Assembly: GCA_965220085.1 (NCBI GenBank)
Contig: CBDCOZ010000003.1
Location: 576,001 to 640,000 of the forward strand
Direction of reading: 5' to 3'
From: Candidatus Oxydemutatoraceae bacterium
GTDB lineage: Bacteria; Pseudomonadota; Gammaproteobacteria; Poriferisulfidales; Oxydemutatoraceae
DNA: 64,000 bases
Of this stretch, positions 1-64,000 are shown piece by piece. How positions within the stretch are numbered: position 1 is the stretch's first letter; every line of letters starts with the position of its first letter. The notes under the pieces are model-generated. The model had not been told where the DNA came from. It made no database searches and saw only the letters and a list, made by a program, of their open reading frames with translations. A program made the position numbers and the translations under genes.

Positions 1-945
1 CAGCACCGCCAAAGCGATGACTTCTTGCAGCGTGTCCTGAAACAGGCTGACAAACCACGCGGCGAGAAAAGCGGTGATGAGGTTGATTCCCAACCACAGC
101 GTCCGTCTGTGCGCCGATGCAAAGATAGGCGCGAACAGATCCTCCTCTCCCGACATGCCGGCGAAACCGAACCGCTCCTTTTGCGCTTCGTCGCGGATGA
201 CGTCCACGACATCGTCCACCGTGATGCGCCCGAGCAGGTGATTTTCTTCATCGACGACCGCGATTGAAACCAGATCGTGATCGGCGAATAATCGCGCCAC
301 TTTGGATGCCGATTCGGCGGCGAGAACCGGGCGTATGTCTTTTCTCATGACCTCCATAACCCGCGTTTCGGGCGGCTCGGTAATCAGTTTGCGCAACGAC
401 AACATGCCGATGTATCGGTTTTGGAAGTCCGCGACTATCAGCCGGTCCGTGTGCTCGGGAATTTTTTTGCGCATGCGCAGGTAATGCAAAACCATCTCAA
501 GCGACACATGGCTTTGAATCGTCACCGTATCGGTGTTCATCAAGCCGCCGGCGGTTTCTTCGTCAAACGTCATGATCTGCTCAAGACGGGCGCGGTCTTG
601 GCGCGCCATGCCCGCGAGCGCTTGTTCTCGGACCCGGTTGGGCAGGTCGTCGAGCAAGTCGGCGAGATCGTCCGCTTCAAGCCCCTCGGCAGCCAGCAGC
701 AAGTCGTGATCGTTTGTCATCTCGATCAGATTGGCGCGGGTTTCTTCGTTGGTATGCACCAAGACTTCTCCCTCGATGCTCGGGTCCAGCAATTCCCACG
801 CGATGCGTCGCTTGGGTATCGGCAGGGATTCCAGCAAGTTGGCGATCTCCGCCGGGTGCAACTCGGTCATATCCTTTTTGACTTGCGTCATCGTTCCGCT
901 GCGCAGCAGTTCGGAGAGATGTTGGATGATATTTTCCCGTTCCAT
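1..945 (-). CDS. mgtE: Magnesium transporter MgtE (3' end runs off the window)
   Basis: Hand translation of the minus strand from ATG 945: MERENIIQ..LHPAEIANLLESLP..ITVDDVVDVIRDEA..RRTLWLGINLITAFLAAWFVSLFQDTLQEVIALAVL, i.e. the MgtE N-domain, CBS pair and first transmembrane helices. It lies downstream of ptsI, as in many Gammaproteobacteria. Absent from the ORF track because there is no stop in the window. Start uncertain. Confidence 0.9.
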   Translation of the reverse strand, partial: MERENIIQHLSELLRSGTMTQVKKDMTELHPAEIANLLESLPIPKRRIAWELLDPSIEGEVLVHTNEETRANLIEMTNDHDLLLAAEGLEADDLADLLDDLPNRVREQALAGMARQDRARLEQIMTFDEETAGGLMNTDTVTIQSHVSLEMVLHYLRMRKKIPEHTDRLIVADFQNRYIGMLSLRKLITEPPETRVMEVMRKDIRPVLAAESASKVARLFADHDLVSIAVVDEENHLLGRITVDDVVDVIRDEAQKERFGFAGMSGEEDLFAPIFASAHRRTLWLGINLITAFLAAWFVSLFQDTLQEVIALAVL

Positions 946-1117
946 GTGATTGCAGAGCTTATTCGCAGAATGCGCAATTCTACTCTGTTTTGATGCATAA
1001 ATCTTTGCTTTGTCAGACGGCGGCGGGCGCCGCAACGGCGGCGACAGTATCCGCAACAGGCCGGATCAACCCCGATAACGGCGGCCACATTGCCGGATCA
1101 TCCGTCCCGACAGGCGC

Positions 1118-2848
1118 TCAGAGAGACGACGACTTGCTGACAAATTTTCTTATCCGGTCGGGGTCAGCGGAGTTCAGCGCCCGCTTGTATTGCCGCTTCA
1201 GCGAGCGGACATTGCTGTTGATGATAATGTTCTTTATCTCCGGAAGGTCCTTCGGGTGCACGCTAAACTCCTTCAGTCCCATGCCGAGGAGCAGGCGGGT
1301 AAACCGGATATCGCTTGCCATTTCTCCGCACATAGCGACCGGTATATCAAGGCTTTTGCCGGCCTTGATTACCTGTTCTATCAGCCGCAGGATGCCCGGG
1401 TGCAACGGGTCGTACAGGTAACTGACTTCTTCGTCTATGCGATCAACCGCCAAGGCGTATTGAATCAAGTCGTTGGTTCCGAGCGATAAGAAATCCAGCC
1501 GACGTCCGATCTCCTCCGCCGCCAGCGCGGCGGCGGGCACTTCTATCATGCCGCCTATCATCATATTCGGATCAAAGCGCGTATTGCTTTGTGTCAGTTG
1601 CTCTTTAACCTGCCCGCACAGTCGCAGGATCTGTTCCAACTCGCCGGGGCTTGTCAGCATCGGGATCAGCATGCGCACTTTGCCGTAAGCCGAAGCGCGG
1701 AAAATGGCCCGCAGTTGCGCCAGAAAGGTTTGCGGGTTTTTCAGCGAACGGCGGATGGCGCGCAACCCCAACGCCGGGTTCGGCGCGAGCGGCCCGGCGT
1801 AGTCCGGGTCAAACTCTTTTTCCGCGCCGAGGTCCAGCGTGCGGATCGTGACCGGGTTATCGCCGGCGGCGCGAAGGACCTTCTTATAGGCCGCAAATTG
1901 CTCCTCTTCGGTCGCCGCCCGATTGCGGTCTATGTACAGAAATTCCGTTCTGTACAAGCCCACGCCGTCCGAACCGCAACGTTTCAAGGTGCGTATGTCT
2001 TCCCCTAGTTCGATGTTTGCCATCAGCACGATGCGCGCCCCGTCGCCGCTTTGCGCTTTTTTGTTCTTCAGCGAGGCCAACTTTTGGCGGTGACTTTTTT
2101 CCAGCCTCTTTTGTTCCCGGTACTTTGCCAGCATGGATTTGTCGCTGCCCGCAAGCACCAGCCCCCGCGCGCCATCCATGATGACGGCTTCGTTTTCGTT
2201 CAGCAATGCCCGCGCGCCGGGCGCCGCGACGATGCAAGGGATGCCAAAACTGCGCGCGAGAATGGCGGTGTGCGAGGTCGGGCCGCCGTACTCGGTGATG
2301 AAGCCGGCTATTTTCTGGCGTTCAAACATAATCATGTCGCCGGGCGTCAAATCATCGGTCACGATGATGTGGTTTTTGAGGTTCTTGCGCGGCTTGATGT
2401 CATAGTTTTCATCGTGCAAGAAACTCTGGATCAGATGGATGATGTGTTCTATGTCATTGCGCCTGGTCTTCAGGTAGCTGTCTTGCATCTCGTCAAACAC
2501 TTTTACCAGCGTGCCTTCCTGATGTTTCAACGCCCACTCGGCATTGCATTTCTCTTTTTCAATGATCTGCGTCACCGCCTGTCCCAGCATGAAGTCGTCT
2601 ATCATCAGCAAATGGGAATCGATAAAGGCCGCAATGTCTTCGGGCGCGTTTTGCGGGATGGAATTCTTGATTTTTTGCAGGTGCCGAATCGCCAGTTGAT
2701 GCGCTTTTTTGAACCGCGACACCTCGTGTTGGATGCGCTTGCGCGGGATGTCGCAGCGGATGATTTCCGGCTTGCCGCGTTCCAAGATGTAAACCGGGCC
2801 GATGCCGATGCCGCGCGATACGCCGATGCCGTGCAGCAGAAGCGCCAT
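1118..2848 (-). CDS. ptsI: Phosphoenolpyruvate-protein phosphotransferase (PTS enzyme I)
   Basis: 576 aa with GGPTSHTAILARS (phospho-His), GVGLYRTEFLY, NPALGLRAIR, FLSLGTNDLIQY and MCGEMA motifs. Confidence 0.95.
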   Translation of the reverse strand: MALLLHGIGVSRGIGIGPVYILERGKPEIIRCDIPRKRIQHEVSRFKKAHQLAIRHLQKIKNSIPQNAPEDIAAFIDSHLLMIDDFMLGQAVTQIIEKEKCNAEWALKHQEGTLVKVFDEMQDSYLKTRRNDIEHIIHLIQSFLHDENYDIKPRKNLKNHIIVTDDLTPGDMIMFERQKIAGFITEYGGPTSHTAILARSFGIPCIVAAPGARALLNENEAVIMDGARGLVLAGSDKSMLAKYREQKRLEKSHRQKLASLKNKKAQSGDGARIVLMANIELGEDIRTLKRCGSDGVGLYRTEFLYIDRNRAATEEEQFAAYKKVLRAAGDNPVTIRTLDLGAEKEFDPDYAGPLAPNPALGLRAIRRSLKNPQTFLAQLRAIFRASAYGKVRMLIPMLTSPGELEQILRLCGQVKEQLTQSNTRFDPNMMIGGMIEVPAAALAAEEIGRRLDFLSLGTNDLIQYALAVDRIDEEVSYLYDPLHPGILRLIEQVIKAGKSLDIPVAMCGEMASDIRFTRLLLGMGLKEFSVHPKDLPEIKNIIINSNVRSLKRQYKRALNSADPDRIRKFVSKSSSL

Positions 2849-3117
2849 CAGCTGTCCTCCCCGAAGCGGTCTTCGACCAGCGCGACCAGGTTTTGCGTCG
2901 CCCGCTCTTCGTCTTCGCCGCAGACGCTGAGCAGCAGATCGGTTCCTTGCGGCGCGGCGAGCATCAGCACGCCCATGATGCTTTTGCCGTTGACCGTTTG
3001 CCCCTCTCTTGCGAGTCGCACTTCGCTCTCAAACTTGGAGGCGGTCGCGACAAACTTGGAAGCGGCGCGCGCGTGCAGCCCGAGTTTGTTGATAATCGTT
3101 ATGCTTTTTTCAATCAC
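2848..3117 (-). CDS. ptsH: HPr-family phosphocarrier protein
   Basis: NKLGLHARAASKFV and NGKSIMGVLMLAA motifs. GTG start at 3117 overlaps the upstream stop (GTGA). Confidence 0.93.
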   Translation of the reverse strand: MIEKSITIINKLGLHARAASKFVATASKFESEVRLAREGQTVNGKSIMGVLMLAAPQGTDLLLSVCGEDEERATQNLVALVEDRFGEDS

Positions 3118-3503
3118 GGTTTGCAGTCCCTGATGCCGTCGCGAGCGCCGTCGGCAACCTTGGCGGTCAGATCGCCGAGGTTGTTGCCGCAGTAGTTGAG
3201 CGCGCGCAGCAACATCGGCAAGTTGAGCCCGCTGATGATATGGCGCCGGTCTTTTTGATACAGGCGGGTCGCAATATTGCCCGGAGTGGAGCCGTAGAGA
3301 TCGGTCAGGATCAATATCTCCGCGCCGCCGCCCAACTCCTCGCAGCGCTTTTTTGCCAGTCGGTATGTTTGTTCCGCATCGCATAAAAAAGAGACGGACA
3401 AGGCGCGCACCTCTGTCGGCAACGGGTCGATGATTTGCTTTGCCAGATCGATCAATACCTCGCCGAGGCTGTCGTGGGTAATCAGCAATATGGGGATACG
3501 CAT
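3114..3503 (-). CDS. PTS mannose/fructose-type EIIA component
   Basis: ILLITH..., LILTDLYGSTPGN and ISGLNLPMLLRAL motifs; cluster position. Confidence 0.9.
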   Translation of the reverse strand: MRIPILLITHDSLGEVLIDLAKQIIDPLPTEVRALSVSFLCDAEQTYRLAKKRCEELGGGAEILILTDLYGSTPGNIATRLYQKDRRHIISGLNLPMLLRALNYCGNNLGDLTAKVADGARDGIRDCKP

Positions 3504-3504
3504 C

Positions 3505-4452
3505 TTATTCCGCGCCCGCTATCAATTTTGCCTGACGCTCGGCAATCTCTTGTTCCGCGTAATAATGATTGCTTCTCAGAACATATGTTTTGACCGCCGC
3601 TTCTATCAAGACGGCGAGGTTGCGGCCGGCGGCCACCGGCAGCGCATACACCGGTATCGGCAGCCCCAATATGTTTTTCTCGCGGGTGTCGCTGCGCAGC
3701 CGGTCGCGGTTTGCTTCGCCGCTGTCGGGAGAATCCTTTAATTCAATGATCAGTTTCAGGTATTTGCTTTTTTTGATCGCATCATCGCCGTACATCTTGC
3801 GTATGTTGAGGATGCCAAGGCCGCGCACCTCAAGGAAATCTTCTATCGCCGGCGGCGAATATCCTTCCACGATGTCCGGCGCGATGCGCGCAAAAATGGG
3901 CGCGTCATCCGTAATCAGATGGTGGCCGTGACTGATCAACTCAAGGGCCAACTCGCTTTTGCCGACCCCGCTGTCGCCGGTCAGCAGCACGCCGATGTTG
4001 ATGACCTCCATGAATACGCCGTGCAACGTGGTTTTTTCGGCCAACTCCCGCGACAGGTAATGGTGCAACTTGCTCAGCAACTGCTCTCCTGTCTGCTCCG
4101 ACTTGAACAAGCCGATGCCGCGGCGGTCGGCGTATTCAAACATGCTTGCGGTGGGTTCGCGCCGGTTGGCGACGATCACCGCGCAACAACTCTTGTCAAA
4201 AAGCCTTTTCAGCGCGGCGTCCAGAACCTCCGCCGACAAAGACGAGAGAAATTCCATCTCATCTCCGTCTAACAGATGTACCTGATGGATATTGCCCGTG
4301 TTGAAATGGCCGACGATGCCGATGCGGGATTTGCTGTGGCTTTGGGCAAACTCTTTTGCGCCGCCGGATTTGCCGCCGACCCATTCGCTGGCGAGCGTTT
4401 TACGCGTTTCGTCATAAAACCGCTTGACGGTCAGAAGGTCAAAGTCTCTCAT
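3505..4452 (-). CDS. hprK: HPr(Ser) kinase/phosphorylase
   Basis: LHGVFMEV, Walker A GDSGVGKSELALEL, LITDD, LEVRGLGILNI and PVAAGRNLAVLIEAA. Confidence 0.95.
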   Translation of the reverse strand: MRDFDLLTVKRFYDETRKTLASEWVGGKSGGAKEFAQSHSKSRIGIVGHFNTGNIHQVHLLDGDEMEFLSSLSAEVLDAALKRLFDKSCCAVIVANRREPTASMFEYADRRGIGLFKSEQTGEQLLSKLHHYLSRELAEKTTLHGVFMEVINIGVLLTGDSGVGKSELALELISHGHHLITDDAPIFARIAPDIVEGYSPPAIEDFLEVRGLGILNIRKMYGDDAIKKSKYLKLIIELKDSPDSGEANRDRLRSDTREKNILGLPIPVYALPVAAGRNLAVLIEAAVKTYVLRSNHYYAEQEIAERQAKLIAGAE

Positions 4453-4900
4453 GGCTGCTTTTTATCAGACGCATGATGTCATCCCGGTCGGTCGCTTGCA
4501 ACAACTGGTTCACAAAGTCCGCATCGTTTAATTGACTCGCCAGACTGGCGAGCAAGTCAAGATGTTGTTGCGTCGCATCCTCGGGCACCGCCAATGCAAA
4601 AAATAATTTAACGGCAATCTCATCCGCGGCATTATATTCCACGCCGTTCTCAACCTTGAGCAGGGCGGCAAGCGGTTGCTTGATTTTTTTGATGCGACAG
4701 TGCGGAATGGCAATCGCCCCTCCGATGGCGGTGCTGCCGAGGTGCTCCCGCTCAATCAGGCCGTCAAAAACGGTTCTGGCGGAAAGGGTTTTATCGCGCT
4801 GCGCAAGCAACTCGGATAGGCGCTCAAGAACCTTCTTCCGGCTGTTCAACCGCCCGAGCAACTCGATCCGGTTGATTTCCAGATAGTCCGCAAAGCCCAT
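4439..4900 (-). CDS. ptsN: PTS EIIA(Ntr)-like nitrogen regulatory protein
   Basis: REHLGSTAIGGAIAIPHCR motif; directly downstream of hpf. Confidence 0.9.
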   Translation of the reverse strand: MGFADYLEINRIELLGRLNSRKKVLERLSELLAQRDKTLSARTVFDGLIEREHLGSTAIGGAIAIPHCRIKKIKQPLAALLKVENGVEYNAADEIAVKLFFALAVPEDATQQHLDLLASLASQLNDADFVNQLLQATDRDDIMRLIKSSHERL

Positions 4901-4935
4901 TGTCGTTCGCCTTGTGCCGATAACCGCCGAGTGTT

Positions 4936-5223
4936 CTAGTGGCCGGTAATTTTTTCTTTGTGTTTGACCAGCTGATGGTCAAGTTTGTTCACCAACAAAT
5001 TTATGGTTTTGTACATATCCTCGGAATTCGCGGTGGCGGCTATGTTCTTGTGACGGATATGCACCGTCGCTTCGGCTATGTGGGTTATCTTTTCCACCTT
5101 TAGCACGATATGAATATCGACCATATTCTCAAAATGCTTTCGCAGGCGGGAAAACTTTTTATTGATATGGTCTTCGATGGTTTGGGTTATTTCAAGGTGT
5201 TGTCCCGAAATTTGAATGTTCAT
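4936..5223 (-). CDS. hpf: Ribosome hibernation promoting factor
   Basis: 95 aa, MNIQISGQHLEIT...EDMYKTINLLVNKLDHQLVKHKEK. Confidence 0.93.
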   Translation of the reverse strand: MNIQISGQHLEITQTIEDHINKKFSRLRKHFENMVDIHIVLKVEKITHIAEATVHIRHKNIAATANSEDMYKTINLLVNKLDHQLVKHKEKITGH

Positions 5224-5344
5224 TTCAGTTTGTTCTCCATATTGAGGTTGATACGGTCACGCTAAATTTAACGTCTTTCACAGGCCAATTATAGAGGATA
5301 TGCCGAGGGTACGGAGTATCGCGCCTTTGCGGGCGATATTCGGA

Positions 5345-6094
5345 TTACCAGTAGTTTTCGGTCGTGATATTGCCGGGGTCGCGGCGGCGGTTTTTGGCAA
5401 AGCCCCTTTGCTTCAGGACTTCGGTCGTATCGCGAACCATATCGGGGTTGCCGCAGATCATTGCCTGTGAGATTTTTGTATCCAGCGCCACGCCGGCTCG
5501 CGCTTCCAACTCCCCGCTTTCAATCGCCGCCGGCACTCTGCCCCGCAGCGCAAAGTCGGTATCCTCCCGGCTCACAAACGGAATCATGGAGAATTGTTCC
5601 GCGTGTTGCTCGGCAAAGTTTTTGATAGTGTCCCGATAACTCAGCTCGTTGGCATAGCGCACCGCGTGTGCCAGCGCGATATGCTTGAACCGCTTCCACG
5701 GCGCGGCGGTTTTGAGAATGGACAGGAAGGGTCCTATCGCGGTGCCGGTAGAGAGCATCCAGAGGTTTTCTCCGGCGGGCACTTCGTCCAGCGTGAAGAA
5801 GCCCGCCGCCGATGATGCGACCCACACCTGATCGCCCGCTTGCAGCCGATGCAGGCGCTGTGACAGCAACCCGCCGGGAACCAGTATGGAATAGAACTCG
5901 TGAAAACGTTCTTCGGGCCCGTTGACAAAAGAATACGGACGCGCGATTTGCTTGCCGTCTATGTCAAGCGCCAATCTCCCGAATTGGCCGGGGGTAAAGC
6001 CGTTTATCTTTGCATCCACTTTTAAGGAGTAGAGGTTTTCTGTCCAGTGCCTGTTTTCAATAACGGCGCCGGTGACAAATTTCTTTTCGCTCAT
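5345..6094 (-). CDS. fpr: Ferredoxin-NADP(+) reductase
   Basis: FTPGQF, RPYSFVN, MLSTGTAIGPFLSIL, MICGNPDMV and C-terminal ENYW. Confidence 0.95.
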   Translation of the reverse strand: MSEKKFVTGAVIENRHWTENLYSLKVDAKINGFTPGQFGRLALDIDGKQIARPYSFVNGPEERFHEFYSILVPGGLLSQRLHRLQAGDQVWVASSAAGFFTLDEVPAGENLWMLSTGTAIGPFLSILKTAAPWKRFKHIALAHAVRYANELSYRDTIKNFAEQHAEQFSMIPFVSREDTDFALRGRVPAAIESGELEARAGVALDTKISQAMICGNPDMVRDTTEVLKQRGFAKNRRRDPGNITTENYW

Positions 6095-6355
6095 GTTTTG
6101 TTCGCTTGCCGGGTAACGGGGCAATCAGTTTATAGCCAAACGAAAATAGTTTCCAGTATTGTCGCCGGCACCGAATCCGAATCATGCCGGAAACATTGCG
6201 AATTGCCGGTATCAAGCCGCCATATCAACCCGCCGGCAGCACAGGTTTCCATAGAAATAGCCGCTTCCGCCGCAAAAGAGGCGGCTATCGGCGATAAGGC
6301 CAAAATGCGAAGCCCTGCGCCGTATGTCCCATATTTCATGGCATCCTACAGGCGC

Positions 6356-6383
6356 TTGCAAATAGCTTGCTTTATGGTATAGT
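6356..6383 (+). promoter_or_regulatory. Putative sigma70 promoter upstream of LEGPLR locus 1
   Basis: TTGCAA-N16-TATAGT with TG upstream of the -10; homologous copies at 41175, 50086 and 50145. Confidence 0.55.
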
Positions 6384-6472
6384 GCGGCTTTTAATAGAAT
6401 TTCAGGCGGTTTGACTCGCAAGTGACTTGCGCTTTGTAGCAGACTACGGCATACGATGCTAGGAGTACCGAC

Positions 6473-6680
6473 ATGAAACAGTCCGCAAACAGTTTGCGGA
6501 GAACAAACAATTTGAGGAACCACAAACAGTTTATGGAACACAAACAGCTTAAAGAATCACAAACAGTTTATGGAACACAAACAGCTTAAAGAATCACAAA
6601 CAATAATACCGTTTGTGCTCTCATCAAGAAGCCACAAACAACAAAGTTGTTTGTGCCTCTAAATATTGTTTGTGTACATA
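6473..6680 (+). repeat. CACAAAC/GTTTGTG modular repeat element, copy 1
   Basis: Units such as cacaaacagtttatggaa and cacaaacagcttaaagaat in tandem, followed by inverted gtttgtg units; homologous to the reverse complement of 24461-24700. Confidence 0.85.
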
Positions 6681-6721
6681 ATGATTGCATTTACCAGAGG
6701 TAAACCATGAGAAATAATAGC

Positions 6722-8732
6722 ATGAACCGACAAACTTCCAATACCGCCCCCTCAAGCAGGCGGAAGCGGTTGTATTTGCAAGCATATAACGCGAAGCAAA
6801 AAGATGTTAATACTACCCCCCCCCCCCCCCCCCCCGCATAGGCGGACAACGCTCACCCGGTTTAGCCTCTGGACGCTGGTTCTGCCAGTCCTGTTTGCCG
6901 TCTGTGAGCCGGTGCAGGCGCAAAACGATGCTCCCCGTGCGCGACCGTCCAGCGTTGATGTGTCCATAGACGCCACCGCCGCATCCCCGTACCGCTTCCA
7001 GTTATCCGACTTCCGCTTCACCGACACGGATGGTGATGCCCTCACCGAGCTGAAGGTGCGGGCGCCCACAAATGGCACTCTGCGGTTGGGCTCCACCGTC
7101 GTCACCGGCACCACCGTGCCGACCGCAACCATTGTAGCCCCGGGCAGCATATCCAACCTCAGTTACTATCCGCCCACGGGCCAGGCACAGACGCGCAACT
7201 ACGACACATTCCGCTTCGCTGTCGACACCGGACACGCCGTCACCTCAGCAAACATCATGACCATCCACCTGTTCAACCCCACTCAGGAGGCCGCCACTGG
7301 TGCGCCCACCGTGTCCGCCGCCGCCGGTGCCACAGCCTGGAACGAGGATGTGACCGTCACCGCCAGCGCCAGCGGCATAACCGACCCCAATGGCATAAAC
7401 ACCGGCTCCCTCAGATGGAAATGGCAAGTGCGGGGGAGCATGGGCGCATACACCGACATCAGCGGCGCAACCGCCGCCACATTCACCCCCCGGCAGGCGG
7501 ATGTGGGAACATTCATCCGCGTCTGCGCCTCTTTCAGGGACCTGCATGCCACGCCGGCCGACGAGACGCGATGCAGCAGCGGCTTCATCATAGCCAATGT
7601 CAGCGATGCGCCGATGGGTGCGGACAGCGAAGTGGATGTGCCCGACACCGCCACCTCCAGCGCGCCGCACGACTTTGACATATCCGACTTTCCTTTCACC
7701 GACGAGGATGGCGACACCATCAACGGCATACGCCTGACCAGCCTGCCCACAAGAGGCGCTCTGGTGGTGGTGGGCGAGACCCTGACCCTGACCGCCAGCA
7801 GCCCGCTGAGCCTGGCCCAGCTCAACGCTCTGGCATACTATCCGGCCGCTGGCGACACCCCGCGGGATGAATACGCATCTTTCACCTATAGAATTGTGGA
7901 TACCAGCACAGGCTCTGCCAACATATCCGAGGATGAATACACCCTGACCATCAACACTTCCACCACCCGGCAGGTTGCCGCCACTGGTGCGCCCGGCATC
8001 ACCCCGGCCCCCGGCCCCACCCACGCCGAGGACACCCGGTTGACCGCCGACACCACCGGCATCACAGAACCCAACAGCATAGACCAGAGCACCCTTAAAT
8101 GGCAGTGGCAATCGCACCCGGCCCCGGCCAGCGGCACTCCGGCCCCCAGTGCCTACACGGACATAGCCGATGCCACCGCCGCCACATTCACCCCATTGCA
8201 GGCCCATGTGGGCATGTACATCCGCGTATGCGCCTCTTTCAGGGATAATCACGCAACCCCCGCCGACGAGGGCCCGCTGTGTTCCGCCGCCGCCCGGGTG
8301 CACAATGTCGACGATGCGCCGGTGGCCCGTAACAACAGAGTTGATGTGCTTTCGTCCGCGGACAGCTCCAACCCCCACCGGCTCAGCCTGGACGACTTCC
8401 TCTTCGCCGATGAGGACGACGACAGCCTTGTCGCAGTGATATTTGTCCATCCGAGAAGAGGATTCATCCTCATTGAGAATGCCGACGGAACATCAACGGT
8501 CGTTCAAGGAGAGGTAGCTGTGGCAGATATAGGTCGCATCTTATATTACCCAGACGTCTTCGACCAGGGGCGGCTTGTTGAGGCATATACCACCATCAGA
8601 TTCCAAGTCGTGACCGGCGATGGCACCGACAACATGACCAGCGCCAACACGGCCGCCGTCACCATAGATCTGGTAGACAACCTCAACCTGCGCTTGCGGC
8701 TGCGCCTCTTCCTGGAAGGCCCGTTGCGGTAA
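6722..8732 (+). CDS. Secreted modular Ig/cadherin-like protein with C-terminal LEGPLR motif (member 1); leader frameshifted at a C20 tract
   Basis: Leader MNRQTSNTAP from 6722 (or ATG 6707) stops at 6839-6841. Removing one C from 6816-6835 fuses it to ORF 6804-8732. The ORF has a signal peptide (..VLFAVCEPVQAQ), alternating NDAP/DxDGD cadherin-like and W-x-W-Q/ATFTP Ig-like modules, and ends LRLRLRLFLEGPLR. Confidence 0.85.
6816..6835 (+). repeat. Poly-C tract (C20) inside the leader coding region
   Basis: Homopolymer; length cross-checked against the ORF-track translation (7 Pro). Confidence 0.9.
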
Positions 8733-10806
8733 TGGGAAACATACTTTATATACAAACCACACAGGAGTAATACGATGAACAGACAAATTTTTAATACTGC
8801 CCCAGACTGGCGGGCAACGCTCGCCCGGCGCAGCCTCCGGTCACTTATTCTGCCGGCCCTGTTTGTTATCTGTGCACAGGCGCAGGCGCAGAACGCCACC
8901 GGGGAACCGGGCGTCACGGCGGCCGACAGCGCCAACCTGACCATGGTCGGCCCCAATGAGGACAGCCAGTTGACCGCGGCCCGCGGTAGCATAATGGATG
9001 CCGATAGCATCACCACTTTCACGCCCGCCTGGGCATGGCAGGAGGCCGATGCCCCGGCCAGCGGCGCCCCCATGGACAACGCCTACTCCGCCATAGCCGG
9101 GGCAACCGCCGCCACTTTCACGCCCCTGCAGGCCCATGTCGGCAAGTTCATCCGCGTCTGTGCCACCTTTGACGATGACGGCGGCAACAGCGAGACCCGT
9201 TGCTGGACCTCCGTCGCTGCTGTGGTTAATGTCAACGATGCGCCGGTTGGCCTGCCCAATACCATTTATGTGCCGGCGGGCGGCAATTACACTTTTTCGG
9301 TGGCCGACTTTCCCTTTATCGATGAGGACGGCGACAGTCTAATCATAGCGGGAGTGGGCACGCCCACCAAAGGCACTTTTACCTTCAACGGCAATCCATT
9401 CACCACGGCCAATTCTGATTTCACGCTCGCCCGACTAACCGGCGCAGTTGGCTACAGGCCGCCCGCCGATGCGGGGCCCATGTCCGGCTATGCCACCTTT
9501 GAATGGGCTCCAACCACCAGGGACATCACAGCGGGCAACCTCGACAGGACGACAGTGCTTATCACCATAGATTTGGTGTCGGCCACGGCATCGGCGGCCA
9601 TGGGCGCGCCGACGGTGACGGCGGCAACCGGCATCGCCTACCACGAAGGCGTGGAACTGACCGCCAGCACAGGCACCGTATCCGATGCCAACGGCATCCC
9701 CACCCACACCCGTATCTGGCAATGGCAACAGTCCGCCGCCCAGGCCGGCACATACGCCGACATCCCCGGGGCCGCCGATGTCACTTTCACCCCCCTGCAG
9801 GCCCGTGTCGGCCGATACATCCGCGTCTGCCTCCGCTTCACCGACGGCATAGACGATGACGAGGGTGGCACCGCCGCTTCCCCGACGCTGTGCTCCGCCG
9901 GCGCCGTCATCGCCAGAACCAATTCGGTGAGTGTGCCGACTGCCGCCGGCGAATCAGGGCCCTACGAGTTCAAGCCATCCGACTTCATGTTCCCGGGCGA
10001 TGTCGGCAACCTGCAAAGCGTCACCATACGCACCGCCATAGCATCCGACAAGGGCATATTGCGCAACGGCGCCACCGCAGTGACCGCCGGCGCCACAGTG
10101 ACCGCCGCCGCCCTGCGCAACGGCGACCTCACTTTCTATCCCGCGGGCAGATTCGCCGCCACCCCCAACTACGCCAGTTTCACCTTCACCGTGAACTATG
10201 GCGGCGGCATAAACACCGGAATCCGCACCATGCACATACATCTGGTGGAGCATCTGCGCTTGCGGCTGCGCCTTTTCCTTGAAGGCCCGTTGCGGTAATG
10301 GGAAACACACTTTATGCACAAACCACACAGGAGTAATACGATGAACAGACAAACTTCTAATACTGCCCCGAACTGGCGGGCAACACTCGCCCGGCGTGGC
10401 CTCCGGTCACTTATTCTGCCGGCCCTGTTTGTTATCTGCGCTCAGGCGCAGGCGCAGAACGCCACCGGCACACCGGCGGTCACAGCGGCCGACAGCGCCG
10501 ACCTGACCATGGTCGGCCCGAATGAGGACAGCGCACTGACTGCGGCCCGCGGCACCATTAACGATGACGATCGCATCACCACTTTCACGCCCGCCTGGGC
10601 ATGGCAGGAGGCCGATGCCCCGGCCAGCGGCACCCCCATGGACAGCGCCTACTCCGCCATAGCCGGGGCCACCGCCGCCACTTTCACGCCCCTGCAGGCC
10701 CATGTCGGCAAGTTTCTGCGCGTCTGCGCCACCTTCGATGATGACGGCGGCAACAGCGAGACCCGATGCTGGACTTCCGTTGCGGCGGTTGTCAACACCA
10801 ATGATG
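8688..10806 (+). repeat. About 550-bp direct repeat pair (8688-9240 and 10254-10806)
   Basis: Same offset (1566) for the motif-coding sequence and the start codon; covers motif, stop, intergenic region, RBS, leader and first Ig module. Confidence 0.9.
8775..10298 (+). CDS. Secreted modular Ig/cadherin-like protein with C-terminal LEGPLR motif (member 2)
   Basis: RBS AGGAG, leader MNRQIFNTAP, signal peptide ending AQAQAQ, four Ig/cadherin-like modules, ends LRLRLRLFLEGPLR. Confidence 0.9.
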   Translation: MNRQIFNTAPDWRATLARRSLRSLILPALFVICAQAQAQNATGEPGVTAADSANLTMVGPNEDSQLTAARGSIMDADSITTFTPAWAWQEADAPASGAPMDNAYSAIAGATAATFTPLQAHVGKFIRVCATFDDDGGNSETRCWTSVAAVVNVNDAPVGLPNTIYVPAGGNYTFSVADFPFIDEDGDSLIIAGVGTPTKGTFTFNGNPFTTANSDFTLARLTGAVGYRPPADAGPMSGYATFEWAPTTRDITAGNLDRTTVLITIDLVSATASAAMGAPTVTAATGIAYHEGVELTASTGTVSDANGIPTHTRIWQWQQSAAQAGTYADIPGAADVTFTPLQARVGRYIRVCLRFTDGIDDDEGGTAASPTLCSAGAVIARTNSVSVPTAAGESGPYEFKPSDFMFPGDVGNLQSVTIRTAIASDKGILRNGATAVTAGATVTAAALRNGDLTFYPAGRFAATPNYASFTFTVNYGGGINTGIRTMHIHLVEHLRLRLRLFLEGPLR

Positions 10807-11474
10807 TCAGGGCCGTGCCCAGCAGTGTTGATTTCGCCATCGGTCGCACATCCCGCTTTCGTCTGAGCGACTTTCGCCATGAGGACGAAGAGGGCGATGA
10901 TTATGAGATAAATTCCATGATACTGACGGGGGTGCCCTCACGCACTCTCAGCATCGATGGGGCGCTGAATACACAAACTAATATATCTTTATTCCTAAGC
11001 GACTTCGCTTCAAACCGCGGCGGACTCACATACACACCGCCCGACACAGCCACTGTCGGCAGCAATCGCCTCAGCTTTAATTTCCAAGTGCTTGCCACCG
11101 GCTTTCAAGCAGGCCCTGTCGCCGCCATGACCGTCAATCTGGCGGCCAACAGCGCGCCCGATTTTGGCGATGCATCGGTGGGCACCCGTATTTGGCCGCC
11201 CGGCGCTGCGACCGCGCCTCTGGTATTGCCCGCAGCCACCGGCGGCAATGGCAGCATCGTCTACGGCATAAGCCCGGCCCTGCCCAATGGCCTCGCCTTT
11301 GATGCGGCCACCCGCACCATCAGCGGCACACCCACGGCGGCATCCGCCGTCTCCGAACACACCCTCACCGCCACCGATGCCGATGGCGACAAGGGTACGC
11401 TGCCCTTCGGCATAGACCCGATGCACCCCGTGCGCTTGCGCTTGCGCCTTTTCCTGGAAGGCCCCCTGCGGTAG
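10341..11474 (+). CDS. Secreted modular protein with putative Ig (He_PIG-like) domain and C-terminal LEGPLR motif (member 3)
   Basis: RBS AGGAG, leader MNRQTSNTAP, N-terminal ~155 aa nearly identical to member 2, LPAATGGNG..PALPNGLAFDAATRTISGTPT..TLTATDADGD domain, ends VRLRLRLFLEGPLR. Confidence 0.9.
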   Translation: MNRQTSNTAPNWRATLARRGLRSLILPALFVICAQAQAQNATGTPAVTAADSADLTMVGPNEDSALTAARGTINDDDRITTFTPAWAWQEADAPASGTPMDSAYSAIAGATAATFTPLQAHVGKFLRVCATFDDDGGNSETRCWTSVAAVVNTNDVRAVPSSVDFAIGRTSRFRLSDFRHEDEEGDDYEINSMILTGVPSRTLSIDGALNTQTNISLFLSDFASNRGGLTYTPPDTATVGSNRLSFNFQVLATGFQAGPVAAMTVNLAANSAPDFGDASVGTRIWPPGAATAPLVLPAATGGNGSIVYGISPALPNGLAFDAATRTISGTPTAASAVSEHTLTATDADGDKGTLPFGIDPMHPVRLRLRLFLEGPLR

Positions 11475-11583
11475 CGCGAATCCCCTGCGGCGGCGAACAT
11501 GATATTTGCCCCGGGTGTCCGATATGTCTTGGCATCCTGCGACCGTTTGCCTGTCGTTTGCCTGTTGCCATCGCTTGGCATAA
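11437..11583 (+). repeat. 147-bp direct repeat, left copy
   Basis: Matches 14115-14261 with about 4 mismatches by eye. Confidence 0.93.
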
Positions 11584-11822
11584 CAAGCATCTGGCGCACT
11601 TCGGCGCACACGATGACTACGCCCGCCGCCGGGCGCACCCTAGAGCGACACCACCCCGTCTATCTTTGCCAATCAGCGCCCATATGGCAAGAAGCCGCTT
11701 GCCCCGAAACTCCCGACGGGCGATGGTGAGTTCAATTCACATGGGAGGAGCTATGCCGGAAACACGCCTGGAATGGGGAATGCTAAATTTTGCGGAGTCA
11801 AAGTGTTCGCTATAATGCCGCC

Positions 11823-12791
11823 ATGAGCAACAAGGCAAAAGAGAGTACGGTGGCGCTTGCCGAATCCATCCTGACGCGGTGGACGGATTCGTTTCCGGTC
11901 CGCAAACGGGTCAGCCGCGGCAATGTCGCCGGAGGACTCGTTCTTTTGGAGCGGTTGAAAACCGGCTTCAATTTGGACATTCGGAGTCATATGACGCCGA
12001 ATGGATTCCAACTGAAAGGGGCGACGGCGGTCAAGGTCGGGGAAATTCTCAAGCGGCACGGGGAAACCCGCCCGCTGGCGAAAGAGGGCGGACGCACCAA
12101 TCGCGGACTGCTCGCCAATTTGAGCCGTCTGCTGGAATTGCTGAAAGCGGAAAAGGTCGGCGCGCTGTCCGGCGCGGCGCGGAACAATCTGCTGGACGCG
12201 ATGCAAAGCGGATTGGCGCGGCGAGCAGCGGAACTGCTGAACGCGAAAAAACTCCCGTTTCATTTCCCGTGCGCAACAACAACCCGAAGCGCCTTGCGCC
12301 GCATTTTGGACGAGGCGAAAGCCCGCGGCAAAGAGGGGGAGGTTGCGCAGCATCTGGTCGGCGCGAAACTTGCGCTGCGATTCCCGAACATCAGCATTGA
12401 AAACCGCCCCGCCAGCGCCGCCGATGAATCGGGCGGACAAGCGGGCGACTTTCTCGTCGGCGACACAGTGTTTCATGTCACCGTCGCCCCCAATACGGGG
12501 CATTACGACAAGTGCGCCGAAAATCTGGACGCGAATCTCCGCGTCTGCCTTTTGGTCTCCAACGGACTGTTGTTTGGCGTCCGCCAATACGCGCACGAGC
12601 GCTTCGGCGACCGCGTCGCGACGGAATCCTGCGAATCGTTTGTGTCGCAAAACATAGAGGAACTGTCCGAATTTTCCGGCGACAAGATTCGCGACGGCTT
12701 TCTGCGCCTGATGGAAACATACAACAAGCGCGTGCGCGAGGCGGAAACCGACTTGTCCCTGTTGATTGACATTCCGGAGTCCGGCAAATGA
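11823..12791 (+). CDS. DUF4928-like protein, putative restriction endonuclease
   Basis: GEVAQHLVGAKLALRF, GDFLVGDTVFHVTVAP and ESFVSQNIEELSEFS resemble DUF4928 proteins (recognised from memory). It overlaps the methyltransferase (ATGA) and has TATAAT at 11811. Confidence 0.7.
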   Translation: MSNKAKESTVALAESILTRWTDSFPVRKRVSRGNVAGGLVLLERLKTGFNLDIRSHMTPNGFQLKGATAVKVGEILKRHGETRPLAKEGGRTNRGLLANLSRLLELLKAEKVGALSGAARNNLLDAMQSGLARRAAELLNAKKLPFHFPCATTTRSALRRILDEAKARGKEGEVAQHLVGAKLALRFPNISIENRPASAADESGGQAGDFLVGDTVFHVTVAPNTGHYDKCAENLDANLRVCLLVSNGLLFGVRQYAHERFGDRVATESCESFVSQNIEELSEFSGDKIRDGFLRLMETYNKRVREAETDLSLLIDIPESGK

Positions 12792-13894
12792 CCGCCGCCA
12801 CCCCGCTGACCGCCGTTGAATACTTCGCCGGAATCGGCCTGACGCGCATGGGCTTGGAGCGCGCCGGATGGCGGGTGACATACTCCAACGATTGGAACCC
12901 GGAGCGGGAAAAAATCTACGCGGGATTTTTTTCCAAGAGTTACGAAGTGCGGGATGTCTTTGACATATCGCCGTCCGAGATTCCCAAATCCCTGCTGGCA
13001 ACCTGCTCGTTTCCGTGCGTGGACTTGTCGCTGGCGGGAAAACTGAAGGGGATTAACGGCCCGCATTCGGGCGCGTTTTGGGGGTTTCACCGGCTCCTGC
13101 GGGCGGGCGGCGAAAACACGCCGCCGTTGGTTCTGCTGGAAAATGTCTCCGGCTGGCTTTCCTCAAACAACGGCAGGGACTTTCGCGCCGTGATTGACGC
13201 GCTTAACGGATTGGACTACGCCTGCGATGTTTTCATGCTGAACGCGCGGCATTTTGTGCCGCAAAGTCGCCCGCGTGTTTTTGTAATCGGCATGCGCGGG
13301 GCTCCTAACGCAAGCGCCAATGACTTTCGCCTGCGCGGTCCGGATTTGACTCCGGCAAGAATCGCGGACGCGATTAAGCGCAATTCGGATTTGCGCTGGC
13401 AAATGGCGGACATTCCCCCGCCTCCGCCGCTGATGAATTCCGGTTTGTCGGCGGAGATTGTTGAGCGGCTGGCGGACGACGATGCGAGGTGGTGGCCGCG
13501 GGAGAAAGTGCGGAAGCATTTGGACATGATGTCGCCGCGTCATCGCAAAATGGTTGACGAATTTGCGGCGAATGGAAAGCCGGTTTGTCGGGCGTTTTTC
13601 CGCCGCCGCCGCGCGGAGGGTCAGCGCGCCGAGGTCCGAAGCGACGATATTGCGGGCTGTTTGCGAACCGCCATTGGCGGAAGCGGCAAGCAGTTTTTGG
13701 TCTTGGCCGGGCGGGGCGGCGTGAAAATGCGGACGATGACTTCGCGCGAATACGCCCGATTGCAGGGCGTTCCGGATTCCTTTCCCATTCGCGCCTCTTC
13801 CGAGCGGCGGGCGCTGGACGCTTTCGGCGACGCTGTATGCGTTCCGGCGATTGAATGGATTGCCCGCAACATTCTCGCGCCATTGACCCATTGA
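12788..13894 (+). CDS. dcm: DNA (cytosine-5) methyltransferase
   Basis: Motif I EYFAGIG, motif IV SFPCVDLS, motif VI LLENV, motif VIII PQSRPRVF, and REYARLQG. Confidence 0.95.
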   Translation: MTAATPLTAVEYFAGIGLTRMGLERAGWRVTYSNDWNPEREKIYAGFFSKSYEVRDVFDISPSEIPKSLLATCSFPCVDLSLAGKLKGINGPHSGAFWGFHRLLRAGGENTPPLVLLENVSGWLSSNNGRDFRAVIDALNGLDYACDVFMLNARHFVPQSRPRVFVIGMRGAPNASANDFRLRGPDLTPARIADAIKRNSDLRWQMADIPPPPPLMNSGLSAEIVERLADDDARWWPREKVRKHLDMMSPRHRKMVDEFAANGKPVCRAFFRRRRAEGQRAEVRSDDIAGCLRTAIGGSGKQFLVLAGRGGVKMRTMTSREYARLQGVPDSFPIRASSERRALDAFGDAVCVPAIEWIARNILAPLTH

Positions 13895-14065
13895 CGACAC
13901 CTAGCCACCCTGCCAGACAAGATTGGAGGCAAGTGACAATGTCCGCCGAAGGGGTCACGAGGGCGGCTGCTTGGCGGGGATGTCGCGCTTTCCGCCCTTT
14001 TTCGCCATTCCGGGGTCGCGGAGGGAAATTGACCGCGTCAAAATTCAATTGCGCGAAAAGTTTGA

Positions 14066-14152
14066 CGCGAGGCCGCCGCCGATTCCATCCTCACCATCAA
14101 TCTGTTGCATGCTCTGCGCCTGCGCCTTTTCCTGGAAGGCCCCCTGCGGTAG
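14066..14152 (+). pseudogene. Orphan 3' remnant of a LEGPLR-family gene
   Basis: Translates as REAAADSILTINLLHALRLRLFLEGPLR-stop with no start codon; in-frame TGA at 14063. Confidence 0.85.
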
Positions 14153-14261
14153 CGCGAATCCCCTGCGGCGGCGAACATGATATTTGCCCCGGGTGTCCGA
14201 TAGGTCTTGGCATCCTGCGATCGTTTGCCTGTCGTTTGCCTGTTGCCATCGCTTGGTATAA
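14115..14261 (+). repeat. 147-bp direct repeat, right copy
   Basis: Matches 11437-11583. Confidence 0.93.
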
Positions 14262-14334
14262 GATGATGGCTTGTATCTGTTTTAATTATTGGCATTTGTG
14301 CTTGCGACGCCCGTAGCGCCTTATCTTCATCGTA

Positions 14335-17256
14335 ATGAGTTATCACCCCGATACCGCCGGCCCGAATGGCGGCAAACTGCCTCAGTTTGAAAACCACGCG
14401 GCGCAGGAAACCAAATATACGACCTGCTATATGTGCGCTTGTCGTTGCGGCATCAAGGTGACCCTTGAAGACAATCGGGTTCGTTTTATTCAAGGCAACA
14501 AAAAGCATCCGGTTAACCGCGGGGTTCTGTGCGCCAAGGGCAACGCCGGAATTATGAAACAGACCTCGGCGGCAAAGTTGCAAAAGCCGTTGTTGCGCAA
14601 GACCGGCAGCGAGCGCGGGGCGGGAGAGTTTGAAGAGATTTCATGGGACAAGGCGCTGGATATTCTGACTGTGCGCTTGCAAAAAATCCGCGACAGCGAC
14701 CCTAAAAAGTTGGCTTATTTTACCGGTCGCGATCAGATGCAGGCGTTGACGGGGCTGTGGGCGCAGCAGTTCGGCACGATAAATTGGGCCGCTCACGGCG
14801 GGTTTTGTTCGGTCAATATGGCGGCGGGCGGGCTCTATACGATGGGGCATTCGTTCTGGGAGTTCGGCGATCCCGATTGGGACAGAACCAAGTATTTCAT
14901 GCTCTGGGGAGTGGCGGAGGATCATTCGTCTAACCCGATAAAGATCGGTCTTGAGAAACTCAAGCGGCGCGGGAGCAAGTTTGTTGCGATCAATCCGGTG
15001 CGCACGGGTTATCAGGCGATTGCCGATGAGTGGGTGCCGATCAAGCCGGGCACCGATGCGATGTTGGCGCTGGCCATGGCGCATGTGCTGCTCAAACGCG
15101 AGTTGTTTGATTGGGAGTTTTTGTTGCGTTATACCAACGCCGCTTATCTTGTTCTGGATAAGCCGGGCGAGAAAGACGACGGTTTGTTCTATCGCGATGC
15201 GCGACAGCGGCCGCAGGTGTGGGATATGCAAAGCGACGGGGCGGTCTCTGCGTTTGCTGCCGGTGTCAAGCCGGCGTTGTTCGGGGCGTATGAGACGGCG
15301 GACGGCGACAAGGCGCGCACGGCGTTTTCCTTGCTGGCGGCAAAGTATCTGGATGCGGCTTACGCGCCGGAGAATGCCGCCAAGGTGTGCGGTATCGGGG
15401 CCGATGTGATCGAGCGGCTGGCGCTTGAGTTGGCGCATGTCGCGTTTAAGGAGACGATAGAGGTCGATTGTGCGTGGACCGATTGGGCGGGGCGCAAGCA
15501 CGACAAGTTCATCGGGCGTCCGGTTTCCATGCACGCCATGCGCGGCATCTCGGCGCATTCAAACGGCTTTCAAACTTGCCGCGCGATTCACCTGTTGCAG
15601 ATATTGCTCGGTTCCATAGATTGCCCGGGGGGGCACCGCGCAAAAGCGCCGTATCCGAAACATGTGCCGCCGCCGCTGAAGCCGGCAAAGGATACCAAGC
15701 GGAATACGCCGCTGTCGAATCCGCCGTTGGGTTTTCCGACTGCGCCGGAGGATTTGGCGGTGGATGAGCGGGGCCGGCCGTTGCGCATTGACAAGGCCTA
15801 TTCGTGGGAGGCGCCGTTTGCCAATCACGGGATGATGCATATGGTTATCACGAATGCGGCGAACGGCGATCCTTACCCGATCGATACGCTGTTGCTTTTC
15901 ATGGCGAATATGAGTTGGAATTCGTCTATGAATACGGCGAATATCCGCGAGATGCTGAAGTCCAAGGATGAAAACGGCGGGCATAAGATTCCGTTTCTTG
16001 TCGTGGTCGATGCGTTTGATTCCGAGATGGTGCGGTTTGCCGATTTGGTATTGCCGGATACGACTTATCTGGAGCGCTACGACACGATCTCTATCCTCGA
16101 CCGTCCGATTTCCGATCCGGATGCGGTGTGCGATGCCATCCGCGCGCCGATTATGCGGCCGAACCGCGATGTGCGGCCGTGGCAGGAGGTGATGGTTGAG
16201 TTGGCGGGGCGGTTGAAGTTTGATGCCTTTGTCAATGCGGATGGCAGCCGCAAATATGCGTCGTATAAGGACTTCGTGATTAATTTTGAGAAGGCGCCGG
16301 GGCTTGGCTTTTTGGCCGGCTGGCGCGGCAAGGACGGGGAGAAGTCCATCCGCGGCGAGCCGAATCCGAAGCAGTGGGAGGCGTATGTGGAAAACGAGTG
16401 CTTCTTTCGCTTTGAGTTGCCCGAGCATATGCGCTTTTATCGTTTTGCCAACAAGGATTATCTGGAATTTGCCAAAGAGGCGGGTTTTAACGGCAGCGCC
16501 GAGCCGATCATTATTGAACTTTATTCGGAGCACTTGCAGAAGTTTCGCCTTGCCGCGCAGGGGGCAAGCGACGGGCCGCAGCCGCCGACCGCCGCTTTGC
16601 GCGAACGGGTGGGACGCTTTTTTGATCCGCTGCCTTTCTATTATCGTCCGCTTGAGCAGGAGCGCTTGGCGGGCGCTCGGGATGCGTACCCGTTTTATGC
16701 GATTACGCAGCGCCCGATGATGATGTATCACTCGTGGGATTCGCAAAATGTGTGGCTGCGCCAGATTGTGGCGAGCAACTTTTTGTACATGAACCGGAAA
16801 AGAGCGGAGGCGATGGGCATAGAGGATCTGTCGTGGGTGTGGATTGAGTCCCATAACGGCAAGGTGCGCGCGCAGGTCAAGTTGATGGAGGGCGCGCAGG
16901 AGGATACGGTCTGGACGTGGAATGCGATCGGCAAGGAACGCGGCACTTGGGGGCTTGCGCATGATGCCAACGAGTCCAATCGGGGGTTTTTGTTGAACCA
17001 TTTGATCAGCGAGTTGTTGCCGCAAAAGAACGGCGGCGATGAGCGGATGACAAATTCGGACCCGGTGACCGGGCAGGCTGCGTGGTACGACTTGCGGGTC
17101 AAGATCTATCCGGCCGACGCCGCCGCCGCGAGCAGCTGGCCGATTTTCGGCCATGGCGAGTCCGCGGCGGAGGGGGCGAAGGTGATGCGCTACCACACGC
17201 ATAAGGCGATTAATCTGTGCCGTTCGTTTACGGATGTGCTGCGCAGGAAGGGCTGA
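14335..17256 (+). CDS. soeA: Sulfite:quinone oxidoreductase molybdopterin subunit
   Basis: TTCYMCACRCGI, GVLCAKG, AAHGGFCSVNMAA, MHAMRGISAHSNGF, SDPVTGQAAWYDLRV; no Tat signal; ABC operon. Confidence 0.9.
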   Translation: MSYHPDTAGPNGGKLPQFENHAAQETKYTTCYMCACRCGIKVTLEDNRVRFIQGNKKHPVNRGVLCAKGNAGIMKQTSAAKLQKPLLRKTGSERGAGEFEEISWDKALDILTVRLQKIRDSDPKKLAYFTGRDQMQALTGLWAQQFGTINWAAHGGFCSVNMAAGGLYTMGHSFWEFGDPDWDRTKYFMLWGVAEDHSSNPIKIGLEKLKRRGSKFVAINPVRTGYQAIADEWVPIKPGTDAMLALAMAHVLLKRELFDWEFLLRYTNAAYLVLDKPGEKDDGLFYRDARQRPQVWDMQSDGAVSAFAAGVKPALFGAYETADGDKARTAFSLLAAKYLDAAYAPENAAKVCGIGADVIERLALELAHVAFKETIEVDCAWTDWAGRKHDKFIGRPVSMHAMRGISAHSNGFQTCRAIHLLQILLGSIDCPGGHRAKAPYPKHVPPPLKPAKDTKRNTPLSNPPLGFPTAPEDLAVDERGRPLRIDKAYSWEAPFANHGMMHMVITNAANGDPYPIDTLLLFMANMSWNSSMNTANIREMLKSKDENGGHKIPFLVVVDAFDSEMVRFADLVLPDTTYLERYDTISILDRPISDPDAVCDAIRAPIMRPNRDVRPWQEVMVELAGRLKFDAFVNADGSRKYASYKDFVINFEKAPGLGFLAGWRGKDGEKSIRGEPNPKQWEAYVENECFFRFELPEHMRFYRFANKDYLEFAKEAGFNGSAEPIIIELYSEHLQKFRLAAQGASDGPQPPTAALRERVGRFFDPLPFYYRPLEQERLAGARDAYPFYAITQRPMMMYHSWDSQNVWLRQIVASNFLYMNRKRAEAMGIEDLSWVWIESHNGKVRAQVKLMEGAQEDTVWTWNAIGKERGTWGLAHDANESNRGFLLNHLISELLPQKNGGDERMTNSDPVTGQAAWYDLRVKIYPADAAAASSWPIFGHGESAAEGAKVMRYHTHKAINLCRSFTDVLRRKG

Positions 17257-17259
17257 GAT

Positions 17260-17982
17260 ATGAAGTTGGGATTGGTCATAGATCTTGATACTTGCGTCGG
17301 CTGTAATGCGTGTGCGGTGGCGTGCAAGCAGTGGAATGCTTCGGGCATGACCGGCCCGTTGACCGATTATCAGCCTTACGGCAAAGACCCTTCCGGGGTG
17401 TGGTTCAATCGTATTCGCAACTATGAGGCGGGGGATTATCCGACCAGCAAGACGGTGCATTTTCCGATGTCGTGCATGCATTGCGAGGATGCCGATTGTG
17501 TGACGGTGTGTCCGACGGGCGCGTCGTATAAGCGCCCCGAAGATGGCATCGTGCTGGTGGATCAGGACAAGTGCATGGGTTGCAATTATTGCGCCTGGGC
17601 TTGTCCTTACGGCGCGCGCGAATTGGACCGCGAAGACGGCGTCATGAAAAAGTGTACCTTGTGTTTGGATCGCATCTACGATGAGCATCTGCCCGCCGAT
17701 GAGAGACAGCCGGCGTGCGTGATGACGTGCCCCGCTCACGCCCGCTTTTTTGGCGATTTTGACGACCCCGAGTCGGAGGTTTCAAAATTGACGCGAGAGC
17801 GGGGCGGGAATCAGTTGATGCCGGAACTCGGCTATCAACCGACCAATCGCTACCTGCCGCCGCGCGAGGTCAAGCCGTCTATGCGCCATGATGCGCCGGT
17901 CAAAGCGGATGTGTCGGGCGCCGACAAACAATCTGTCATGGAGCGGATTGTGGGATGGGCGAATCGCATCATTGCGGTGTAG
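17260..17982 (+). CDS. soeB: Sulfite oxidoreductase 4Fe-4S subunit
   Basis: LGLVIDLDTCVGCNAC and further Cys clusters (CMHC..CVTVCP, CMGCNYCAWACP, CTLC..CVMTCP). Confidence 0.9.
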   Translation: MKLGLVIDLDTCVGCNACAVACKQWNASGMTGPLTDYQPYGKDPSGVWFNRIRNYEAGDYPTSKTVHFPMSCMHCEDADCVTVCPTGASYKRPEDGIVLVDQDKCMGCNYCAWACPYGARELDREDGVMKKCTLCLDRIYDEHLPADERQPACVMTCPAHARFFGDFDDPESEVSKLTRERGGNQLMPELGYQPTNRYLPPREVKPSMRHDAPVKADVSGADKQSVMERIVGWANRIIAV

Positions 17983-17997
17983 ACGGACTGGGACACC

Positions 17998-18939
17998 ATG
18001 CATCCGGCGCTTTCCGTCATATTTTTTACCGTCGCATCCGGCATAGGCTACGGGTTTTTCTGTGTCCTTGGCATCGTCGGCATCTTTTCGCCGCTGCGCG
18101 ATGAACTCGTTATATGGGGCGGCGCGATAGCGCTCGCTCTGATCACGCTCGGCTTGATTTCTTCGACCGGGCATTTGGCGAATCGGAAAAATGCCTGGCG
18201 CGCGTTTTTCCGGCTGAGGACTTCCTGGCTTTCGCGCGAAGCGGTGTTGGCGATTCTGTTTTATCCGGCAGCGGCTTTGTATGGCGCGCTTTTCGTGCAA
18301 GGCCAGGGGTTGCCCGGCGGGGTGTTGTGGACTGTGTCGTCCGCTCTGTTGGCGGCGTTTTCTGTCGCGATTATTTTTTCTACCGGCATGATATACGCTT
18401 GTTTGAAAACGATTCGGCAGTGGAATACGCCGCTGACACCGGCGAACTATTTGTTGTTTGCGGTGTTGCACGGGCAGTTGTTATTGCTGGCGACGCAAGG
18501 GACGGCGCTTCCCGATGCGAACCTGTTTCTGCCGACCGTGTTTGGCTTGGCGTTCCTTTTTGTCGGCTTGGTGACGAAGGCGATCTATTATGTTTGGATC
18601 ACGCCGCCGGCGGGGCCGACGATCAATACCGCCACCGGTTTGACCGGCGCGACAGTTCGTTTGCTGGATGTCGGACACACGGCGGGCAATTTTTTGACCG
18701 AGGAGTTCGGCTACGAGTTGTCGCCCAAGTTGCGCACGGTGTTGCGTCTCGGTGTTTTTGCCTTGTGTTTTATTGCGCCCGCAATCATTCTTATCGCGGT
18801 GCTCGGCGGGCATTGCGGCGGCGGCTGCGCGGTGGTTGCTTTTCTGCTTTCCGTGGCGGGCATGTTGGTCGAGCGGTGGTTGTTTTTTGCCGAGGCTTGC
18901 CATGTCGTAAACCTCTATCACGGCGCGCCTCATACTTGA
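17998..18939 (+). CDS. soeC: Sulfite oxidoreductase membrane anchor (DmsC/NrfD-like)
   Basis: MHPALSVIFFT, SWLSREA, TGMIYACLKTIRQW, ERWLFFAEA.HVVNLY. Confidence 0.9.
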   Translation: MHPALSVIFFTVASGIGYGFFCVLGIVGIFSPLRDELVIWGGAIALALITLGLISSTGHLANRKNAWRAFFRLRTSWLSREAVLAILFYPAAALYGALFVQGQGLPGGVLWTVSSALLAAFSVAIIFSTGMIYACLKTIRQWNTPLTPANYLLFAVLHGQLLLLATQGTALPDANLFLPTVFGLAFLFVGLVTKAIYYVWITPPAGPTINTATGLTGATVRLLDVGHTAGNFLTEEFGYELSPKLRTVLRLGVFALCFIAPAIILIAVLGGHCGGGCAVVAFLLSVAGMLVERWLFFAEACHVVNLYHGAPHT

Positions 18940-18964
18940 TACGGATATTTCTCGGACGCAGACG

Positions 18965-20272
18965 GTGAAGCTCTCTATTATCGGATCGGGGTATGTGGGT
19001 TTGGTCAGCGGCGCTTGCCTCGCCGAACTGGGGCATACGGTGGTTTGCGCGGACAAGGATGCCGACAAGATCGCGTTGCTGAACGCGGGCGGAGTGCCGA
19101 TTTATGAACTCGGGCTTGAAGCGCTGATCAAAAAGAATGTCGGGGCGGGGCGCTTGTCTTTTGTCACCGACGGTCGGGATGCGGTCGCCGCAGCGGATGC
19201 CGTTTTTATTACGGTAGACACGCCGCCTCAAGAGGATATGTCGCCGGATCTGTCTTCTGTTTTGAGCGTGATCGATGCCATTGCGCCTTGCTTGCGAGGG
19301 GAGACGGTCGTTGTCGTGAAATCGACCGTCCCGTTGGGGACGTGCGCGCGATTGAAAGACCGGTTGTCGGGGAAGGCGTCGGGCGCCGACTTTTCTGTTG
19401 TTTCTAACCCGGAGTTTTTGCGCGAAGGCAAAGCGGTGGAGGATTTTATGTCGCCGGATAGGATCGTGATCGGCGCGGATGATGACAGGGCAAAGGCGGT
19501 CATGCGCAAGATTTATCGGCCGTTCATAGAGGCGGGTCAGACGGTTTTTTATACCGATACGGGCAATTCGGAGTTGATAAAGTATGTGTCTAACGCGATG
19601 TTGGCGATGAAGGTCGCTTTTATCAATGAGGTGGCGGATCTGTGCGAAGCGATGGGGCTCGATGTCGAAGAGGTGTCGCGGGCGGTCGGTTTGGACGCCC
19701 GTATCGGGTCGCAGTTCCTGAGCGCCGGGCCGGGCTATGGCGGGTCGTGCTTTCCTAAGGATACCCACAGCTTGTTGTCGGTTGCCGACGCTGTCGGCGC
19801 GCCGATGTCCATATTGCGCAGCGTGATCGCCGCCAACGACGAGAGGAAAAAGCGTCTGGCGGAAAAAATCGCGCGGGTCGTTGCGGGCGGTTTGTCCGGC
19901 AAGGTGATTGCGGTTCTCGGTTTGGCTTTCAAGGCCGATACCGATGATATGCGGTGTGCCCCGAGCCTTGATCTGGTGCCCGCGCTTCTTGAGCAGGGCG
20001 CTGCGGTCAGGGTCTATGACCCGCAGGCGATGGCAAACGCTTCGCTTCTTTTTCCCCAAGCGGAGTATTGCGATGATGTGTATGCGGCGGCGGCCGGCGC
20101 GGATTTGTCGGTCTTTCAAACCGATTGGCAGGAGTTCCTGCGGCTTGACTGGCACAAGTTAAAAACAGCGATGAATCATCCGGCTATATACGATCTCAGA
20201 AATTTTCTGGACGGCGAGAAGGTCGCTGGCGCCGGCTTTCAATACTTTTCAATCGGTCGCTCGCCGAAGTAG
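18965..20272 (+). CDS. ugd: UDP-glucose 6-dehydrogenase
   Basis: GSGYVGLV, SNPEFLREG, GYGGSCFPKD, LGLAFKADTDD. Confidence 0.93.
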   Translation: MKLSIIGSGYVGLVSGACLAELGHTVVCADKDADKIALLNAGGVPIYELGLEALIKKNVGAGRLSFVTDGRDAVAAADAVFITVDTPPQEDMSPDLSSVLSVIDAIAPCLRGETVVVVKSTVPLGTCARLKDRLSGKASGADFSVVSNPEFLREGKAVEDFMSPDRIVIGADDDRAKAVMRKIYRPFIEAGQTVFYTDTGNSELIKYVSNAMLAMKVAFINEVADLCEAMGLDVEEVSRAVGLDARIGSQFLSAGPGYGGSCFPKDTHSLLSVADAVGAPMSILRSVIAANDERKKRLAEKIARVVAGGLSGKVIAVLGLAFKADTDDMRCAPSLDLVPALLEQGAAVRVYDPQAMANASLLFPQAEYCDDVYAAAAGADLSVFQTDWQEFLRLDWHKLKTAMNHPAIYDLRNFLDGEKVAGAGFQYFSIGRSPK

Positions 20273-20276
20273 CGCC

Positions 20277-20513
20277 ATGCCTTATTTTATTTTCAAGTTC
20301 AGAAAAGAGAATGACGCGATCGCCTCGTTGGAGAACATCGAGGCGCGGGATAATTTCAAGGAAGCAAAAACAAAAGTCAGGGCTTTGCGAGCCGCTTTGC
20401 CCGCGGGCAGCGATGCCGTCATCAAAATGGTGTTTGCCGATGAGTGGGCGCAGGCCGAATCGCGCTTGCGCGAAAAGCGCAGCCCGCCGATCTTGCGCGA
20501 GTGGGAAAAGTAA
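20277..20513 (+). CDS. Small hypothetical protein (78 aa)
   Basis: ATG 4 nt after the ugd stop; plausible composition; function not recognised. Confidence 0.65.
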   Translation: MPYFIFKFRKENDAIASLENIEARDNFKEAKTKVRALRAALPAGSDAVIKMVFADEWAQAESRLREKRSPPILREWEK

Positions 20514-20554
20514 ACCTATGTTGTTCGGGGTTTAAGCGGACGCGGTGTTCGGGT

Positions 20555-22393
20555 TTAAGCGGGCGCGGGGTTCGCGGGAGCGTCATCGTCGTCTTTTCCG
20601 AGCAGTTGGCGGAATGGTTCGTTGGTTTCGGACAACTCTTCAAAGTTGCCTGCGCCGACAATTTCCCCTTGACTCAGCACATAGATCTTGTCGGCTTGTC
20701 TCAAGGTTTCCAACCGGTGCGTAATCATCACGATGGATTTGTCTTTCCAGTGGCGGGTGATGCTTTTCATAATCTGCTTTTCTGTCGCCGCGTCTATGGA
20801 TTTGGTCGCTTCATCCAGCAACAGCATCTGGCTGTTGCCATACAGCGCCCGCGCGATGCTCAGCCGTTGTGCCTGCCCGCCCGATAGTTTGTTGCCTTTC
20901 TGACCGACCTTCGTATTAATCCCGTGCGCGAGGCCGTCGATGACTTCGTCCAGTTTGGTGACTTCTATGATATGCGCCAGACGTTCCAGATCGATTTGAT
21001 CTTCTTCGACGCCGATGGTGATGTTTGCCAGAATGGTGTCGTCTATGATGTGCGACTTTTGGATGACATAACCGATGTTTCTTTGCCAACTCTGCGCGTT
21101 GTTAAACGTAATCGGAACGCCGTCTGCCAGGAGTCTGCCTTTGTCCGGGATATGATATGCGCTCAGCAAGTCAATGACGGTGGTTTTGCCGGAACCGTTT
21201 TTCCCGACCAGCGCGACGAACTCTCCCTTATGGACCGTGAGGCTAAAGTTCTCCAAGACATTTTTTTTGTTGCTTTTGCTGTGATATTGAAAGGAGATAT
21301 TTTCCAGTTTGGCCTCCTTTTCAAACCCTATTTTTTCGGCGCTTTGAACCAAATCAATGGCGACCAACTCTTTTATCAGAGCGTAGGAGCTTTCCAGAGC
21401 CAGTTCTTGCATCTTTATGTCGGTGCTTTGTTGCAAGATAATATTGACCGACCCCGCCACCCGCATCATGACGATGATGTACACGAAGAGGAAGGTGCTG
21501 ATTCTCTCGGGCGGGTAGTCGTACCAGATTGCCGCAAAGAAACCCACCAGCAGGCTTCCGTAATGGAGACTCGACGAAATCGTTGTGATCAGATTGTTTG
21601 AAATGAGCAAAGCGCGGGCTCTTTCGGCATCCTTTTTGGTCTTTTCTATGAAACGTTCCGAGAGGTGTTGTTCCCGTCCCAGAATTTTCAATTCTTTGAG
21701 CGCCCCGAAGCGGTCTTCCAGCACGTTTTGCGCTTGCACCCGCAATTTTTCCTCTTTCGCCCCGAGCTTTTGCAGATAGGGCGCCAGAATAAATCGCGAG
21801 GCCATGGTGAGCATGAGGAAGGAACTGAGGCCGAATATGCTGGCGATAGGGAAGAAATATACGAGAACCGACGAGGCGATGACAAAGGTAAAGGTATTGC
21901 TCAACACCAACGAGATGCTTTTGGATACCGCGCTCAGTGACAGGCAGCCGCGGTCTATCAGTTGCACCGGATTGCCGCCTTTGAATCTCCCGTAGTCATA
22001 CGTCAAAAAGTTCCTGAACAAGGACCTGGCCAACGCGATTTGTTTTCTGGACAGAAACAAATCGGTAATGTTGTTTATGAAAGTGGTCATGAAGCCTTGG
22101 AAGATCTGCGCGATGATGGCGGCTATGACCAAGATCACCAGCAGGTCCTGATACGATGTGCTCTGCAAAAAGTTTTCAATGACCGTCTTTGCGCTTTCCG
22201 GCAGAATTTCTCCGGCGCGGCCCATGCCTTTCTTGGAGTTGGGCGACACGACCAATCTGATCATCGGCAGAATGAGAAGCATCGGCAGAAACTGAAGTAT
22301 GGAGGTCACCATTTGCCCGGCGCTGAGAATGGTGAGCTGGGTGATGCCGCGCTTGCCGATGATGCGGAAGAAGAAATAAAGGCTTCTGATCAT
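20555..22393 (-). CDS. ABC exporter, fused permease/ATPase (PglK/MsbA-like, possible glycolipid flippase)
   Basis: N-terminal transmembrane domain, Walker A GKNGSGKT, LSGGQAQR, LLLDEAT, ITHRL. Confidence 0.88.
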   Translation of the reverse strand: MIRSLYFFFRIIGKRGITQLTILSAGQMVTSILQFLPMLLILPMIRLVVSPNSKKGMGRAGEILPESAKTVIENFLQSTSYQDLLVILVIAAIIAQIFQGFMTTFINNITDLFLSRKQIALARSLFRNFLTYDYGRFKGGNPVQLIDRGCLSLSAVSKSISLVLSNTFTFVIASSVLVYFFPIASIFGLSSFLMLTMASRFILAPYLQKLGAKEEKLRVQAQNVLEDRFGALKELKILGREQHLSERFIEKTKKDAERARALLISNNLITTISSSLHYGSLLVGFFAAIWYDYPPERISTFLFVYIIVMMRVAGSVNIILQQSTDIKMQELALESSYALIKELVAIDLVQSAEKIGFEKEAKLENISFQYHSKSNKKNVLENFSLTVHKGEFVALVGKNGSGKTTVIDLLSAYHIPDKGRLLADGVPITFNNAQSWQRNIGYVIQKSHIIDDTILANITIGVEEDQIDLERLAHIIEVTKLDEVIDGLAHGINTKVGQKGNKLSGGQAQRLSIARALYGNSQMLLLDEATKSIDAATEKQIMKSITRHWKDKSIVMITHRLETLRQADKIYVLSQGEIVGAGNFEELSETNEPFRQLLGKDDDDAPANPAPA

Positions 22394-22623
22394 GATTTTG
22401 TTTTATGAGTTATTTCCGTGTTTGGGGTCTGTCTGTCGAAAAAAGCTATGCTTGCCATAAGGTTCTATGCCTATGTATTGGCGGTAATTATATAAGCGGC
22501 ATAAGTCTTTTGCCATTTGATATTATACTACCTGACATACCGACCGCCTCATGACTGGCGCTTTGTTTGTAATCAGCCGATTGTGGCGGTCGGTTTCCAT
22601 AAATATATGTGCGGGAGAAAAAA

Positions 22624-23250
22624 ATGAATGTGAAACGATTTTTAATTGGCCTTTTGGCGGCGCTCAGCTTGAGTTTGACCGGATGCGCATCTATGTCTTC
22701 GACATGGGATTGGTTTTTTGAGGATGACGAGGAGCAAATGGCCGATGCCGAGTATGAGGAGGATGAGTTTGAAGAGGAATTTGAGGACGAGTTTGAGGAC
22801 GAATTCGAAGAAGAGTTTGAAGAGGATGAGTTCGAAGAAGAGATGATGGATGATGATTACGGTGATCGGCCGATGGAACAAGAGCGGCGCCGTAATCGGG
22901 CGTCTGTGTCCGCAAAGACCCCGCAACGCGTCGCTATCTATTTTGACTATAAAAGCGCTTCGATTCCGGCCAACGGCATGAATTTGCTGCAGTTGCACGG
23001 GCAGTATCTGCGCAGCAATCCGGATCGCACCGTCGTGCTGGCGGGGCATACCGATTCGGTTGCGCCGGCCGAATACAACCGGCGGCTTTCCATGCAAAGG
23101 GCGCAGTCTGTGGCGCGAGCGCTGGTGCAAATGGGCGTGTCCGAGTCGCAAATCCGGGTGGTTGCCCGCGGCGAGGAGGAGCTTGCGGCTCCCGGCGATG
23201 ACGAGCAGGCGCAGGCTCTGAACCGGAGAGTGGAACTCATCTATCAGTAA
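22624..23250 (+). CDS. OmpA/Pal-family lipoprotein with acidic linker
   Basis: Lipobox LTGC, IYFDY, GHTD..YNRRLSMQRA, NRRVEL. Confidence 0.88.
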   Translation: MNVKRFLIGLLAALSLSLTGCASMSSTWDWFFEDDEEQMADAEYEEDEFEEEFEDEFEDEFEEEFEEDEFEEEMMDDDYGDRPMEQERRRNRASVSAKTPQRVAIYFDYKSASIPANGMNLLQLHGQYLRSNPDRTVVLAGHTDSVAPAEYNRRLSMQRAQSVARALVQMGVSESQIRVVARGEEELAAPGDDEQAQALNRRVELIYQ

Positions 23251-23303
23251 GCGTTTGTTTTGGGGATGGCGGCGGCGGGGGGTTGCGGCTCCCTCCGCCA
23301 TCC

Positions 23304-23699
23304 TCACGATACGCGTTTGGCGGGCGATGACCTTTTCTTGCGGATGCGCACCGCGCGATTCTTGTCAAAAAATACGACCAGTCTGTGGCGCTCGTTTTCT
23401 TTGTACAGAGAATCCACATAGTAGACATAATCCCAGCGGTCTTCGCGGAACATGCTGGGCAGAATGGGTTTGCCGAGCAGGAAAGCGACCTGTTCCTTGC
23501 TCATGCCGGGCTTGATTTCCGCGATGGTCTCTGCGGTGAGTACGTTGCCTTGCGGGATATCCATGCGATAGAGCCGGAATGTATCGGCTGAAAACATTCT
23601 CTCAAAAAAGCTTGCGGTCTCGGACGGCCGGTTGCTTGAGCACGCGCCGACTGCCAGAGATATGACCAGATATAGTGATAAGTACGGGGTATGTCGCAT
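23304..23699 (-). CDS. bamE: Outer membrane assembly lipoprotein BamE
   Basis: Lipobox VGAC, YRMDIPQGN, GMSKEQVAFLLGKP, RWDYVY; divergent from fur. Confidence 0.93.
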   Translation of the reverse strand: MRHTPYLSLYLVISLAVGACSSNRPSETASFFERMFSADTFRLYRMDIPQGNVLTAETIAEIKPGMSKEQVAFLLGKPILPSMFREDRWDYVYYVDSLYKENERHRLVVFFDKNRAVRIRKKRSSPAKRVS

Positions 23700-23722
23700 T
23701 TGCTGTGATAATGGGGCTCGGA

Positions 23723-25027
23723 TTAAAATGATAACATACGATGAGGGGCAGGGCGTGTATGGTGCCAGTACATATTGGAAACTTTGGGCAAATGTTGTGT
23801 AATTTGTGCCATAGGTGTTTGGAGCCTCAATCCATAATGTGGTCGTTGGGTATTAAACCATAGCAGGCAGTCTATCATACGCTCATTGAATTCCCGAATA
23901 TCGGTCAGCAACAAGCCCTCTTCAAACTCCACAAATTCTTCCTGGAGCGCGCGGTTAAAGCGTTCATTGAATGCATTCATCTTCGGGCATTTCGGATACG
24001 TGTGGCAGTGGCGGATACCCTGCTCTTGCAGGCAGCGATCAAACGCGCCGCAGAACTCGGAGCCGTTGTCGGTGAGCGCTTGCTCTATCTTGGCGGGAAA
24101 AACTTGCATCACCAACTTCATAAAGAACTCGGCGGCGATGCTGTTGCCACGAGGGACGCCGATAGCAAAACCAAACCGGCTATGCAAATCTACGGCCGTG
24201 AACAGATAACGGCGATGACCTTGAATAAATCGTTGCGCGGTATCCATAGCGATGCAATACCCGGGATACGTGGCCTTGGAACCCTTTTTAAGACGGTGCT
24301 TGCGCTTGCTTTGCGGTGTGCGCTGCCGCCGCACGGTCGCGCGCCCCCCGCACATCTTATCGGCTTCGCCGGCAATCAGTCGCGCGATGGGTGCGCGGCT
24401 TGGGACAACGCAAGCCACGCTCGTCACACCACGGTTGAATCAGCAGGTATGGCTTGGGTGGGCAAACAACATGTAATGAGGCACAATAATGAGAGGCACA
24501 AACAACTTTGTTGTTTGTGTATTTTTTGATGAGAGGCACAAACAACTTTGTTGTTTGTGTATTTTTTGATGAGAGCACAAACGATATGAGAGCACAGTGA
24601 TAAGAGCACAAACAACTCTGTTGTTTGTGTGTTCTTAGATTTGTTGTTTGTGGTTCCTTAAGTTGTTTGTGTTCCATAAACTGTTTGCGGGTTGGGTATG
24701 GGGTGCGCCGTAGGGATAGTTTTCGCGGTGTCGCCGAATCTCGGCGATTATCTCCGCAGACCAGTCGCGCCGGCGTGGCTGGCGCGGGGTTGTGCTCTGA
24801 TTGACTAAGCCGTTAATGCCATAAAGCCGATATTGTTTCTGCCACTTATAGAGCGATGAGGGGCTGACATGGTAAGCGTCTATGCTGGCTTTTATGTTGT
24901 GTTTCTCCCATAATATAAGGGCGTCAAGTTTCTGTTTTGCTTTATAGCTCATAGTTGCCTCGTCTATTGAAAAAGCAGCTATTTTATAGAAACCTTTGAT
25001 GCCGTGGCCGATGTGTTGATATTGCAT
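23723..25027 (-). pseudogene. Transposase (integrase core DDE) broken by an insertion and a frameshift
   Basis: N-part with SLYKWQKQY HTH (24706-25027); C-part with IAMDT, TDNGSEF, PKMNAFNERFNR, FNTQRPH; 240-bp insert at 24461-24700 and a +1 frameshift near 24390. Confidence 0.88.
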
Positions 25028-25082
25028 GTCGGCTACGTTTTTTGTTGAAGCCAAGAATCCGGAATGTTTCTGGCATTATGCA
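23756..25082 (-). mobile_element. IS481-like insertion sequence (degenerate)
   Basis: Imperfect terminal inverted repeats (TGTATGGTGCCAGTA and TGCATAATGCCAGAA) and a 5-bp target duplication GGGCG at 23751-23755 and 25083-25087; contains an HTH + rve/DDE transposase. Confidence 0.85.
24461..24700 (-). repeat. CACAAAC modular repeat element, copy 2, inserted in the transposase
   Basis: Contains a tandem duplication of gagaggcacaaacaactttgttgtttgtgtattttttgat; flanked by GGGTG at 24456-24460 and 24701-24705. Confidence 0.88.
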
Positions 25083-25099
25083 GGGCGCATGAGGCGTTG

Positions 25100-25196
25100 T
25101 TTCATGTGCGCATTTAATGAGGCACAAACAATACTTAATTGTTTGCGGATTGTTTAATGAGGCACAAACAATACTTAACTGTTTGCGGATTGTTTT
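25100..25196 (-). repeat. CACAAAC modular repeat element, copy 3, directly upstream of fur
   Basis: Tandem duplication of tttaatgaggcacaaacaatacttaa(t/c)tgtttgcggattg. Confidence 0.85.
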
Positions 25197-25619
25197 ATGA
25201 GTATGTCACAAAAAGAGTTGAGAGCGGCTGGTTTGGTTGTCACGGTTCCAAGACTCAAGGTGCTTGAGTTGATGGAACAGGGCAAAGACAGGCATATGAC
25301 CGCCGATGATATATACCACAAGTTGGCCGAAGACAATCAGGATATCAGCCTGGGTACGGTGTATAGGGTGTTGACTCAGTTTGAGGCGGCCGGGTTGGTT
25401 ATTCGCAGCCAGTTTGAAAAAGGGCGCGCTTATTATGAGTTGAACAGCGGCAACCATCACGACCATATGATTTGCACGCAATGCGGAAAAATCATGGAAT
25501 TCTTTGATGATGTCCACGAAGACCGCTTGGAAAAAATCAGCGCGGCGCAAAACTGCAAGTTAAACGATCACTTTCTGGTGCTGTATGTTACCTGTCCCGC
25601 TTGTCGCAAAAGCGGTTAA
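25197..25619 (+). CDS. fur: Ferric uptake regulator
   Basis: TVPRLKVLEL, HMTADDIY, GTVYRVLTQFEAAGL, HHDHMICTQCG. Confidence 0.95.
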   Translation: MSMSQKELRAAGLVVTVPRLKVLELMEQGKDRHMTADDIYHKLAEDNQDISLGTVYRVLTQFEAAGLVIRSQFEKGRAYYELNSGNHHDHMICTQCGKIMEFFDDVHEDRLEKISAAQNCKLNDHFLVLYVTCPACRKSG

Positions 25620-27298
25620 TTCGCCAAAAGCGAGGCTTTTTCAAGCATCTCTTGCGCATAGCTCAGCGATTGCCGGGTTATTTCGGCGCCCGCCATCATC
25701 CTCGCCACTTCGTGTCGGCGCTCGGTCTTATCCAGCATTTTTATTTGCACTTGGGTCGTATTTTGATCCGATGACTTGTCTACCGAGTAATGATGCCCGG
25801 CATAACTCGCGACTTGCGGCAGGTGCGTGATGCAAAAGACTTGGGCATTTTGGCTGATCGTCTTGAGCAACTTGCCGACCGCTTCGGCGGTAGCCCCGCC
25901 GACACCGCTGTCGACTTCGTCAAAGATCAGCACCGGGGTCGTGCGGTATTTTGACAGCGCCATCTGCAACGCGAGGCTGATGCGCGATAGCTCGCCGCCC
26001 GATGCGATCAGCGCGAGCGATTGCGCCGCGTATCCGGGGTTTGTTTGCATCATAAACTCTGCGCGCTCATAGCCGTTCGGCGCGGGTTGTTCTTTGTCGG
26101 CGGGGGTGAGGCGTATTTCCAGTTGCGCTTTCGCCATATTCAATTGGCGCAAGGTGTTTGTCACTTCTTGCTCTATTTGTTTTGCGACCTGACGGCGTTT
26201 TTGACTGATCGCCGTCGCCAGTTTTGCGTATTCCGCTTTGATTCTTTCGCGTTCTTCCTCCAGTTCCTCCCGCTTGGTTTCGGCATTGTCCAGTTGCGCC
26301 AGTTCGGATTGGGCTTTCTGCAGGACATCAAACAATAACTGCGGTTGCGCTTTGTAGCGCCGCGCCAGTTCGCATATTTGTCGCAGGCGTTCCTCAAGGC
26401 GCTTGAAATCTTGTTCGTCGGTGTTGATGCTTTCAAGACAGGCGCGTATGTCGCGCGACGCATCGTTGATTTGCGACAGCGCGCCGAGTATCAGTTGGGC
26501 GGCGCTTTTGATCTGATTATCGTATTCGCTCAGGGGTTCCAGAATCGCTCTGACTTGGTTCAGAGAGCCCGTCACCGACGGCTCGTCTCCGTCGAGAATC
26601 TGATCGGTTTGAGTCAGGCTGGTTCTGAGTTCTTCTCCGCGCGCCAACTTGCGATGTTCTTGCTCGACTTTTTCATATTCTCCTTCGCTGATCTCGTTGC
26701 GCTCCAGATCTTCGATCTGTTGTTTGAGAATTTCGCAGCGGATTTCTCTTTCGCGCAGGTTATCGGCATGCGTTTCCAACCGCTTGCCGGTTTCGCGCCA
26801 TTGTTCGTACAGCCGGTTCATCTTTTCCACCTGTTCCAGATGGTCGCAGCGGACGTCGATCAACCATAGTTGATAGTCTTTGTTGAGCAGCTTCTGGTGC
26901 GCATTTTGTCCGACGATATCCACGATCAACGAACCGAGTTCTTTCAGTTGTTGGAGCGTGACCAGAGAATCGTTGATATGCGCTTGCGACCGCCCGTCCT
27001 TGGAACAGGCGCGGCGGAGAATGCAACTGTCGTCTTCGGTATCCAGCGCGTGGTCTCGCAACCACTCGCGCACGCGCGGCAAATCGCCGGTGTCGATCGC
27101 GATGCTGACGCGCAGTTTTTCCGCGTCGGCGCGCACCAGATTGCTGCGCGCCCGCTTGCCCAGCGCCATCTCCAGCGCGTCTATCAGGATGGATTTGCCG
27201 GCGCCCGTTTCCCCGGTCAGCACAGAAAAACCGTTGTCAAATTCCGCCCGGATGCGATCGATGACCGCAAAATTTTCTACTGTCAGCGCTTTGAGCAT
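25616..27298 (-). CDS. recN: DNA repair protein RecN
   Basis: LTGETGAGKSILIDAL, ASGGELSR, IFDEVDSGVGG, CITHLPQVA. Confidence 0.96.
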   Translation of the reverse strand: MLKALTVENFAVIDRIRAEFDNGFSVLTGETGAGKSILIDALEMALGKRARSNLVRADAEKLRVSIAIDTGDLPRVREWLRDHALDTEDDSCILRRACSKDGRSQAHINDSLVTLQQLKELGSLIVDIVGQNAHQKLLNKDYQLWLIDVRCDHLEQVEKMNRLYEQWRETGKRLETHADNLREREIRCEILKQQIEDLERNEISEGEYEKVEQEHRKLARGEELRTSLTQTDQILDGDEPSVTGSLNQVRAILEPLSEYDNQIKSAAQLILGALSQINDASRDIRACLESINTDEQDFKRLEERLRQICELARRYKAQPQLLFDVLQKAQSELAQLDNAETKREELEEERERIKAEYAKLATAISQKRRQVAKQIEQEVTNTLRQLNMAKAQLEIRLTPADKEQPAPNGYERAEFMMQTNPGYAAQSLALIASGGELSRISLALQMALSKYRTTPVLIFDEVDSGVGGATAEAVGKLLKTISQNAQVFCITHLPQVASYAGHHYSVDKSSDQNTTQVQIKMLDKTERRHEVARMMAGAEITRQSLSYAQEMLEKASLLAN

Positions 27299-27308
27299 GG
27301 CATATGCG

Positions 27309-28211
27309 TTACAGCTTTTCGCTCCACTTGAGTTTTGTTCTCAGGGTGCCGAAGTAGTCGTGACTGGAAGGCTGTATCAGTGTCAATTTGTTTTTGAACG
27401 GTTTGATGACCAGCCTGTCCCCGGGCATCAGATCGCGGGTCAGTTGCCCGTCTATGGCGACCACCGCATCGCTGCGCGGTTCGTGGTTGACCTTGACTTC
27501 GATGACTTTGTGCCAATCTACGACGATCGGGCGGTTGCTCAGCGTGTGCGGGCAGATGGGCACTAACAAGGTCGCTTCCATCGTCGGCTCAAGCAGCGGC
27601 CCGCCGCTGGAGAGCGCATAGGCGGTGGAGCCGGTGGGCGTTGCGATGATCAGGCCGTCCGACCAGACCGTATTCAAGAACACATCGTCCACTGTGGTGT
27701 CGAGTTCGACCATCCGTACCGTGTCTTTGTTGCGAATGGCGACATCGTTACAAGCGACAAATTGCCCCAGACATGTGTCCTCTCTCCTATGCTGGGTTGC
27801 CAGCATCGCTCTTTTTTCAAGTTTGTAGTGTCCGGCGAATATCTGATCTAATTCGGTCTCAAAATTATTGGGCGTGATTTCCACCAGAAACCCGAGCCGC
27901 CCCAAGTTGATACCGATGACGGGCGTATCCTCTTCGGCACACGCGCGGCTGACTTTCAACAGGGTGCCGTCGCCGCCTATTACGATGATCAGGTCGCAGA
28001 GGCCGGCAATATCATCGTAGGCGACGATGTTTGCCCGTATGCCGTCAAACGCATCTTTGTCTTCTTCGCAGACGGCGAGGGCGCCGAAACGGCGGCTGAG
28101 GTATGTGCCAATCTGTTGCGCAACCTGATTGACCTCGTTGTCGGTATCGCTGCTCTTATCGCTATGCTTTAGAATCAGACCGACTTTTTTTATTTGTTCA
28201 ATGCTTTTCAT
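27309..28211 (-). CDS. nadK: NAD(+) kinase
   Basis: GGDGTLL, GINLGRLGFL, DGLIIATPTGSTAYALSSGGP. Confidence 0.95.
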   Translation of the reverse strand: MKSIEQIKKVGLILKHSDKSSDTDNEVNQVAQQIGTYLSRRFGALAVCEEDKDAFDGIRANIVAYDDIAGLCDLIIVIGGDGTLLKVSRACAEEDTPVIGINLGRLGFLVEITPNNFETELDQIFAGHYKLEKRAMLATQHRREDTCLGQFVACNDVAIRNKDTVRMVELDTTVDDVFLNTVWSDGLIIATPTGSTAYALSSGGPLLEPTMEATLLVPICPHTLSNRPIVVDWHKVIEVKVNHEPRSDAVVAIDGQLTRDLMPGDRLVIKPFKNKLTLIQPSSHDYFGTLRTKLKWSEKL

Positions 28212-28286
28212 GTTTATCAGTATAATATCCGACCGAAATAACTCTATTAAAAACATTTTATATTAATTTCATCTCGGCAGAGAATC

Positions 28287-28883
28287 ATGACTACCAATGG
28301 CGCAGACCCTGCGGAAGGGGCGAAGAACGAAGACGATAAGCAGGCGCAAGGGGAGCAAGCCGCCGGCGGCTCGCCGCAACAAGCGGCGCCCGCCGACGAT
28401 GCGCAAAAACGATTTGAGGAGGCGGCGCGTCGCGCCGATGACAACTGGGAGAAGTTTGTGCGCGCTCAGGCCGAGGTTGAGAATATGCGCAAACGAACCG
28501 TTCGCGATGTCGAGCAGGCGCGGCTGTATGCGATAGAAAAGTTTGTATCGGAGATACTGGCGGTAAAAGACAGTTTGGAATTGGGTTTGGAGAAACCGGA
28601 TTCGAACAGGGAAAAATTATACGAGGGCGTAGCGCTCACCCTGAAGCTTTTGAATCAGATATTTGAGAAGTTTGAAATCAAGGAGATTGTTCCTCAGGGC
28701 GAGGCGTTTAATCCGGACGAGCACCAGGCGATGCTGACACAAGCGGATTCCGGTCAGGCGCCCGGTACCGTGCTGGAGGTCGTACAGAAGGGATACTCGC
28801 TGAGCGGTCGTCTGTTGCGACCGGCGCTGGTGAATGTGGCGGACAAGGCCGATAAGGCCAATCAGGACGGGTCGCCCCGATAA
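28287..28883 (+). CDS. grpE: Nucleotide exchange factor GrpE
   Basis: RAQAEVENMRKR, FNPDEHQAM, QKGYSLSGRLLRPALV. Confidence 0.96.
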   Translation: MTTNGADPAEGAKNEDDKQAQGEQAAGGSPQQAAPADDAQKRFEEAARRADDNWEKFVRAQAEVENMRKRTVRDVEQARLYAIEKFVSEILAVKDSLELGLEKPDSNREKLYEGVALTLKLLNQIFEKFEIKEIVPQGEAFNPDEHQAMLTQADSGQAPGTVLEVVQKGYSLSGRLLRPALVNVADKADKANQDGSPR

Positions 28884-28957
28884 GGCTGTTTTGCAGGCCA
28901 ATTTTTCTTTGAGATAACCCGAAACAAAGGCAAAACGGGCAAAATCGGAAATAAGAA

Positions 28958-28985
28958 CTTGCGCAATGGCTTTTCGCCCATATAT
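28958..28985 (+). promoter_or_regulatory. Putative sigma32 promoter for dnaK
   Basis: CTTGCG-N13-CCCATAT resembles the CTTGAA..CCCCAT consensus and sits upstream of a heat-shock gene. Confidence 0.5.
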
Positions 28986-29023
28986 AACCGCAAATAACCT
29001 TATGTGGAGGCATAACTGAAACA

Positions 29024-30970
29024 ATGAGCAAAATCATAGGCATAGATTTGGGCACGACTAATTCGTGTGTGGCGGTGATGGATGGCGACACCCCCAGAGT
29101 CATCGAGAACAGCGAAGGCGACCGCACGACGGCTTCGGTCGTCGCTTTCGCGGAAGGAAAAGACAACGAGGTGCTGGTCGGCCAATCCGCCCGCCGGCAG
29201 GCGGTGACGAATCCTGAGAATACGTTATTCGCGATCAAGCGCTTGATCGGGCGGCGTTATGACGAAGAAGCGGTGCAGAAGGACATCAAGTTGGTGCCGT
29301 ACAAAATCATCAAGGCCGATAACGGCGACGCATGGATTAGCCCTCTGGGCAAGAAGATGGCTCCGCCGGAGATATCGGCGCGCATCTTGATGAAGATGAA
29401 GAAGACCGCGGAAGACTATCTCGGCGAGGAGGTCACGCAAGCGGTCGTTACGGTGCCCGCATATTTTAATGACTCGCAACGTCAGGCGACCAAAGATGCG
29501 GGTGAGATTGCCGGCCTCGATGTCAAGCGCATCATCAACGAGCCGACCGCCGCCGCCTTGGCTTACGGGCTGGATAAGAAGGAAGGAGACAAGAAAATCG
29601 CGGTGTTTGATCTCGGCGGAGGCACGTTTGATATTTCTATCATTGAGGTGGCCGCGGTTGACGGCGAACATCAGTTTGAGGTTCTGGCGACCAGCGGCGA
29701 TACCTTTTTGGGCGGCGAAGATTTTGACACCTGTGTAATTAATTACCTGGCGGACGAATTCAAGAAGCAGGAAGGGTTTGATCTGCACAGCGACCCGCTC
29801 GCTTTGCAGCGCCTGAAGGAAGCGGCCGAGAAAGCCAAGATAGAGTTGTCTTCAAATCAGCAGACCGACATTAACTTGCCGTACATTACCGCCGACCAAT
29901 CCGGCCCCAAGCATCTCAATATGAAGTTGACCAGAGCCAAGTTGGAAACTCTGGTCGAGCATCTGGCGGATAAGACTTTGGAGCCGTGCCGACAGGCATT
30001 GGACGGCGCCAAGATCAAAGCGTCCGACATCGATGAGGTGATTCTCGTCGGCGGGCAGACGCGGATGCCGAAGGTGCAGGAAAAAGTGAAGGAATTTTTC
30101 CGTACCGAGCCGCGCAAAGACATCAACCCCGACGAAGCGGTCGCCATGGGCGCTGCGATTCAGGGCGGCGTGCTCGGCGGCGGTGTCAAGGATGTGTTGC
30201 TTCTCGATGTCGCGCCGTTATCGCTCGGCATTGAGACGCTGGGCGGCGTGATGACCAAACTGATTGAGAAGAATACGACGATTCCGACCAATGCGTCGCA
30301 GGTGTTTTCCACCGCGGAGGACAACCAACCCGCGGTGACGGTGCATGTCTTGCAGGGCGAGCGCGACCGCGCCGAAGCCAATAAGTCGCTCGGACGTTTT
30401 GATCTGGCCAATATCCAACCGGCGCCGCGCGGGGTGCCGCAAATTGAAGTCGCTTTTGACATAGATGCCGATGGCATTCTGAATGTGTCGGCAAAGGACA
30501 AGGCGACCGGCAAGGAGCAGTCTATTATCATCAAGGCTTCCAGCGGCTTGTCCAAGGAGGAGATAGGGCAGATGGTGGCGGATGCCGAAAAGCACGCTTC
30601 CGAAGACAAGGCCTTTCAGGAGTTGGTCGGTGTGCGCAATCAGGCGGAGGCGCTGGCGCATGCGACTGAGAAATCGCTTACGGAACTGGGCGAGAAAGTG
30701 GAAGGGGAAGAGCGGGCATCCATTGAGGCGGCGGTTTCCGATTTGAAAGAAGCTATCAAGCAAGACGACAAGGGGCTGATTGAGAAAAAAATCAACGCGC
30801 TGGGCGAAGTGTCGGGTAAGTTGAGCGAGCGCGTCTATGCCGAGCAACAGGCGAATCAAAGCGATGCCCAAGCGGCGGACAAAGCGGGCGACGCTGCGGC
30901 TGCCGACAGTTTTGACGATGCGGCGGATGCCGAGTTTGAGGAAGTCAAAGGGTCGGACGACAAAAAGTAA
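29024..30970 (+). CDS. dnaK: Chaperone DnaK
   Basis: [36 protein letters not shown]. Confidence 0.98.
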
Positions 30971-31011
30971 TATGGCGGACGGCAGTCGGTCGGGCTATAT
31001 TGCATTATGAG

Positions 31012-32154
31012 ATGGCGGAGAAAGACTATTACGAAGCGCTTGGGCTGACACGTCAGGCAAGCAATCAGGATATTCGCAACGCGTATCGCCGTCTGGCGAT
31101 GAAATATCACCCCGACCGGAATGCGCAGGATAAAGCGGCGGAGAAAAAGTTCAAGGAAGTAAAACAAGCCTATGAGGTGCTGTCCGATGAGCAAAAGCGC
31201 GCTGCCTATGACCGATTCGGACACGAGCAATTCAGCGCCGGCATGGGCGGCGCCGACATGGGCGCGGGCGCCGCGCATTTTCAAGACATCTTTGGCGACC
31301 TCTTTGAGGACTTCTTCGGCGGCGGCGGCGCTGCTTCCGGCAGAGGCGCGCGGCGACGCGCCGCACACGGGCGGGATATTGAATACCCGATAGAACTGAC
31401 GCTGGAAGAAGCCGCTTTCGGCGCTGAGAAAACCATCGAAGTGACTTCTATGCAGTCCTGCGGGCGTTGCGGCGGAACAGGAGCCGAACCCGGCAGCGGC
31501 AAGAAAACATGCCCTGCGTGTCACGGAGCGGGGCAAGTGCGGATACAACAGGGCTTCTTTTCCGTTCAGCAAACATGTCCGCAATGCCACGGTACGGGCG
31601 AGGTAATTGAAAAACCGTGCGGCGACTGTCGCGGAACAGGACGGGCGCGGGAGACAAAAACATTGTCGGTCAAGATACCGGCCGGTATCGACGAAAGAAA
31701 GCATATTTCTCTGCGCGGCGAAGGCGAGGCCGGTTCCGGCGGCGGCGCGCCCGGCGATCTCTACATCAGGGTGCGGATAAAACCGCACAAGATATTTAAC
31801 CGCCAAAAGAATAATTTGTTGGTCGAAGTGCCTGTCTCGTTTGCGACAGCGACACTTGGCGGCAAGGTGGATGTGCCGTCATTGAGCGGAGGCATAAGGC
31901 TGACGATTCCGCCGGGCACGCAGAGCGGCAAGCAGTTCAGGATGCGCGGCAAAGGCATTAGGTCTTTGGATGGCTATCCCGGCGACTTGATCTGTCGGGT
32001 GGCGGTGGAGACACCGGTCAATCTGACGGCCAAGCAGAAGGACTTGCTCAAAGAGTTTGATACGACGCTCGTTCACGGCAAGCATGCGCATACGCCGCAT
32101 ACGGAAAGTTGGACTGATAACATCCGTCGCTTTATCAAAAACATGAAGCTGTAA
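31012..32154 (+). CDS. dnaJ: Chaperone DnaJ
   Basis: J-domain HPD, G/F-rich region, four CxxCxGxG repeats. Confidence 0.97.
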
Positions 32155-32197
32155 GGGATACAGTACAATAACGATTTGAAGATTTGGGGTTTTGCCG

Positions 32198-32995
32198 ATG
32201 CAACGTGTTGCGATAAACGGCGCCGCCGGGCGGATGGGACATGCCATCGTTGAGGCAGCGCGAGATGTGTCCGAGGTTCAATTGGCGCGGCTATATGTGC
32301 ATCCCGATTCTCCGGATGCGGGGCAAGACGCGCCGCATTCGTCCGGCCTGCGCTATGAATCCTCCGCAGCGATAGCCGAGCATGCCCGCAACAAAGATTT
32401 TGATGTCATGATTGATTTTTCGCCGCCTGAGTCGGTTTTGCGGACGCTTGAGGCTTGCGCCGATGCGGGGTGTCCGCTGGTGAGCGGCACCACCGGGTTT
32501 GACGACACGGCGCCGGAAATCATCGAACAGGCGGCGGCGAAGGTTCCGTTAGTTTTCTCGCCCAATATGAGCATCGGTATCAATTTGTGTTTCCACTTGC
32601 TCGGACAGATCAGCCGCGCGATTGGCAACGAAGCCGATATTGAAATCGTTGAGATGCATCATCGTTACAAGCGCGATGCTCCGTCCGGAACCGCCCTCAG
32701 AATGGGAGAAGTGATCGCCAAAGAGTTGGGAGCGGATTTGAGCCAAAAGGCGGTTTATTCGCGACACGACAGAGACAGCGAACGTTGCAAAGGCGAGATA
32801 GGATTTCAGGCGCTTCGCGCCGGCGATGTGGTCGGCGAGCACACGGCGATGTTTGCATTGGACGGCGAACGGATAGAGCTGACGCACCGGGCGACGGACC
32901 GCCTAATCTTTGCGCGCGGGGCGGTGCGCGCCGCTATCTGGGCGGTCGGCCGCCCGCCCGGCCTCTACGGCATGCGGGATGTGCTGGCGGTATGA
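32198..32995 (+). CDS. dapB: 4-hydroxy-tetrahydrodipicolinate reductase
   Basis: GAAGRMG, GTTG, EMHHRYKRDAPSGTA. Confidence 0.96.
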   Translation: MQRVAINGAAGRMGHAIVEAARDVSEVQLARLYVHPDSPDAGQDAPHSSGLRYESSAAIAEHARNKDFDVMIDFSPPESVLRTLEACADAGCPLVSGTTGFDDTAPEIIEQAAAKVPLVFSPNMSIGINLCFHLLGQISRAIGNEADIEIVEMHHRYKRDAPSGTALRMGEVIAKELGADLSQKAVYSRHDRDSERCKGEIGFQALRAGDVVGEHTAMFALDGERIELTHRATDRLIFARGAVRAAIWAVGRPPGLYGMRDVLAV

Positions 32996-33111
32996 ACCCG
33001 CTCCTGTTGCTCCTACTTGCTTGATATTTCATAAAAAAATGTTGTGCTATACTGCGAAAGCAGTTCTCTATTGACTGTATTAACTTTTTAAACATGAACG
33101 GAGGGAAAGCA

Positions 33112-34455
33112 ATGAAAGCTTTTTTAATAAATTTGGCAGCAGCTTGTACAGCAATATTTTTTGTGAGTTCTGCCAGCGCCGACGAAACCTGTATGTCGCC
33201 GTATATGGCTAAAATTACCGGTCAGGAAGACTATGTGTATGTCTGGACCTTGGGTGTCGAAGGCCTCGGTGACGAGCAGGACAAACTCGTTACCATTGAT
33301 GTCAGACCGGATTCAAAGTCCTACGGCAAGGTAATCAACACCCTGTCTGTGGGCGGGCGGAATGAAGCCCATCATTCCGGCTTAACCGACGATCGTCGGT
33401 ATCTTTGGGCGGGAGGCTTGGATACGAGTAAGATTTTTATCTTTGATATACATAGCGCCCCTTCCAAGCCCAAACTGCACAAGGTAATCAGTGATTTTCC
33501 AAGCAAGACAAGAGGCCTTATCGGCCCGCATACTTTTTATGCTCTGGAAGGACGCATGATGATTACCGCTTTGTCCAATAACAAGGATCACGGCGGTCGC
33601 ACCGGCTTGGCCGAATATACCAATGACGGCCAATTCGTGGCCACCCACTGGATACCGACCGATCAGGATTTGCGCGGCGCGCAAAAGACCGGCAAGATTG
33701 CGGACGGCTACGGCTACGATGTGCGCGCCCTGCCGAGGCGCAATGTGATGTTGACGTCTTCGTTTACCGGCTGGTCAAACTATATGATGGACTTCGGCAC
33801 GATGCTCAAGGACGCGGAAGCGATGAAGCGCTTTGGCAACACGATGGTACTTTGGGATTTGCATACGCGCAAGCCGAAGAAGGTATTTGATGTGCCGGGA
33901 GCGCCGCTTGAAATTCGTTGCGCATGGAAAGAAGAGCACAACTATTGTTTCACGACGACAGCCTTGACCTCTAAGATGTGGGTCATCTACGAGGACAGCA
34001 ACGGCGAGTGGCACGCCAAGGAGAACGGCACCATCGGCGATCCGTCTTCGGTTCCGTTGCCGGTCGATATATCCATCACCGCCGACGATAACGGCATGTG
34101 GGTACAGACATTCATGGATGGCAAAACCCGCTACTTTGATATCAGCGACCCGTTCAATGCCAAGCAAGTGTATGAGCACAGAATCGGTTCGCAAGTGAAC
34201 ATGATCTCTCAAAGTTGGGACGGCAAGCGCACATACTTCTCTTCTTCGCTTCTGGGCAACTGGGACAAAACCGGCAAAGACGATGAGCAGTGGGTGAAGT
34301 TGTTCCATTGGGACGGCAAGAAACTGGAGCACAAGTTCACGGTGGACTTTTACAAAGAGAAACTCGGCAGAGCGCACCAGATGCGTTTCGGAGCCTATTC
34401 TTTGTATGCCGCGACACCCGATAGCGAGATGGACAAAATCTCCGCGCGTGACTAA
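33112..34455 (+). CDS. mtoX: Periplasmic methanethiol oxidase (SBP56/SELENBP1 family)
   Basis: Signal peptide followed by ADETCMSPY..ITGQEDYVYVWTLG..DKLVTI, GGRNEAHHSGLTDDRRYLWAG, SWDGKR.Y.SSSLL.NWD, as in bacterial MtoX. Confidence 0.85.
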   Translation: MKAFLINLAAACTAIFFVSSASADETCMSPYMAKITGQEDYVYVWTLGVEGLGDEQDKLVTIDVRPDSKSYGKVINTLSVGGRNEAHHSGLTDDRRYLWAGGLDTSKIFIFDIHSAPSKPKLHKVISDFPSKTRGLIGPHTFYALEGRMMITALSNNKDHGGRTGLAEYTNDGQFVATHWIPTDQDLRGAQKTGKIADGYGYDVRALPRRNVMLTSSFTGWSNYMMDFGTMLKDAEAMKRFGNTMVLWDLHTRKPKKVFDVPGAPLEIRCAWKEEHNYCFTTTALTSKMWVIYEDSNGEWHAKENGTIGDPSSVPLPVDISITADDNGMWVQTFMDGKTRYFDISDPFNAKQVYEHRIGSQVNMISQSWDGKRTYFSSSLLGNWDKTGKDDEQWVKLFHWDGKKLEHKFTVDFYKEKLGRAHQMRFGAYSLYAATPDSEMDKISARD

Positions 34456-34483
34456 GCGATTAAAAGTTATTTGAGCTTTTTGG

Positions 34484-34511
34484 AAAACCCGCCTCAGCGC
34501 GGGTTTTCTTT
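34484..34511. terminator. Bidirectional intrinsic terminator between mtoX and ssrA
   Basis: AAAACCCGC-loop-GCGGGTTTT hairpin with A/T tails. Confidence 0.8.
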
Positions 34512-34534
34512 AACCCGTCGATGGCGGGGCCGGT

Positions 34535-34886
34535 TGGTGGAGGCGGCGGGAATTGAACCCGCGTCCGCACATTCTCCGCCTTTGGCGCTACATGTTTAGT
34601 CTGTCCGTATTACTAATCGCTTCCGACAGACAGGAAGACAGATTAGGTTGCCTGTCAAAAGTTTAACAAGCTAACCACAGGCGGATTAGCTTGCGATCTT
34701 GCGAAGACGACCCCCAAGCTCTTGTCACAAGCGCCGCAAGTTGGGAGGCATGGACGGGTGTTTAGGCCGCCAGTGCGTAGTTGTCGTTGTTGGCAACTAT
34801 AATTTTGCGGCAAGTTTAACGAGATTAGCCACATGCTCGACATGCGCCTCCGGTTTCGCAATGTGTGTCGAAACCACATCGCCCCC
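34535..34886 (-). ncRNA. ssrA: tmRNA
   Basis: 5' GGGGGCG..GGTTTCGAC, 3' T-arm GGTTCAATTCC and CGCCTCCACCA acceptor stem, internal tag reading frame ANNDNYALAA-stop. Confidence 0.96.
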
Positions 34887-34996
34887 AAAGTTACGGGTCG
34901 CATTGTATCATAGGGCTCCTGTATCCGTATGCGCCGGCTTTCTTGCGGGGGCGGCGGCCGGAATTAAAGTATAATGCGCTTAGTTCAGTTCGCAAG

Positions 34997-36244
34997 ATGA
35001 CCGACATAACACATATCGCAAAGGTTGCCAAAAATGCCGCACGCATTATAGGGCGGGCCTCAACCCAAGAAAAAGACCAAGTTCTTTCCGACATTGCGGA
35101 TAATCTGCAATCGGCGAAAGATTATTTGCTCGAGGAAAACCGCAAGGATTTGGAAGCGGCCAAGGAGAAGGGCAGCGAAGCTGCGATGCTGGAGCGCTTG
35201 GCGCTCAACGATCAACGGATCGAAGGGATGGTCGACGGTGTCCGTCAAGTCGGTCTGTTGCCTAATCCGATCGGAGATATCAGCCATGTCGAACAGCGCC
35301 CGTCGGGTATCTTTGTCGGCAAGATGCGCGTGCCTCTGGGTGTCATCGGAATCATCTATGAATCGCGTCCGAATGTCACCGCGGATGCGGCGGCCTTGTG
35401 CCTCAAGGCGGGCAATGCGGTCATTTTACGCGGCGGTTCGGAAGCGATTTATTCAAACTGCGCGATTGCGGAATGCATTGACAGCGCGCTCGGCGAAGCG
35501 GGGCTGCCGTCGGCGTGTGTGCAACTGATACGCAAGACGGGCCATGAGGCGGTCAGCGAGTTGCTCCGGTGCGATGAGTACGTGGATGTTTTGATTCCGC
35601 GCGGCGGCAAGGGCCTGATAGAACGGGTCAGCGCGGAGACAAAAATCCCCGTTCTGAAGCATCTGGACGGGGTCTGCCATGTCTATGTGGACGATTGCGC
35701 GGATATTGACATGGCGATTGACATCGCGGTCAATTCCAAGACCCATCGCTATGGCGTGTGTAATGCGATGGAAACCTTGCTTGTTGCGGAAAGCAAAGCG
35801 CAGGAGTTTCTGCCGCGTTTTGCCGCAATCATGCGCGAGCATTCGGTCGAATTGCGCGGCTGCCCGCATACCCGCCGTTTGGCGCCGGATGCCGTTGCCG
35901 CACAGGACAGCGATTGGAGCGAGGAATACCTCGGCCCGATTCTTGCGATCAGGGTGGTGTCCGACTTGACCGAAGCGATAAACCATATCGAGCGGTATGG
36001 TTCGCGCCACACCGACTCCATCGTCACTCAGAACAAAGAACACGAACTGCGTTTCATGAGGGAGGTCGATTCCAGTTCGGTGATGGCCAATGCCTCTACC
36101 CGTTTTGCCGACGGTTATGAATACGGTCTCGGCGCGGAGATCGGCATCAGCACCAACAAACTTCATGCGCGCGGGCCGGTAGGGCTCGAAGGTTTGACTA
36201 CCTTTAAGTTCGTTGTCTTCGGCAGCGGCCAAATTCGCAAGTGA
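34997..36244 (+). CDS. proA: Gamma-glutamyl phosphate reductase
   Basis: [49 protein letters not shown]. Confidence 0.96.
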
Positions 36245-36251
36245 GGAGTCG

Positions 36252-36875
36252 GTGATTGCATTGATGGGGGGCGCGTTTGATCCGGTTCATTTCGGGCACA
36301 TTCGCGCGTTGCTCAAAGTGTTGTCATACGAAGAGGTCTCAAAAGCATGCCTGATTCCTTGTGCGGCGCACTCCGACAAGGGCGAAGCCTGCGCCGGCGC
36401 CGAGGATCGGCTTGCGATGTTGCGCCTGCTCGAACGAACTGATGTGCATGTCGATAGCAGAGAGATCGATCGCGGCGGCGTTTCGCATACGGTCGATACG
36501 ATGTTAGAAATACGCCGCGAGGTCGGGCCCGATGTGGCGCTGGCGTGTATAGTCGGACAGGATGTGTCGGATACGATACACACTTGGAAACAGGCCGAGG
36601 CATTGCCGCAGTTAGCGAATTTGATCATTTTCTCTCGCACCGACCATGCAAGCCGTCCCCCGCTCTTGTGGTCGGAGGTCGATAGCATCCGAGAATTGTC
36701 GCGGTTTCCCGCCGGACGCTGCGTTTATATGAGAAACAAGCCGGTGGATATTTCGTCCACCGCAATTCGCAAGATGCTCGCGCGCCGCGAGCAGCCCCGC
36801 CATATGTTGCCCGGCGGCATCTGGAATTATATTCGCCGTCATCGTTTGTACGGATGGAAAGATGATGCGGTCTGA
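36252..36875 (+). CDS. nadD: Nicotinate-nucleotide adenylyltransferase
   Basis: GGAFDPVHFGH, SHTVDT, ISSTAIR; proA-nadD-rsfS synteny. Confidence 0.92.
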   Translation: MIALMGGAFDPVHFGHIRALLKVLSYEEVSKACLIPCAAHSDKGEACAGAEDRLAMLRLLERTDVHVDSREIDRGGVSHTVDTMLEIRREVGPDVALACIVGQDVSDTIHTWKQAEALPQLANLIIFSRTDHASRPPLLWSEVDSIRELSRFPAGRCVYMRNKPVDISSTAIRKMLARREQPRHMLPGGIWNYIRRHRLYGWKDDAV

Positions 36876-37194
36876 GCGGCTTAAGGACATGGTGATCAAA
36901 CAACTCGATGGGCTCAAGGCGCATGATATCGCGGTATGCGATGTGCGCGGCAGAACGACGATTGCCGATTTCTTTGTGATCGCAACCGGCGCGTCAAGCC
37001 GGCATGCGCAAGCGCTGTCCGACAAAGTGGTCGCAAGCAGCAAAGCCGAAGGTTGTCATCTCATCGGCGTGGAAGGCTATGAAAGCAGCGACTGGATATT
37101 GGTCGATCTGGGCGATGTGGTGGTGCATGTGATGCGGGCATCGGCGCGTCGGTTTTATGATTTGGAAGGGTTGTGGGAAGTCAATGCCGATTAA
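36862..37194 (+). CDS. rsfS: Ribosome silencing factor
   Basis: LKAHDI, IATGASSRH, WILVDLGDVVVHVM..RRFYDLEGLW. Confidence 0.95.
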   Translation: MMRSERLKDMVIKQLDGLKAHDIAVCDVRGRTTIADFFVIATGASSRHAQALSDKVVASSKAEGCHLIGVEGYESSDWILVDLGDVVVHVMRASARRFYDLEGLWEVNAD

Positions 37195-37203
37195 TTCCAG
37201 CCT

Positions 37204-40200
37204 ATGAAATCAGTTCTATTATTCTTGAAACGCGTATCGTATGTAGTGGCGGCGGTCATTGTTTTAACCGCCATTCTGAGTTTGGTGTTCAGATGGGGTT
37301 TGATCCGGATTGATGACTACCGTGATGAGATCATTGCCGCGCTGGAGGATGCGACCGGTGCGCGGGTCGCAATCGGCCGCCTTGAGGCGAGTCTGCGCGG
37401 CCTTAATCTGTCGGTAAAAGCCGCCGACTTGAAGTTGGCTTCGCCCGCCGGCGAAGACGATGGCATCGCCGTGGCAGAGGCGATTATCGGGATTGACGGT
37501 TTGGCTTCTTTGTTCAACATGGAGTGGGCGCTTGAATCCGTTTATTTGTCACAGGCAAAACTAAAAGCCGCAACAGACCGTGACCGCAATCTGCTTCTGC
37601 CCGATATCGGGCTTGCAATACCGCTACAAGCGCCGCTGTATGGGCTCACAGCCCATGGCGATATGGCCCGCCGCTTGCATACGCGCATTCGCGTCGATGG
37701 TTTGGATGTCGAGTGGAGCAGTCCGCTTCATCCGCAAGCCCTGCATTTTGAAGACATCAGTCTTGTCATTGACAAAGAGAGCGCCGACGCATATATCGCA
37801 TTGGATGCGAGTTTGCCGCGGCAGTTCGGCAAGCACATTCGCATATCCGTCGGCGACGACGGGGTGTATCTGCGCGCCGAGATGCTTGAATTGGCCAATG
37901 TGCTTGCCGAGGCGGGGATGACATCGCCTCTCGACGGTCGGCTATCCGCCGAGTTGGCATGGCAGGCGGATGAAGCGGAGCACAAATTGGGGATATTTAA
38001 TTTGCGCCTGCAATCGCCGTCCCTGACCTTGGAGAACGCCAAGGCCAGTGTCATGCAACGAAAGCGCGCGGATGGAAAGTTTCAAACCGTGCTGCATTTT
38101 GATCTCGGAGAAGATGCGCGTATCGATGCGCAACGGATGCAAGCGTTGCGCGATGCGGCGGCAAAACATATCGGCGAGATAGCGACCGAAGTCGGCTTGA
38201 TTGAAACCGCCGCGGTGACGGCAAAGTTTGAACACGACACATCGTTATTTGCTCTGCCCGGGCGCGAATCATCTTGGAGCGAATCCGTATCGGACACGCT
38301 GCAATGGGAGCATCTGACCGCAGTCAAATCCGACTTGGCTCTTGAGCGGGTGATCTTGACAGAGAATAGCCGCTTGCTGGATCGTGTCGTCTTGCAAGCC
38401 GGCTTGCATCGCAGCCGGGATGATATGGTTCTGGATATCAACAAGGCGGAACTCTATGCCGGCGGGGCGGTGTTAAAAGGCAATGCGCGTATTGACGGCA
38501 AAGACATGTCACATATTACGACACAGTTTCGGCTTGAGGATATGCCGGTTACCGATGCGCTGGATTGGTTGCCCGCGGATGCGCCATTATTTCCGCAGGC
38601 GCAGTCGGGCTTGCGCGAGACATTTCAGGGCGGTGAGATAAAGCGCGCCGAAGTATATTTTGACGGCGCGCTTTCGTTGCCTGTCAAACTGTCCGAAAAC
38701 CGTTTTCGTATGCAGGCGGAAGCGGAGGGCATCAGTGTGCTGTATGCAAAAGAACAACCGCCGTTACACGATGTGGATGCCACGATCACAGCGAGCAACG
38801 AGATGTTTGAGGCGAGGGTCCGCAGCTTTCGCTCTCTCGGCGCGACCGGTCGGAATGCATCGGTAGTCATACGCGATATCACCGATCCCTATCTGGAGGC
38901 GAAGGCGACCCTGCATGCGCCGTTGCAAGATGTATTTGCCTATCTTGAAACCCTGCCGGATCTGTTTGCGACCCGCGACACCCTTGATGGCATCCAGGCC
39001 GCGGGGGATACTTGGATAGCGCTTGACTTAGGGCTGCCGCTCGCAGAGCCTGCGGAGCAACCGCTTCTTTTCAGCCTGACATTTGACTTGGACAAGAACG
39101 CTCTGACATTTGACGAATCCTTCCCGCAGATTCAAGACATAGAAGGGCGCCTTGTGATTGCGCACGACGATGCCCGCGCCGAGAATATCGGCGCGACCCT
39201 TGCCGGCCACCCGATTGTGCTTTCCGCCCATGTTAAAAACGACGACTTGGTTTTCGCCGCCGCCGCCGAATCCTTGCCCGCTTCTGTTCTTTCACAGTTG
39301 GCGTCAATCCCGCCCGACTTGCTTGACGGCGTATCCGATTGGCGCGCCGAGTTGGTCTTATCGTCCCTGTACAGTCAAACGGATACAGAAGACGAAACGA
39401 TCAGCTTTCGCGCCGCATCAAATTTGCAAGGGCTGGCGCTCCGTCTGCCCCGACCGTTTGGCAAATCTCATGCTCAGGCCGCGGACTTCCGTTTTGCCAC
39501 GGATCTAAGCGACACCGACGGCCGCACAAGCATCGCTTATGCCGAATTAGCGCGGCTTGATTTCCTGAGCGAGGCGTCGCCCCCGGTCGGGACCTTGCGA
39601 TTTTCTCCGCAACTGCCGTATCCGGCGGCGCCCATCCCGGCGGATGGTTTCGGCATACGCGGAACCATCCAAGAAGCGCATTTGAGCGAATGGCGCGAAT
39701 GGCGGGACGAGCGCCGCGCGCTGTTTCGGGACAGCAAGTCCGGCGGCAGAGGGGACGATACGAGTCATTTGTTTGACAATATCGATGTGACCGCGGAGCA
39801 AACCACCTTGGCCGATAACCGCTTCGGCGAATTAAAAGTCCGCACCGACCGCGATTCCAATAACAACCTTGTGATGGAGATTGCGTCGGAACCGATTGCC
39901 GGCAGAATCACCTTCCCGTCATCCGATGCCGCCCGCACATATGTTGATATGCAACGCCTGCATATCGATCACCCGATTGCCGACACCGCGACCGAGGATA
40001 CCCCCGACCCCAGAGAGATAGCGCCGATGGCGGTGAAGATCAATTCTTTTCGCTTTGAGAATATACGACTGGACAACTTGAAAATGTCCGTTGATTCCAA
40101 CAAAGAGGGAATCGATATCCCGCGGTTGGATTTTGAGCACATCCACAAAGACCATGTAATTTTGCGCGCGCGTCTTAAAGGAAGTTGGACAAGGGAAGGC

Positions 40201-40941
40201 GGGGCAGACCGAAGCGATTTTAAGTTTGAGGCCAAAGGCTCCGATTACGGCAGGCTGCTCAGAAATTGGGGATATAACACCAGTCTGCGCGATGGCAAAG
40301 GCCAGGCGCGCGGGCATCTCAGATGGGATGCGCCCGCTTATGCGATAGACATTGAGAAAATGAACGGCGCCGCTTCGTTTGATATCAAGGACGGGCGGGT
40401 CAAAGCGCTCGAGGTCGGCGCGGGCAAACTATTGGGCCTTTTGAATATCGGCGCGCTCGCGCGACGGTTCACATTGGATTTCAAAGACATATTTGACAAG
40501 GGTTTCAGTTTTGACGAATTCGGAGGGAACATAGAATTTAACGAAGGGAATATGCTGACCGATGACATCGTCATCAAAGGCCCCTCGCTTGACATGATTA
40601 TCAGCGGGCGCACCGGCATTGCGACCCGCGACTACGACCAAAGCATAGATGTCGTGCCCGACTTCAGTTCCAACCTTCCCTTGGCAACCGCGCTATTGGG
40701 CGGCCCGATCGCCGGCGCGCTCGTCTTCCTGGTGGACACGGTAACCGACCTCGGCGATGAGTTTGACGAAGCCATCGTGATGCGTTACACCTTGAAAGGG
40801 AGTTGGGAGGATCCGCAAGTGGATTTTGTCGAAGCGCCGACGATCAATCGCTTAAACCCCGGCGAGAGGCTGAAAGGGCTCTTTGACAGCGTGGGGGAAG
40901 GCATCAAGAAAGTCATGCCCGCCGGCGATGAGGACAACTAG
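37204..40941 (+). CDS. yhdP: YhdP/AsmA-like lipid transport protein
   Basis: 1245 aa, N-terminal membrane anchor, C-terminal GAGKLLGLLN..LARRFTLDFKDIFDKGFSFD and YTLKGSWEDP. Confidence 0.85.
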   Translation: MKSVLLFLKRVSYVVAAVIVLTAILSLVFRWGLIRIDDYRDEIIAALEDATGARVAIGRLEASLRGLNLSVKAADLKLASPAGEDDGIAVAEAIIGIDGLASLFNMEWALESVYLSQAKLKAATDRDRNLLLPDIGLAIPLQAPLYGLTAHGDMARRLHTRIRVDGLDVEWSSPLHPQALHFEDISLVIDKESADAYIALDASLPRQFGKHIRISVGDDGVYLRAEMLELANVLAEAGMTSPLDGRLSAELAWQADEAEHKLGIFNLRLQSPSLTLENAKASVMQRKRADGKFQTVLHFDLGEDARIDAQRMQALRDAAAKHIGEIATEVGLIETAAVTAKFEHDTSLFALPGRESSWSESVSDTLQWEHLTAVKSDLALERVILTENSRLLDRVVLQAGLHRSRDDMVLDINKAELYAGGAVLKGNARIDGKDMSHITTQFRLEDMPVTDALDWLPADAPLFPQAQSGLRETFQGGEIKRAEVYFDGALSLPVKLSENRFRMQAEAEGISVLYAKEQPPLHDVDATITASNEMFEARVRSFRSLGATGRNASVVIRDITDPYLEAKATLHAPLQDVFAYLETLPDLFATRDTLDGIQAAGDTWIALDLGLPLAEPAEQPLLFSLTFDLDKNALTFDESFPQIQDIEGRLVIAHDDARAENIGATLAGHPIVLSAHVKNDDLVFAAAAESLPASVLSQLASIPPDLLDGVSDWRAELVLSSLYSQTDTEDETISFRAASNLQGLALRLPRPFGKSHAQAADFRFATDLSDTDGRTSIAYAELARLDFLSEASPPVGTLRFSPQLPYPAAPIPADGFGIRGTIQEAHLSEWREWRDERRALFRDSKSGGRGDDTSHLFDNIDVTAEQTTLADNRFGELKVRTDRDSNNNLVMEIASEPIAGRITFPSSDAARTYVDMQRLHIDHPIADTATEDTPDPREIAPMAVKINSFRFENIRLDNLKMSVDSNKEGIDIPRLDFEHIHKDHVILRARLKGSWTREGGADRSDFKFEAKGSDYGRLLRNWGYNTSLRDGKGQARGHLRWDAPAYAIDIEKMNGAASFDIKDGRVKALEVGAGKLLGLLNIGALARRFTLDFKDIFDKGFSFDEFGGNIEFNEGNMLTDDIVIKGPSLDMIISGRTGIATRDYDQSIDVVPDFSSNLPLATALLGGPIAGALVFLVDTVTDLGDEFDEAIVMRYTLKGSWEDPQVDFVEAPTINRLNPGERLKGLFDSVGEGIKKVMPAGDEDN

Positions 40942-41124
40942 CGTGTGTGTCGGGCGGCCCGACGCAAACAGCGGATGGATAATGCCGGAAACATTGCGGA
41001 CTCCCGGCATCAACGCGGGATAAAAGCCACTATGGACGCCTGCCGCCTCAGCCGCTCCGTAGCCCCTGCGCTTGCGGCTGCGCCTTTTTCTTCAAGGCCC
41101 CCTGCAATAATGCGAGTAATCAGC

Positions 41125-41290
41125 GGCGGAGAAGGGGAGTATCATGGGGCGCACACAAAGGGGTGAAAAGGCGCTTGCAAATGATTGAACTTGTGATATA
41201 GTGCAACACTTATCGTATAACAGCCTTCGCGGGCACAAGATACAAAGGTATTTGCAAATGACTGACACTCTGTGGCATAGCGCAACATCA
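41125..41290 (+). promoter_or_regulatory. Conserved tandem-promoter block upstream of LEGPLR locus 2
   Basis: TTGCAA-N16-TATAGT (41175-41202) and TTGCAA-N18-CATAGC (41252-41281); colinear with 50040-50260. Confidence 0.6.
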
Positions 41291-41405
41291 AACAATCCGC
41301 AAGCAACTGAGTGTTGTTTGCGTACACTAAGTAATTCACAAACAGTTAAATATTGTTTGTGCTCTCATATCGTTTGTGCTTCATTAAATGTTGCTTGTGT
41401 ACATA
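41290..41405 (+). repeat. CACAAAC modular repeat element, copy 4
   Basis: aaacaatccgcaa..cacaaacagttaaatattgtttgtgctctcatatcgtttgtgc..ttgtgtacata; same 3' end as copy 1. Confidence 0.8.
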
Positions 41406-41453
41406 TATCGTGCGGCTGTATTCACTAGGCATAGGCCATAAGGAGTAATAGAT

Positions 41454-44400
41454 ATGAATAGACAAGCTTTTAATACTGCCCCCCCCCTCCCCCCCCACCT
41501 AGCGTACACGCAGGCAGGGCAACGATGGCCCTGCGTAGCCTCATCTGGCTGCCAGTTGCGCTATGCGCTCAAATCTGGGCGGGCACTGATGCCGTCGCTC
41601 AGTCCAAACCGGAAGCCGGCATCGCCACCGTCATGGTGTCCATCAGGGCCACCGCCGACAGCCCATATGTATTCAAGCTGGCCGACTTCCCTTTCGAAGA
41701 TGCCGATGACGACGCATTGACCGCCGTAGAGATAAGGAGTGTGCCGGGCACTGGCACATTGCGGGTGGGGTCCGCCGCCGCCACGGTCGGCCAGACTGTG
41801 ATGCGCGCCAGCATAGTCTCAGGCTCCATCACCTATTATCCGTCGTCGGCACCTCGTGTCACCAGCTTTTTCTACCGAGTGTACGCTGGCGGCGAGTCTT
41901 CCGATAATTTGGGCACCGTCAACATCGTTTTGTTTGACCCGCCAAACTCCTCCCCCCACCGGCACCTTGGGCATAGCCGCCCGCATCGAGCCTGCCACCA
42001 CCTGGACCGAGGACTCGCGCATAACAGCCACCGTAGGCTCGGTCGCCGATGACGACGGCATAAACGCTGGCTCCACGTCCTGGAAGTGGCAGCAGGCCGC
42101 GCCGATCAACGACGCGGCACCCGCCGATGACAGCGCGAGCTGGAGCGACATACCTGGCGCGACCAACTTCTCTTTCACCCCCCTGCAAACCCATGTGGGC
42201 AACTATGTGCGCGCCTGCTACAGCTTCACCGACGAGTACCACATTCCCGCGACCTACACCATCTGCACCCTCAACAGGCTGGTGACCAATGTCAGCGATG
42301 CCCCCACCGGCAGCGATACCACCGTCAATGTGCCCCTTGGCGCCAGTTCCGCTTCCCCGCATGATTTTGACTTGAGCGACTTTCCCTTTTCCGATACCGA
42401 GGACGGCGATGCCTTCAACGGCATCCGTCTGGCCACCCTGCCATCTGCGGGCACTCTGGTGGTGACCAGCAATACCGACCTGACCATCGACCAGGGCACC
42501 AATCTCAGCTTGGCGCAACTGAGTGATCTGGCCTATTACCCCAGCGACGGCGCCACCGCCGGGACCAACCGCGACAGATTCACCTACAAAGTGACAGACA
42601 CCGGCAACGATGCCGCCACCGATGGCGCCATCGCCAACACCGCCGCCACCGCCGCCACGCTGACCATCAATCTGGTGGACGACCCGGCTACCGGCATGCC
42701 CGCGCTGGCCTACGCCAGCGGCATAACAGTCCCCACCGAGGACAGCCCCATAACCGCATCCCAAGGCACCATAGCCGATCCCAGCAACACCCCGCCCACC
42801 AGCATCGGCACCATCAACTGGCAATGGAGCCAGGCCGACAGTGACGGCGGCATCTACACCGACATATCCGCGGCCACCAATGCCGCTTTCACCCCCGGCG
42901 ATGCTCAGGTGGGCATGTTTTTGCAGGTCTGCGCATCGTTCACCGACAGCGACGGCGATAACGAGAGTCGCTGTCGGCAAATACCCACCGCCGTCGCCAA
43001 CATCAATGACCCTGCCGCCGGTGCGGTGGCCATCAGCACCGCCGACGGCGCCCTCAGCGGCGCGCCGGACGAGGATGCGGCCCTCACCGCCAGCGCGGCC
43101 GGCATAACCGACCCCGATGGCACCGCCAACATTGCCGGCAGCCTGCGATGGCATTGGCGCGAAGATGGCCGGGGCAACGGCGTATTCGCCGATATAGAGG
43201 GGGCCACCGGCGCCGCCTTCACCCCCTTGCAGGCGCAGGTGGGCAACGCCCTGCGGGTCTGCGCCAGTTTCACCGATGACAGAGGCAGCCGGGAAAATCT
43301 TTGCATCACCACCGAGCCGGTTGCCAACACCAACGATGCGCCGATGGCACAGCGCCGCAGAATCTCAGTGTCCGTCGCCGCCAATGCCAGCGCCCCCTAC
43401 GCATTCCGCCCTCAGGACTTTCCGTTCACCGATGACGATGACGACAACCTGGCCGGCATCATATTGAGAGACCTGCCCGGTGCGGGCACCATGGCTCTGG
43501 ATGGCACCGCCTTGACCGCCGTCCCCACAGAGACCATAACAGTGGCCCAACTGCAGGCTGGCACCCTCACATATTGGCCGGAGACGGGGCAGCAACCCAC
43601 CAGATTAGACACGTTGGATGCATCCTATAGCCTCTTCAGGGCCAGGGTGGTGGACGATGGCGACGGCCCGGGCGGCGATGTCGATGCCGACAAAACCAGC
43701 GACATAAGCGGTCTCCTCGCTCACATCCGCCTGGTGCAGGCGGAACAAGCCAAAGCCACTGGCGGGCCTCGGGTAAGTGTGCACAATGTTGGCGTGGCCG
43801 CCGTCTGCCCCGAGGGTAGCGAACTGCAGGTCCGCATCGATGGCATAGTTGAGCCCAACGGCATAGACGAGAGCACTGTGATGTGGCAATGGCAACAATC
43901 CGCCCGCGCCGACGGCGGCTTTGTCGACATAGCGGGCGCGACCGCCGCCACCCTCACCCTGACCCAGGCCCAGGTGGGAATGCACATACGCGCCTGCGCT
44001 ACCTTTATGGACCACCACCCCACAGCCCCGGCGCGGGAGAGTCTCTGTAGCTCCCCGGTGCGAACCAATAACGCGCCGAGGGCTCTGGACAGCGTGGCGC
44101 TCGTACCCACCGCGGCCACCGTAGCAGCGCCTTATGTGTTTAGGGCGAGCAACTTTCGCTTTGCCGATGCGGACATCGGCAGTGGTGCGGCCGGCGGCTC
44201 TCTGGCAAGTGTCACAATCACCGGCGCGCCAAACCGGGGTACCTTGCGCGCGGGGACGACGACCATCACCACAAGCAATGTGCCGCACGAGGTAAGCAAC
44301 ATCTCCACGCTCACCTACTATCAGGAGGATGGCGATGATGAGCCTATGCGAGACTATGCCCGATTCCGATTCACTGTCAGCGACGGCATAGAGAGCAGCG

Positions 44401-44480
44401 CCGCCGCCACGATGCGCATAGACTTGGGGGACAGCCTGCGCTTGCGCTTGCGCGTCTTCCTTGAGGGGCCGCTACGGTAG
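41454..44480 (+). pseudogene. LEGPLR-family secreted modular protein (member 4), split by two frameshifts in C runs
   Basis: RBS AGGAG and MNRQAFNTAP at 41454; C9-T-C8 tract at 41479-41496; signal peptide and first module in ORF 41525; C6 run at 41952-41957; remainder in ORF 41856-44480 ending LRLRLRVFLEGPLR. Confidence 0.85.
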
Positions 44481-44599
44481 TGCGGGTACCCAACGACCAC
44501 ACTACGGCCTGAAACCTCAAGCGCTATGGCATAGCACAATATTTGTCTCAGGTGTCCGATATGTCATGGCCTCAAACAGTCATGGCGTCATACGGCGGA

Positions 44600-44627
44600 T
44601 TGACGCAAGCCATATTTTCCTTATAAT
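44600..44627 (+). promoter_or_regulatory. Putative sigma70 promoter of the rpsF operon
   Basis: TTGACG-N16-TATAAT. Confidence 0.65.
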
Positions 44628-44672
44628 GCTCCCCTTCTATGTTTACCGAAGCAAAGCGAAGCGCTCATTAAA

Positions 44673-45512
44673 ATGAGACATTATGAAATTGTATTTTTAG
44701 TGCATCCGGGGCAAACCGATCAGGTGCCGGAGATGATTAACCGCTACTGTGCGCTTGTCACAGACGGCGGCGGCAAAGTACACCGTCTGGAAAACTGGGG
44801 GTTGCGCAACTTGGCGTATCCGATCAGAAAGGAAGACAAAGCGCACTATGTCTTGATGAACATTGAATGCCTGCATGAGGCTTTGGACGAAATCAAGAAT
44901 TCCTTCCAGTTCAATGATGCGATTATCAGAGACATGATAGTCCGTTGTGACGAAGCGGTTACCGACGCGTCAACCATCATGAACGCCACGACTCGCGAAG
45001 CGGAAAAGGCGGCACAGGAAGCACAAGCCGCACAGGCAGAGCAAGCGGCACAGACAGGGCAAGCCGCACAGGCAGAACAAGCGGCACAGACAGGGCAAGC
45101 CGCACAGGCAGAGCAAGCGGCACAGGCAGAGCAAGCGGCACAGGCAGAGCAAGCGGCACAGGCAGAGCAAGCCGCACAGGCAGAGCAAGCCGCACAGGCA
45201 GAACAAGCCGCACAGGCAGAACAAGCCGCGCAGGGAACGCAAGCCGCACAGGCAGAGCAAGCCGCACAGGCAGAACAAGCCGCGCAGGCAGAGCAAGCCG
45301 CGCAGGCAGAGCAAGCGGCACAGGCAGAGCAAGCCGCACAGCCAGAACAAGCCGCGCAGGCAGAGCAAGCGGCACAGACAGAACAAGCCGCACAGGCAGA
45401 GCAAGCGGCACAGGCAGAGCAAGCGGCACAGGCAGAGCAAGCGGCACAGGCAGAACAAGCGGCACAGCCAGGGCAAGCCGCGCAGACAGAACCTACGGTA
45501 TCGGCGAAATGA
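44673..45512 (+). CDS. rpsF: 30S ribosomal protein S6 with long repetitive C-terminal tail
   Basis: [40 protein letters not shown]; followed by rpsR. Confidence 0.96.
45015..45482 (+). repeat. 18-bp coding tandem repeat x26 (QAEQAA)
   Basis: Unit CAGGCAGARCAAGCSGCR; 468 bp. Confidence 0.97.
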
Positions 45513-45766
45513 TCAGTTCGGGCAAAAAAAGGCCGTCGCCAAACTACCGAAAGAGAGTGCAGAGACAATGCCGCTTTACGAAAGAGGGCATCACCCGCAT
45601 AGACTACAAGGACATTGATTTGCTCAAGGATTACATCACCGAAACAGGCAAGATTGTTTCCGGTCGGGTAACCGGCACCCGGGCAATTTATCAGCGTCAA
45701 TTGGCCGTCGCAATCAAACGCGCCCGTTATATCGCCTTGCTTCCGTATACCGATCGGCATCACTAA
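45509..45766 (+). CDS. rpsR: 30S ribosomal protein S18
   Basis: [40 protein letters not shown]. Confidence 0.97.
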
Positions 45767-45862
45767 TCCGTATTCCCCCGCATATTCCCAAAGCGCGCGA
45801 CACACCCGCATATTCGGTTGCCGGGCGGCTGTCGGCGTTGCTGTCTCTTTGCTAGGCGAGAT

Positions 45863-46768
45863 ATGAAGAATATTGTCGTATCAATCACATCCGGCTACTC
45901 TCGCACAGTGTCGGCCATGGTTGTCTCCGCCTTTTTGTCGGGGCTGATTCCGCCGTTCGCATTGGTCAGCGGCGCGCTGCCGGCGTTGGTGACGCTGCGC
46001 TTTGGTTGGCGGCGCAGCATCAGCGTCGCAGTCGGCGCGCTGCTCGCCGTCACCCTCTTCATGCTTGCGGCAACACTGGTCGGCTGGCACATCGGATATG
46101 CGGCATTGCTGTGGATTCCTCTGACGCAATGGTTGCCGGCGATCTTCTTTGCGGAGATTCTCAGAAGGATGCGCTCGCTCGCGCACTTTATGTATGTGTT
46201 TGCGCTGGCGGGCGCGCTCTTGTTTTTTACCGTGCTCGCTTTCTTCCCCGGCATCGATGGTTATTGGCGAGAGGCATACGCCGCAATCGCTCCCATGTTG
46301 GAAAACAGCGGAGGGCTGCCGGCCGCCCAAGCGCCGCCCTACTTTTTTTCAATATTCACGGGGGTTCTCATATCTTCTTTTCTGATGATGTGGTCATTGA
46401 TGTTATTATTAGGCCGCTGGTGGCAATCATTGCTGGATTGTCCGGGCGGGTTTGGCGATGAATTCACCCGAATCTCAATAGACAAAAAATACGCTTTGGG
46501 AATCATCGCCTTGTTGACCGTCTGGCTGGCGGCAGAGACACCGATTGTGATGCAGTTATGCGTGATCATGGTCATCCCGGCATTGGTATTGCACGGAGTG
46601 GCGGTTTGGCATTTCCTGTTGGGTCGGTGTCAAAGCAGGATGGGTCACATACTGTTTTATGTTTCATTGATATTCGCTATGGTTGTCCCGTGGTTGATAT
46701 TGATATTGGTTCTGACAAGCATAGCAGAAAGTTTCGCGCGGCTACGCGAGAGGCTTTCCGAAGCATAG
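45863..46768 (+). CDS. Integral membrane protein (DUF2232/YybS-like)
   Basis: Multiple transmembrane segments, LLLGRWWQSLL..PGGFG.EF motif; conserved position between rpsR and rplI. Confidence 0.8.
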   Translation: MKNIVVSITSGYSRTVSAMVVSAFLSGLIPPFALVSGALPALVTLRFGWRRSISVAVGALLAVTLFMLAATLVGWHIGYAALLWIPLTQWLPAIFFAEILRRMRSLAHFMYVFALAGALLFFTVLAFFPGIDGYWREAYAAIAPMLENSGGLPAAQAPPYFFSIFTGVLISSFLMMWSLMLLLGRWWQSLLDCPGGFGDEFTRISIDKKYALGIIALLTVWLAAETPIVMQLCVIMVIPALVLHGVAVWHFLLGRCQSRMGHILFYVSLIFAMVVPWLILILVLTSIAESFARLRERLSEA

Positions 46769-46779
46769 GAGGGAAAAAA

Positions 46780-47304
46780 ATGGAAGTCATGCTTCTGACA
46801 AAAATCGAGAATCTCGGAGAATTGGGCGATCTCGTCGACGTAAAGCCGGGCTATGCCCGCAATTACCTGTTGCCGTATGGCAAAGCGCAGGAAGCCACAC
46901 CCGAGAATATTGCCGAACTTGAGGCGCGCAAAGCCGTGCTGAGAGCGGAGTTGGAGAAGGAGAGAGAAGAGGCGCGCGCCAAAGCGGAAAAAATGGGCGG
47001 CAACGCCATAGAGTTTCTGGTCGGCAATGTCAACGAAGAAGGCGAGTTGGCCGGTTCAATCGGCACGACCGATATCGTGACAAAAGTTCGCGAAACATGC
47101 GGCATTGAAATAGAAAGAAGTCAGGTGCGCTTATCGAGCGGCGTACTGCGCAAGGTCGGCGAATACAGTGTGACCGTGCACTTACACGCGGATGTGGATG
47201 CGCAGGTCACGGTCAATATTGTTGACAAAGACGCGGACAAGAAAAAGAGGGCAGACAGCGACAAGGATAGCGACGACGGCGATGGCGGCAGTTCCCCCGA
47301 TTGA
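46780..47304 (+). CDS. rplI: 50S ribosomal protein L9
   Basis: MEVMLL..LGELGDLVDVKPGYARNYLLPYGKA; RBS AGGAGG. Confidence 0.96.
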   Translation: MEVMLLTKIENLGELGDLVDVKPGYARNYLLPYGKAQEATPENIAELEARKAVLRAELEKEREEARAKAEKMGGNAIEFLVGNVNEEGELAGSIGTTDIVTKVRETCGIEIERSQVRLSSGVLRKVGEYSVTVHLHADVDAQVTVNIVDKDADKKKRADSDKDSDDGDGGSSPD

Positions 47305-48724
47305 ATACGGCAATTCCGAAGTCGCCTCGCTGCGTACCCCGCCCCATTCCATAGAGGCCGAGCAGGCGGTCATCGGCGGCTTGTTGCTGGACAGCGTGGC
47401 GTGGGAAAGAATTGCCGGCATTCTGACGAAGCAAGACTTTTATGTCGCCAATCACGGCTTGCTGTTTGAGGCGATTGAGAAACTGATCGAAAACAACCGC
47501 CCCTGCGATGTGATCACGGTTGCCGAGTCGCTAAAAGGCAAGATACCCGGCGACGAAGCCCAGTTTATGCTCGATCTCGCCACCCTCGCCAAAGACACCC
47601 CGAGCGCCGCCAACATAAGCGCGTATGCGCAGATCGTGCACCGGGATTCCATGCGGCGCAAGCTGCTCGGCGTTGCGACAAAAATTATTGAGGACGCCTA
47701 TAACCCGCCCGTAGACGGCGGCGAGAATCTGGTCGATGTCGCCGAACAGCAGATTTTCAACCTGAACGAACACGGCCGCAAGACGGTTGACTTTCAAACG
47801 CTGAATGAACTTAGCCGCCTGGTGCACGAGCAAACCGTGAAACGTTCTCAGCAGGGCGGAGAAATCGTCGGGCTGGCGACGGGTTTCCCCGCGATAGACG
47901 AGCAAACCAACGGTTTGCAACAGGGAGATTTAATCATCATTGCCGGTCGGCCTTCCATGGGCAAGACCAGTTTGGCTTTGAACATCGCCGAACATGTCGC
48001 GCTCAAAGAGGAAAAGCCGGTTGCGATTTTCAGTCTGGAAATGCCCGCCAACCAGATTGTGACCCGCTTCTTTTCTTCGTACGGGAGAATCAATCAAGGG
48101 CGCATTCGCACCGGCAACTTGAACGATGACGAATGGGCGAGAATGACGCAGACGCACAAGGACTTTTGGGATAAGCCGCTGTATATTGACGACAGTTCCG
48201 CCCTGACCCCGCTGGATGTGCGAGCGCGTGTGCGGCGTTTGAAGCGCGAGGTGAATGATATGGCGCTCGTCGTAATCGACTACCTGCAACTGATGACGAC
48301 AGAAGGCAATACCGAGAACCGCGCGGTGGAGATTTCAAAGATTTCTCGCGCATTGAAAGCGCTCGCCAAGGAGGTCAATGTGCCGGTCATCGCGCTGTCC
48401 CAGCTCAACCGCAATCCGGAGACCCGCCAGAATCAGAAACCCCAGTTATCCGATCTGCGCGAATCGGGCGCGATCGAGCAAGACGCCGATTTGGTCGCGA
48501 TGATTTACCGCGAGGGCGCCGATTCTATGGCGGAGGGCAATCAGCAGAGCGACAAGGTGTCCATCGTCGATGTGGTCAAGCATCGCAACGGCCCGACCTT
48601 TGTCCGCAAACTGGTTTTTCAAGGTCAGTTCACAAGATTCAGGGAGTATGCGCCGGATGAGATGTTGTCGGAAGTGCCGCCATCGGCTGTGCACAACACT
48701 TATGTGACCGAATTTGACGATTGA
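47282..48724 (+). CDS. dnaB: Replicative DNA helicase
   Basis: PPHSIEAEQAVIGGLL, AGRPSMGKT, IDYLQLM, LSQLNR, SDLRESGAIEQDAD. Confidence 0.97.
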   Translation: MAAVPPIEYGNSEVASLRTPPHSIEAEQAVIGGLLLDSVAWERIAGILTKQDFYVANHGLLFEAIEKLIENNRPCDVITVAESLKGKIPGDEAQFMLDLATLAKDTPSAANISAYAQIVHRDSMRRKLLGVATKIIEDAYNPPVDGGENLVDVAEQQIFNLNEHGRKTVDFQTLNELSRLVHEQTVKRSQQGGEIVGLATGFPAIDEQTNGLQQGDLIIIAGRPSMGKTSLALNIAEHVALKEEKPVAIFSLEMPANQIVTRFFSSYGRINQGRIRTGNLNDDEWARMTQTHKDFWDKPLYIDDSSALTPLDVRARVRRLKREVNDMALVVIDYLQLMTTEGNTENRAVEISKISRALKALAKEVNVPVIALSQLNRNPETRQNQKPQLSDLRESGAIEQDADLVAMIYREGADSMAEGNQQSDKVSIVDVVKHRNGPTFVRKLVFQGQFTRFREYAPDEMLSEVPPSAVHNTYVTEFDD

Positions 48725-48825
48725 TTGTTTATATTGTTCTCCCCCCGGAACCTCTCCCCGATACCTTCGCTATGCCTTGAGCAATACTGCGGCGGGCTAA
48801 GAGACATTCTCAGCCGCCTCGTCTT

Positions 48826-49920
48826 ATGCGTCTTATGTCACGTCCTTTGATAAAAAGCATAGACCTCGACTCTCTGGTCTCTAACTGCGCCTATATGAAA
48901 AAAGTGTGCAAAGACTCTCGGCTGATGGTCGTCGTAAAGTCGGATGCGTACGGGCACGGCTTGTTGCAAGTATCCAAAGCGCTGACCGAGGCGGATGGTT
49001 TTGCGGTCGCCTGCATCAGCGAGGCGATTGCGCTGCGGCGGGCGGGCATCGCACAGAAGATACTCGTGTTACAAGGGTGCTCTGCCGAGAGCGAAGCGGA
49101 CAGCGCCCGCGAATACGGCCTCAGTGTGGTCTGTCACCACCAGGCGCAACTGGAGTGGCTCAAGCGCAGCAAAGGGGAAGGGGCAGAAGTATGGATCAAG
49201 TTTGATACGGGCATGCACCGGCTGGGATTTATGCCGCAGTCTCACGCGCAAGTGATGGCCGGCGTTGCGCAACTGTCCAAACTGCCGTCGCCGCCTGTCC
49301 TGATGTCACATTTCGCTTGTGCCGATGATTGGGACGAACCATACATGCGGTGCCAGATCGATACCTTTAACAAGATAATCTCTCATTACAAGGAACAAGA
49401 GTTTCTGATTTCCCTAGCCAATTCCGCCGCCGCATTGAAGGATCCGCAACTGCATGGCGATTGGGTGCGGTCGGGGATTGCCGTCTATGGCTGTCCGCCG
49501 ACGGGGACCGACACGGAGCACGGTGATCATCTTTCTGCGGTGATGTCTTTGACCGCCCCGGTCATCGCGACGAAGGATTTAAAGCAAGGTTCCCGCATAG
49601 GTTACGGCGGAGAGTATGTATGCGACAAAGCGACCCGCATCGGCATTTTGGCGGCAGGTTACGGAGACGGTTATCTGCGCCGCGCACAATCAGGCGCGCC
49701 GGTATGGATAAACGGCAGTCGCTACCCGTTAGTCGGTCGCGTATCCATGGACATGGCAGAAGTTGATTTGGGCGATTCCGATGTTCGGATAGGCGATATT
49801 GCCGAGTTATGGGGCAAGAATTTGCCGGTGTCCCAAGTGGCGGCTCACTGCGACACGATACCGTATGAGTTGCTGTGCGGCGTCAGCGGGACAAGCGCTT
49901 CTTGGGGGGCTGATACTTGA
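48826..49920 (+). CDS. alr: Alanine racemase
   Basis: VVKSDAYGHG, DTGMHRLG, SHFACAD, GYGDGY, GRVSMDM, TIPYELLC. Confidence 0.96.
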   Translation: MRLMSRPLIKSIDLDSLVSNCAYMKKVCKDSRLMVVVKSDAYGHGLLQVSKALTEADGFAVACISEAIALRRAGIAQKILVLQGCSAESEADSAREYGLSVVCHHQAQLEWLKRSKGEGAEVWIKFDTGMHRLGFMPQSHAQVMAGVAQLSKLPSPPVLMSHFACADDWDEPYMRCQIDTFNKIISHYKEQEFLISLANSAAALKDPQLHGDWVRSGIAVYGCPPTGTDTEHGDHLSAVMSLTAPVIATKDLKQGSRIGYGGEYVCDKATRIGILAAGYGDGYLRRAQSGAPVWINGSRYPLVGRVSMDMAEVDLGDSDVRIGDIAELWGKNLPVSQVAAHCDTIPYELLCGVSGTSASWGADT

Positions 49921-50039
49921 CTCAAACTGTTGTAAAATGGCGACATTTGATGCTATTTTCACGCATAGTAGCGGCAGGGGGCGGAGTAATACCGCTGTGC
50001 CGCCAATCCCCGCCTACATAATCGTGCGAGCAGGCGCAC

Positions 50040-50260
50040 CGGAGAAGGGATATTATGGGGGGCGCGCAAAGGGAGTAAAAAGCGCTTGCAAATGACTTGT
50101 GCTATGGTATAGTGCGACAGAATCCCATACGGGAGGAGAATAACTTGCAAATGACTTGTGCTATGGTATAGTGCGATACTCGTTGTAAATTTCATTCGCT
50201 AAACGCAGGAGAAAAGGTATTTGCAAATGACTCACACTTTGTGATATAGCGCAACACTCA
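50040..50260 (+). promoter_or_regulatory. Conserved tandem-promoter block upstream of LEGPLR locus 3
   Basis: Perfect 33-bp direct repeat cttgcaaatgacttgtgctatggtatagtgcga (50085-50117 and 50144-50176) plus a third TTGCAA-N18-TATAGC at 50221. Confidence 0.65.
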
Positions 50261-50340
50261 TCGTACGACTGCATTCGCCAAACAGGAGGCATATGCACCA
50301 GGATAACATATTATTAATATACAAATATTTAATTATGCTA

Positions 50341-50362
50341 CCCCCCCCCCCCCCTCCCCCCC
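50341..50362 (+). repeat. Poly-C tract (C14-T-C7) in the leader region
   Basis: Direct reading; consistent with the poly-Gly in the reverse ORF translation. Confidence 0.9.
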
Positions 50363-50390
50363 GCTCCCCAGTGCGCATCAGCGGACAACG

Positions 50391-53249
50391 ATGGTCCGGC
50401 TTAGCCTCTGGCTGCCGGCCCTGCTCGCCTTGTGCCTGACATTGGGCGCAACCCGGGCCGACGCTCAAGGCAGTAGCAAAGATGCCGCAACCACGATAAG
50501 ATTGGACAGAACCGTATCAGAAGTCCATCTGCTGAGGGGAGGTGTCCATTGGTGGAAGTTTACGCTGACTTCGACCTCATTGGTCACTATTGAAGCCACA
50601 GGCGAAACTGACACTCAGGGAAAACTGGAAGACAGCGCGGGCGCAACATTGGACATTGATGATGATGGCGGCGCAGGCGCTAACTTCAAGATTGTCAGGG
50701 TTCTTGGCGCGGGCGCTTATTACGTAAGAGTCGCCGGTTACAGCTCTGCAACAACAGGAAATTACCGTCCGAGCGTCACAACGGCCGCACTCTCAACCGC
50801 TGCCGCCATAACATTGGGCACCGCCGTATCAAAGACCCTCGCCGCGGGGGGTGTTGATTACTACAGGCTTGCGCTGACTTCGCGTTCAGCGGTTACTGTT
50901 CAAACCACAGGCTCAACCGACGTCATAGGACTGTTGCAAGACAGTGCGGGCGCGCCGTTGGAAGCCAATGATGACAGCGGCGCAGGCGATAATTTCAGGA
51001 TTGACAGAACTCTTGATGCAGGCGCTTATTACGTAAGAGTCTCCGGTTTCAACCCCACAACAACGGGAAGTTACAGTTTGAGCGTCACCCGGGATGCCGC
51101 CCCCACCAACAGCAGAGGAACAGCGACTGACATAACATTGGGCAGAACCGAATCAAGAAATCTGCCGAAGGGGGGTGTCCATTGGTGGAAGTTTACGCTG
51201 CTTGCGACCTCATTGGTCACTATTAACACAAACAAAATTAACACACAGGGAAAACTGGAAGACAGCGCGGGCAACACATTGGACACCGATGCTGATAGCG
51301 CAACCGGCTTTTCCGGCGCTTTCAAGATTGTCAGAGTTCTTGGCGCCGGCGCTTATTACATAAGAGTTTCCGGTTTCAGCTCCGAAGTAACAGGAAATTA
51401 CGATCTGACCGTCACAGCGGCCGCAACCACAATCGCAACCGCAATAACACTGGGCGGCGACGCCGTATCAAAGACCCTCGCCGCGGGGGGATTTGATTAC
51501 TACAGGTTTGCGCTGACTTCGACCTTGCCGGTTGTCATTGAAACCACAGGCTCAATCGATGTCAGAGGACTGCTGCAAGACAGCGCGGGCGCGCGTATTG
51601 AAGCCAATGATGATAGCGGCGCAGGCGATAACTTCAGGATTGACAGAGTTCTTGATGCGGGCGCTTATTACGTAAGAGTCGCCGGTTTCAACCCTGTGGT
51701 AGCGGGAGATTACAGTCTGAGCGTCACACATGTCCCGAACTCCGCCCCGACCGGCGCCCCGATTGCCAATGACGGGAGTGATCCGACCGAGGACGCCACC
51801 ACCGTGGTCGAGGACACCACCGTATATGTCTTCCAGGGCACACTCAACGATGACGACGGCACAGACCTCAGAGCCGCCTCCCTGAGCTGGCAGCAGGCTG
51901 CGCCGGTCAATAACGCGGCGCCCGCCGATGACAGCGAGGGCTGGAGCGACATACCCGGCTGGAGCGACCTGTCCACCGCGGACATCATTCGTTTCATCCC
52001 TCTGCAAGCCCAGGTGGGCAAATATGTGCGCGCCTGCCTCACTTTCACCGACGAGCACTTCGTCCCCGAGACCTCCACCGTCTGCACCGCCAGCAAGTTG
52101 GTGACCAATGTCAGCGATGCGCCCGCCGGCCGCGACACCACTGTGGATGTGCCCGACACCGCCACCGCCGCCAATCCGCACGACTTTGACATAAACGACT
52201 TTCCGATTGACGACGAGGATGGCGACACCATCAACGGCATACGCCTGGTCAGCCTGCCGACGACGGGCACTCTGGCGGTGGCGGGCGAGACCCTGACCCT
52301 GACCGCCGGCGCCACCCTGACTCTGGCGCAACTGGAGGCGCTGGCCTATTACCCCGACAGCGGCTCCTCCCCCATGGACGGCCACGACAGCTTCGACTAT
52401 CGCATCATAGATGACGGTAGCGGCGCCGCCAACATATCCGAGGATGCCTACACCCTCACGATCAATCTGTTCGCCAACCCACAGATTGCCGCCACCGGGG
52501 GACCAAGCATCACCCCGGCCACCAGCGCCCAGATCCTCACCCACGCCGAAGACACCGAGTTGACCGCCAACACCGTCGGCATAATGGAGCCCAATGGAAT
52601 AGACCAGAGCACACTGCGATGGCAGTGGCAGTCCGCCCCGGCTCCGGTCAGCGGCGCTCCGACGGAAAGCGCCTACATTGATATAGCCACGGCGACCGCC
52701 GCCGCCTTCACCCCGTTGCAGGCTCATGTGGGGCTGTACATCCGCGTCTGCGTCTCTTTTATGGACGAGTACGTACCCGCCGCCGAATATGGCCCGCTGT
52801 GTTCCGCCGCCGCTCGGGTGCGCAATGTCAACGATGCGCCGGTGGCGCAAAACCGCACGATAAATGTGTCGGCGGATGCCACCATGAGCGAGCCCTACAC
52901 ATTCGCCGCCGCCGACTTTTCCTTTGCCGATGGGGACCATGACAACTTGGCCAGTGTGGAGATTGCCAGCCTGCCGAGCGCCGGCACCCTGCAAATAAAC
53001 GGCGCTGACGCCCCTGTCGGTGGGATCGTGCCCGCCGCCAACATCGGTACCATCACCTACTGGCCGGCGGCTGAGCAGGATGCCCAGACCGGTTACGCCA
53101 CCTTCGACTTCAAGGTGACCGACGATGGCAACGATGGCAACGGCAACAAAACTTCCGCCACCGCCGCCATCACCATCAATCTGGCGGAGCGCCTGCCGCA
53201 GCACCTGCGCTTGCGGCTACGCCTATTCCTTGAAGGCCCGTTGCGGTAG
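50391..53249 (+). CDS. LEGPLR-family secreted protein (member 5) with four PPC-like domains plus Ig/cadherin-like modules
   Basis: Signal peptide (..LTLGATRADAQ), 4 repeats of about 100 aa (DDSGAGDNFRI.R.L.AGAYYVRV.G), then modules shared with members 1 and 4; ends LRLRLRLFLEGPLR. The frame is open upstream to 50307 and encodes the leader homologue INIQIFNYATP. Confidence 0.9.
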   Translation: MVRLSLWLPALLALCLTLGATRADAQGSSKDAATTIRLDRTVSEVHLLRGGVHWWKFTLTSTSLVTIEATGETDTQGKLEDSAGATLDIDDDGGAGANFKIVRVLGAGAYYVRVAGYSSATTGNYRPSVTTAALSTAAAITLGTAVSKTLAAGGVDYYRLALTSRSAVTVQTTGSTDVIGLLQDSAGAPLEANDDSGAGDNFRIDRTLDAGAYYVRVSGFNPTTTGSYSLSVTRDAAPTNSRGTATDITLGRTESRNLPKGGVHWWKFTLLATSLVTINTNKINTQGKLEDSAGNTLDTDADSATGFSGAFKIVRVLGAGAYYIRVSGFSSEVTGNYDLTVTAAATTIATAITLGGDAVSKTLAAGGFDYYRFALTSTLPVVIETTGSIDVRGLLQDSAGARIEANDDSGAGDNFRIDRVLDAGAYYVRVAGFNPVVAGDYSLSVTHVPNSAPTGAPIANDGSDPTEDATTVVEDTTVYVFQGTLNDDDGTDLRAASLSWQQAAPVNNAAPADDSEGWSDIPGWSDLSTADIIRFIPLQAQVGKYVRACLTFTDEHFVPETSTVCTASKLVTNVSDAPAGRDTTVDVPDTATAANPHDFDINDFPIDDEDGDTINGIRLVSLPTTGTLAVAGETLTLTAGATLTLAQLEALAYYPDSGSSPMDGHDSFDYRIIDDGSGAANISEDAYTLTINLFANPQIAATGGPSITPATSAQILTHAEDTELTANTVGIMEPNGIDQSTLRWQWQSAPAPVSGAPTESAYIDIATATAAAFTPLQAHVGLYIRVCVSFMDEYVPAAEYGPLCSAAARVRNVNDAPVAQNRTINVSADATMSEPYTFAAADFSFADGDHDNLASVEIASLPSAGTLQINGADAPVGGIVPAANIGTITYWPAAEQDAQTGYATFDFKVTDDGNDGNGNKTSATAAITINLAERLPQHLRLRLRLFLEGPLR

Positions 53250-53283
53250 CGGGCGCCACCGCAACGGGCGTTACCCCCCTAAC

Positions 53284-53457
53284 TTCGCACCGGCTGCCGC
53301 ACAACTGGGCAGGTATGTGCGTGCCTGCGTTTCTTTCAAGGATCAGTTTTCCTCGTCCGCATCGGAAGGTCCGCTGTGTAGCGCCGGCATTCTGGTGACA
53401 CAGTTGCCTGAGGTGCGCTTGCGGTTGCGCATCTTCCTTGAAGGCCCGCTACGGCAG
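53284..53457 (+). pseudogene. Orphan 3' remnant of a LEGPLR-family gene
   Basis: FAPAAAQLGRYVRACVSFKD..EGPLCSAG..VRLRLRIFLEGPLR, with the stop changed TAG>CAG; no own start. Confidence 0.85.
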
Positions 53458-53613
53458 CGGGCGCCGACCGGCGCTCCTTCTCGCGCTATGACACTCCCTT
53501 GCGGGGGAGTCGGGCATATCCGTCCCGCTCTTTGTCCGAATAGTCGGGCGCGTTCAATCTGTGATAGAATGCATTCCATTCTTTATTTATCGGATATTTG
53601 GGTTATTAACAGT

Positions 53614-53934
53614 ATGTTTGGTATTTTTAAAAGCAAACCGAAATCTTTCAAGGCAAAAATCGCCAATACCGGCGAAGTTTTTGATGTGAAAGGCGGAATC
53701 AATTTGCTACAGGCGGCATTGAATGCCGGCATCAAATGGCCGCATGATTGTCGCGTCGGGAGTTGCGGCAGTTGTCGTTGCATATTGAAGGAAGGCAAGG
53801 TCAAACCGCTGAACGACTTTTCTTATGTGCTCGACAAAGAGATGCTTGACAAAGGCATGGTGCTTGCCTGCCAGTCGCGCTTGAAGAGCGATGTCGTCAT
53901 AGAGGTGGATTTTGATCAAGGCGCATTGCGCTGA
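53614..53934 (+). CDS. 2Fe-2S ferredoxin (plant-type, resembling oxygenase reductase N-domains)
   Basis: LLQAAL..GI.WPHDCRVGSCGSCRC..LACQ. Confidence 0.85.
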   Translation: MFGIFKSKPKSFKAKIANTGEVFDVKGGINLLQAALNAGIKWPHDCRVGSCGSCRCILKEGKVKPLNDFSYVLDKEMLDKGMVLACQSRLKSDVVIEVDFDQGALR

Positions 53935-53946
53935 GATTCGTATCCC

Positions 53947-54040
53947 GCATAGTCCGTTTCTGCCATCGGCTCGCGCCGATGCGACGAGCGCGGCGCAGCC
54001 GCTCGCAGCATAGTCCGTTTCTGCTATCGCTTGCGCCGAT
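53947..54040. repeat. Short duplicated palindromic unit between convergent genes
   Basis: gcatagtccgtttctgcYatcg..gcgccgat at 53947-53980 and 54008-54040. Confidence 0.75.
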
Positions 54041-54138
54041 AGGCGCGAAGGCTTCGCGGCCGATTCGCCTTTGTTGATTCGCCGCGCAACGGTTGCGGGC
54101 GGGGTCTTGCCGCCGCTATCGGCGGGCGGGATAGCGCC

Positions 54139-55110
54139 TTAGCGCAGTGTCGGGAACAGCATCTGCTCCAATATCGCATACTCAATATGCGCGCTGACTC
54201 TCTCCGAGAGGCGGTCGATAAAAGAAGTTTCGCTTCGGTACTCAATCACTTCTTCGGCGCCTATGATGTCTTTTGCCACATGATTGACATTGCCGATCGC
54301 ATCGATCAATCCCAGGTCTACCGAGTCTTCGCCGCCCCAAATCAAGCCGGAGAAAATATCGGGATCATTTTTTAACCGTTTGCCGCGTCCCTTTTTCACC
54401 GCGGCAATGAAAATATCGTGCATCTGGTCGAGTAACTTTTGCAGGTGCTGTTTAATTTCCGGACTCTGCGGCGAGAAGGGGTCGAGCATATTTTTATATT
54501 TTCCGGCTGTCATCAGGCGTCTTTCTATGCCGATTTTTTCTATCAAGTGCGTGAGGCCGAAGCCGTCGTAGAGCACGCCGATTGAACCGACTAAGCTGGA
54601 TTGATTGGCATAAATCGCATCGGTCGCAACGGCGGCATAGTAAGCGCCGGAGGCACAGATGTCGCTGACCACCGCATAGATGGGCTTATCCGGGTAGGCC
54701 CGCCGCAACTCGCGTATCTTTTGATTGATCTGCGCGGACTGCACCGGACTGCCGCCCGGGCTGTTGACGTGCAAAATAATCCCTTTTGCATTTTTATTCT
54801 CAAAGGCTTCTTCAAGGAGATCGATGATGTTGGCGGACTCTGCGGGAGCGCCGTCCAGTATGATGCCTTCCAGTTTGATCAAAGCGGTATGCTCGCCAGT
54901 TTGAGTCAGGCCAAGCGATGCGTCTGGCGGCGATTGCGTGGTGAATATTGCAATGATGATGGCGAGAAACGCCAGCCGGAAAAATATTTTCCATCGCCGT
55001 TGCCGCCTTTCCTCTTTCAGTTTCTCATTGAGGTAGCCGCGCAAAAAGTTGTTTTCCGCATTGCGGTCGTCATTCGGATATTTGTCGTTGTCAGGAGGTA
55101 TTGCGTCCAT
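54139..55110 (-). CDS. sppA: S49 family peptidase (short SppA)
   Basis: VNSPGGSPVQS, CASGAYY, SLVGSIGV, TAGKYK. Confidence 0.92.
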   Translation of the reverse strand: MDAIPPDNDKYPNDDRNAENNFLRGYLNEKLKEERRQRRWKIFFRLAFLAIIIAIFTTQSPPDASLGLTQTGEHTALIKLEGIILDGAPAESANIIDLLEEAFENKNAKGIILHVNSPGGSPVQSAQINQKIRELRRAYPDKPIYAVVSDICASGAYYAAVATDAIYANQSSLVGSIGVLYDGFGLTHLIEKIGIERRLMTAGKYKNMLDPFSPQSPEIKQHLQKLLDQMHDIFIAAVKKGRGKRLKNDPDIFSGLIWGGEDSVDLGLIDAIGNVNHVAKDIIGAEEVIEYRSETSFIDRLSERVSAHIEYAILEQMLFPTLR

Positions 55111-55131
55111 GGAGTCAAGCCCGTAGTTCTG

Positions 55132-56082
55132 TTATCGTTCCATTTTAGCAGAGTTCAACGCCCGCAGAAGGCTTTGCAATTCATCGGGCAGGGGCGCTTC
55201 AAAACTCCGTTTCTCGCCGTGCCATTCAAAGGCGAGTTGTGAGGCGTGGAGGAATATCCGTTTGAGCCCCAATTTCTCAAGTTTGCGGTTGTCTTTGAAA
55301 TCTCCGTACTTTTTGTCGCCGGCAAGCGGATGACCGCAATGTGCGGCGTGTACCCGTATTTGGTGGGTGCGCCCGGTGGCGATGCGCACCGAGATGAGGG
55401 TGTAATCGCCGATGTGTTCTTGCGGAGCGAAGTGACTCAATGCCCGCCGGCCTCGCTCGGCGACAACCTGCTTGTGCGGAGCGCGGGCGAGTGGCAGACC
55501 GACTGCTTGCGGTTTGCGCCAATGCCCCTGCGTCAGCGCGAGGTAGGTCTTCTCTGCCGCCTGCTCGCGAAACGCTTTGTGCAATGCGAGCAGAGCGGGT
55601 CGGGTTTTGGCTATTGCGATACAGCCGCTGACACCTTTGTCCAGTCGGTGGGCGAGGGCGACATCGTTCTGCGGGCGCAGTCGCTTTAACACGTCGATCA
55701 GACCAAAACTGTTTCGGCTGCCCGAATGCGCGCTGATACCGGCCGGCTTGTTTAGGATCAGCAGCGCCTCATCCTCAAAGATAATCCGCCGCTCCGCTGC
55801 CAGAACATGACCGCGCGGGATGTTCGGCGGTTGCCGGCTTGTGACCGTTACCGGCGGTATGCGCACCGTATCGCCCGCACTCAGCTTGTTTGACGGTTTG
55901 GCGCGTCTGCTGTTGATGCGCACTTCGCCGCCGCGAATCATGCCATAGACACGGCTTTTCGGCAGGTTGCGGTAGCGCGCGAACAAAAAGTTGTCCAAGC
56001 GCTGTCCGGCGTGTGCGGCGGTAATTCGGGTATTTGTTACTGCCGCGCGATTCTCTTTCTTATCTCTTTGTGTATTGACCAT
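55132..56082 (-). CDS. rluC: 23S rRNA pseudouridine synthase C
   Basis: S4 domain GQRLDNFL, HRLDKGVSG, TGRTHQIRVH; divergent from rne. Confidence 0.93.
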   Translation of the reverse strand: MVNTQRDKKENRAAVTNTRITAAHAGQRLDNFLFARYRNLPKSRVYGMIRGGEVRINSRRAKPSNKLSAGDTVRIPPVTVTSRQPPNIPRGHVLAAERRIIFEDEALLILNKPAGISAHSGSRNSFGLIDVLKRLRPQNDVALAHRLDKGVSGCIAIAKTRPALLALHKAFREQAAEKTYLALTQGHWRKPQAVGLPLARAPHKQVVAERGRRALSHFAPQEHIGDYTLISVRIATGRTHQIRVHAAHCGHPLAGDKKYGDFKDNRKLEKLGLKRIFLHASQLAFEWHGEKRSFEAPLPDELQSLLRALNSAKMER

Positions 56083-56432
56083 AACGAAGGCATCGGGGCC
56101 GTTTGTTCCGTTGCCGAATATAGCGCAATAGCCCGCCTCTTGATAAAGGCGCTATAATCAGGCTATTGTATCGCTTGTCGCCCCTGCCGATGCAAACCGA
56201 ATTTAGCGGGGGAGTCGGGCGCTGCCAGTTAATGTGATACAAGCGGCAGTAATTTGTTTGCTTGTAAGTATGCGGCGATGCCGCTTTTTGAATATACAAA
56301 ACCTAATACAAATGTCCGTGGCCAAAACTTATCACTTTAAAATGAGCACAAAAGACGCGCACAGTGTTCCGCAACGCGGAAGGAATGCGTGTCTTTCTTC
56401 GCGCCATGGGATAGGAACTATACGAGGACCCA

Positions 56433-58775
56433 ATGAAAAGAATATTAGTCAATGCTACGCAGAAAGAACAACTGCGCGTAGCGTTAATAGATGGGCAGAA
56501 GCTCTGCAATTTGGATATAGAATCAACCTCTTCCATCCACAAGAAAGGGAATATATATAAAGCGGTTGTAACTTCTATCGCCAAAGGGCTGAACGCAGTA
56601 TTTGTTGAGTACGGGAATAACCGTTGCGGCTTTTTGCCTTTCCGCGACATCTCCCGCGAGTATCTTGACGACAGATCCGGAGGCCGTGCTTCGGTCAGAA
56701 ACCTGATCAGGATCGGCGACAAGCTGCCCGTTCAAATCGCGCGCGAGGCGCGCGGCGAAAAGGGCGCGCTGCTCACCACCCACATCAGTTTGGTCAGCCG
56801 TTATCTGGTATTGATGCCGGACAATCCGCGGGCGCACGGCGTGTCGCAGCGGATTGAGGGCCTGGAACGCGAGCAGGCGCGCGAGGCGCTTGAGAACATC
56901 AACCAACACGAAGACGAAGGCATTATTGTGCGCACTTCGGCCACCGGTTGCGAGGCGAGGGAATTGCAAAAAGACCTGGAATACCTGCGGCGTTTGTGGG
57001 GCAAGATACGCAAAGAGCTTGACAAGGCACCCGCGCCGACGTTGATCTATCAGGAGAATAATATCGTGATTCAGTCTTTGCGCGACTATCTGGGCGACGG
57101 TATTGAGAGTGTCACAATCGATAGCCCGACTGTGTTTGCCGAGGCGAAACAGTTTGTCGGCAAGATCATGCCGGAGCACTTGAAGAAGGTGCAACTGTAC
57201 GGAGATGTGATGCCGCTGTTCACCCGGCATCGGATCGAGCGGCAGATCGAAGATGTGTTTGAGCGCACGGTCAAACTGCCATCGGGCGGTTCGTTGGTGA
57301 TCGACCATACCGAAGCATTGACCTCCGTGGATATCAACTCGGCGGGCTCCATGCGCGGCAGCGATATTGAAGAGACGGCTTTGGAGACCAACCTTGAGGC
57401 TTGCGAAGAAATTGCCAGACAACTGCGCTTGCGCGATCTCGGCGGTTTGATCGTGATTGATTTCATCGATATGGAACCCTTTTCTCACCAGCGCAAAGTG
57501 GAGCAGATGCTGCGCAAGGCGGTGCGGGACGACCGCGCCCGTATTCAACTGGGGCGTATCTCCCGTTTTGGCCTGCTGGAAATGTCGCGACAACGCCTGC
57601 GCCCGTCGCTCGGAGATACGGACCGGGTGGTGTGCCCGCGCTGCTCCGGCAACGGATTCATTCGCACTTTGGAATCGTGCGCGCTGGCGATCATGCGCAT
57701 AGTGGAAGAGGAGGCAATCAAGGATGCGGTGTCGCGGGTGTCGGTGGAAGTGCCGGGCGACGTATGCGATTTCCTGCTCAACAAACAACGCAAAGCGATA
57801 GACGCAATTGAAAATCGTCACGATGTGCGCATTGATATCATGACCGATATTCAGATGGAGACTCCGCATTACAAAGTGACGAGCGAGTCGGAAGATAAGA
57901 CGGTGGTCCGCGAAAGAAGCGAAGAAGTCGTCTCGGATGTTCCCGCAAAAACAACGGAGGAGCGCAGCGCGCAGGCCGATTCGCAGCAAGTCGCCCCGGC
58001 GGTGACGATGCTGTCGGCTGCGGAAGAAGGTTTGTTTAAACAAATTGTCGGCAAACTGCGTTCGGCTTTTACCAAGTCAAGTTCGCGTTCCGAGCGCCGC
58101 AAGCCGCGCGCTTCGGGCAGGCGTTCCGGCACATCGCAGCGCAGATCCGGCCGCAGGCAGGGTCAGCAGAGGAGAGCGAGCGGGCGTTCTGCTTCGCGCG
58201 GGGGGCAGCGGCAGAGACAGCAGACCTCGCGCAATCCGGCCGCTCCGGCAAGGCGCGGCGCGTCGTCACAGAATCCGAATGCGCGCCGGAGACGGGGGGG
58301 CGCCGGCAGGCAAGCGACACAGCGTTCGGGCTCCGACCGGAGACGGACTTCGGCATCAGGGGAATCAAGGCGGAGGGGTTCCGGCAATCGATCTGCCGCG
58401 AGACAGCGAGGCATGCCGACAGATCGTTGGGATACGGATGTGGCACGAGGCGTTAACCCCGCTTTTCTGGCACAGGAAGATGCCGTAATCGATAATAGAA
58501 ACTCCGCCGGGTTTCCGTTTGAGCCGGAGCGGCAACAAGATCGATCAACACAGACGGACACGAGCCATCGCGATGACTTTAACCGCAGAGAACCGCCTGT
58601 CTCGGCCAAGGAGCCCGAGGACAGATCTATGCCGCCGGCGAGCGACGGCAACGAAGCGGAGGCAAAATTGCCGTTGCCATCGGTCGGCGTGGCCAAGGCG
58701 CCCAAGGATGAACGGGATATTTTTCCTTCCGAGCGTTCCAAGATGGTGCAGGTGGAAACCAAAGACAATTCGTAA
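56433..58775 (+). CDS. rne: Ribonuclease E
   Basis: MKRILVNATQKEQLRVALIDGQ, VDINS, LRLRDLGGLIVIDFIDM, CPRCSG; Arg-rich disordered C-terminal region. Confidence 0.96.
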   Translation: MKRILVNATQKEQLRVALIDGQKLCNLDIESTSSIHKKGNIYKAVVTSIAKGLNAVFVEYGNNRCGFLPFRDISREYLDDRSGGRASVRNLIRIGDKLPVQIAREARGEKGALLTTHISLVSRYLVLMPDNPRAHGVSQRIEGLEREQAREALENINQHEDEGIIVRTSATGCEARELQKDLEYLRRLWGKIRKELDKAPAPTLIYQENNIVIQSLRDYLGDGIESVTIDSPTVFAEAKQFVGKIMPEHLKKVQLYGDVMPLFTRHRIERQIEDVFERTVKLPSGGSLVIDHTEALTSVDINSAGSMRGSDIEETALETNLEACEEIARQLRLRDLGGLIVIDFIDMEPFSHQRKVEQMLRKAVRDDRARIQLGRISRFGLLEMSRQRLRPSLGDTDRVVCPRCSGNGFIRTLESCALAIMRIVEEEAIKDAVSRVSVEVPGDVCDFLLNKQRKAIDAIENRHDVRIDIMTDIQMETPHYKVTSESEDKTVVRERSEEVVSDVPAKTTEERSAQADSQQVAPAVTMLSAAEEGLFKQIVGKLRSAFTKSSSRSERRKPRASGRRSGTSQRRSGRRQGQQRRASGRSASRGGQRQRQQTSRNPAAPARRGASSQNPNARRRRGGAGRQATQRSGSDRRRTSASGESRRRGSGNRSAARQRGMPTDRWDTDVARGVNPAFLAQEDAVIDNRNSAGFPFEPERQQDRSTQTDTSHRDDFNRREPPVSAKEPEDRSMPPASDGNEAEAKLPLPSVGVAKAPKDERDIFPSERSKMVQVETKDNS

Positions 58776-58800
58776 ATGACAACTGCCTGATTGCGGAGCG

Positions 58801-60186
58801 ATGAGCGAACTCTATCTGTGGAATACGATGAACGACCGCAAGGAGGTGTTTGAGCCTCTGCGCGAGGACCGGGTGACGATGTATGTGTGCGGCCCGACCG
58901 TTTATAACCACATCCATATCGGCAATGCGCGCCCGATTGTCACTTTTGATCTGCTCTATCGCCAGTTGAAGCGACACTACCGCGAGGCGGTCTATGTGCG
59001 CAACATTACCGATGTGGACGACAAAATCATCGCCAGCGCGGCTCAGGAGAAGCGCTCTATCAACGAGATAACCGCAAAATATACCGAGTCGTTTCATGAC
59101 GATATTGCGAGGTTAAATGTGTTGCCGCCGTCGGTTGAGCCGCGCGCGACCGAGCACATTGAACAGATGATCGCGATGATACGGAAGTTGCTCGACACCG
59201 GCTTTGCGTATCGCGAAGGCGGCAATGTTCTCTTTGAGGTGGCGAAGATGCCGGAGTACGGGCGGCTGTCCAACCGCGATGTCGCCGATATGCGGGCGGG
59301 CGCGCGGCTGGAGATAGCCGACTACAAGCGTTCTCCGGCCGATTTCACATTGTGGAAGCCGGCGGCGTCCGACGAGCCCGGGTGGGACAGCCCGTGGGGA
59401 TGGGGCCGGCCCGGCTGGCATCTGGAATGTTCGGTGATGGCGGAAACGCATCTTGGCGAGACGATCGATATCCACGGCGGCGGCAAAGATTTGGTATTTC
59501 CGCATCACGAGAATGAGATTGCCCAGAGCGTTTGCGCACACGGCGGCAAGCCCTTCGCCCGCTACTGGGTGCACAACGGTTATATCACGCTCGCCGGCGA
59601 TAAGATGTCAAAATCCGAGGGCAATTTTTTCACGCTCAAAGAGGCGCTGCAAAGTTTCCCCGGCGAAGCCGTGCGCTTGGCATTGATGAGCGCGCATTAC
59701 CGCAAGCCCCTTGATTGGTCGTCCGAGGTCGCACATCTCGCTTGCCGCAGTCTGGACAAATGGTACCGCATGCTGTCGGACTTGTCGGCGGGATACGCGC
59801 CGGGCGAACCCGATGCCGCGGTGACCGACGCCTTGAACGATAACTTAAATACCCCCCTGGCGATTGCCGAGTTGCACAAAATCGCGCATCGGGCGACGAC
59901 CGCGCCGCGCGCAGAGCGCGCTTCGCACCTTGCAAACTTGCGCGCGTCCGCAGCCTGCTTGGGCATATTGCAGCAGCAGCCGCAAGAGTGGTTGCATCGC
60001 GAATCGCAGGCGGCCGATGCCGCCGCCTTATTGAGCGACGAAGAGATTGAGACGCTCATCGCGCAACGCCGTCAGGCGCGCGTCGCCGGAGATTTTGACA
60101 AGGCGGACGGCATTCGTTGCGAACTGAGCGAAGCCGGGATTATCCTTGAGGATTCTTCCGCGGGCACGCGCTGGGTCAGGCAGTGA
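58801..60186 (+). CDS. cysS: Cysteine-tRNA ligase
   Basis: MYVCGPTVY, HIGN, GRPGWHLECS, FPHHENE, KMSKS. Confidence 0.97.
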   Translation: MSELYLWNTMNDRKEVFEPLREDRVTMYVCGPTVYNHIHIGNARPIVTFDLLYRQLKRHYREAVYVRNITDVDDKIIASAAQEKRSINEITAKYTESFHDDIARLNVLPPSVEPRATEHIEQMIAMIRKLLDTGFAYREGGNVLFEVAKMPEYGRLSNRDVADMRAGARLEIADYKRSPADFTLWKPAASDEPGWDSPWGWGRPGWHLECSVMAETHLGETIDIHGGGKDLVFPHHENEIAQSVCAHGGKPFARYWVHNGYITLAGDKMSKSEGNFFTLKEALQSFPGEAVRLALMSAHYRKPLDWSSEVAHLACRSLDKWYRMLSDLSAGYAPGEPDAAVTDALNDNLNTPLAIAELHKIAHRATTAPRAERASHLANLRASAACLGILQQQPQEWLHRESQAADAAALLSDEEIETLIAQRRQARVAGDFDKADGIRCELSEAGIILEDSSAGTRWVRQ

Positions 60187-60458
60187 TGCGCGGAGCCGTC
60201 GTTTTTTTGATCAAAGCGTACCGGTTTTTGCTCAGCCCCTGGCTCGGCATGCATTGTCGCTTCGCGCCGACCTGTTCGGCGTATGCGCAGGAAGCGGTGA
60301 TGACGCACGGCACGGTCAAAGGCTTGTATATGGCGATCCGACGCATATTGCGTTGCCATCCGTTTGCGCCCGGCGGTTATGACCCGGTGGCAGCGCCTCG
60401 CAATGCGCGTGATAAAATGGCCGCCGACGATCGCAAGCATAATGACATTGACAGATGA
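60183..60458 (+). CDS. yidD: Membrane protein insertion efficiency factor
   Basis: [26 protein letters not shown]. Confidence 0.93.
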
Positions 60459-60946
60459 AAAAGACAGGCGAAGCGAACAAATCGGTTTTTGCGCAGCGAC
60501 AGAGCGTTGCGCAAGTGGAAGAAGGCAACGCGCTCGCTCCCAAGTTTGACCAAGACGGGCTGATAGCGGCGGTGACGACCGACTATCAAAGCGGCGAGGT
60601 TTTGATGCACGGCTACATGAATTCAGAAGCGCTGGTGCGTTCCATTGAGACCGGCGAGGCGCACTACTGGAGCCGCAGCCGCAAATGCCTTTGGCACAAA
60701 GGCGCGACCAGCGGATTGGCGCAGAAGATCAAGCAGTTATTGATAGACGATGACCAGGATGCGATATGGTTGCGGGTCGAAGTGATCGGCGGCGCGAGTT
60801 GTCACGTCGGATATCGCTCGTGTTTCTATCGCGAGGTGCCGTTGCAAAAGGTAACGGGAGACATCGGCTTGCGCTTCACCGAAGACGACAAAGTGTTTGA
60901 TCCGGCGATCGTGTATAAAGGCCGTCCCAACCCGACGCGTCTTTAG
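60455..60946 (+). CDS. hisI: Phosphoribosyl-AMP cyclohydrolase
   Basis: [35 protein letters not shown]. Confidence 0.94.
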
Positions 60947-60986
60947 TCAGAAAAACTGAAACCACGCATCGGCAAGCACAAAGGCC

Positions 60987-61255
60987 GCCGCAGCCGCAAA
61001 TGCCTTTGGCACAAAGGCGCGACCAGCGGATTGGCGCAGAAGATCAAGCAGTTATTGACAGACGATGATCAGGATGCGATATGGTTGCGGGTCGAAGTGA
61101 TTGGCGGCGCGAGTTGTCACGTCGGATATCGCTCGTGTTTCTATCGCGAGGCGCCGCTGCAAAAGGTAACGGGAGACTTGCGCTTCACCGAAGACGACAA
61201 AGTGTTTGATCCTGCAATCGCATATAAAGGCTGTCCCAACCCGACGCGTCTTTAG
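60987..61255 (+). pseudogene. Duplicated 3' half of hisI
   Basis: Near-identical to 60672-60946 with several substitutions and a 6-bp deletion. Confidence 0.92.
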
Positions 61256-61300
61256 ACTTGTGTCTGCGTTGCGGCAACGGCAACCGTCATCAAGCGGCGG

Positions 61301-61741
61301 TTAGAAGCCGGCTTCTTTGTACCAATAACGCGCGAGTTCCGGGTTCTTCTCTACCAGCCGGCCTTCTTCGTAGAGTGCGGCGAGGGTCGTCTTTGACCCC
61401 GCCAGCCCCTGTTTGGCGGCCTTGCCGAGCCACTCAACGGCCTTGTCCCCGTCTTGTTCCACGCCTTCGCCTTCCATATACATAAAACCGAGACCGTGCT
61501 GGGCCAGAGCGTGATCAGACTCCGCCGCTTTTTGCATCATCGCCGCGGCTTTTTGCGGGTTGGATACGGCGCCAAGACCGTTTTGATACATGATCGCGCA
61601 ACGATAGAGCGCCTCCGGGTGGCCGCTGTCGGCCATCGGGGTCAATAGCTGTAGCGCGCGTTTGAACTGCTTGGATTCAAACGCCGATATGCCGCTGGCC
61701 AGCGCGATATCCGTATTGTCGCTTGCGTCCGTTTTTTCCAC
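61301..61741 (-). CDS. Sel1-like repeat protein
   Basis: Three repeats of the type A...LG.MY..G.GV..D..KA..W..KAA..G. Confidence 0.9.
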   Translation of the reverse strand: MEKTDASDNTDIALASGISAFESKQFKRALQLLTPMADSGHPEALYRCAIMYQNGLGAVSNPQKAAAMMQKAAESDHALAQHGLGFMYMEGEGVEQDGDKAVEWLGKAAKQGLAGSKTTLAALYEEGRLVEKNPELARYWYKEAGF

Positions 61742-62670
61742 TACCGCACTCCTATGTCCGCGCCTTCCTTTTTCGCGGGAATCATATGCTCGCGCTTGAC
61801 GCCGAGCATCAACAGCAGCGAACTGGCGACATAAATAGACGAATAGGTGCCGATGACAACGCCGACCATCAGCGCGATGGCAAAGTTTCTGATGACCTCG
61901 CCGCCGAAGACCAGCAGCGCGAGCAACACCAGCATCGTCGTCAGCGATGTGATCAAGGTTCTCGACAAAGTGCGGTTGATGGCCTGATTGACGACTGTCA
62001 AAGAATCGGCTTTTATCTTTGACTTCAGGTAGCTTTCGCGGATGCGGTCGTATACGACGATGGTATCGTTGAGCGAGTAACCAATCACAGCGAGGATAGC
62101 GGCGAGCACCGTCAGGTTGAATTCAATTCCGGTAATGGAGAAGAAGCCGATGGTCGCGATCACATCGTGCGCCAATGCGATGATAGCGCCGATGGCAAAG
62201 CGGAACTCAAAGCGAAAACCGACATAGATGAGGATGCCTATCAGAGCGTAGAGCATGGCCAGCCCGCCGTCTTCGCGCAGTTCTTGGCCGATTTGCGGGC
62301 CGATAAACTCGGCGCGCCGCAGTTGTGTGCCTTCCTCTTTCAGTTGCGCAAATATTTGATTGCTGATAGTGGCTTGGGAAGTATCTTCCTGCGGCGCGAC
62401 CCGAATCAGCACCTCTTTCGCAGAGCCAAAGTGCTGTGCTTGCACATTGTCAAAACCGAGCTCGGCGATCTTTTCGCGCAGCGGCGGCAGGTCGACGGTG
62501 TCGGGATAGCCGATCTCTATCAGCGTGCCGCCGGTAAAATCTATCCCCAGCGCAAGCCAACGGGTGGACAGCGATATGACCGATGCCAGAATAACGAATA
62601 CCGATATCGCGAGGGCGATGCGTCTGTGGCGCATAAAGTTAAAGTTGGCGTTGGCTGCGATCGTTAACAT
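61741..62670 (-). CDS. secF: Protein translocase subunit SecF
   Basis: LGIDFTGG, GYSLNDTIVVYDRIRE, TLSRTLITS, GTYSSIYVA. Confidence 0.96.
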   Translation of the reverse strand: MLTIAANANFNFMRHRRIALAISVFVILASVISLSTRWLALGIDFTGGTLIEIGYPDTVDLPPLREKIAELGFDNVQAQHFGSAKEVLIRVAPQEDTSQATISNQIFAQLKEEGTQLRRAEFIGPQIGQELREDGGLAMLYALIGILIYVGFRFEFRFAIGAIIALAHDVIATIGFFSITGIEFNLTVLAAILAVIGYSLNDTIVVYDRIRESYLKSKIKADSLTVVNQAINRTLSRTLITSLTTMLVLLALLVFGGEVIRNFAIALMVGVVIGTYSSIYVASSLLLMLGVKREHMIPAKKEGADIGVR

Positions 62671-62674
62671 GGTT

Positions 62675-64000
62675 TCAGATTGCCAGTGTCTCGACTTTGC
62701 GCCGGCCATAGATCAACTGCGCTATCGTGCGCGTTCCGGTGATGGCGGTGAACATAGAGCAGACGATGCCGATGGAGAGCGTGACCGCAAAACCTTTGAT
62801 CGGGCCGGTGCCGAAGACGAACAATACCAAGGCGGCAATCAAGGTCGTGATATTGGCGTCGGCGATCGTGGAAAATGCCTGACGGTAGCCGTTTTCTATG
62901 CTGGCGCGCACATTGCTGCCGCTGGCGAGTTCTTGGCGAATGCGTTCAAATATCAGCACATTGGCGTCTACCGCCATACCGACGGTCAAGACGATGCCGA
63001 CGATTCCCGGCAACGTCAGCGCCGCTCCCGGAATCAGCGACATGACCGCGATGATGATGATCAGGTTGCTCGTCAGGGCCAGATTGGCCAGCAACCCGAA
63101 CACGCGGTAATACACCGCCATAAATACGATCACCAAAATGAAGCCGAGAATGATGGAGTTCATCCCTTGCTCGATATTTTCTTGGCCGAGGCTCGGGCCG
63201 ATCGTTTTCTCTTCTATGATTTCAACCGGCGCCGCCAGAGAGCCGGCGCGCAACAGCAGCGCGAGTTTGCGCGCTTCGCGGGGGGAGTCGAGCCCGGTGA
63301 TCTGAAAACGTTTGCCCAACTGCTCGTTGATTCTTGCGACATTGATCACTTCTCTGATCGTGCTCGTTTTCCTTTGCAATTCGTTGTTCTCATCAACATA
63401 GGTTTCGGTCTTGTTTTCAATAAAGACGACCGCCATCAGGCGCTTGACATTCGCCGCGGTCGCGCGGCTGAAGCGCGATGCGCCCTTGCCGTCCAGTGTG
63501 ATGTGTACGGCGGGCCCGCCGCTCTGCGAGTCTATGCCGGAGGCGGCGTCGATAACCGATTCTCCGGTCAGCAGAATCTTTTTCCGCAACAGCACGGGGC
63601 CGTCCTCGCGGCTCTCAAGCAACTCGGTGCCCGGCGGCGCGCGTCTCATGCTCTGCACTCGGCGCGCATCGTACTGTTCGGCGACCATCCTGAACTCCAG
63701 CGTCGCCGTCGCCCCCAGAATCTCTTTCGCTTGCGCGGTATCCTGTATCCCCGGCAACTGCACGACGATCCGATTGGCGCCTTGGCGGGCGATGACCGGC
63801 TCGGCGACCCCGAGCTCATTGACACGTTTGCGCAAGGTGAGGATATTCTGTTGCAGCGCAAGATCTTTGGTCGCCTTTATCTCGGCGTCGGATACGTTCA
63901 AAATCAATTGGCGGACATCGCCCTCGGCGGTTTCCCGCGCCGCGAACGTAAGGGGCATTTCGCGCTGTATGATGTCCAGCAGCCTGTCGCGCTCGGCGGC
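62675..64000 (-). CDS. secD: Protein translocase subunit SecD (5' end outside the window)
   Basis: RVNELGVAEP, IVVQLPG, LRAGSLAAP, GMAVDANVLIFERI, GPIKGFAVTL. Confidence 0.96.
   Translation of the reverse strand, partial: AAERDRLLDIIQREMPLTFAARETAEGDVRQLILNVSDAEIKATKDLALQQNILTLRKRVNELGVAEPVIARQGANRIVVQLPGIQDTAQAKEILGATATLEFRMVAEQYDARRVQSMRRAPPGTELLESREDGPVLLRKKILLTGESVIDAASGIDSQSGGPAVHITLDGKGASRFSRATAANVKRLMAVVFIENKTETYVDENNELQRKTSTIREVINVARINEQLGKRFQITGLDSPREARKLALLLRAGSLAAPVEIIEEKTIGPSLGQENIEQGMNSIILGFILVIVFMAVYYRVFGLLANLALTSNLIIIIAVMSLIPGAALTLPGIVGIVLTVGMAVDANVLIFERIRQELASGSNVRASIENGYRQAFSTIADANITTLIAALVLFVFGTGPIKGFAVTLSIGIVCSMFTAITGTRTIAQLIYGRRKVETLAI

Follow-up and report, generated by a model that had tools for sequence, protein, structure and literature searches.

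A C-terminal Leu/Arg strand on secreted proteins of a marine bacterium, a candidate donor strand split from a dockerin module

In the genome of a small marine bacterium (G000; 2.49 Mb), 217 reading frames terminate in RLRLR[LIV]FLEGPLR-stop, as found by a six-frame search. This tail comprises 14 residues in which Leu and Arg alternate strictly. Sequence comparisons identify it as beta-strand 1 (L-x-L-K-V-F-L-E-G-P-F/Y) of an unnamed but widespread C-terminal module, from which it has become detached; the remainder of the module is encoded separately as an adaptor. We regard it as fairly probable that the tails dock interchangeable adhesins onto this shared adaptor by donating the missing strand. 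If so, the cells would be coated with about 170-220 adhesin-like proteins that are interchangeable and share one socket.

Tail peptides in the window and in the genome

The original prediction placed seven copies of the peptide at gene ends in the window, i.e. the whole analysed stretch of 64,000 nt. All seven were recovered at their predicted positions; five cap real ORFs, whereas two (14114-14152 and 53413-53457) are remnants. All window features described here are on the plus strand. Gene A (6804-8732) encodes 642 aa with a signal peptide and cadherin-like and Cys-containing Ig-like (Cys-Ig) modules (Cadherin_4 matches weakly, and ZirU_fam, with 42 bits, is under the cut-off); its tail, LRLRLRLFLEGPLR at 8688-8729, is followed by TAA. 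Gene B (8775-10298; 507 aa) has an in-frame MNRQIFNTAP leader, a signal peptide, Cadherin_4/Big_9 modules, and the tail at 10254-10295. Gene C (10341-11474) encodes 377 aa from MNRQTSNTAP, or 386 aa from the first ATG of the frame at 10314, with Cys-Ig, cadherin-like, and He_PIG (E 5.8e-9) modules and the tail at 11430-11471. Gene D is frameshifted as assembled: its 5′ part (41455-42052) comprises the leader and a separate N-terminal frame (41525-42052) for the signal peptide and the first cadherin-like module, and the main frame (41856-44480), an 874-aa ORF, encodes Cys-Ig and cadherin-like modules and the tail LRLRLRVFLEGPLR (44436-44477). Gene E (50336-53249) has a poly-C leader followed by an ORF of 952 aa (50391-53249) with four PPC domains, Cys-Ig and cadherin-like modules, and the tail at 53205-53246.

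The remnant at 14066-14152, 28 codons ending in ...TINLLHALRLRLFLEGPLR-stop, is a DNA duplicate of the gene C 3′ end and about 130 nt downstream of it; its tail part (14114-14152) has one RL unit fewer. The remnant at 53413-53457 (EVRLRLRIFLEGPLR), shortly behind gene E, is the terminal fragment of a Cys-Ig gene end that has decayed. It is followed by CAG and reads ...FLEGPLR-Q, so that the earlier statement of a stop codon behind every copy does not hold. A degenerate eighth copy, RLRLFLQGPLQ-stop, is located at 41075-41110 in the spacer behind the ORF at 37204-40941.

Four MNRQxxNTAP leaders had also been predicted. They are present, but those of genes A and D are, as assembled, out of the main frame across poly-C tracts. 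The gene A leader (6722-6841; MNRQTSNTAP...NTTPPPPPPPA-stop, read directly from the sequence) has 20 consecutive C at 6816-6835 and is one base off the frame of the main ORF. That of gene D (MNRQAFNTAPP.., ATG at 41455) contains two C8 runs and is out of frame with the ORF 41525-42052, and that of gene E (MLPPPP.., ATG at 50336) is out of frame with the ORF 50391-53249. Genome-wide, 69 of the 100 C/G runs of at least 8 nt are found at the 5′ ends of tail ORFs.

The combination of a fixed peptide with variable synonymous codons, first noticed in the window, was borne out on the far larger scale of all 217 tails. The pattern [FLIVM]LEGP[LIVM]R has 222 matches in the six-frame search, 217 of them with a stop codon immediately behind (TAG 137, TAA 52, TGA 28), and the reversed control pattern has no match in this genome. 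With E, P, and R left free, 217 matches were obtained, compared to 214 with FLEGPLR fixed. Synonymous variation was seen at every tail codon of the 222 matches, e.g. at the Leu in position -6 (CTG 96, CTT 76, TTG 26, CTC 17, TTA 4, CTA 3). Because the peptide is fixed although synonymous codons are free and three stop codons are in use, we infer that it is under selection at the protein level. The core FLEG(P/A)L is conserved most, above the Arg ladder. Together, the 166 tail ORFs cover 18.4% of the genome.

As predicted, the tail matches no sorting-signal model in Pfam or NCBIfam. The stretches preceding the tails are of several unlike kinds (crude motif sort), acidic linkers precede the tails, and in three proteins the motif is N-terminal and followed by a GGSSS linker; for these reasons, it is unlikely that the tail is merely the last strand of a preceding Ig domain. 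For comparison, 19 genomes of the family and 34 of sister families were searched. Tail variants (FLEGALE*, FLEGPLQ*, FLGGMIR*) occur in 14 of the 19 family genomes and in five of the six genera, showing that the motif is not confined to recent paralogues. The reversed control yielded seven matches in total over the family genomes, and the FLEG-type pattern is absent from all 34 sister-family genomes.

The parent module in intact, fused, and split form

The module consists of a beta-module of ~190 aa (motifs DWVLVELR and HRNHL) and a dockerin of ~60 aa, and neither Pfam nor NCBIfam has a model for it. It matches 5,383 representative library proteins at E<=1e-3, and the nearest ESM-Atlas clusters are mostly from Bacteroidota and Ignavibacteriota. 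The strand-1 motif lies 40-62 aa (mode 50) ahead of the DWVLVEL core in 65 of 84 embedded copies and is missing from 45 of 53 stand-alone-like copies. It is this strand that the original prediction had described as xKVFLEGP, opening a domain in some secreted proteins of Bacteroidota.

In hhalign, the tails align to the strand-1 columns only (E 8.5e-4); the match spans no more than 15 columns, which keeps the probability low (24%). A 15-column strand-1 model matched 111 of 2,094 ORF ends of G000 at E<=0.01 (111/111 tail ORFs) and no mid-protein control segment, a partly circular test, as the 70 foreign fused copies behind the model had been selected by a motif patterned after the tail. In genus g5, tails and fused copies co-vary by lineage (VFLGGMIR* and VLLGGAVRG, respectively).

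A relative within the family, G001, contains 28 matches to the domain, mostly within giant ORFs. A single copy (L043) was inspected; it is C-terminal and reads ...VVVDARVYLQGAYGGSRGMSTGL..LP..QPY..DWVLVELR..HHRNHL..dockerin. The body repeats of this giant match the tail-bearing giants of G000, and its C-terminal domain matches only the adaptor in G000. This Rosetta-stone evidence indicates that G001 carries the module as a fusion to giant adhesins and that it is split elsewhere in the family. The tail matches the first strand and the adaptor the remainder (M-x-T-x-L, LP..QPY, DWVLVELR, HRNHL, and two Ca-loops), and tail and module occupy the same site, at the very C-terminal end of large secreted proteins. 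In contrast to the intact module, the two parts reside on two polypeptides, separated right after strand 1, and one gene serves ~200 cargoes. On these alignments, the tail was not invented from nothing, but arose by fission of a dockerin module that looks familiar yet has no name.

The last ~60 profile positions match solved dockerins (2vn5_B, E 7.1e-5; 2b59_B, E 9.1e-4; 3kcp_A, E 3.3e-3). The latter two represent the CipA XDoc dyad (X-module/type II dockerin of a clostridial scaffoldin; PDB 2b59, 3kcp), in which a beta-sandwich-like module likewise directly precedes a C-terminal dockerin. However, similarity of the beta-modules was not detected by sequence, the module is split here, and the host is Gram-negative with a type II secretion system (T2SS) and a rhombosortase, not a cellulosome.

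The adaptor and its genomic setting

Tail-bearing genomes encode the strand-less remainder as a secreted protein in its own right, ~300 aa long, whose start falls exactly behind strand 1. Among 35 aligned stand-alone adaptors, the strand-1 motif is lacking in the 32 obtained by library search and in that of G000, and past the signal peptide all 35 begin at M-x-T-x-L..P..DPYC. The single adaptor gene of G000 (G000:C3:469169-470137; P0061) is located outside the window, ~106 kb upstream; its product has no Pfam dockerin match, and its first Ca-loop bears an insertion.

Adaptor residues 32-322 were co-folded with the C-terminal 40 aa of the gene B product. The score was 0.77 (runs 0.78, 0.77, and 0.73), compared to 0.00 for the best of three controls; a score of 0.77 is attained by 116 of 157 solved complexes, as opposed to two of 215 mismatched pairs. 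The runs share at least 66% of contacts, the partner pLDDT is at least 53, and the interface is formed by partner residues 24-40, i.e. by the tail itself. The tail is thus predicted to bind the adaptor in trans, although for two halves of one domain family, knowledge of the intact family by the model may alone explain a passing co-fold. Together with the fusion in G001, this lends support to the originally proposed donor-strand docking onto a shared scaffold.

The order adaptor, GlyGly-CTERM-like protein, rhombosortase was read directly in G000 and G011 (rhombosortase TIGR03902, 96 and 127 bits, respectively; cut-off 84). In 7 of the 19 genomes (G000, G002, G006, G007, G011, G015, and G017), an adaptor gene precedes the rhombosortase gene by at most 15 kb, and in G000 the cassette comes after the T2SS operon. 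GlyGly-CTERM, by which T2SS cargo is reported to be sorted together with rhombosortase (PMC3237569, PMC6219818), is also a C-terminal address on exported gammaproteobacterial surface proteins. Here it is genomically linked to the adaptor and replaces the tail on large proteins of tail-less relatives: choice-of-anchor-U/GlyGly-CTERM-like ends number 11 in G010, 8 in G006, 5 in G014, and 2 in G008, and 0-1 in tail genomes. The tail differs from it by having no Gly-rich motif, no transmembrane helix, no basic cluster, and no NCBIfam match. G008 has neither tails nor an adaptor.

Proposed mechanism and alternative explanations

Donor-strand docking would start from a split module, each cargo retaining strand 1 followed by a stop codon and the remainder being secreted as the adaptor. 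Sec would carry cargo and adaptor, in both of which signal peptides are seen, over the inner membrane. The outer membrane would probably be passed via the T2SS, because it is the sole outer-membrane machine found in G000 besides BamA, TolC, and a pilus-type secretin. The Leu/Arg strand of the cargo is then predicted to enter the incomplete sheet of the adaptor and to complete the fold. In the last and weakest step, the adaptor dockerin might clip the pair onto a surface partner, a candidate being the GlyGly-CTERM-like protein, which would be processed by the rhombosortase encoded beside the adaptor. Several observations argue against docking. No cohesin was detected in G000, outside its anchor end the neighbouring 1369-aa protein has neither a Pfam match nor a relative of solved structure, and G006 and G010 have no tails under any tried pattern, yet three strand-less adaptor-like genes each. 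As G000 has one adaptor gene per ~217 tails, stoichiometric docking would require very high adaptor expression.

This ratio would better suit a catalytic or transient reader, and the tail might act on its own as a secretion or sorting signal for a transporter, e.g. for the T2SS via the PDZ-like end of GspC, or for some outer-membrane factor; strand-1 descent would then be history only and the adaptor uninvolved. The cargo has Sec-type signal peptides, and the T2SS of G000 is complete, with a weak GspC PDZ signal (E 0.025-0.04). In Vibrio cholerae, T2SS secretion of a GlyGly-CTERM protein is reported to require the EpsC PDZ domain (PMC12369372). However, all 19 family genomes have a T2SS regardless of tails, and lineages differ in the last tail residue (R, Q, E, P), a variability ill suited to a PDZ domain that reads the carboxylate. 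The N-terminal motif copies with their GGSSS linkers, and the co-occurrence of tails with strand-less adaptors, one of which co-folds with the tail, also make this explanation unlikely. The structural evidence and the gene ratio apply equally to an adaptor that acts as a chaperone or pilot, either in the periplasm or coupled to secretion. It would complement the strand transiently, pass its cargo on to the T2SS, and then be recycled; the adaptor gene adjoins the T2SS operon in G000, G006, and G010. Yet the adaptor retains a dockerin and descends from a cargo-borne module that stays attached when fused, and the adaptor genes of genus g3 stand one-to-one behind individual giant cargo genes, which suits a stoichiometric partner, so that we give a recycled chaperone hardly any weight.

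Two further explanations dispense with an adaptor. Cationic amphipathic peptides bind anionic lipids, and the strict R/L alternation would provide an Arg face and a Leu face for direct, non-specific anchoring to LPS or host sulfated glycans. This is quite improbable, considering that FLEG(P/A)L is conserved more than the Arg ladder, that foreign fused copies have D/N and K/T at the equivalent positions, and that genus g3 tails contain K/V/I mixtures; the exact break point and the strand-less adaptor would also be left unexplained. Alternatively, the tails could be functionless truncation stumps kept alike by paralogue gene conversion, or DNA recombination handles that shuffle adhesin cassettes. 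Many gene-end remnants (e.g. 14066-14152, 41075-41110, and 53413-53457 in the window), tandem arrays (e.g. C3:513743-514211), and downstream DNA common to paralogue groups, with CGCGAG after 60 of 217 tails, are compatible with this. But stumps should decay, whereas EGPLR is intact in 214 of 217 tails, and the peptide is fixed across synonymous codons and three stop codons. Relatives also encode the same core with quite different codons, e.g. AAGGTCTTCCTAGAAGGGCCACTACGCTAG in G011, and no folding-energy signal was found at the stop codon (mean -10.6 versus -10.2 in shuffles), making stumps or handles very improbable.

The predicted docking has parallels in known systems. In chaperone-usher pili, an incomplete beta-fold is completed by an alternating-hydrophobic strand of another chain, and the same mode of donor-strand complementation or exchange is predicted for the tail. 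Neither an usher nor a PapD-like chaperone was found in G000, and here the acceptor is no pilin, no polymer is formed, and many donors would share one acceptor. The T9SS C-terminal domain of Bacteroidota (Por_Secre_tail) is likewise a C-terminal address shared by many unrelated secreted proteins, but there the address is a folded domain 70-100 aa long, which a dedicated secretion system and a sortase recognise. It is absent here, as the tail proteins gave no Pfam match to it. In the engineered SpyTag/SpyCatcher and split-GFP systems, a short strand tag completes a strand-deleted domain, covalently in the case of SpyTag. The tail, in contrast, is natural, presumably non-covalent, and present on a fifth of a proteome.

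Tail copies in the genome and its relatives

All seven copies of the peptide RLRLR[LIV]FLEGPLR, hereafter the tail, lie where the original prediction had placed them, as verified by direct reading of the sequence. Five of them end real ORFs, i.e. genes A to E (6804-8732, 8775-10298, 10341-11474, 41856-44480, and 50391-53249), and two are remnants. The copy at 14114-14152 belongs to a 28-codon gene end that is a duplicate including downstream DNA, and the one at 53413-53457 is followed by the codon CAG, not by a stop. An eighth, degenerate copy (RLRLFLQGPLQ-stop) is located at 41075-41110. As the C-terminal end of a tagged protein the peptide reads LRLRLRLFLEGPLR.

A six-frame search of the assembly (2.49 Mb, three contigs) with [FLIVM]LEGP[LIVM]R yielded 222 matches, 217 of which directly precede a stop codon (137 TAG, 52 TAA, and 28 TGA), and a reversed control pattern yielded none. 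Synonymous variation is present at every codon of the tail. The codon variation, the empty control, and the counts therefore indicate that the signal acts on the peptide and is not a product of chance. In a crude greedy ORF call (2,094 ORFs) the tail ends 166 ORFs with lengths of 130 to 15,193 aa, eight of them at least 3,000 aa long. They sum up to 153,016 aa, i.e. 18.4% of the genome and 20.5% of all ORF residues, so that the tail reaches well beyond the few recent paralogues to which, as had been considered with the original prediction, it might have been confined. With the 48 C-terminal aa of gene B as the query, a word-index search for homologues retrieved nine matches, all from this genome. 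An RNA or DNA hairpin across the stop codon (CCCGCT..AGCGGG) was rejected: the mean folding energy is -10.6 vs. -10.2 in shuffles, and the full 6/6 pairs are found in only 21 of 217 tails.

On contig C3, gene ends that encode the tail are repeated in tandem with periods of about 58-168 nt (513743-514211, 648679-648967, 908957-909461, and 1303809-1303926). Short tandem or dispersed repeats with CACAAACA / TGTTTGTG are situated upstream of several tail genes (in the window at 6486-6602, 24489-24582, 25113-25201, and 41280-41400), and may represent shared regulatory sites.

The strict form FLEGPLR-stop occurs 214 times in this genome and, among 40 relatives searched, in four genomes of a single other genus (15, 2, 2, and 1 times), where the codons differ considerably. 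Loosened patterns revealed lineage variants, i.e. RIRVFLEGALE* and ..ALQ* in genus g4, KVFLEGPLQ* and ..GPFR* in g3, and LRLRVFLGGMIR* in g5. The broadest pattern, [RK]x[RK]xFLxGx[LIV..]x-stop (seven matches of the reversed control over all genomes), is present in 14 of the 19 family genomes and five of six genera, with 217 copies in this genome, 41 in G009, 25 in G016, and 3-16 in the remaining ones. None of the 34 genomes from three sister families contains a FLEG-type pattern. Genus g2 (four genomes) and G008 have no tail with any pattern tried, and G006 and G010 have none even with the loosest. Over 185,579 species genomes the strict motif was found at three loci, all in 'Ca. Porisulfidus' MAG records, plus one chance-like match without a stop.

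The genome has 100 C/G runs of at least 8 nt, mostly 13-28 nt long, and no A/T runs of 10 nt or more. The 5′ ends of tail ORFs account for 69 of the C/G runs (69 of the 166 tail ORFs), and all 69 are poly-C on the coding strand, encoding poly-Pro in the leader. The runs in the window are located at 6816-6835, 41478-41496, and 50342-50363, and as assembled the leaders of genes A, D, and E are out of frame with the main ORF. Either this is a very large phase-variable (contingency) set of surface genes, or the runs contain homopolymer assembly errors. Among the relatives, genera g4 and g2 also have many long C/G runs, g3 and g5 have few, and in g6 none was found.

Three secreted proteins (C1:23868-25292, C1:36358-37998, and C3:1171425-1173515) carry the motif at the N-terminus, where it adjoins the signal peptide and precedes a GGSSS linker, as in MKKLL..VWA-NPMTVPQDVL..PLRLRLRVFLEGPLR-GGSSS, and thus a C-terminal location is not required. 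Downstream of the motif, two of them have PPC repeats and the third has an S1/trypsin-like domain. This S1-type protease (C1:36358-37998) was rejected as a dedicated tail processor, as its family is found in 11 of 41 relatives regardless of tails and is itself a cargo domain. In the relatives, it is mostly the N-terminal domain of giant proteins.

The tail and the first strand of a split module

Four giant tail genes were examined in two 'Porisulfidus' genomes (G015 and G002). The next gene downstream encodes, in each case, a secreted protein of about 277-288 aa that contains the motifs VVDWVLMELR, ARKPAFLLSNGRVVDA, and RHRNHL and whose end resembles a dockerin. Its single homologue in the present genome, hereafter the adaptor, has 322 aa (C3:469169-470137). 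A profile of the adaptors (A2) has matches in 17 of the 19 family genomes. Genome G001 has no tails and 28 A2 matches, mostly within giant ORFs, the longest of 17,496 aa. One fused copy (L043:1381-2193, minus strand, read in alignment A5) has the end ...IANDDRLVVVDARVYLQGAYGGSRGMSTGLIDVLPRRQPYNVAPWNY...IVDWVLVELR...HHRNHLSVIS...GDVDRNGVID..., and 'ARVYLQGAY', the opening of this C-terminal module, has the same pattern as the tail. The body repeats of this giant match the tail-bearing giants of the present genome, and its C-terminal module matches only the stand-alone adaptor gene.

The stand-alone adaptors have their own signal peptide, followed by M-x-T-x-L..P..DPYC, directly past the place of the first beta-strand (strand 1) of the module, in all 35 aligned sequences, and the strand-1 motif was found in none of the 33 rows that stem from a library search. 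In contrast to the intact module, cargo, i.e. the tail-bearing protein, has kept strand 1, and M-x-T-x-L, LP..QPY, DWVLVELR, HRNHL, and the two Ca-loops are absent from its chain. As cargo stops three residues past the Gly and the rest of the module is encoded at C3:469169-470137, it is a split member of the family and not a full one. The break point is constant: it lies three residues past the Gly and corresponds to the 'F-N-G-x-x-M' loop of the intact module. Two relatives (G006:C1:679605-682322 and G010:C33:47440-50052) each have three adaptor-like genes in tandem without strand 1, between the T2SS operon and the gene for a giant GlyGly-CTERM protein.

In the module the strand-1 motif, [LIV]-x-[LIV]-K/T-V-F-L-E/Q-G-P/A, precedes DWVLVELR by about 50 aa. 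A 15-column strand-1 model was built from 70 foreign fused copies and run on the last 30 aa of the 2,094 ORFs. It gave 111 matches at E<=0.01, all of them tail ORFs, which makes for a partly circular test because the training segments had been chosen with a tail-modelled motif. All 166 tail ORFs scored 11.0-17.3 bits, the best non-tail ORF was a degenerate tail (FLEGSLR, 10.0 bits), and mid-protein segments as a control gave no match. An alignment of the tails against that of the module with hhalign gave one match, at the strand-1 columns (E 8.5e-4, probability 24%, 15 columns). In g5 the tail variant and the fused strand shift together, from LEG to LGG. It is thus well supported that the tail descends from strand 1 of the module.

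The module profile retrieved 5,383 proteins at E<=1e-3 from 1.84 billion representatives (1,179 at E<=1e-10). Among the best 150 of the 5,383 we searched for [..][LIV..][FYILVM]L[EQDS]G[PAS] at 40-62 aa before the DWVLVEL core. The motif precedes the core in 65 of 84 embedded copies, which were mostly C-terminal in the examples read, with a commonest spacing of 50 aa, and is absent from 45 of 53 short stand-alone-like proteins; the expression undercounts, because three fused copies of the g5 type read 'INVLLGGAVRG'. Examples of embedded strands are 'EVDIKVFLEGPFNGSDMNTGL' (P0110) and 'DLQIKVFLEGPFNGTNM' (P0132). The nearest ESM-Atlas clusters are mostly from Bacteroidota and Ignavibacteriota, as roughly judged from cluster labels. 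With the library copies, this bears out the statement in the original prediction that a KVFLEGP strand starts a domain in some secreted proteins of Bacteroidota. In eight representatives scanned, the module was covered by neither a Pfam nor an NCBIfam model.

The last ~60 positions of the A5 profile match solved dockerins (2vn5_B, E 7.1e-5; CipA XDoc 2b59_B, E 9.1e-4), and nearly all of the 31 solved chains at E<=1 are dockerins or dockerin-bearing cellulosomal proteins. The first ~190 positions, i.e. the beta-module, have no solved relative by sequence. Dockerins (PF00404) consist of two Ca-binding loop-helix repeats of ~22 aa each. The G015 adaptor matches Dockerin_1 with an E-value of 0.01; the adaptor of the present genome has no Pfam match, and its first Ca-loop contains an insertion and is degenerate. 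The best match to cohesin (PF00963) in this genome, with an E-value of 0.056, is below the cut-off; divergent cohesins could have escaped this search.

Predicted docking onto the adaptor and known export signals

The mature adaptor (residues 32-322, 35-row alignment) was co-folded with the last 40 aa of gene B (9-tail alignment). The scores were 0.78, 0.77, and 0.73 (median 0.77) and the best of three controls reached 0.00; as tail and adaptor are halves of one domain family, this pass may reflect the model's knowledge of the intact family. The mark is met by 116 of 157 solved complexes and by two of 215 mismatched pairs. The contact agreement of the runs was at least 66%, with a partner pLDDT of at least 53. 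The confident interface is predicted to involve residues 24-40 of the partner (VEHLRLRLRLFLEGPLR) and residues 32-36, 106-113, 129-141, 162-177, 184-202, 210-221, and 242-247 of the adaptor, including the DWVLV and HHRNH segments. The predicted complex supports binding of the tail to the adaptor. It would resemble the chaperone-usher donor strand, in which an incomplete fold is completed by an alternating-hydrophobic strand of another chain; here, the sequences show a putative acceptor that lacks strand 1, and the modelled values are 0.77 vs. 0.00.

The best mechanism is docking of the tail in trans onto the adaptor, which we regard as probable. Points against it or open are that one adaptor gene faces ~217 tails, that G006 and G010 have adaptor-like genes and no tails, and that no cohesin was detected in this genome and the first Ca-loop of the adaptor is degenerate. 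The tail was also compared with established classes of sorting signals. The Pfam domains of tail proteins are confined to the body (Cadherin_4, Big_9, He_PIG, PPC, and Cadherin_3), and an NCBIfam scan (E<=1) of four window proteins revealed no sorting-signal model. The original prediction that the tail fits no known sorting signal agrees with these scans, with the lack of a transmembrane helix, and with the lack of an aromatic end. Tripartite signals (LPXTG, PEP-CTERM, GlyGly-CTERM) consist of a signature motif, a hydrophobic transmembrane helix, and a terminal basic cluster, whereas in the 14-aa tail every second residue is Arg and a hydrophobic helix is lacking. The genome encodes a rhombosortase (TIGR03902, 96 bits, cut-off 84), but its expected substrate is the neighbouring GlyGly-CTERM-like protein and not the tail. 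The C-terminal domain of T9SS substrates (Por_Secre_tail) is folded and has 70-100 aa, in contrast to the 14 aa of the tail, and it was not found in a Pfam scan of six window proteins. BAM beta-signals and autotransporter beta-barrels end in an aromatic residue, whereas tails end in R, Q, E, or P. PF03797 (autotransporter) is above the cut-off in none of the 19 family genomes, and the metagenomic protein P0040 (798 aa), a homologue of gene C with Cys-Ig, cadherin-like, and He_PIG modules, ends in PF03797 at the place of the tail. Several other metagenomic homologues of gene C have frameshift-like sequence at the end.

Type I secretion operates without a Sec signal peptide via an ABC/MFP/TolC route, whereas tail proteins carry Sec-type N-termini. 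A crude test found an N-terminal hydrophobic region in 135 of 163 tail ORFs of at least 150 aa vs. 588 of 1436 non-tail ORFs, and the window tail genes encode clear ..AQAQAQ signal peptides. The export machinery comprises a complete type II secretion operon, a pilus-type secretin, one Omp85 (BamA), and one TolC; an extra Omp85/TpsB or TolC was rejected as a tail machine, each being present in a single copy. An usher (PF00577) or a PapD-like chaperone (PF00345) had no match in this genome. T2SS as a tail-specific machine was rejected as T2SSL is present in all 19 family genomes. For GspC-PDZ as a possible reader of the tail, only a weak PDZ signal was found in GspC. A further idea, LEGPLR as an Arg-protease product mimic or C-end-rule signal, was discarded because the last residue is R, Q, E, or P depending on the lineage. 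A text search of the literature retrieved no publication with tail strings or core motifs of the module, and the accessible text of the literature on 'Porisulfidus' has no account of the tail.

Adaptor neighbourhood and possible surface display

The T2SS operon (C3:452100-466032) is followed by two rhodanese genes, small ORFs, and the adaptor gene (469169-470137). Next come the genes for a 1369-aa protein (C3:470148-474257) and the rhombosortase, a pair that spans 470148-475553, ~100 kb upstream of the window. The 1369-aa protein ends in a choice-of-anchor-U-like domain (30.3 bits, cut-off 32), G8, a hydrophobic helix, and RRQRR; beyond this anchor end, searches of Pfam, NCBIfam, and the PDB found nothing. 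The same cassette of adaptor, GlyGly-CTERM-like protein, and rhombosortase is present in G011. An adaptor gene lies at most 15 kb upstream of a rhombosortase gene on the same strand in seven of the 19 genomes (the present one, G002, G006, G007, G011, G015, and G017), and in ten genomes the rhombosortase gene is at most 12 kb from T2SS-L. For Vibrio cholerae, the accessible text of two papers describes GlyGly-CTERM/rhombosortase processing of T2SS-dependent surface proteins as established (PMC6219818, PMC3237569).

The anchor end of the 1369-aa protein is found on large proteins of tail-less genomes (11 in G010, eight in G006, five in G014, and two in G008, which has neither tails nor adaptor) and recurs 0-1 times in tail genomes. 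The family thus has several alternative C-terminal anchors for the same kinds of body, namely the fused module, the split tail together with the adaptor, the GlyGly-CTERM end, and the autotransporter domain.

That the dockerin of the adaptor would connect to the GlyGly-CTERM protein is guessed from the order of the genes. A joint reading, which we put forward tentatively, would be a proteome-scale 'tag and catcher': ~170-220 cargoes would attach via a 14-residue donor strand to one adaptor, and the dockerin of the adaptor would link them to a T2SS-exported scaffold anchored by the rhombosortase. Poly-C leader tracts of 13-28 nt are present in about 70 cargo genes, so that phase variation could deal the coat anew in many combinations. 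If this reading is true, one fifth of what a symbiont-type genome of 2.5 Mb can encode would be displayed in this way, giants as long as 15,193 aa among it, and a small genome could afford ~200 interchangeable surface proteins because a 14-residue address replaces a module of ~250 residues. The tail would then be the first sorting or assembly signal known from domain fission past the first strand, and a new bacterial surface address, distinct from both cleaved signals and folded docking domains: a single strand that borrows the remainder of its fold from a shared partner.

New here are a candidate partner of the tail, the adaptor, and an origin, strand 1. They give access to a very large module family that is still unnamed (5,383 representative clusters without a Pfam model), link it to the T2SS/rhombosortase route of surface display, would offer a natural, already optimised peptide/acceptor pair for protein engineering, and make the surface biology of uncultured 'Ca. 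Porisulfidus' relatives testable with two recombinant proteins.

Further features were seen in the window. In the rpsF gene (44673-45512) an 18-nt unit is repeated 26.6 times (45012-45490) and encodes (QAAQAE)n as a C-terminal extension, and a tmRNA gene is located on the minus strand at 34535-34886 (Rfam RF00023, 197.6 bits). Two ORFs of 333 and 368 aa, in this order, occupy 11790-13894 between gene C and the remnant at 14066-14152. The sequence of the second resembles a C5 cytosine DNA methyltransferase (..ATCSFPCVDLS..), and the two ORFs are possibly a restriction-modification pair.
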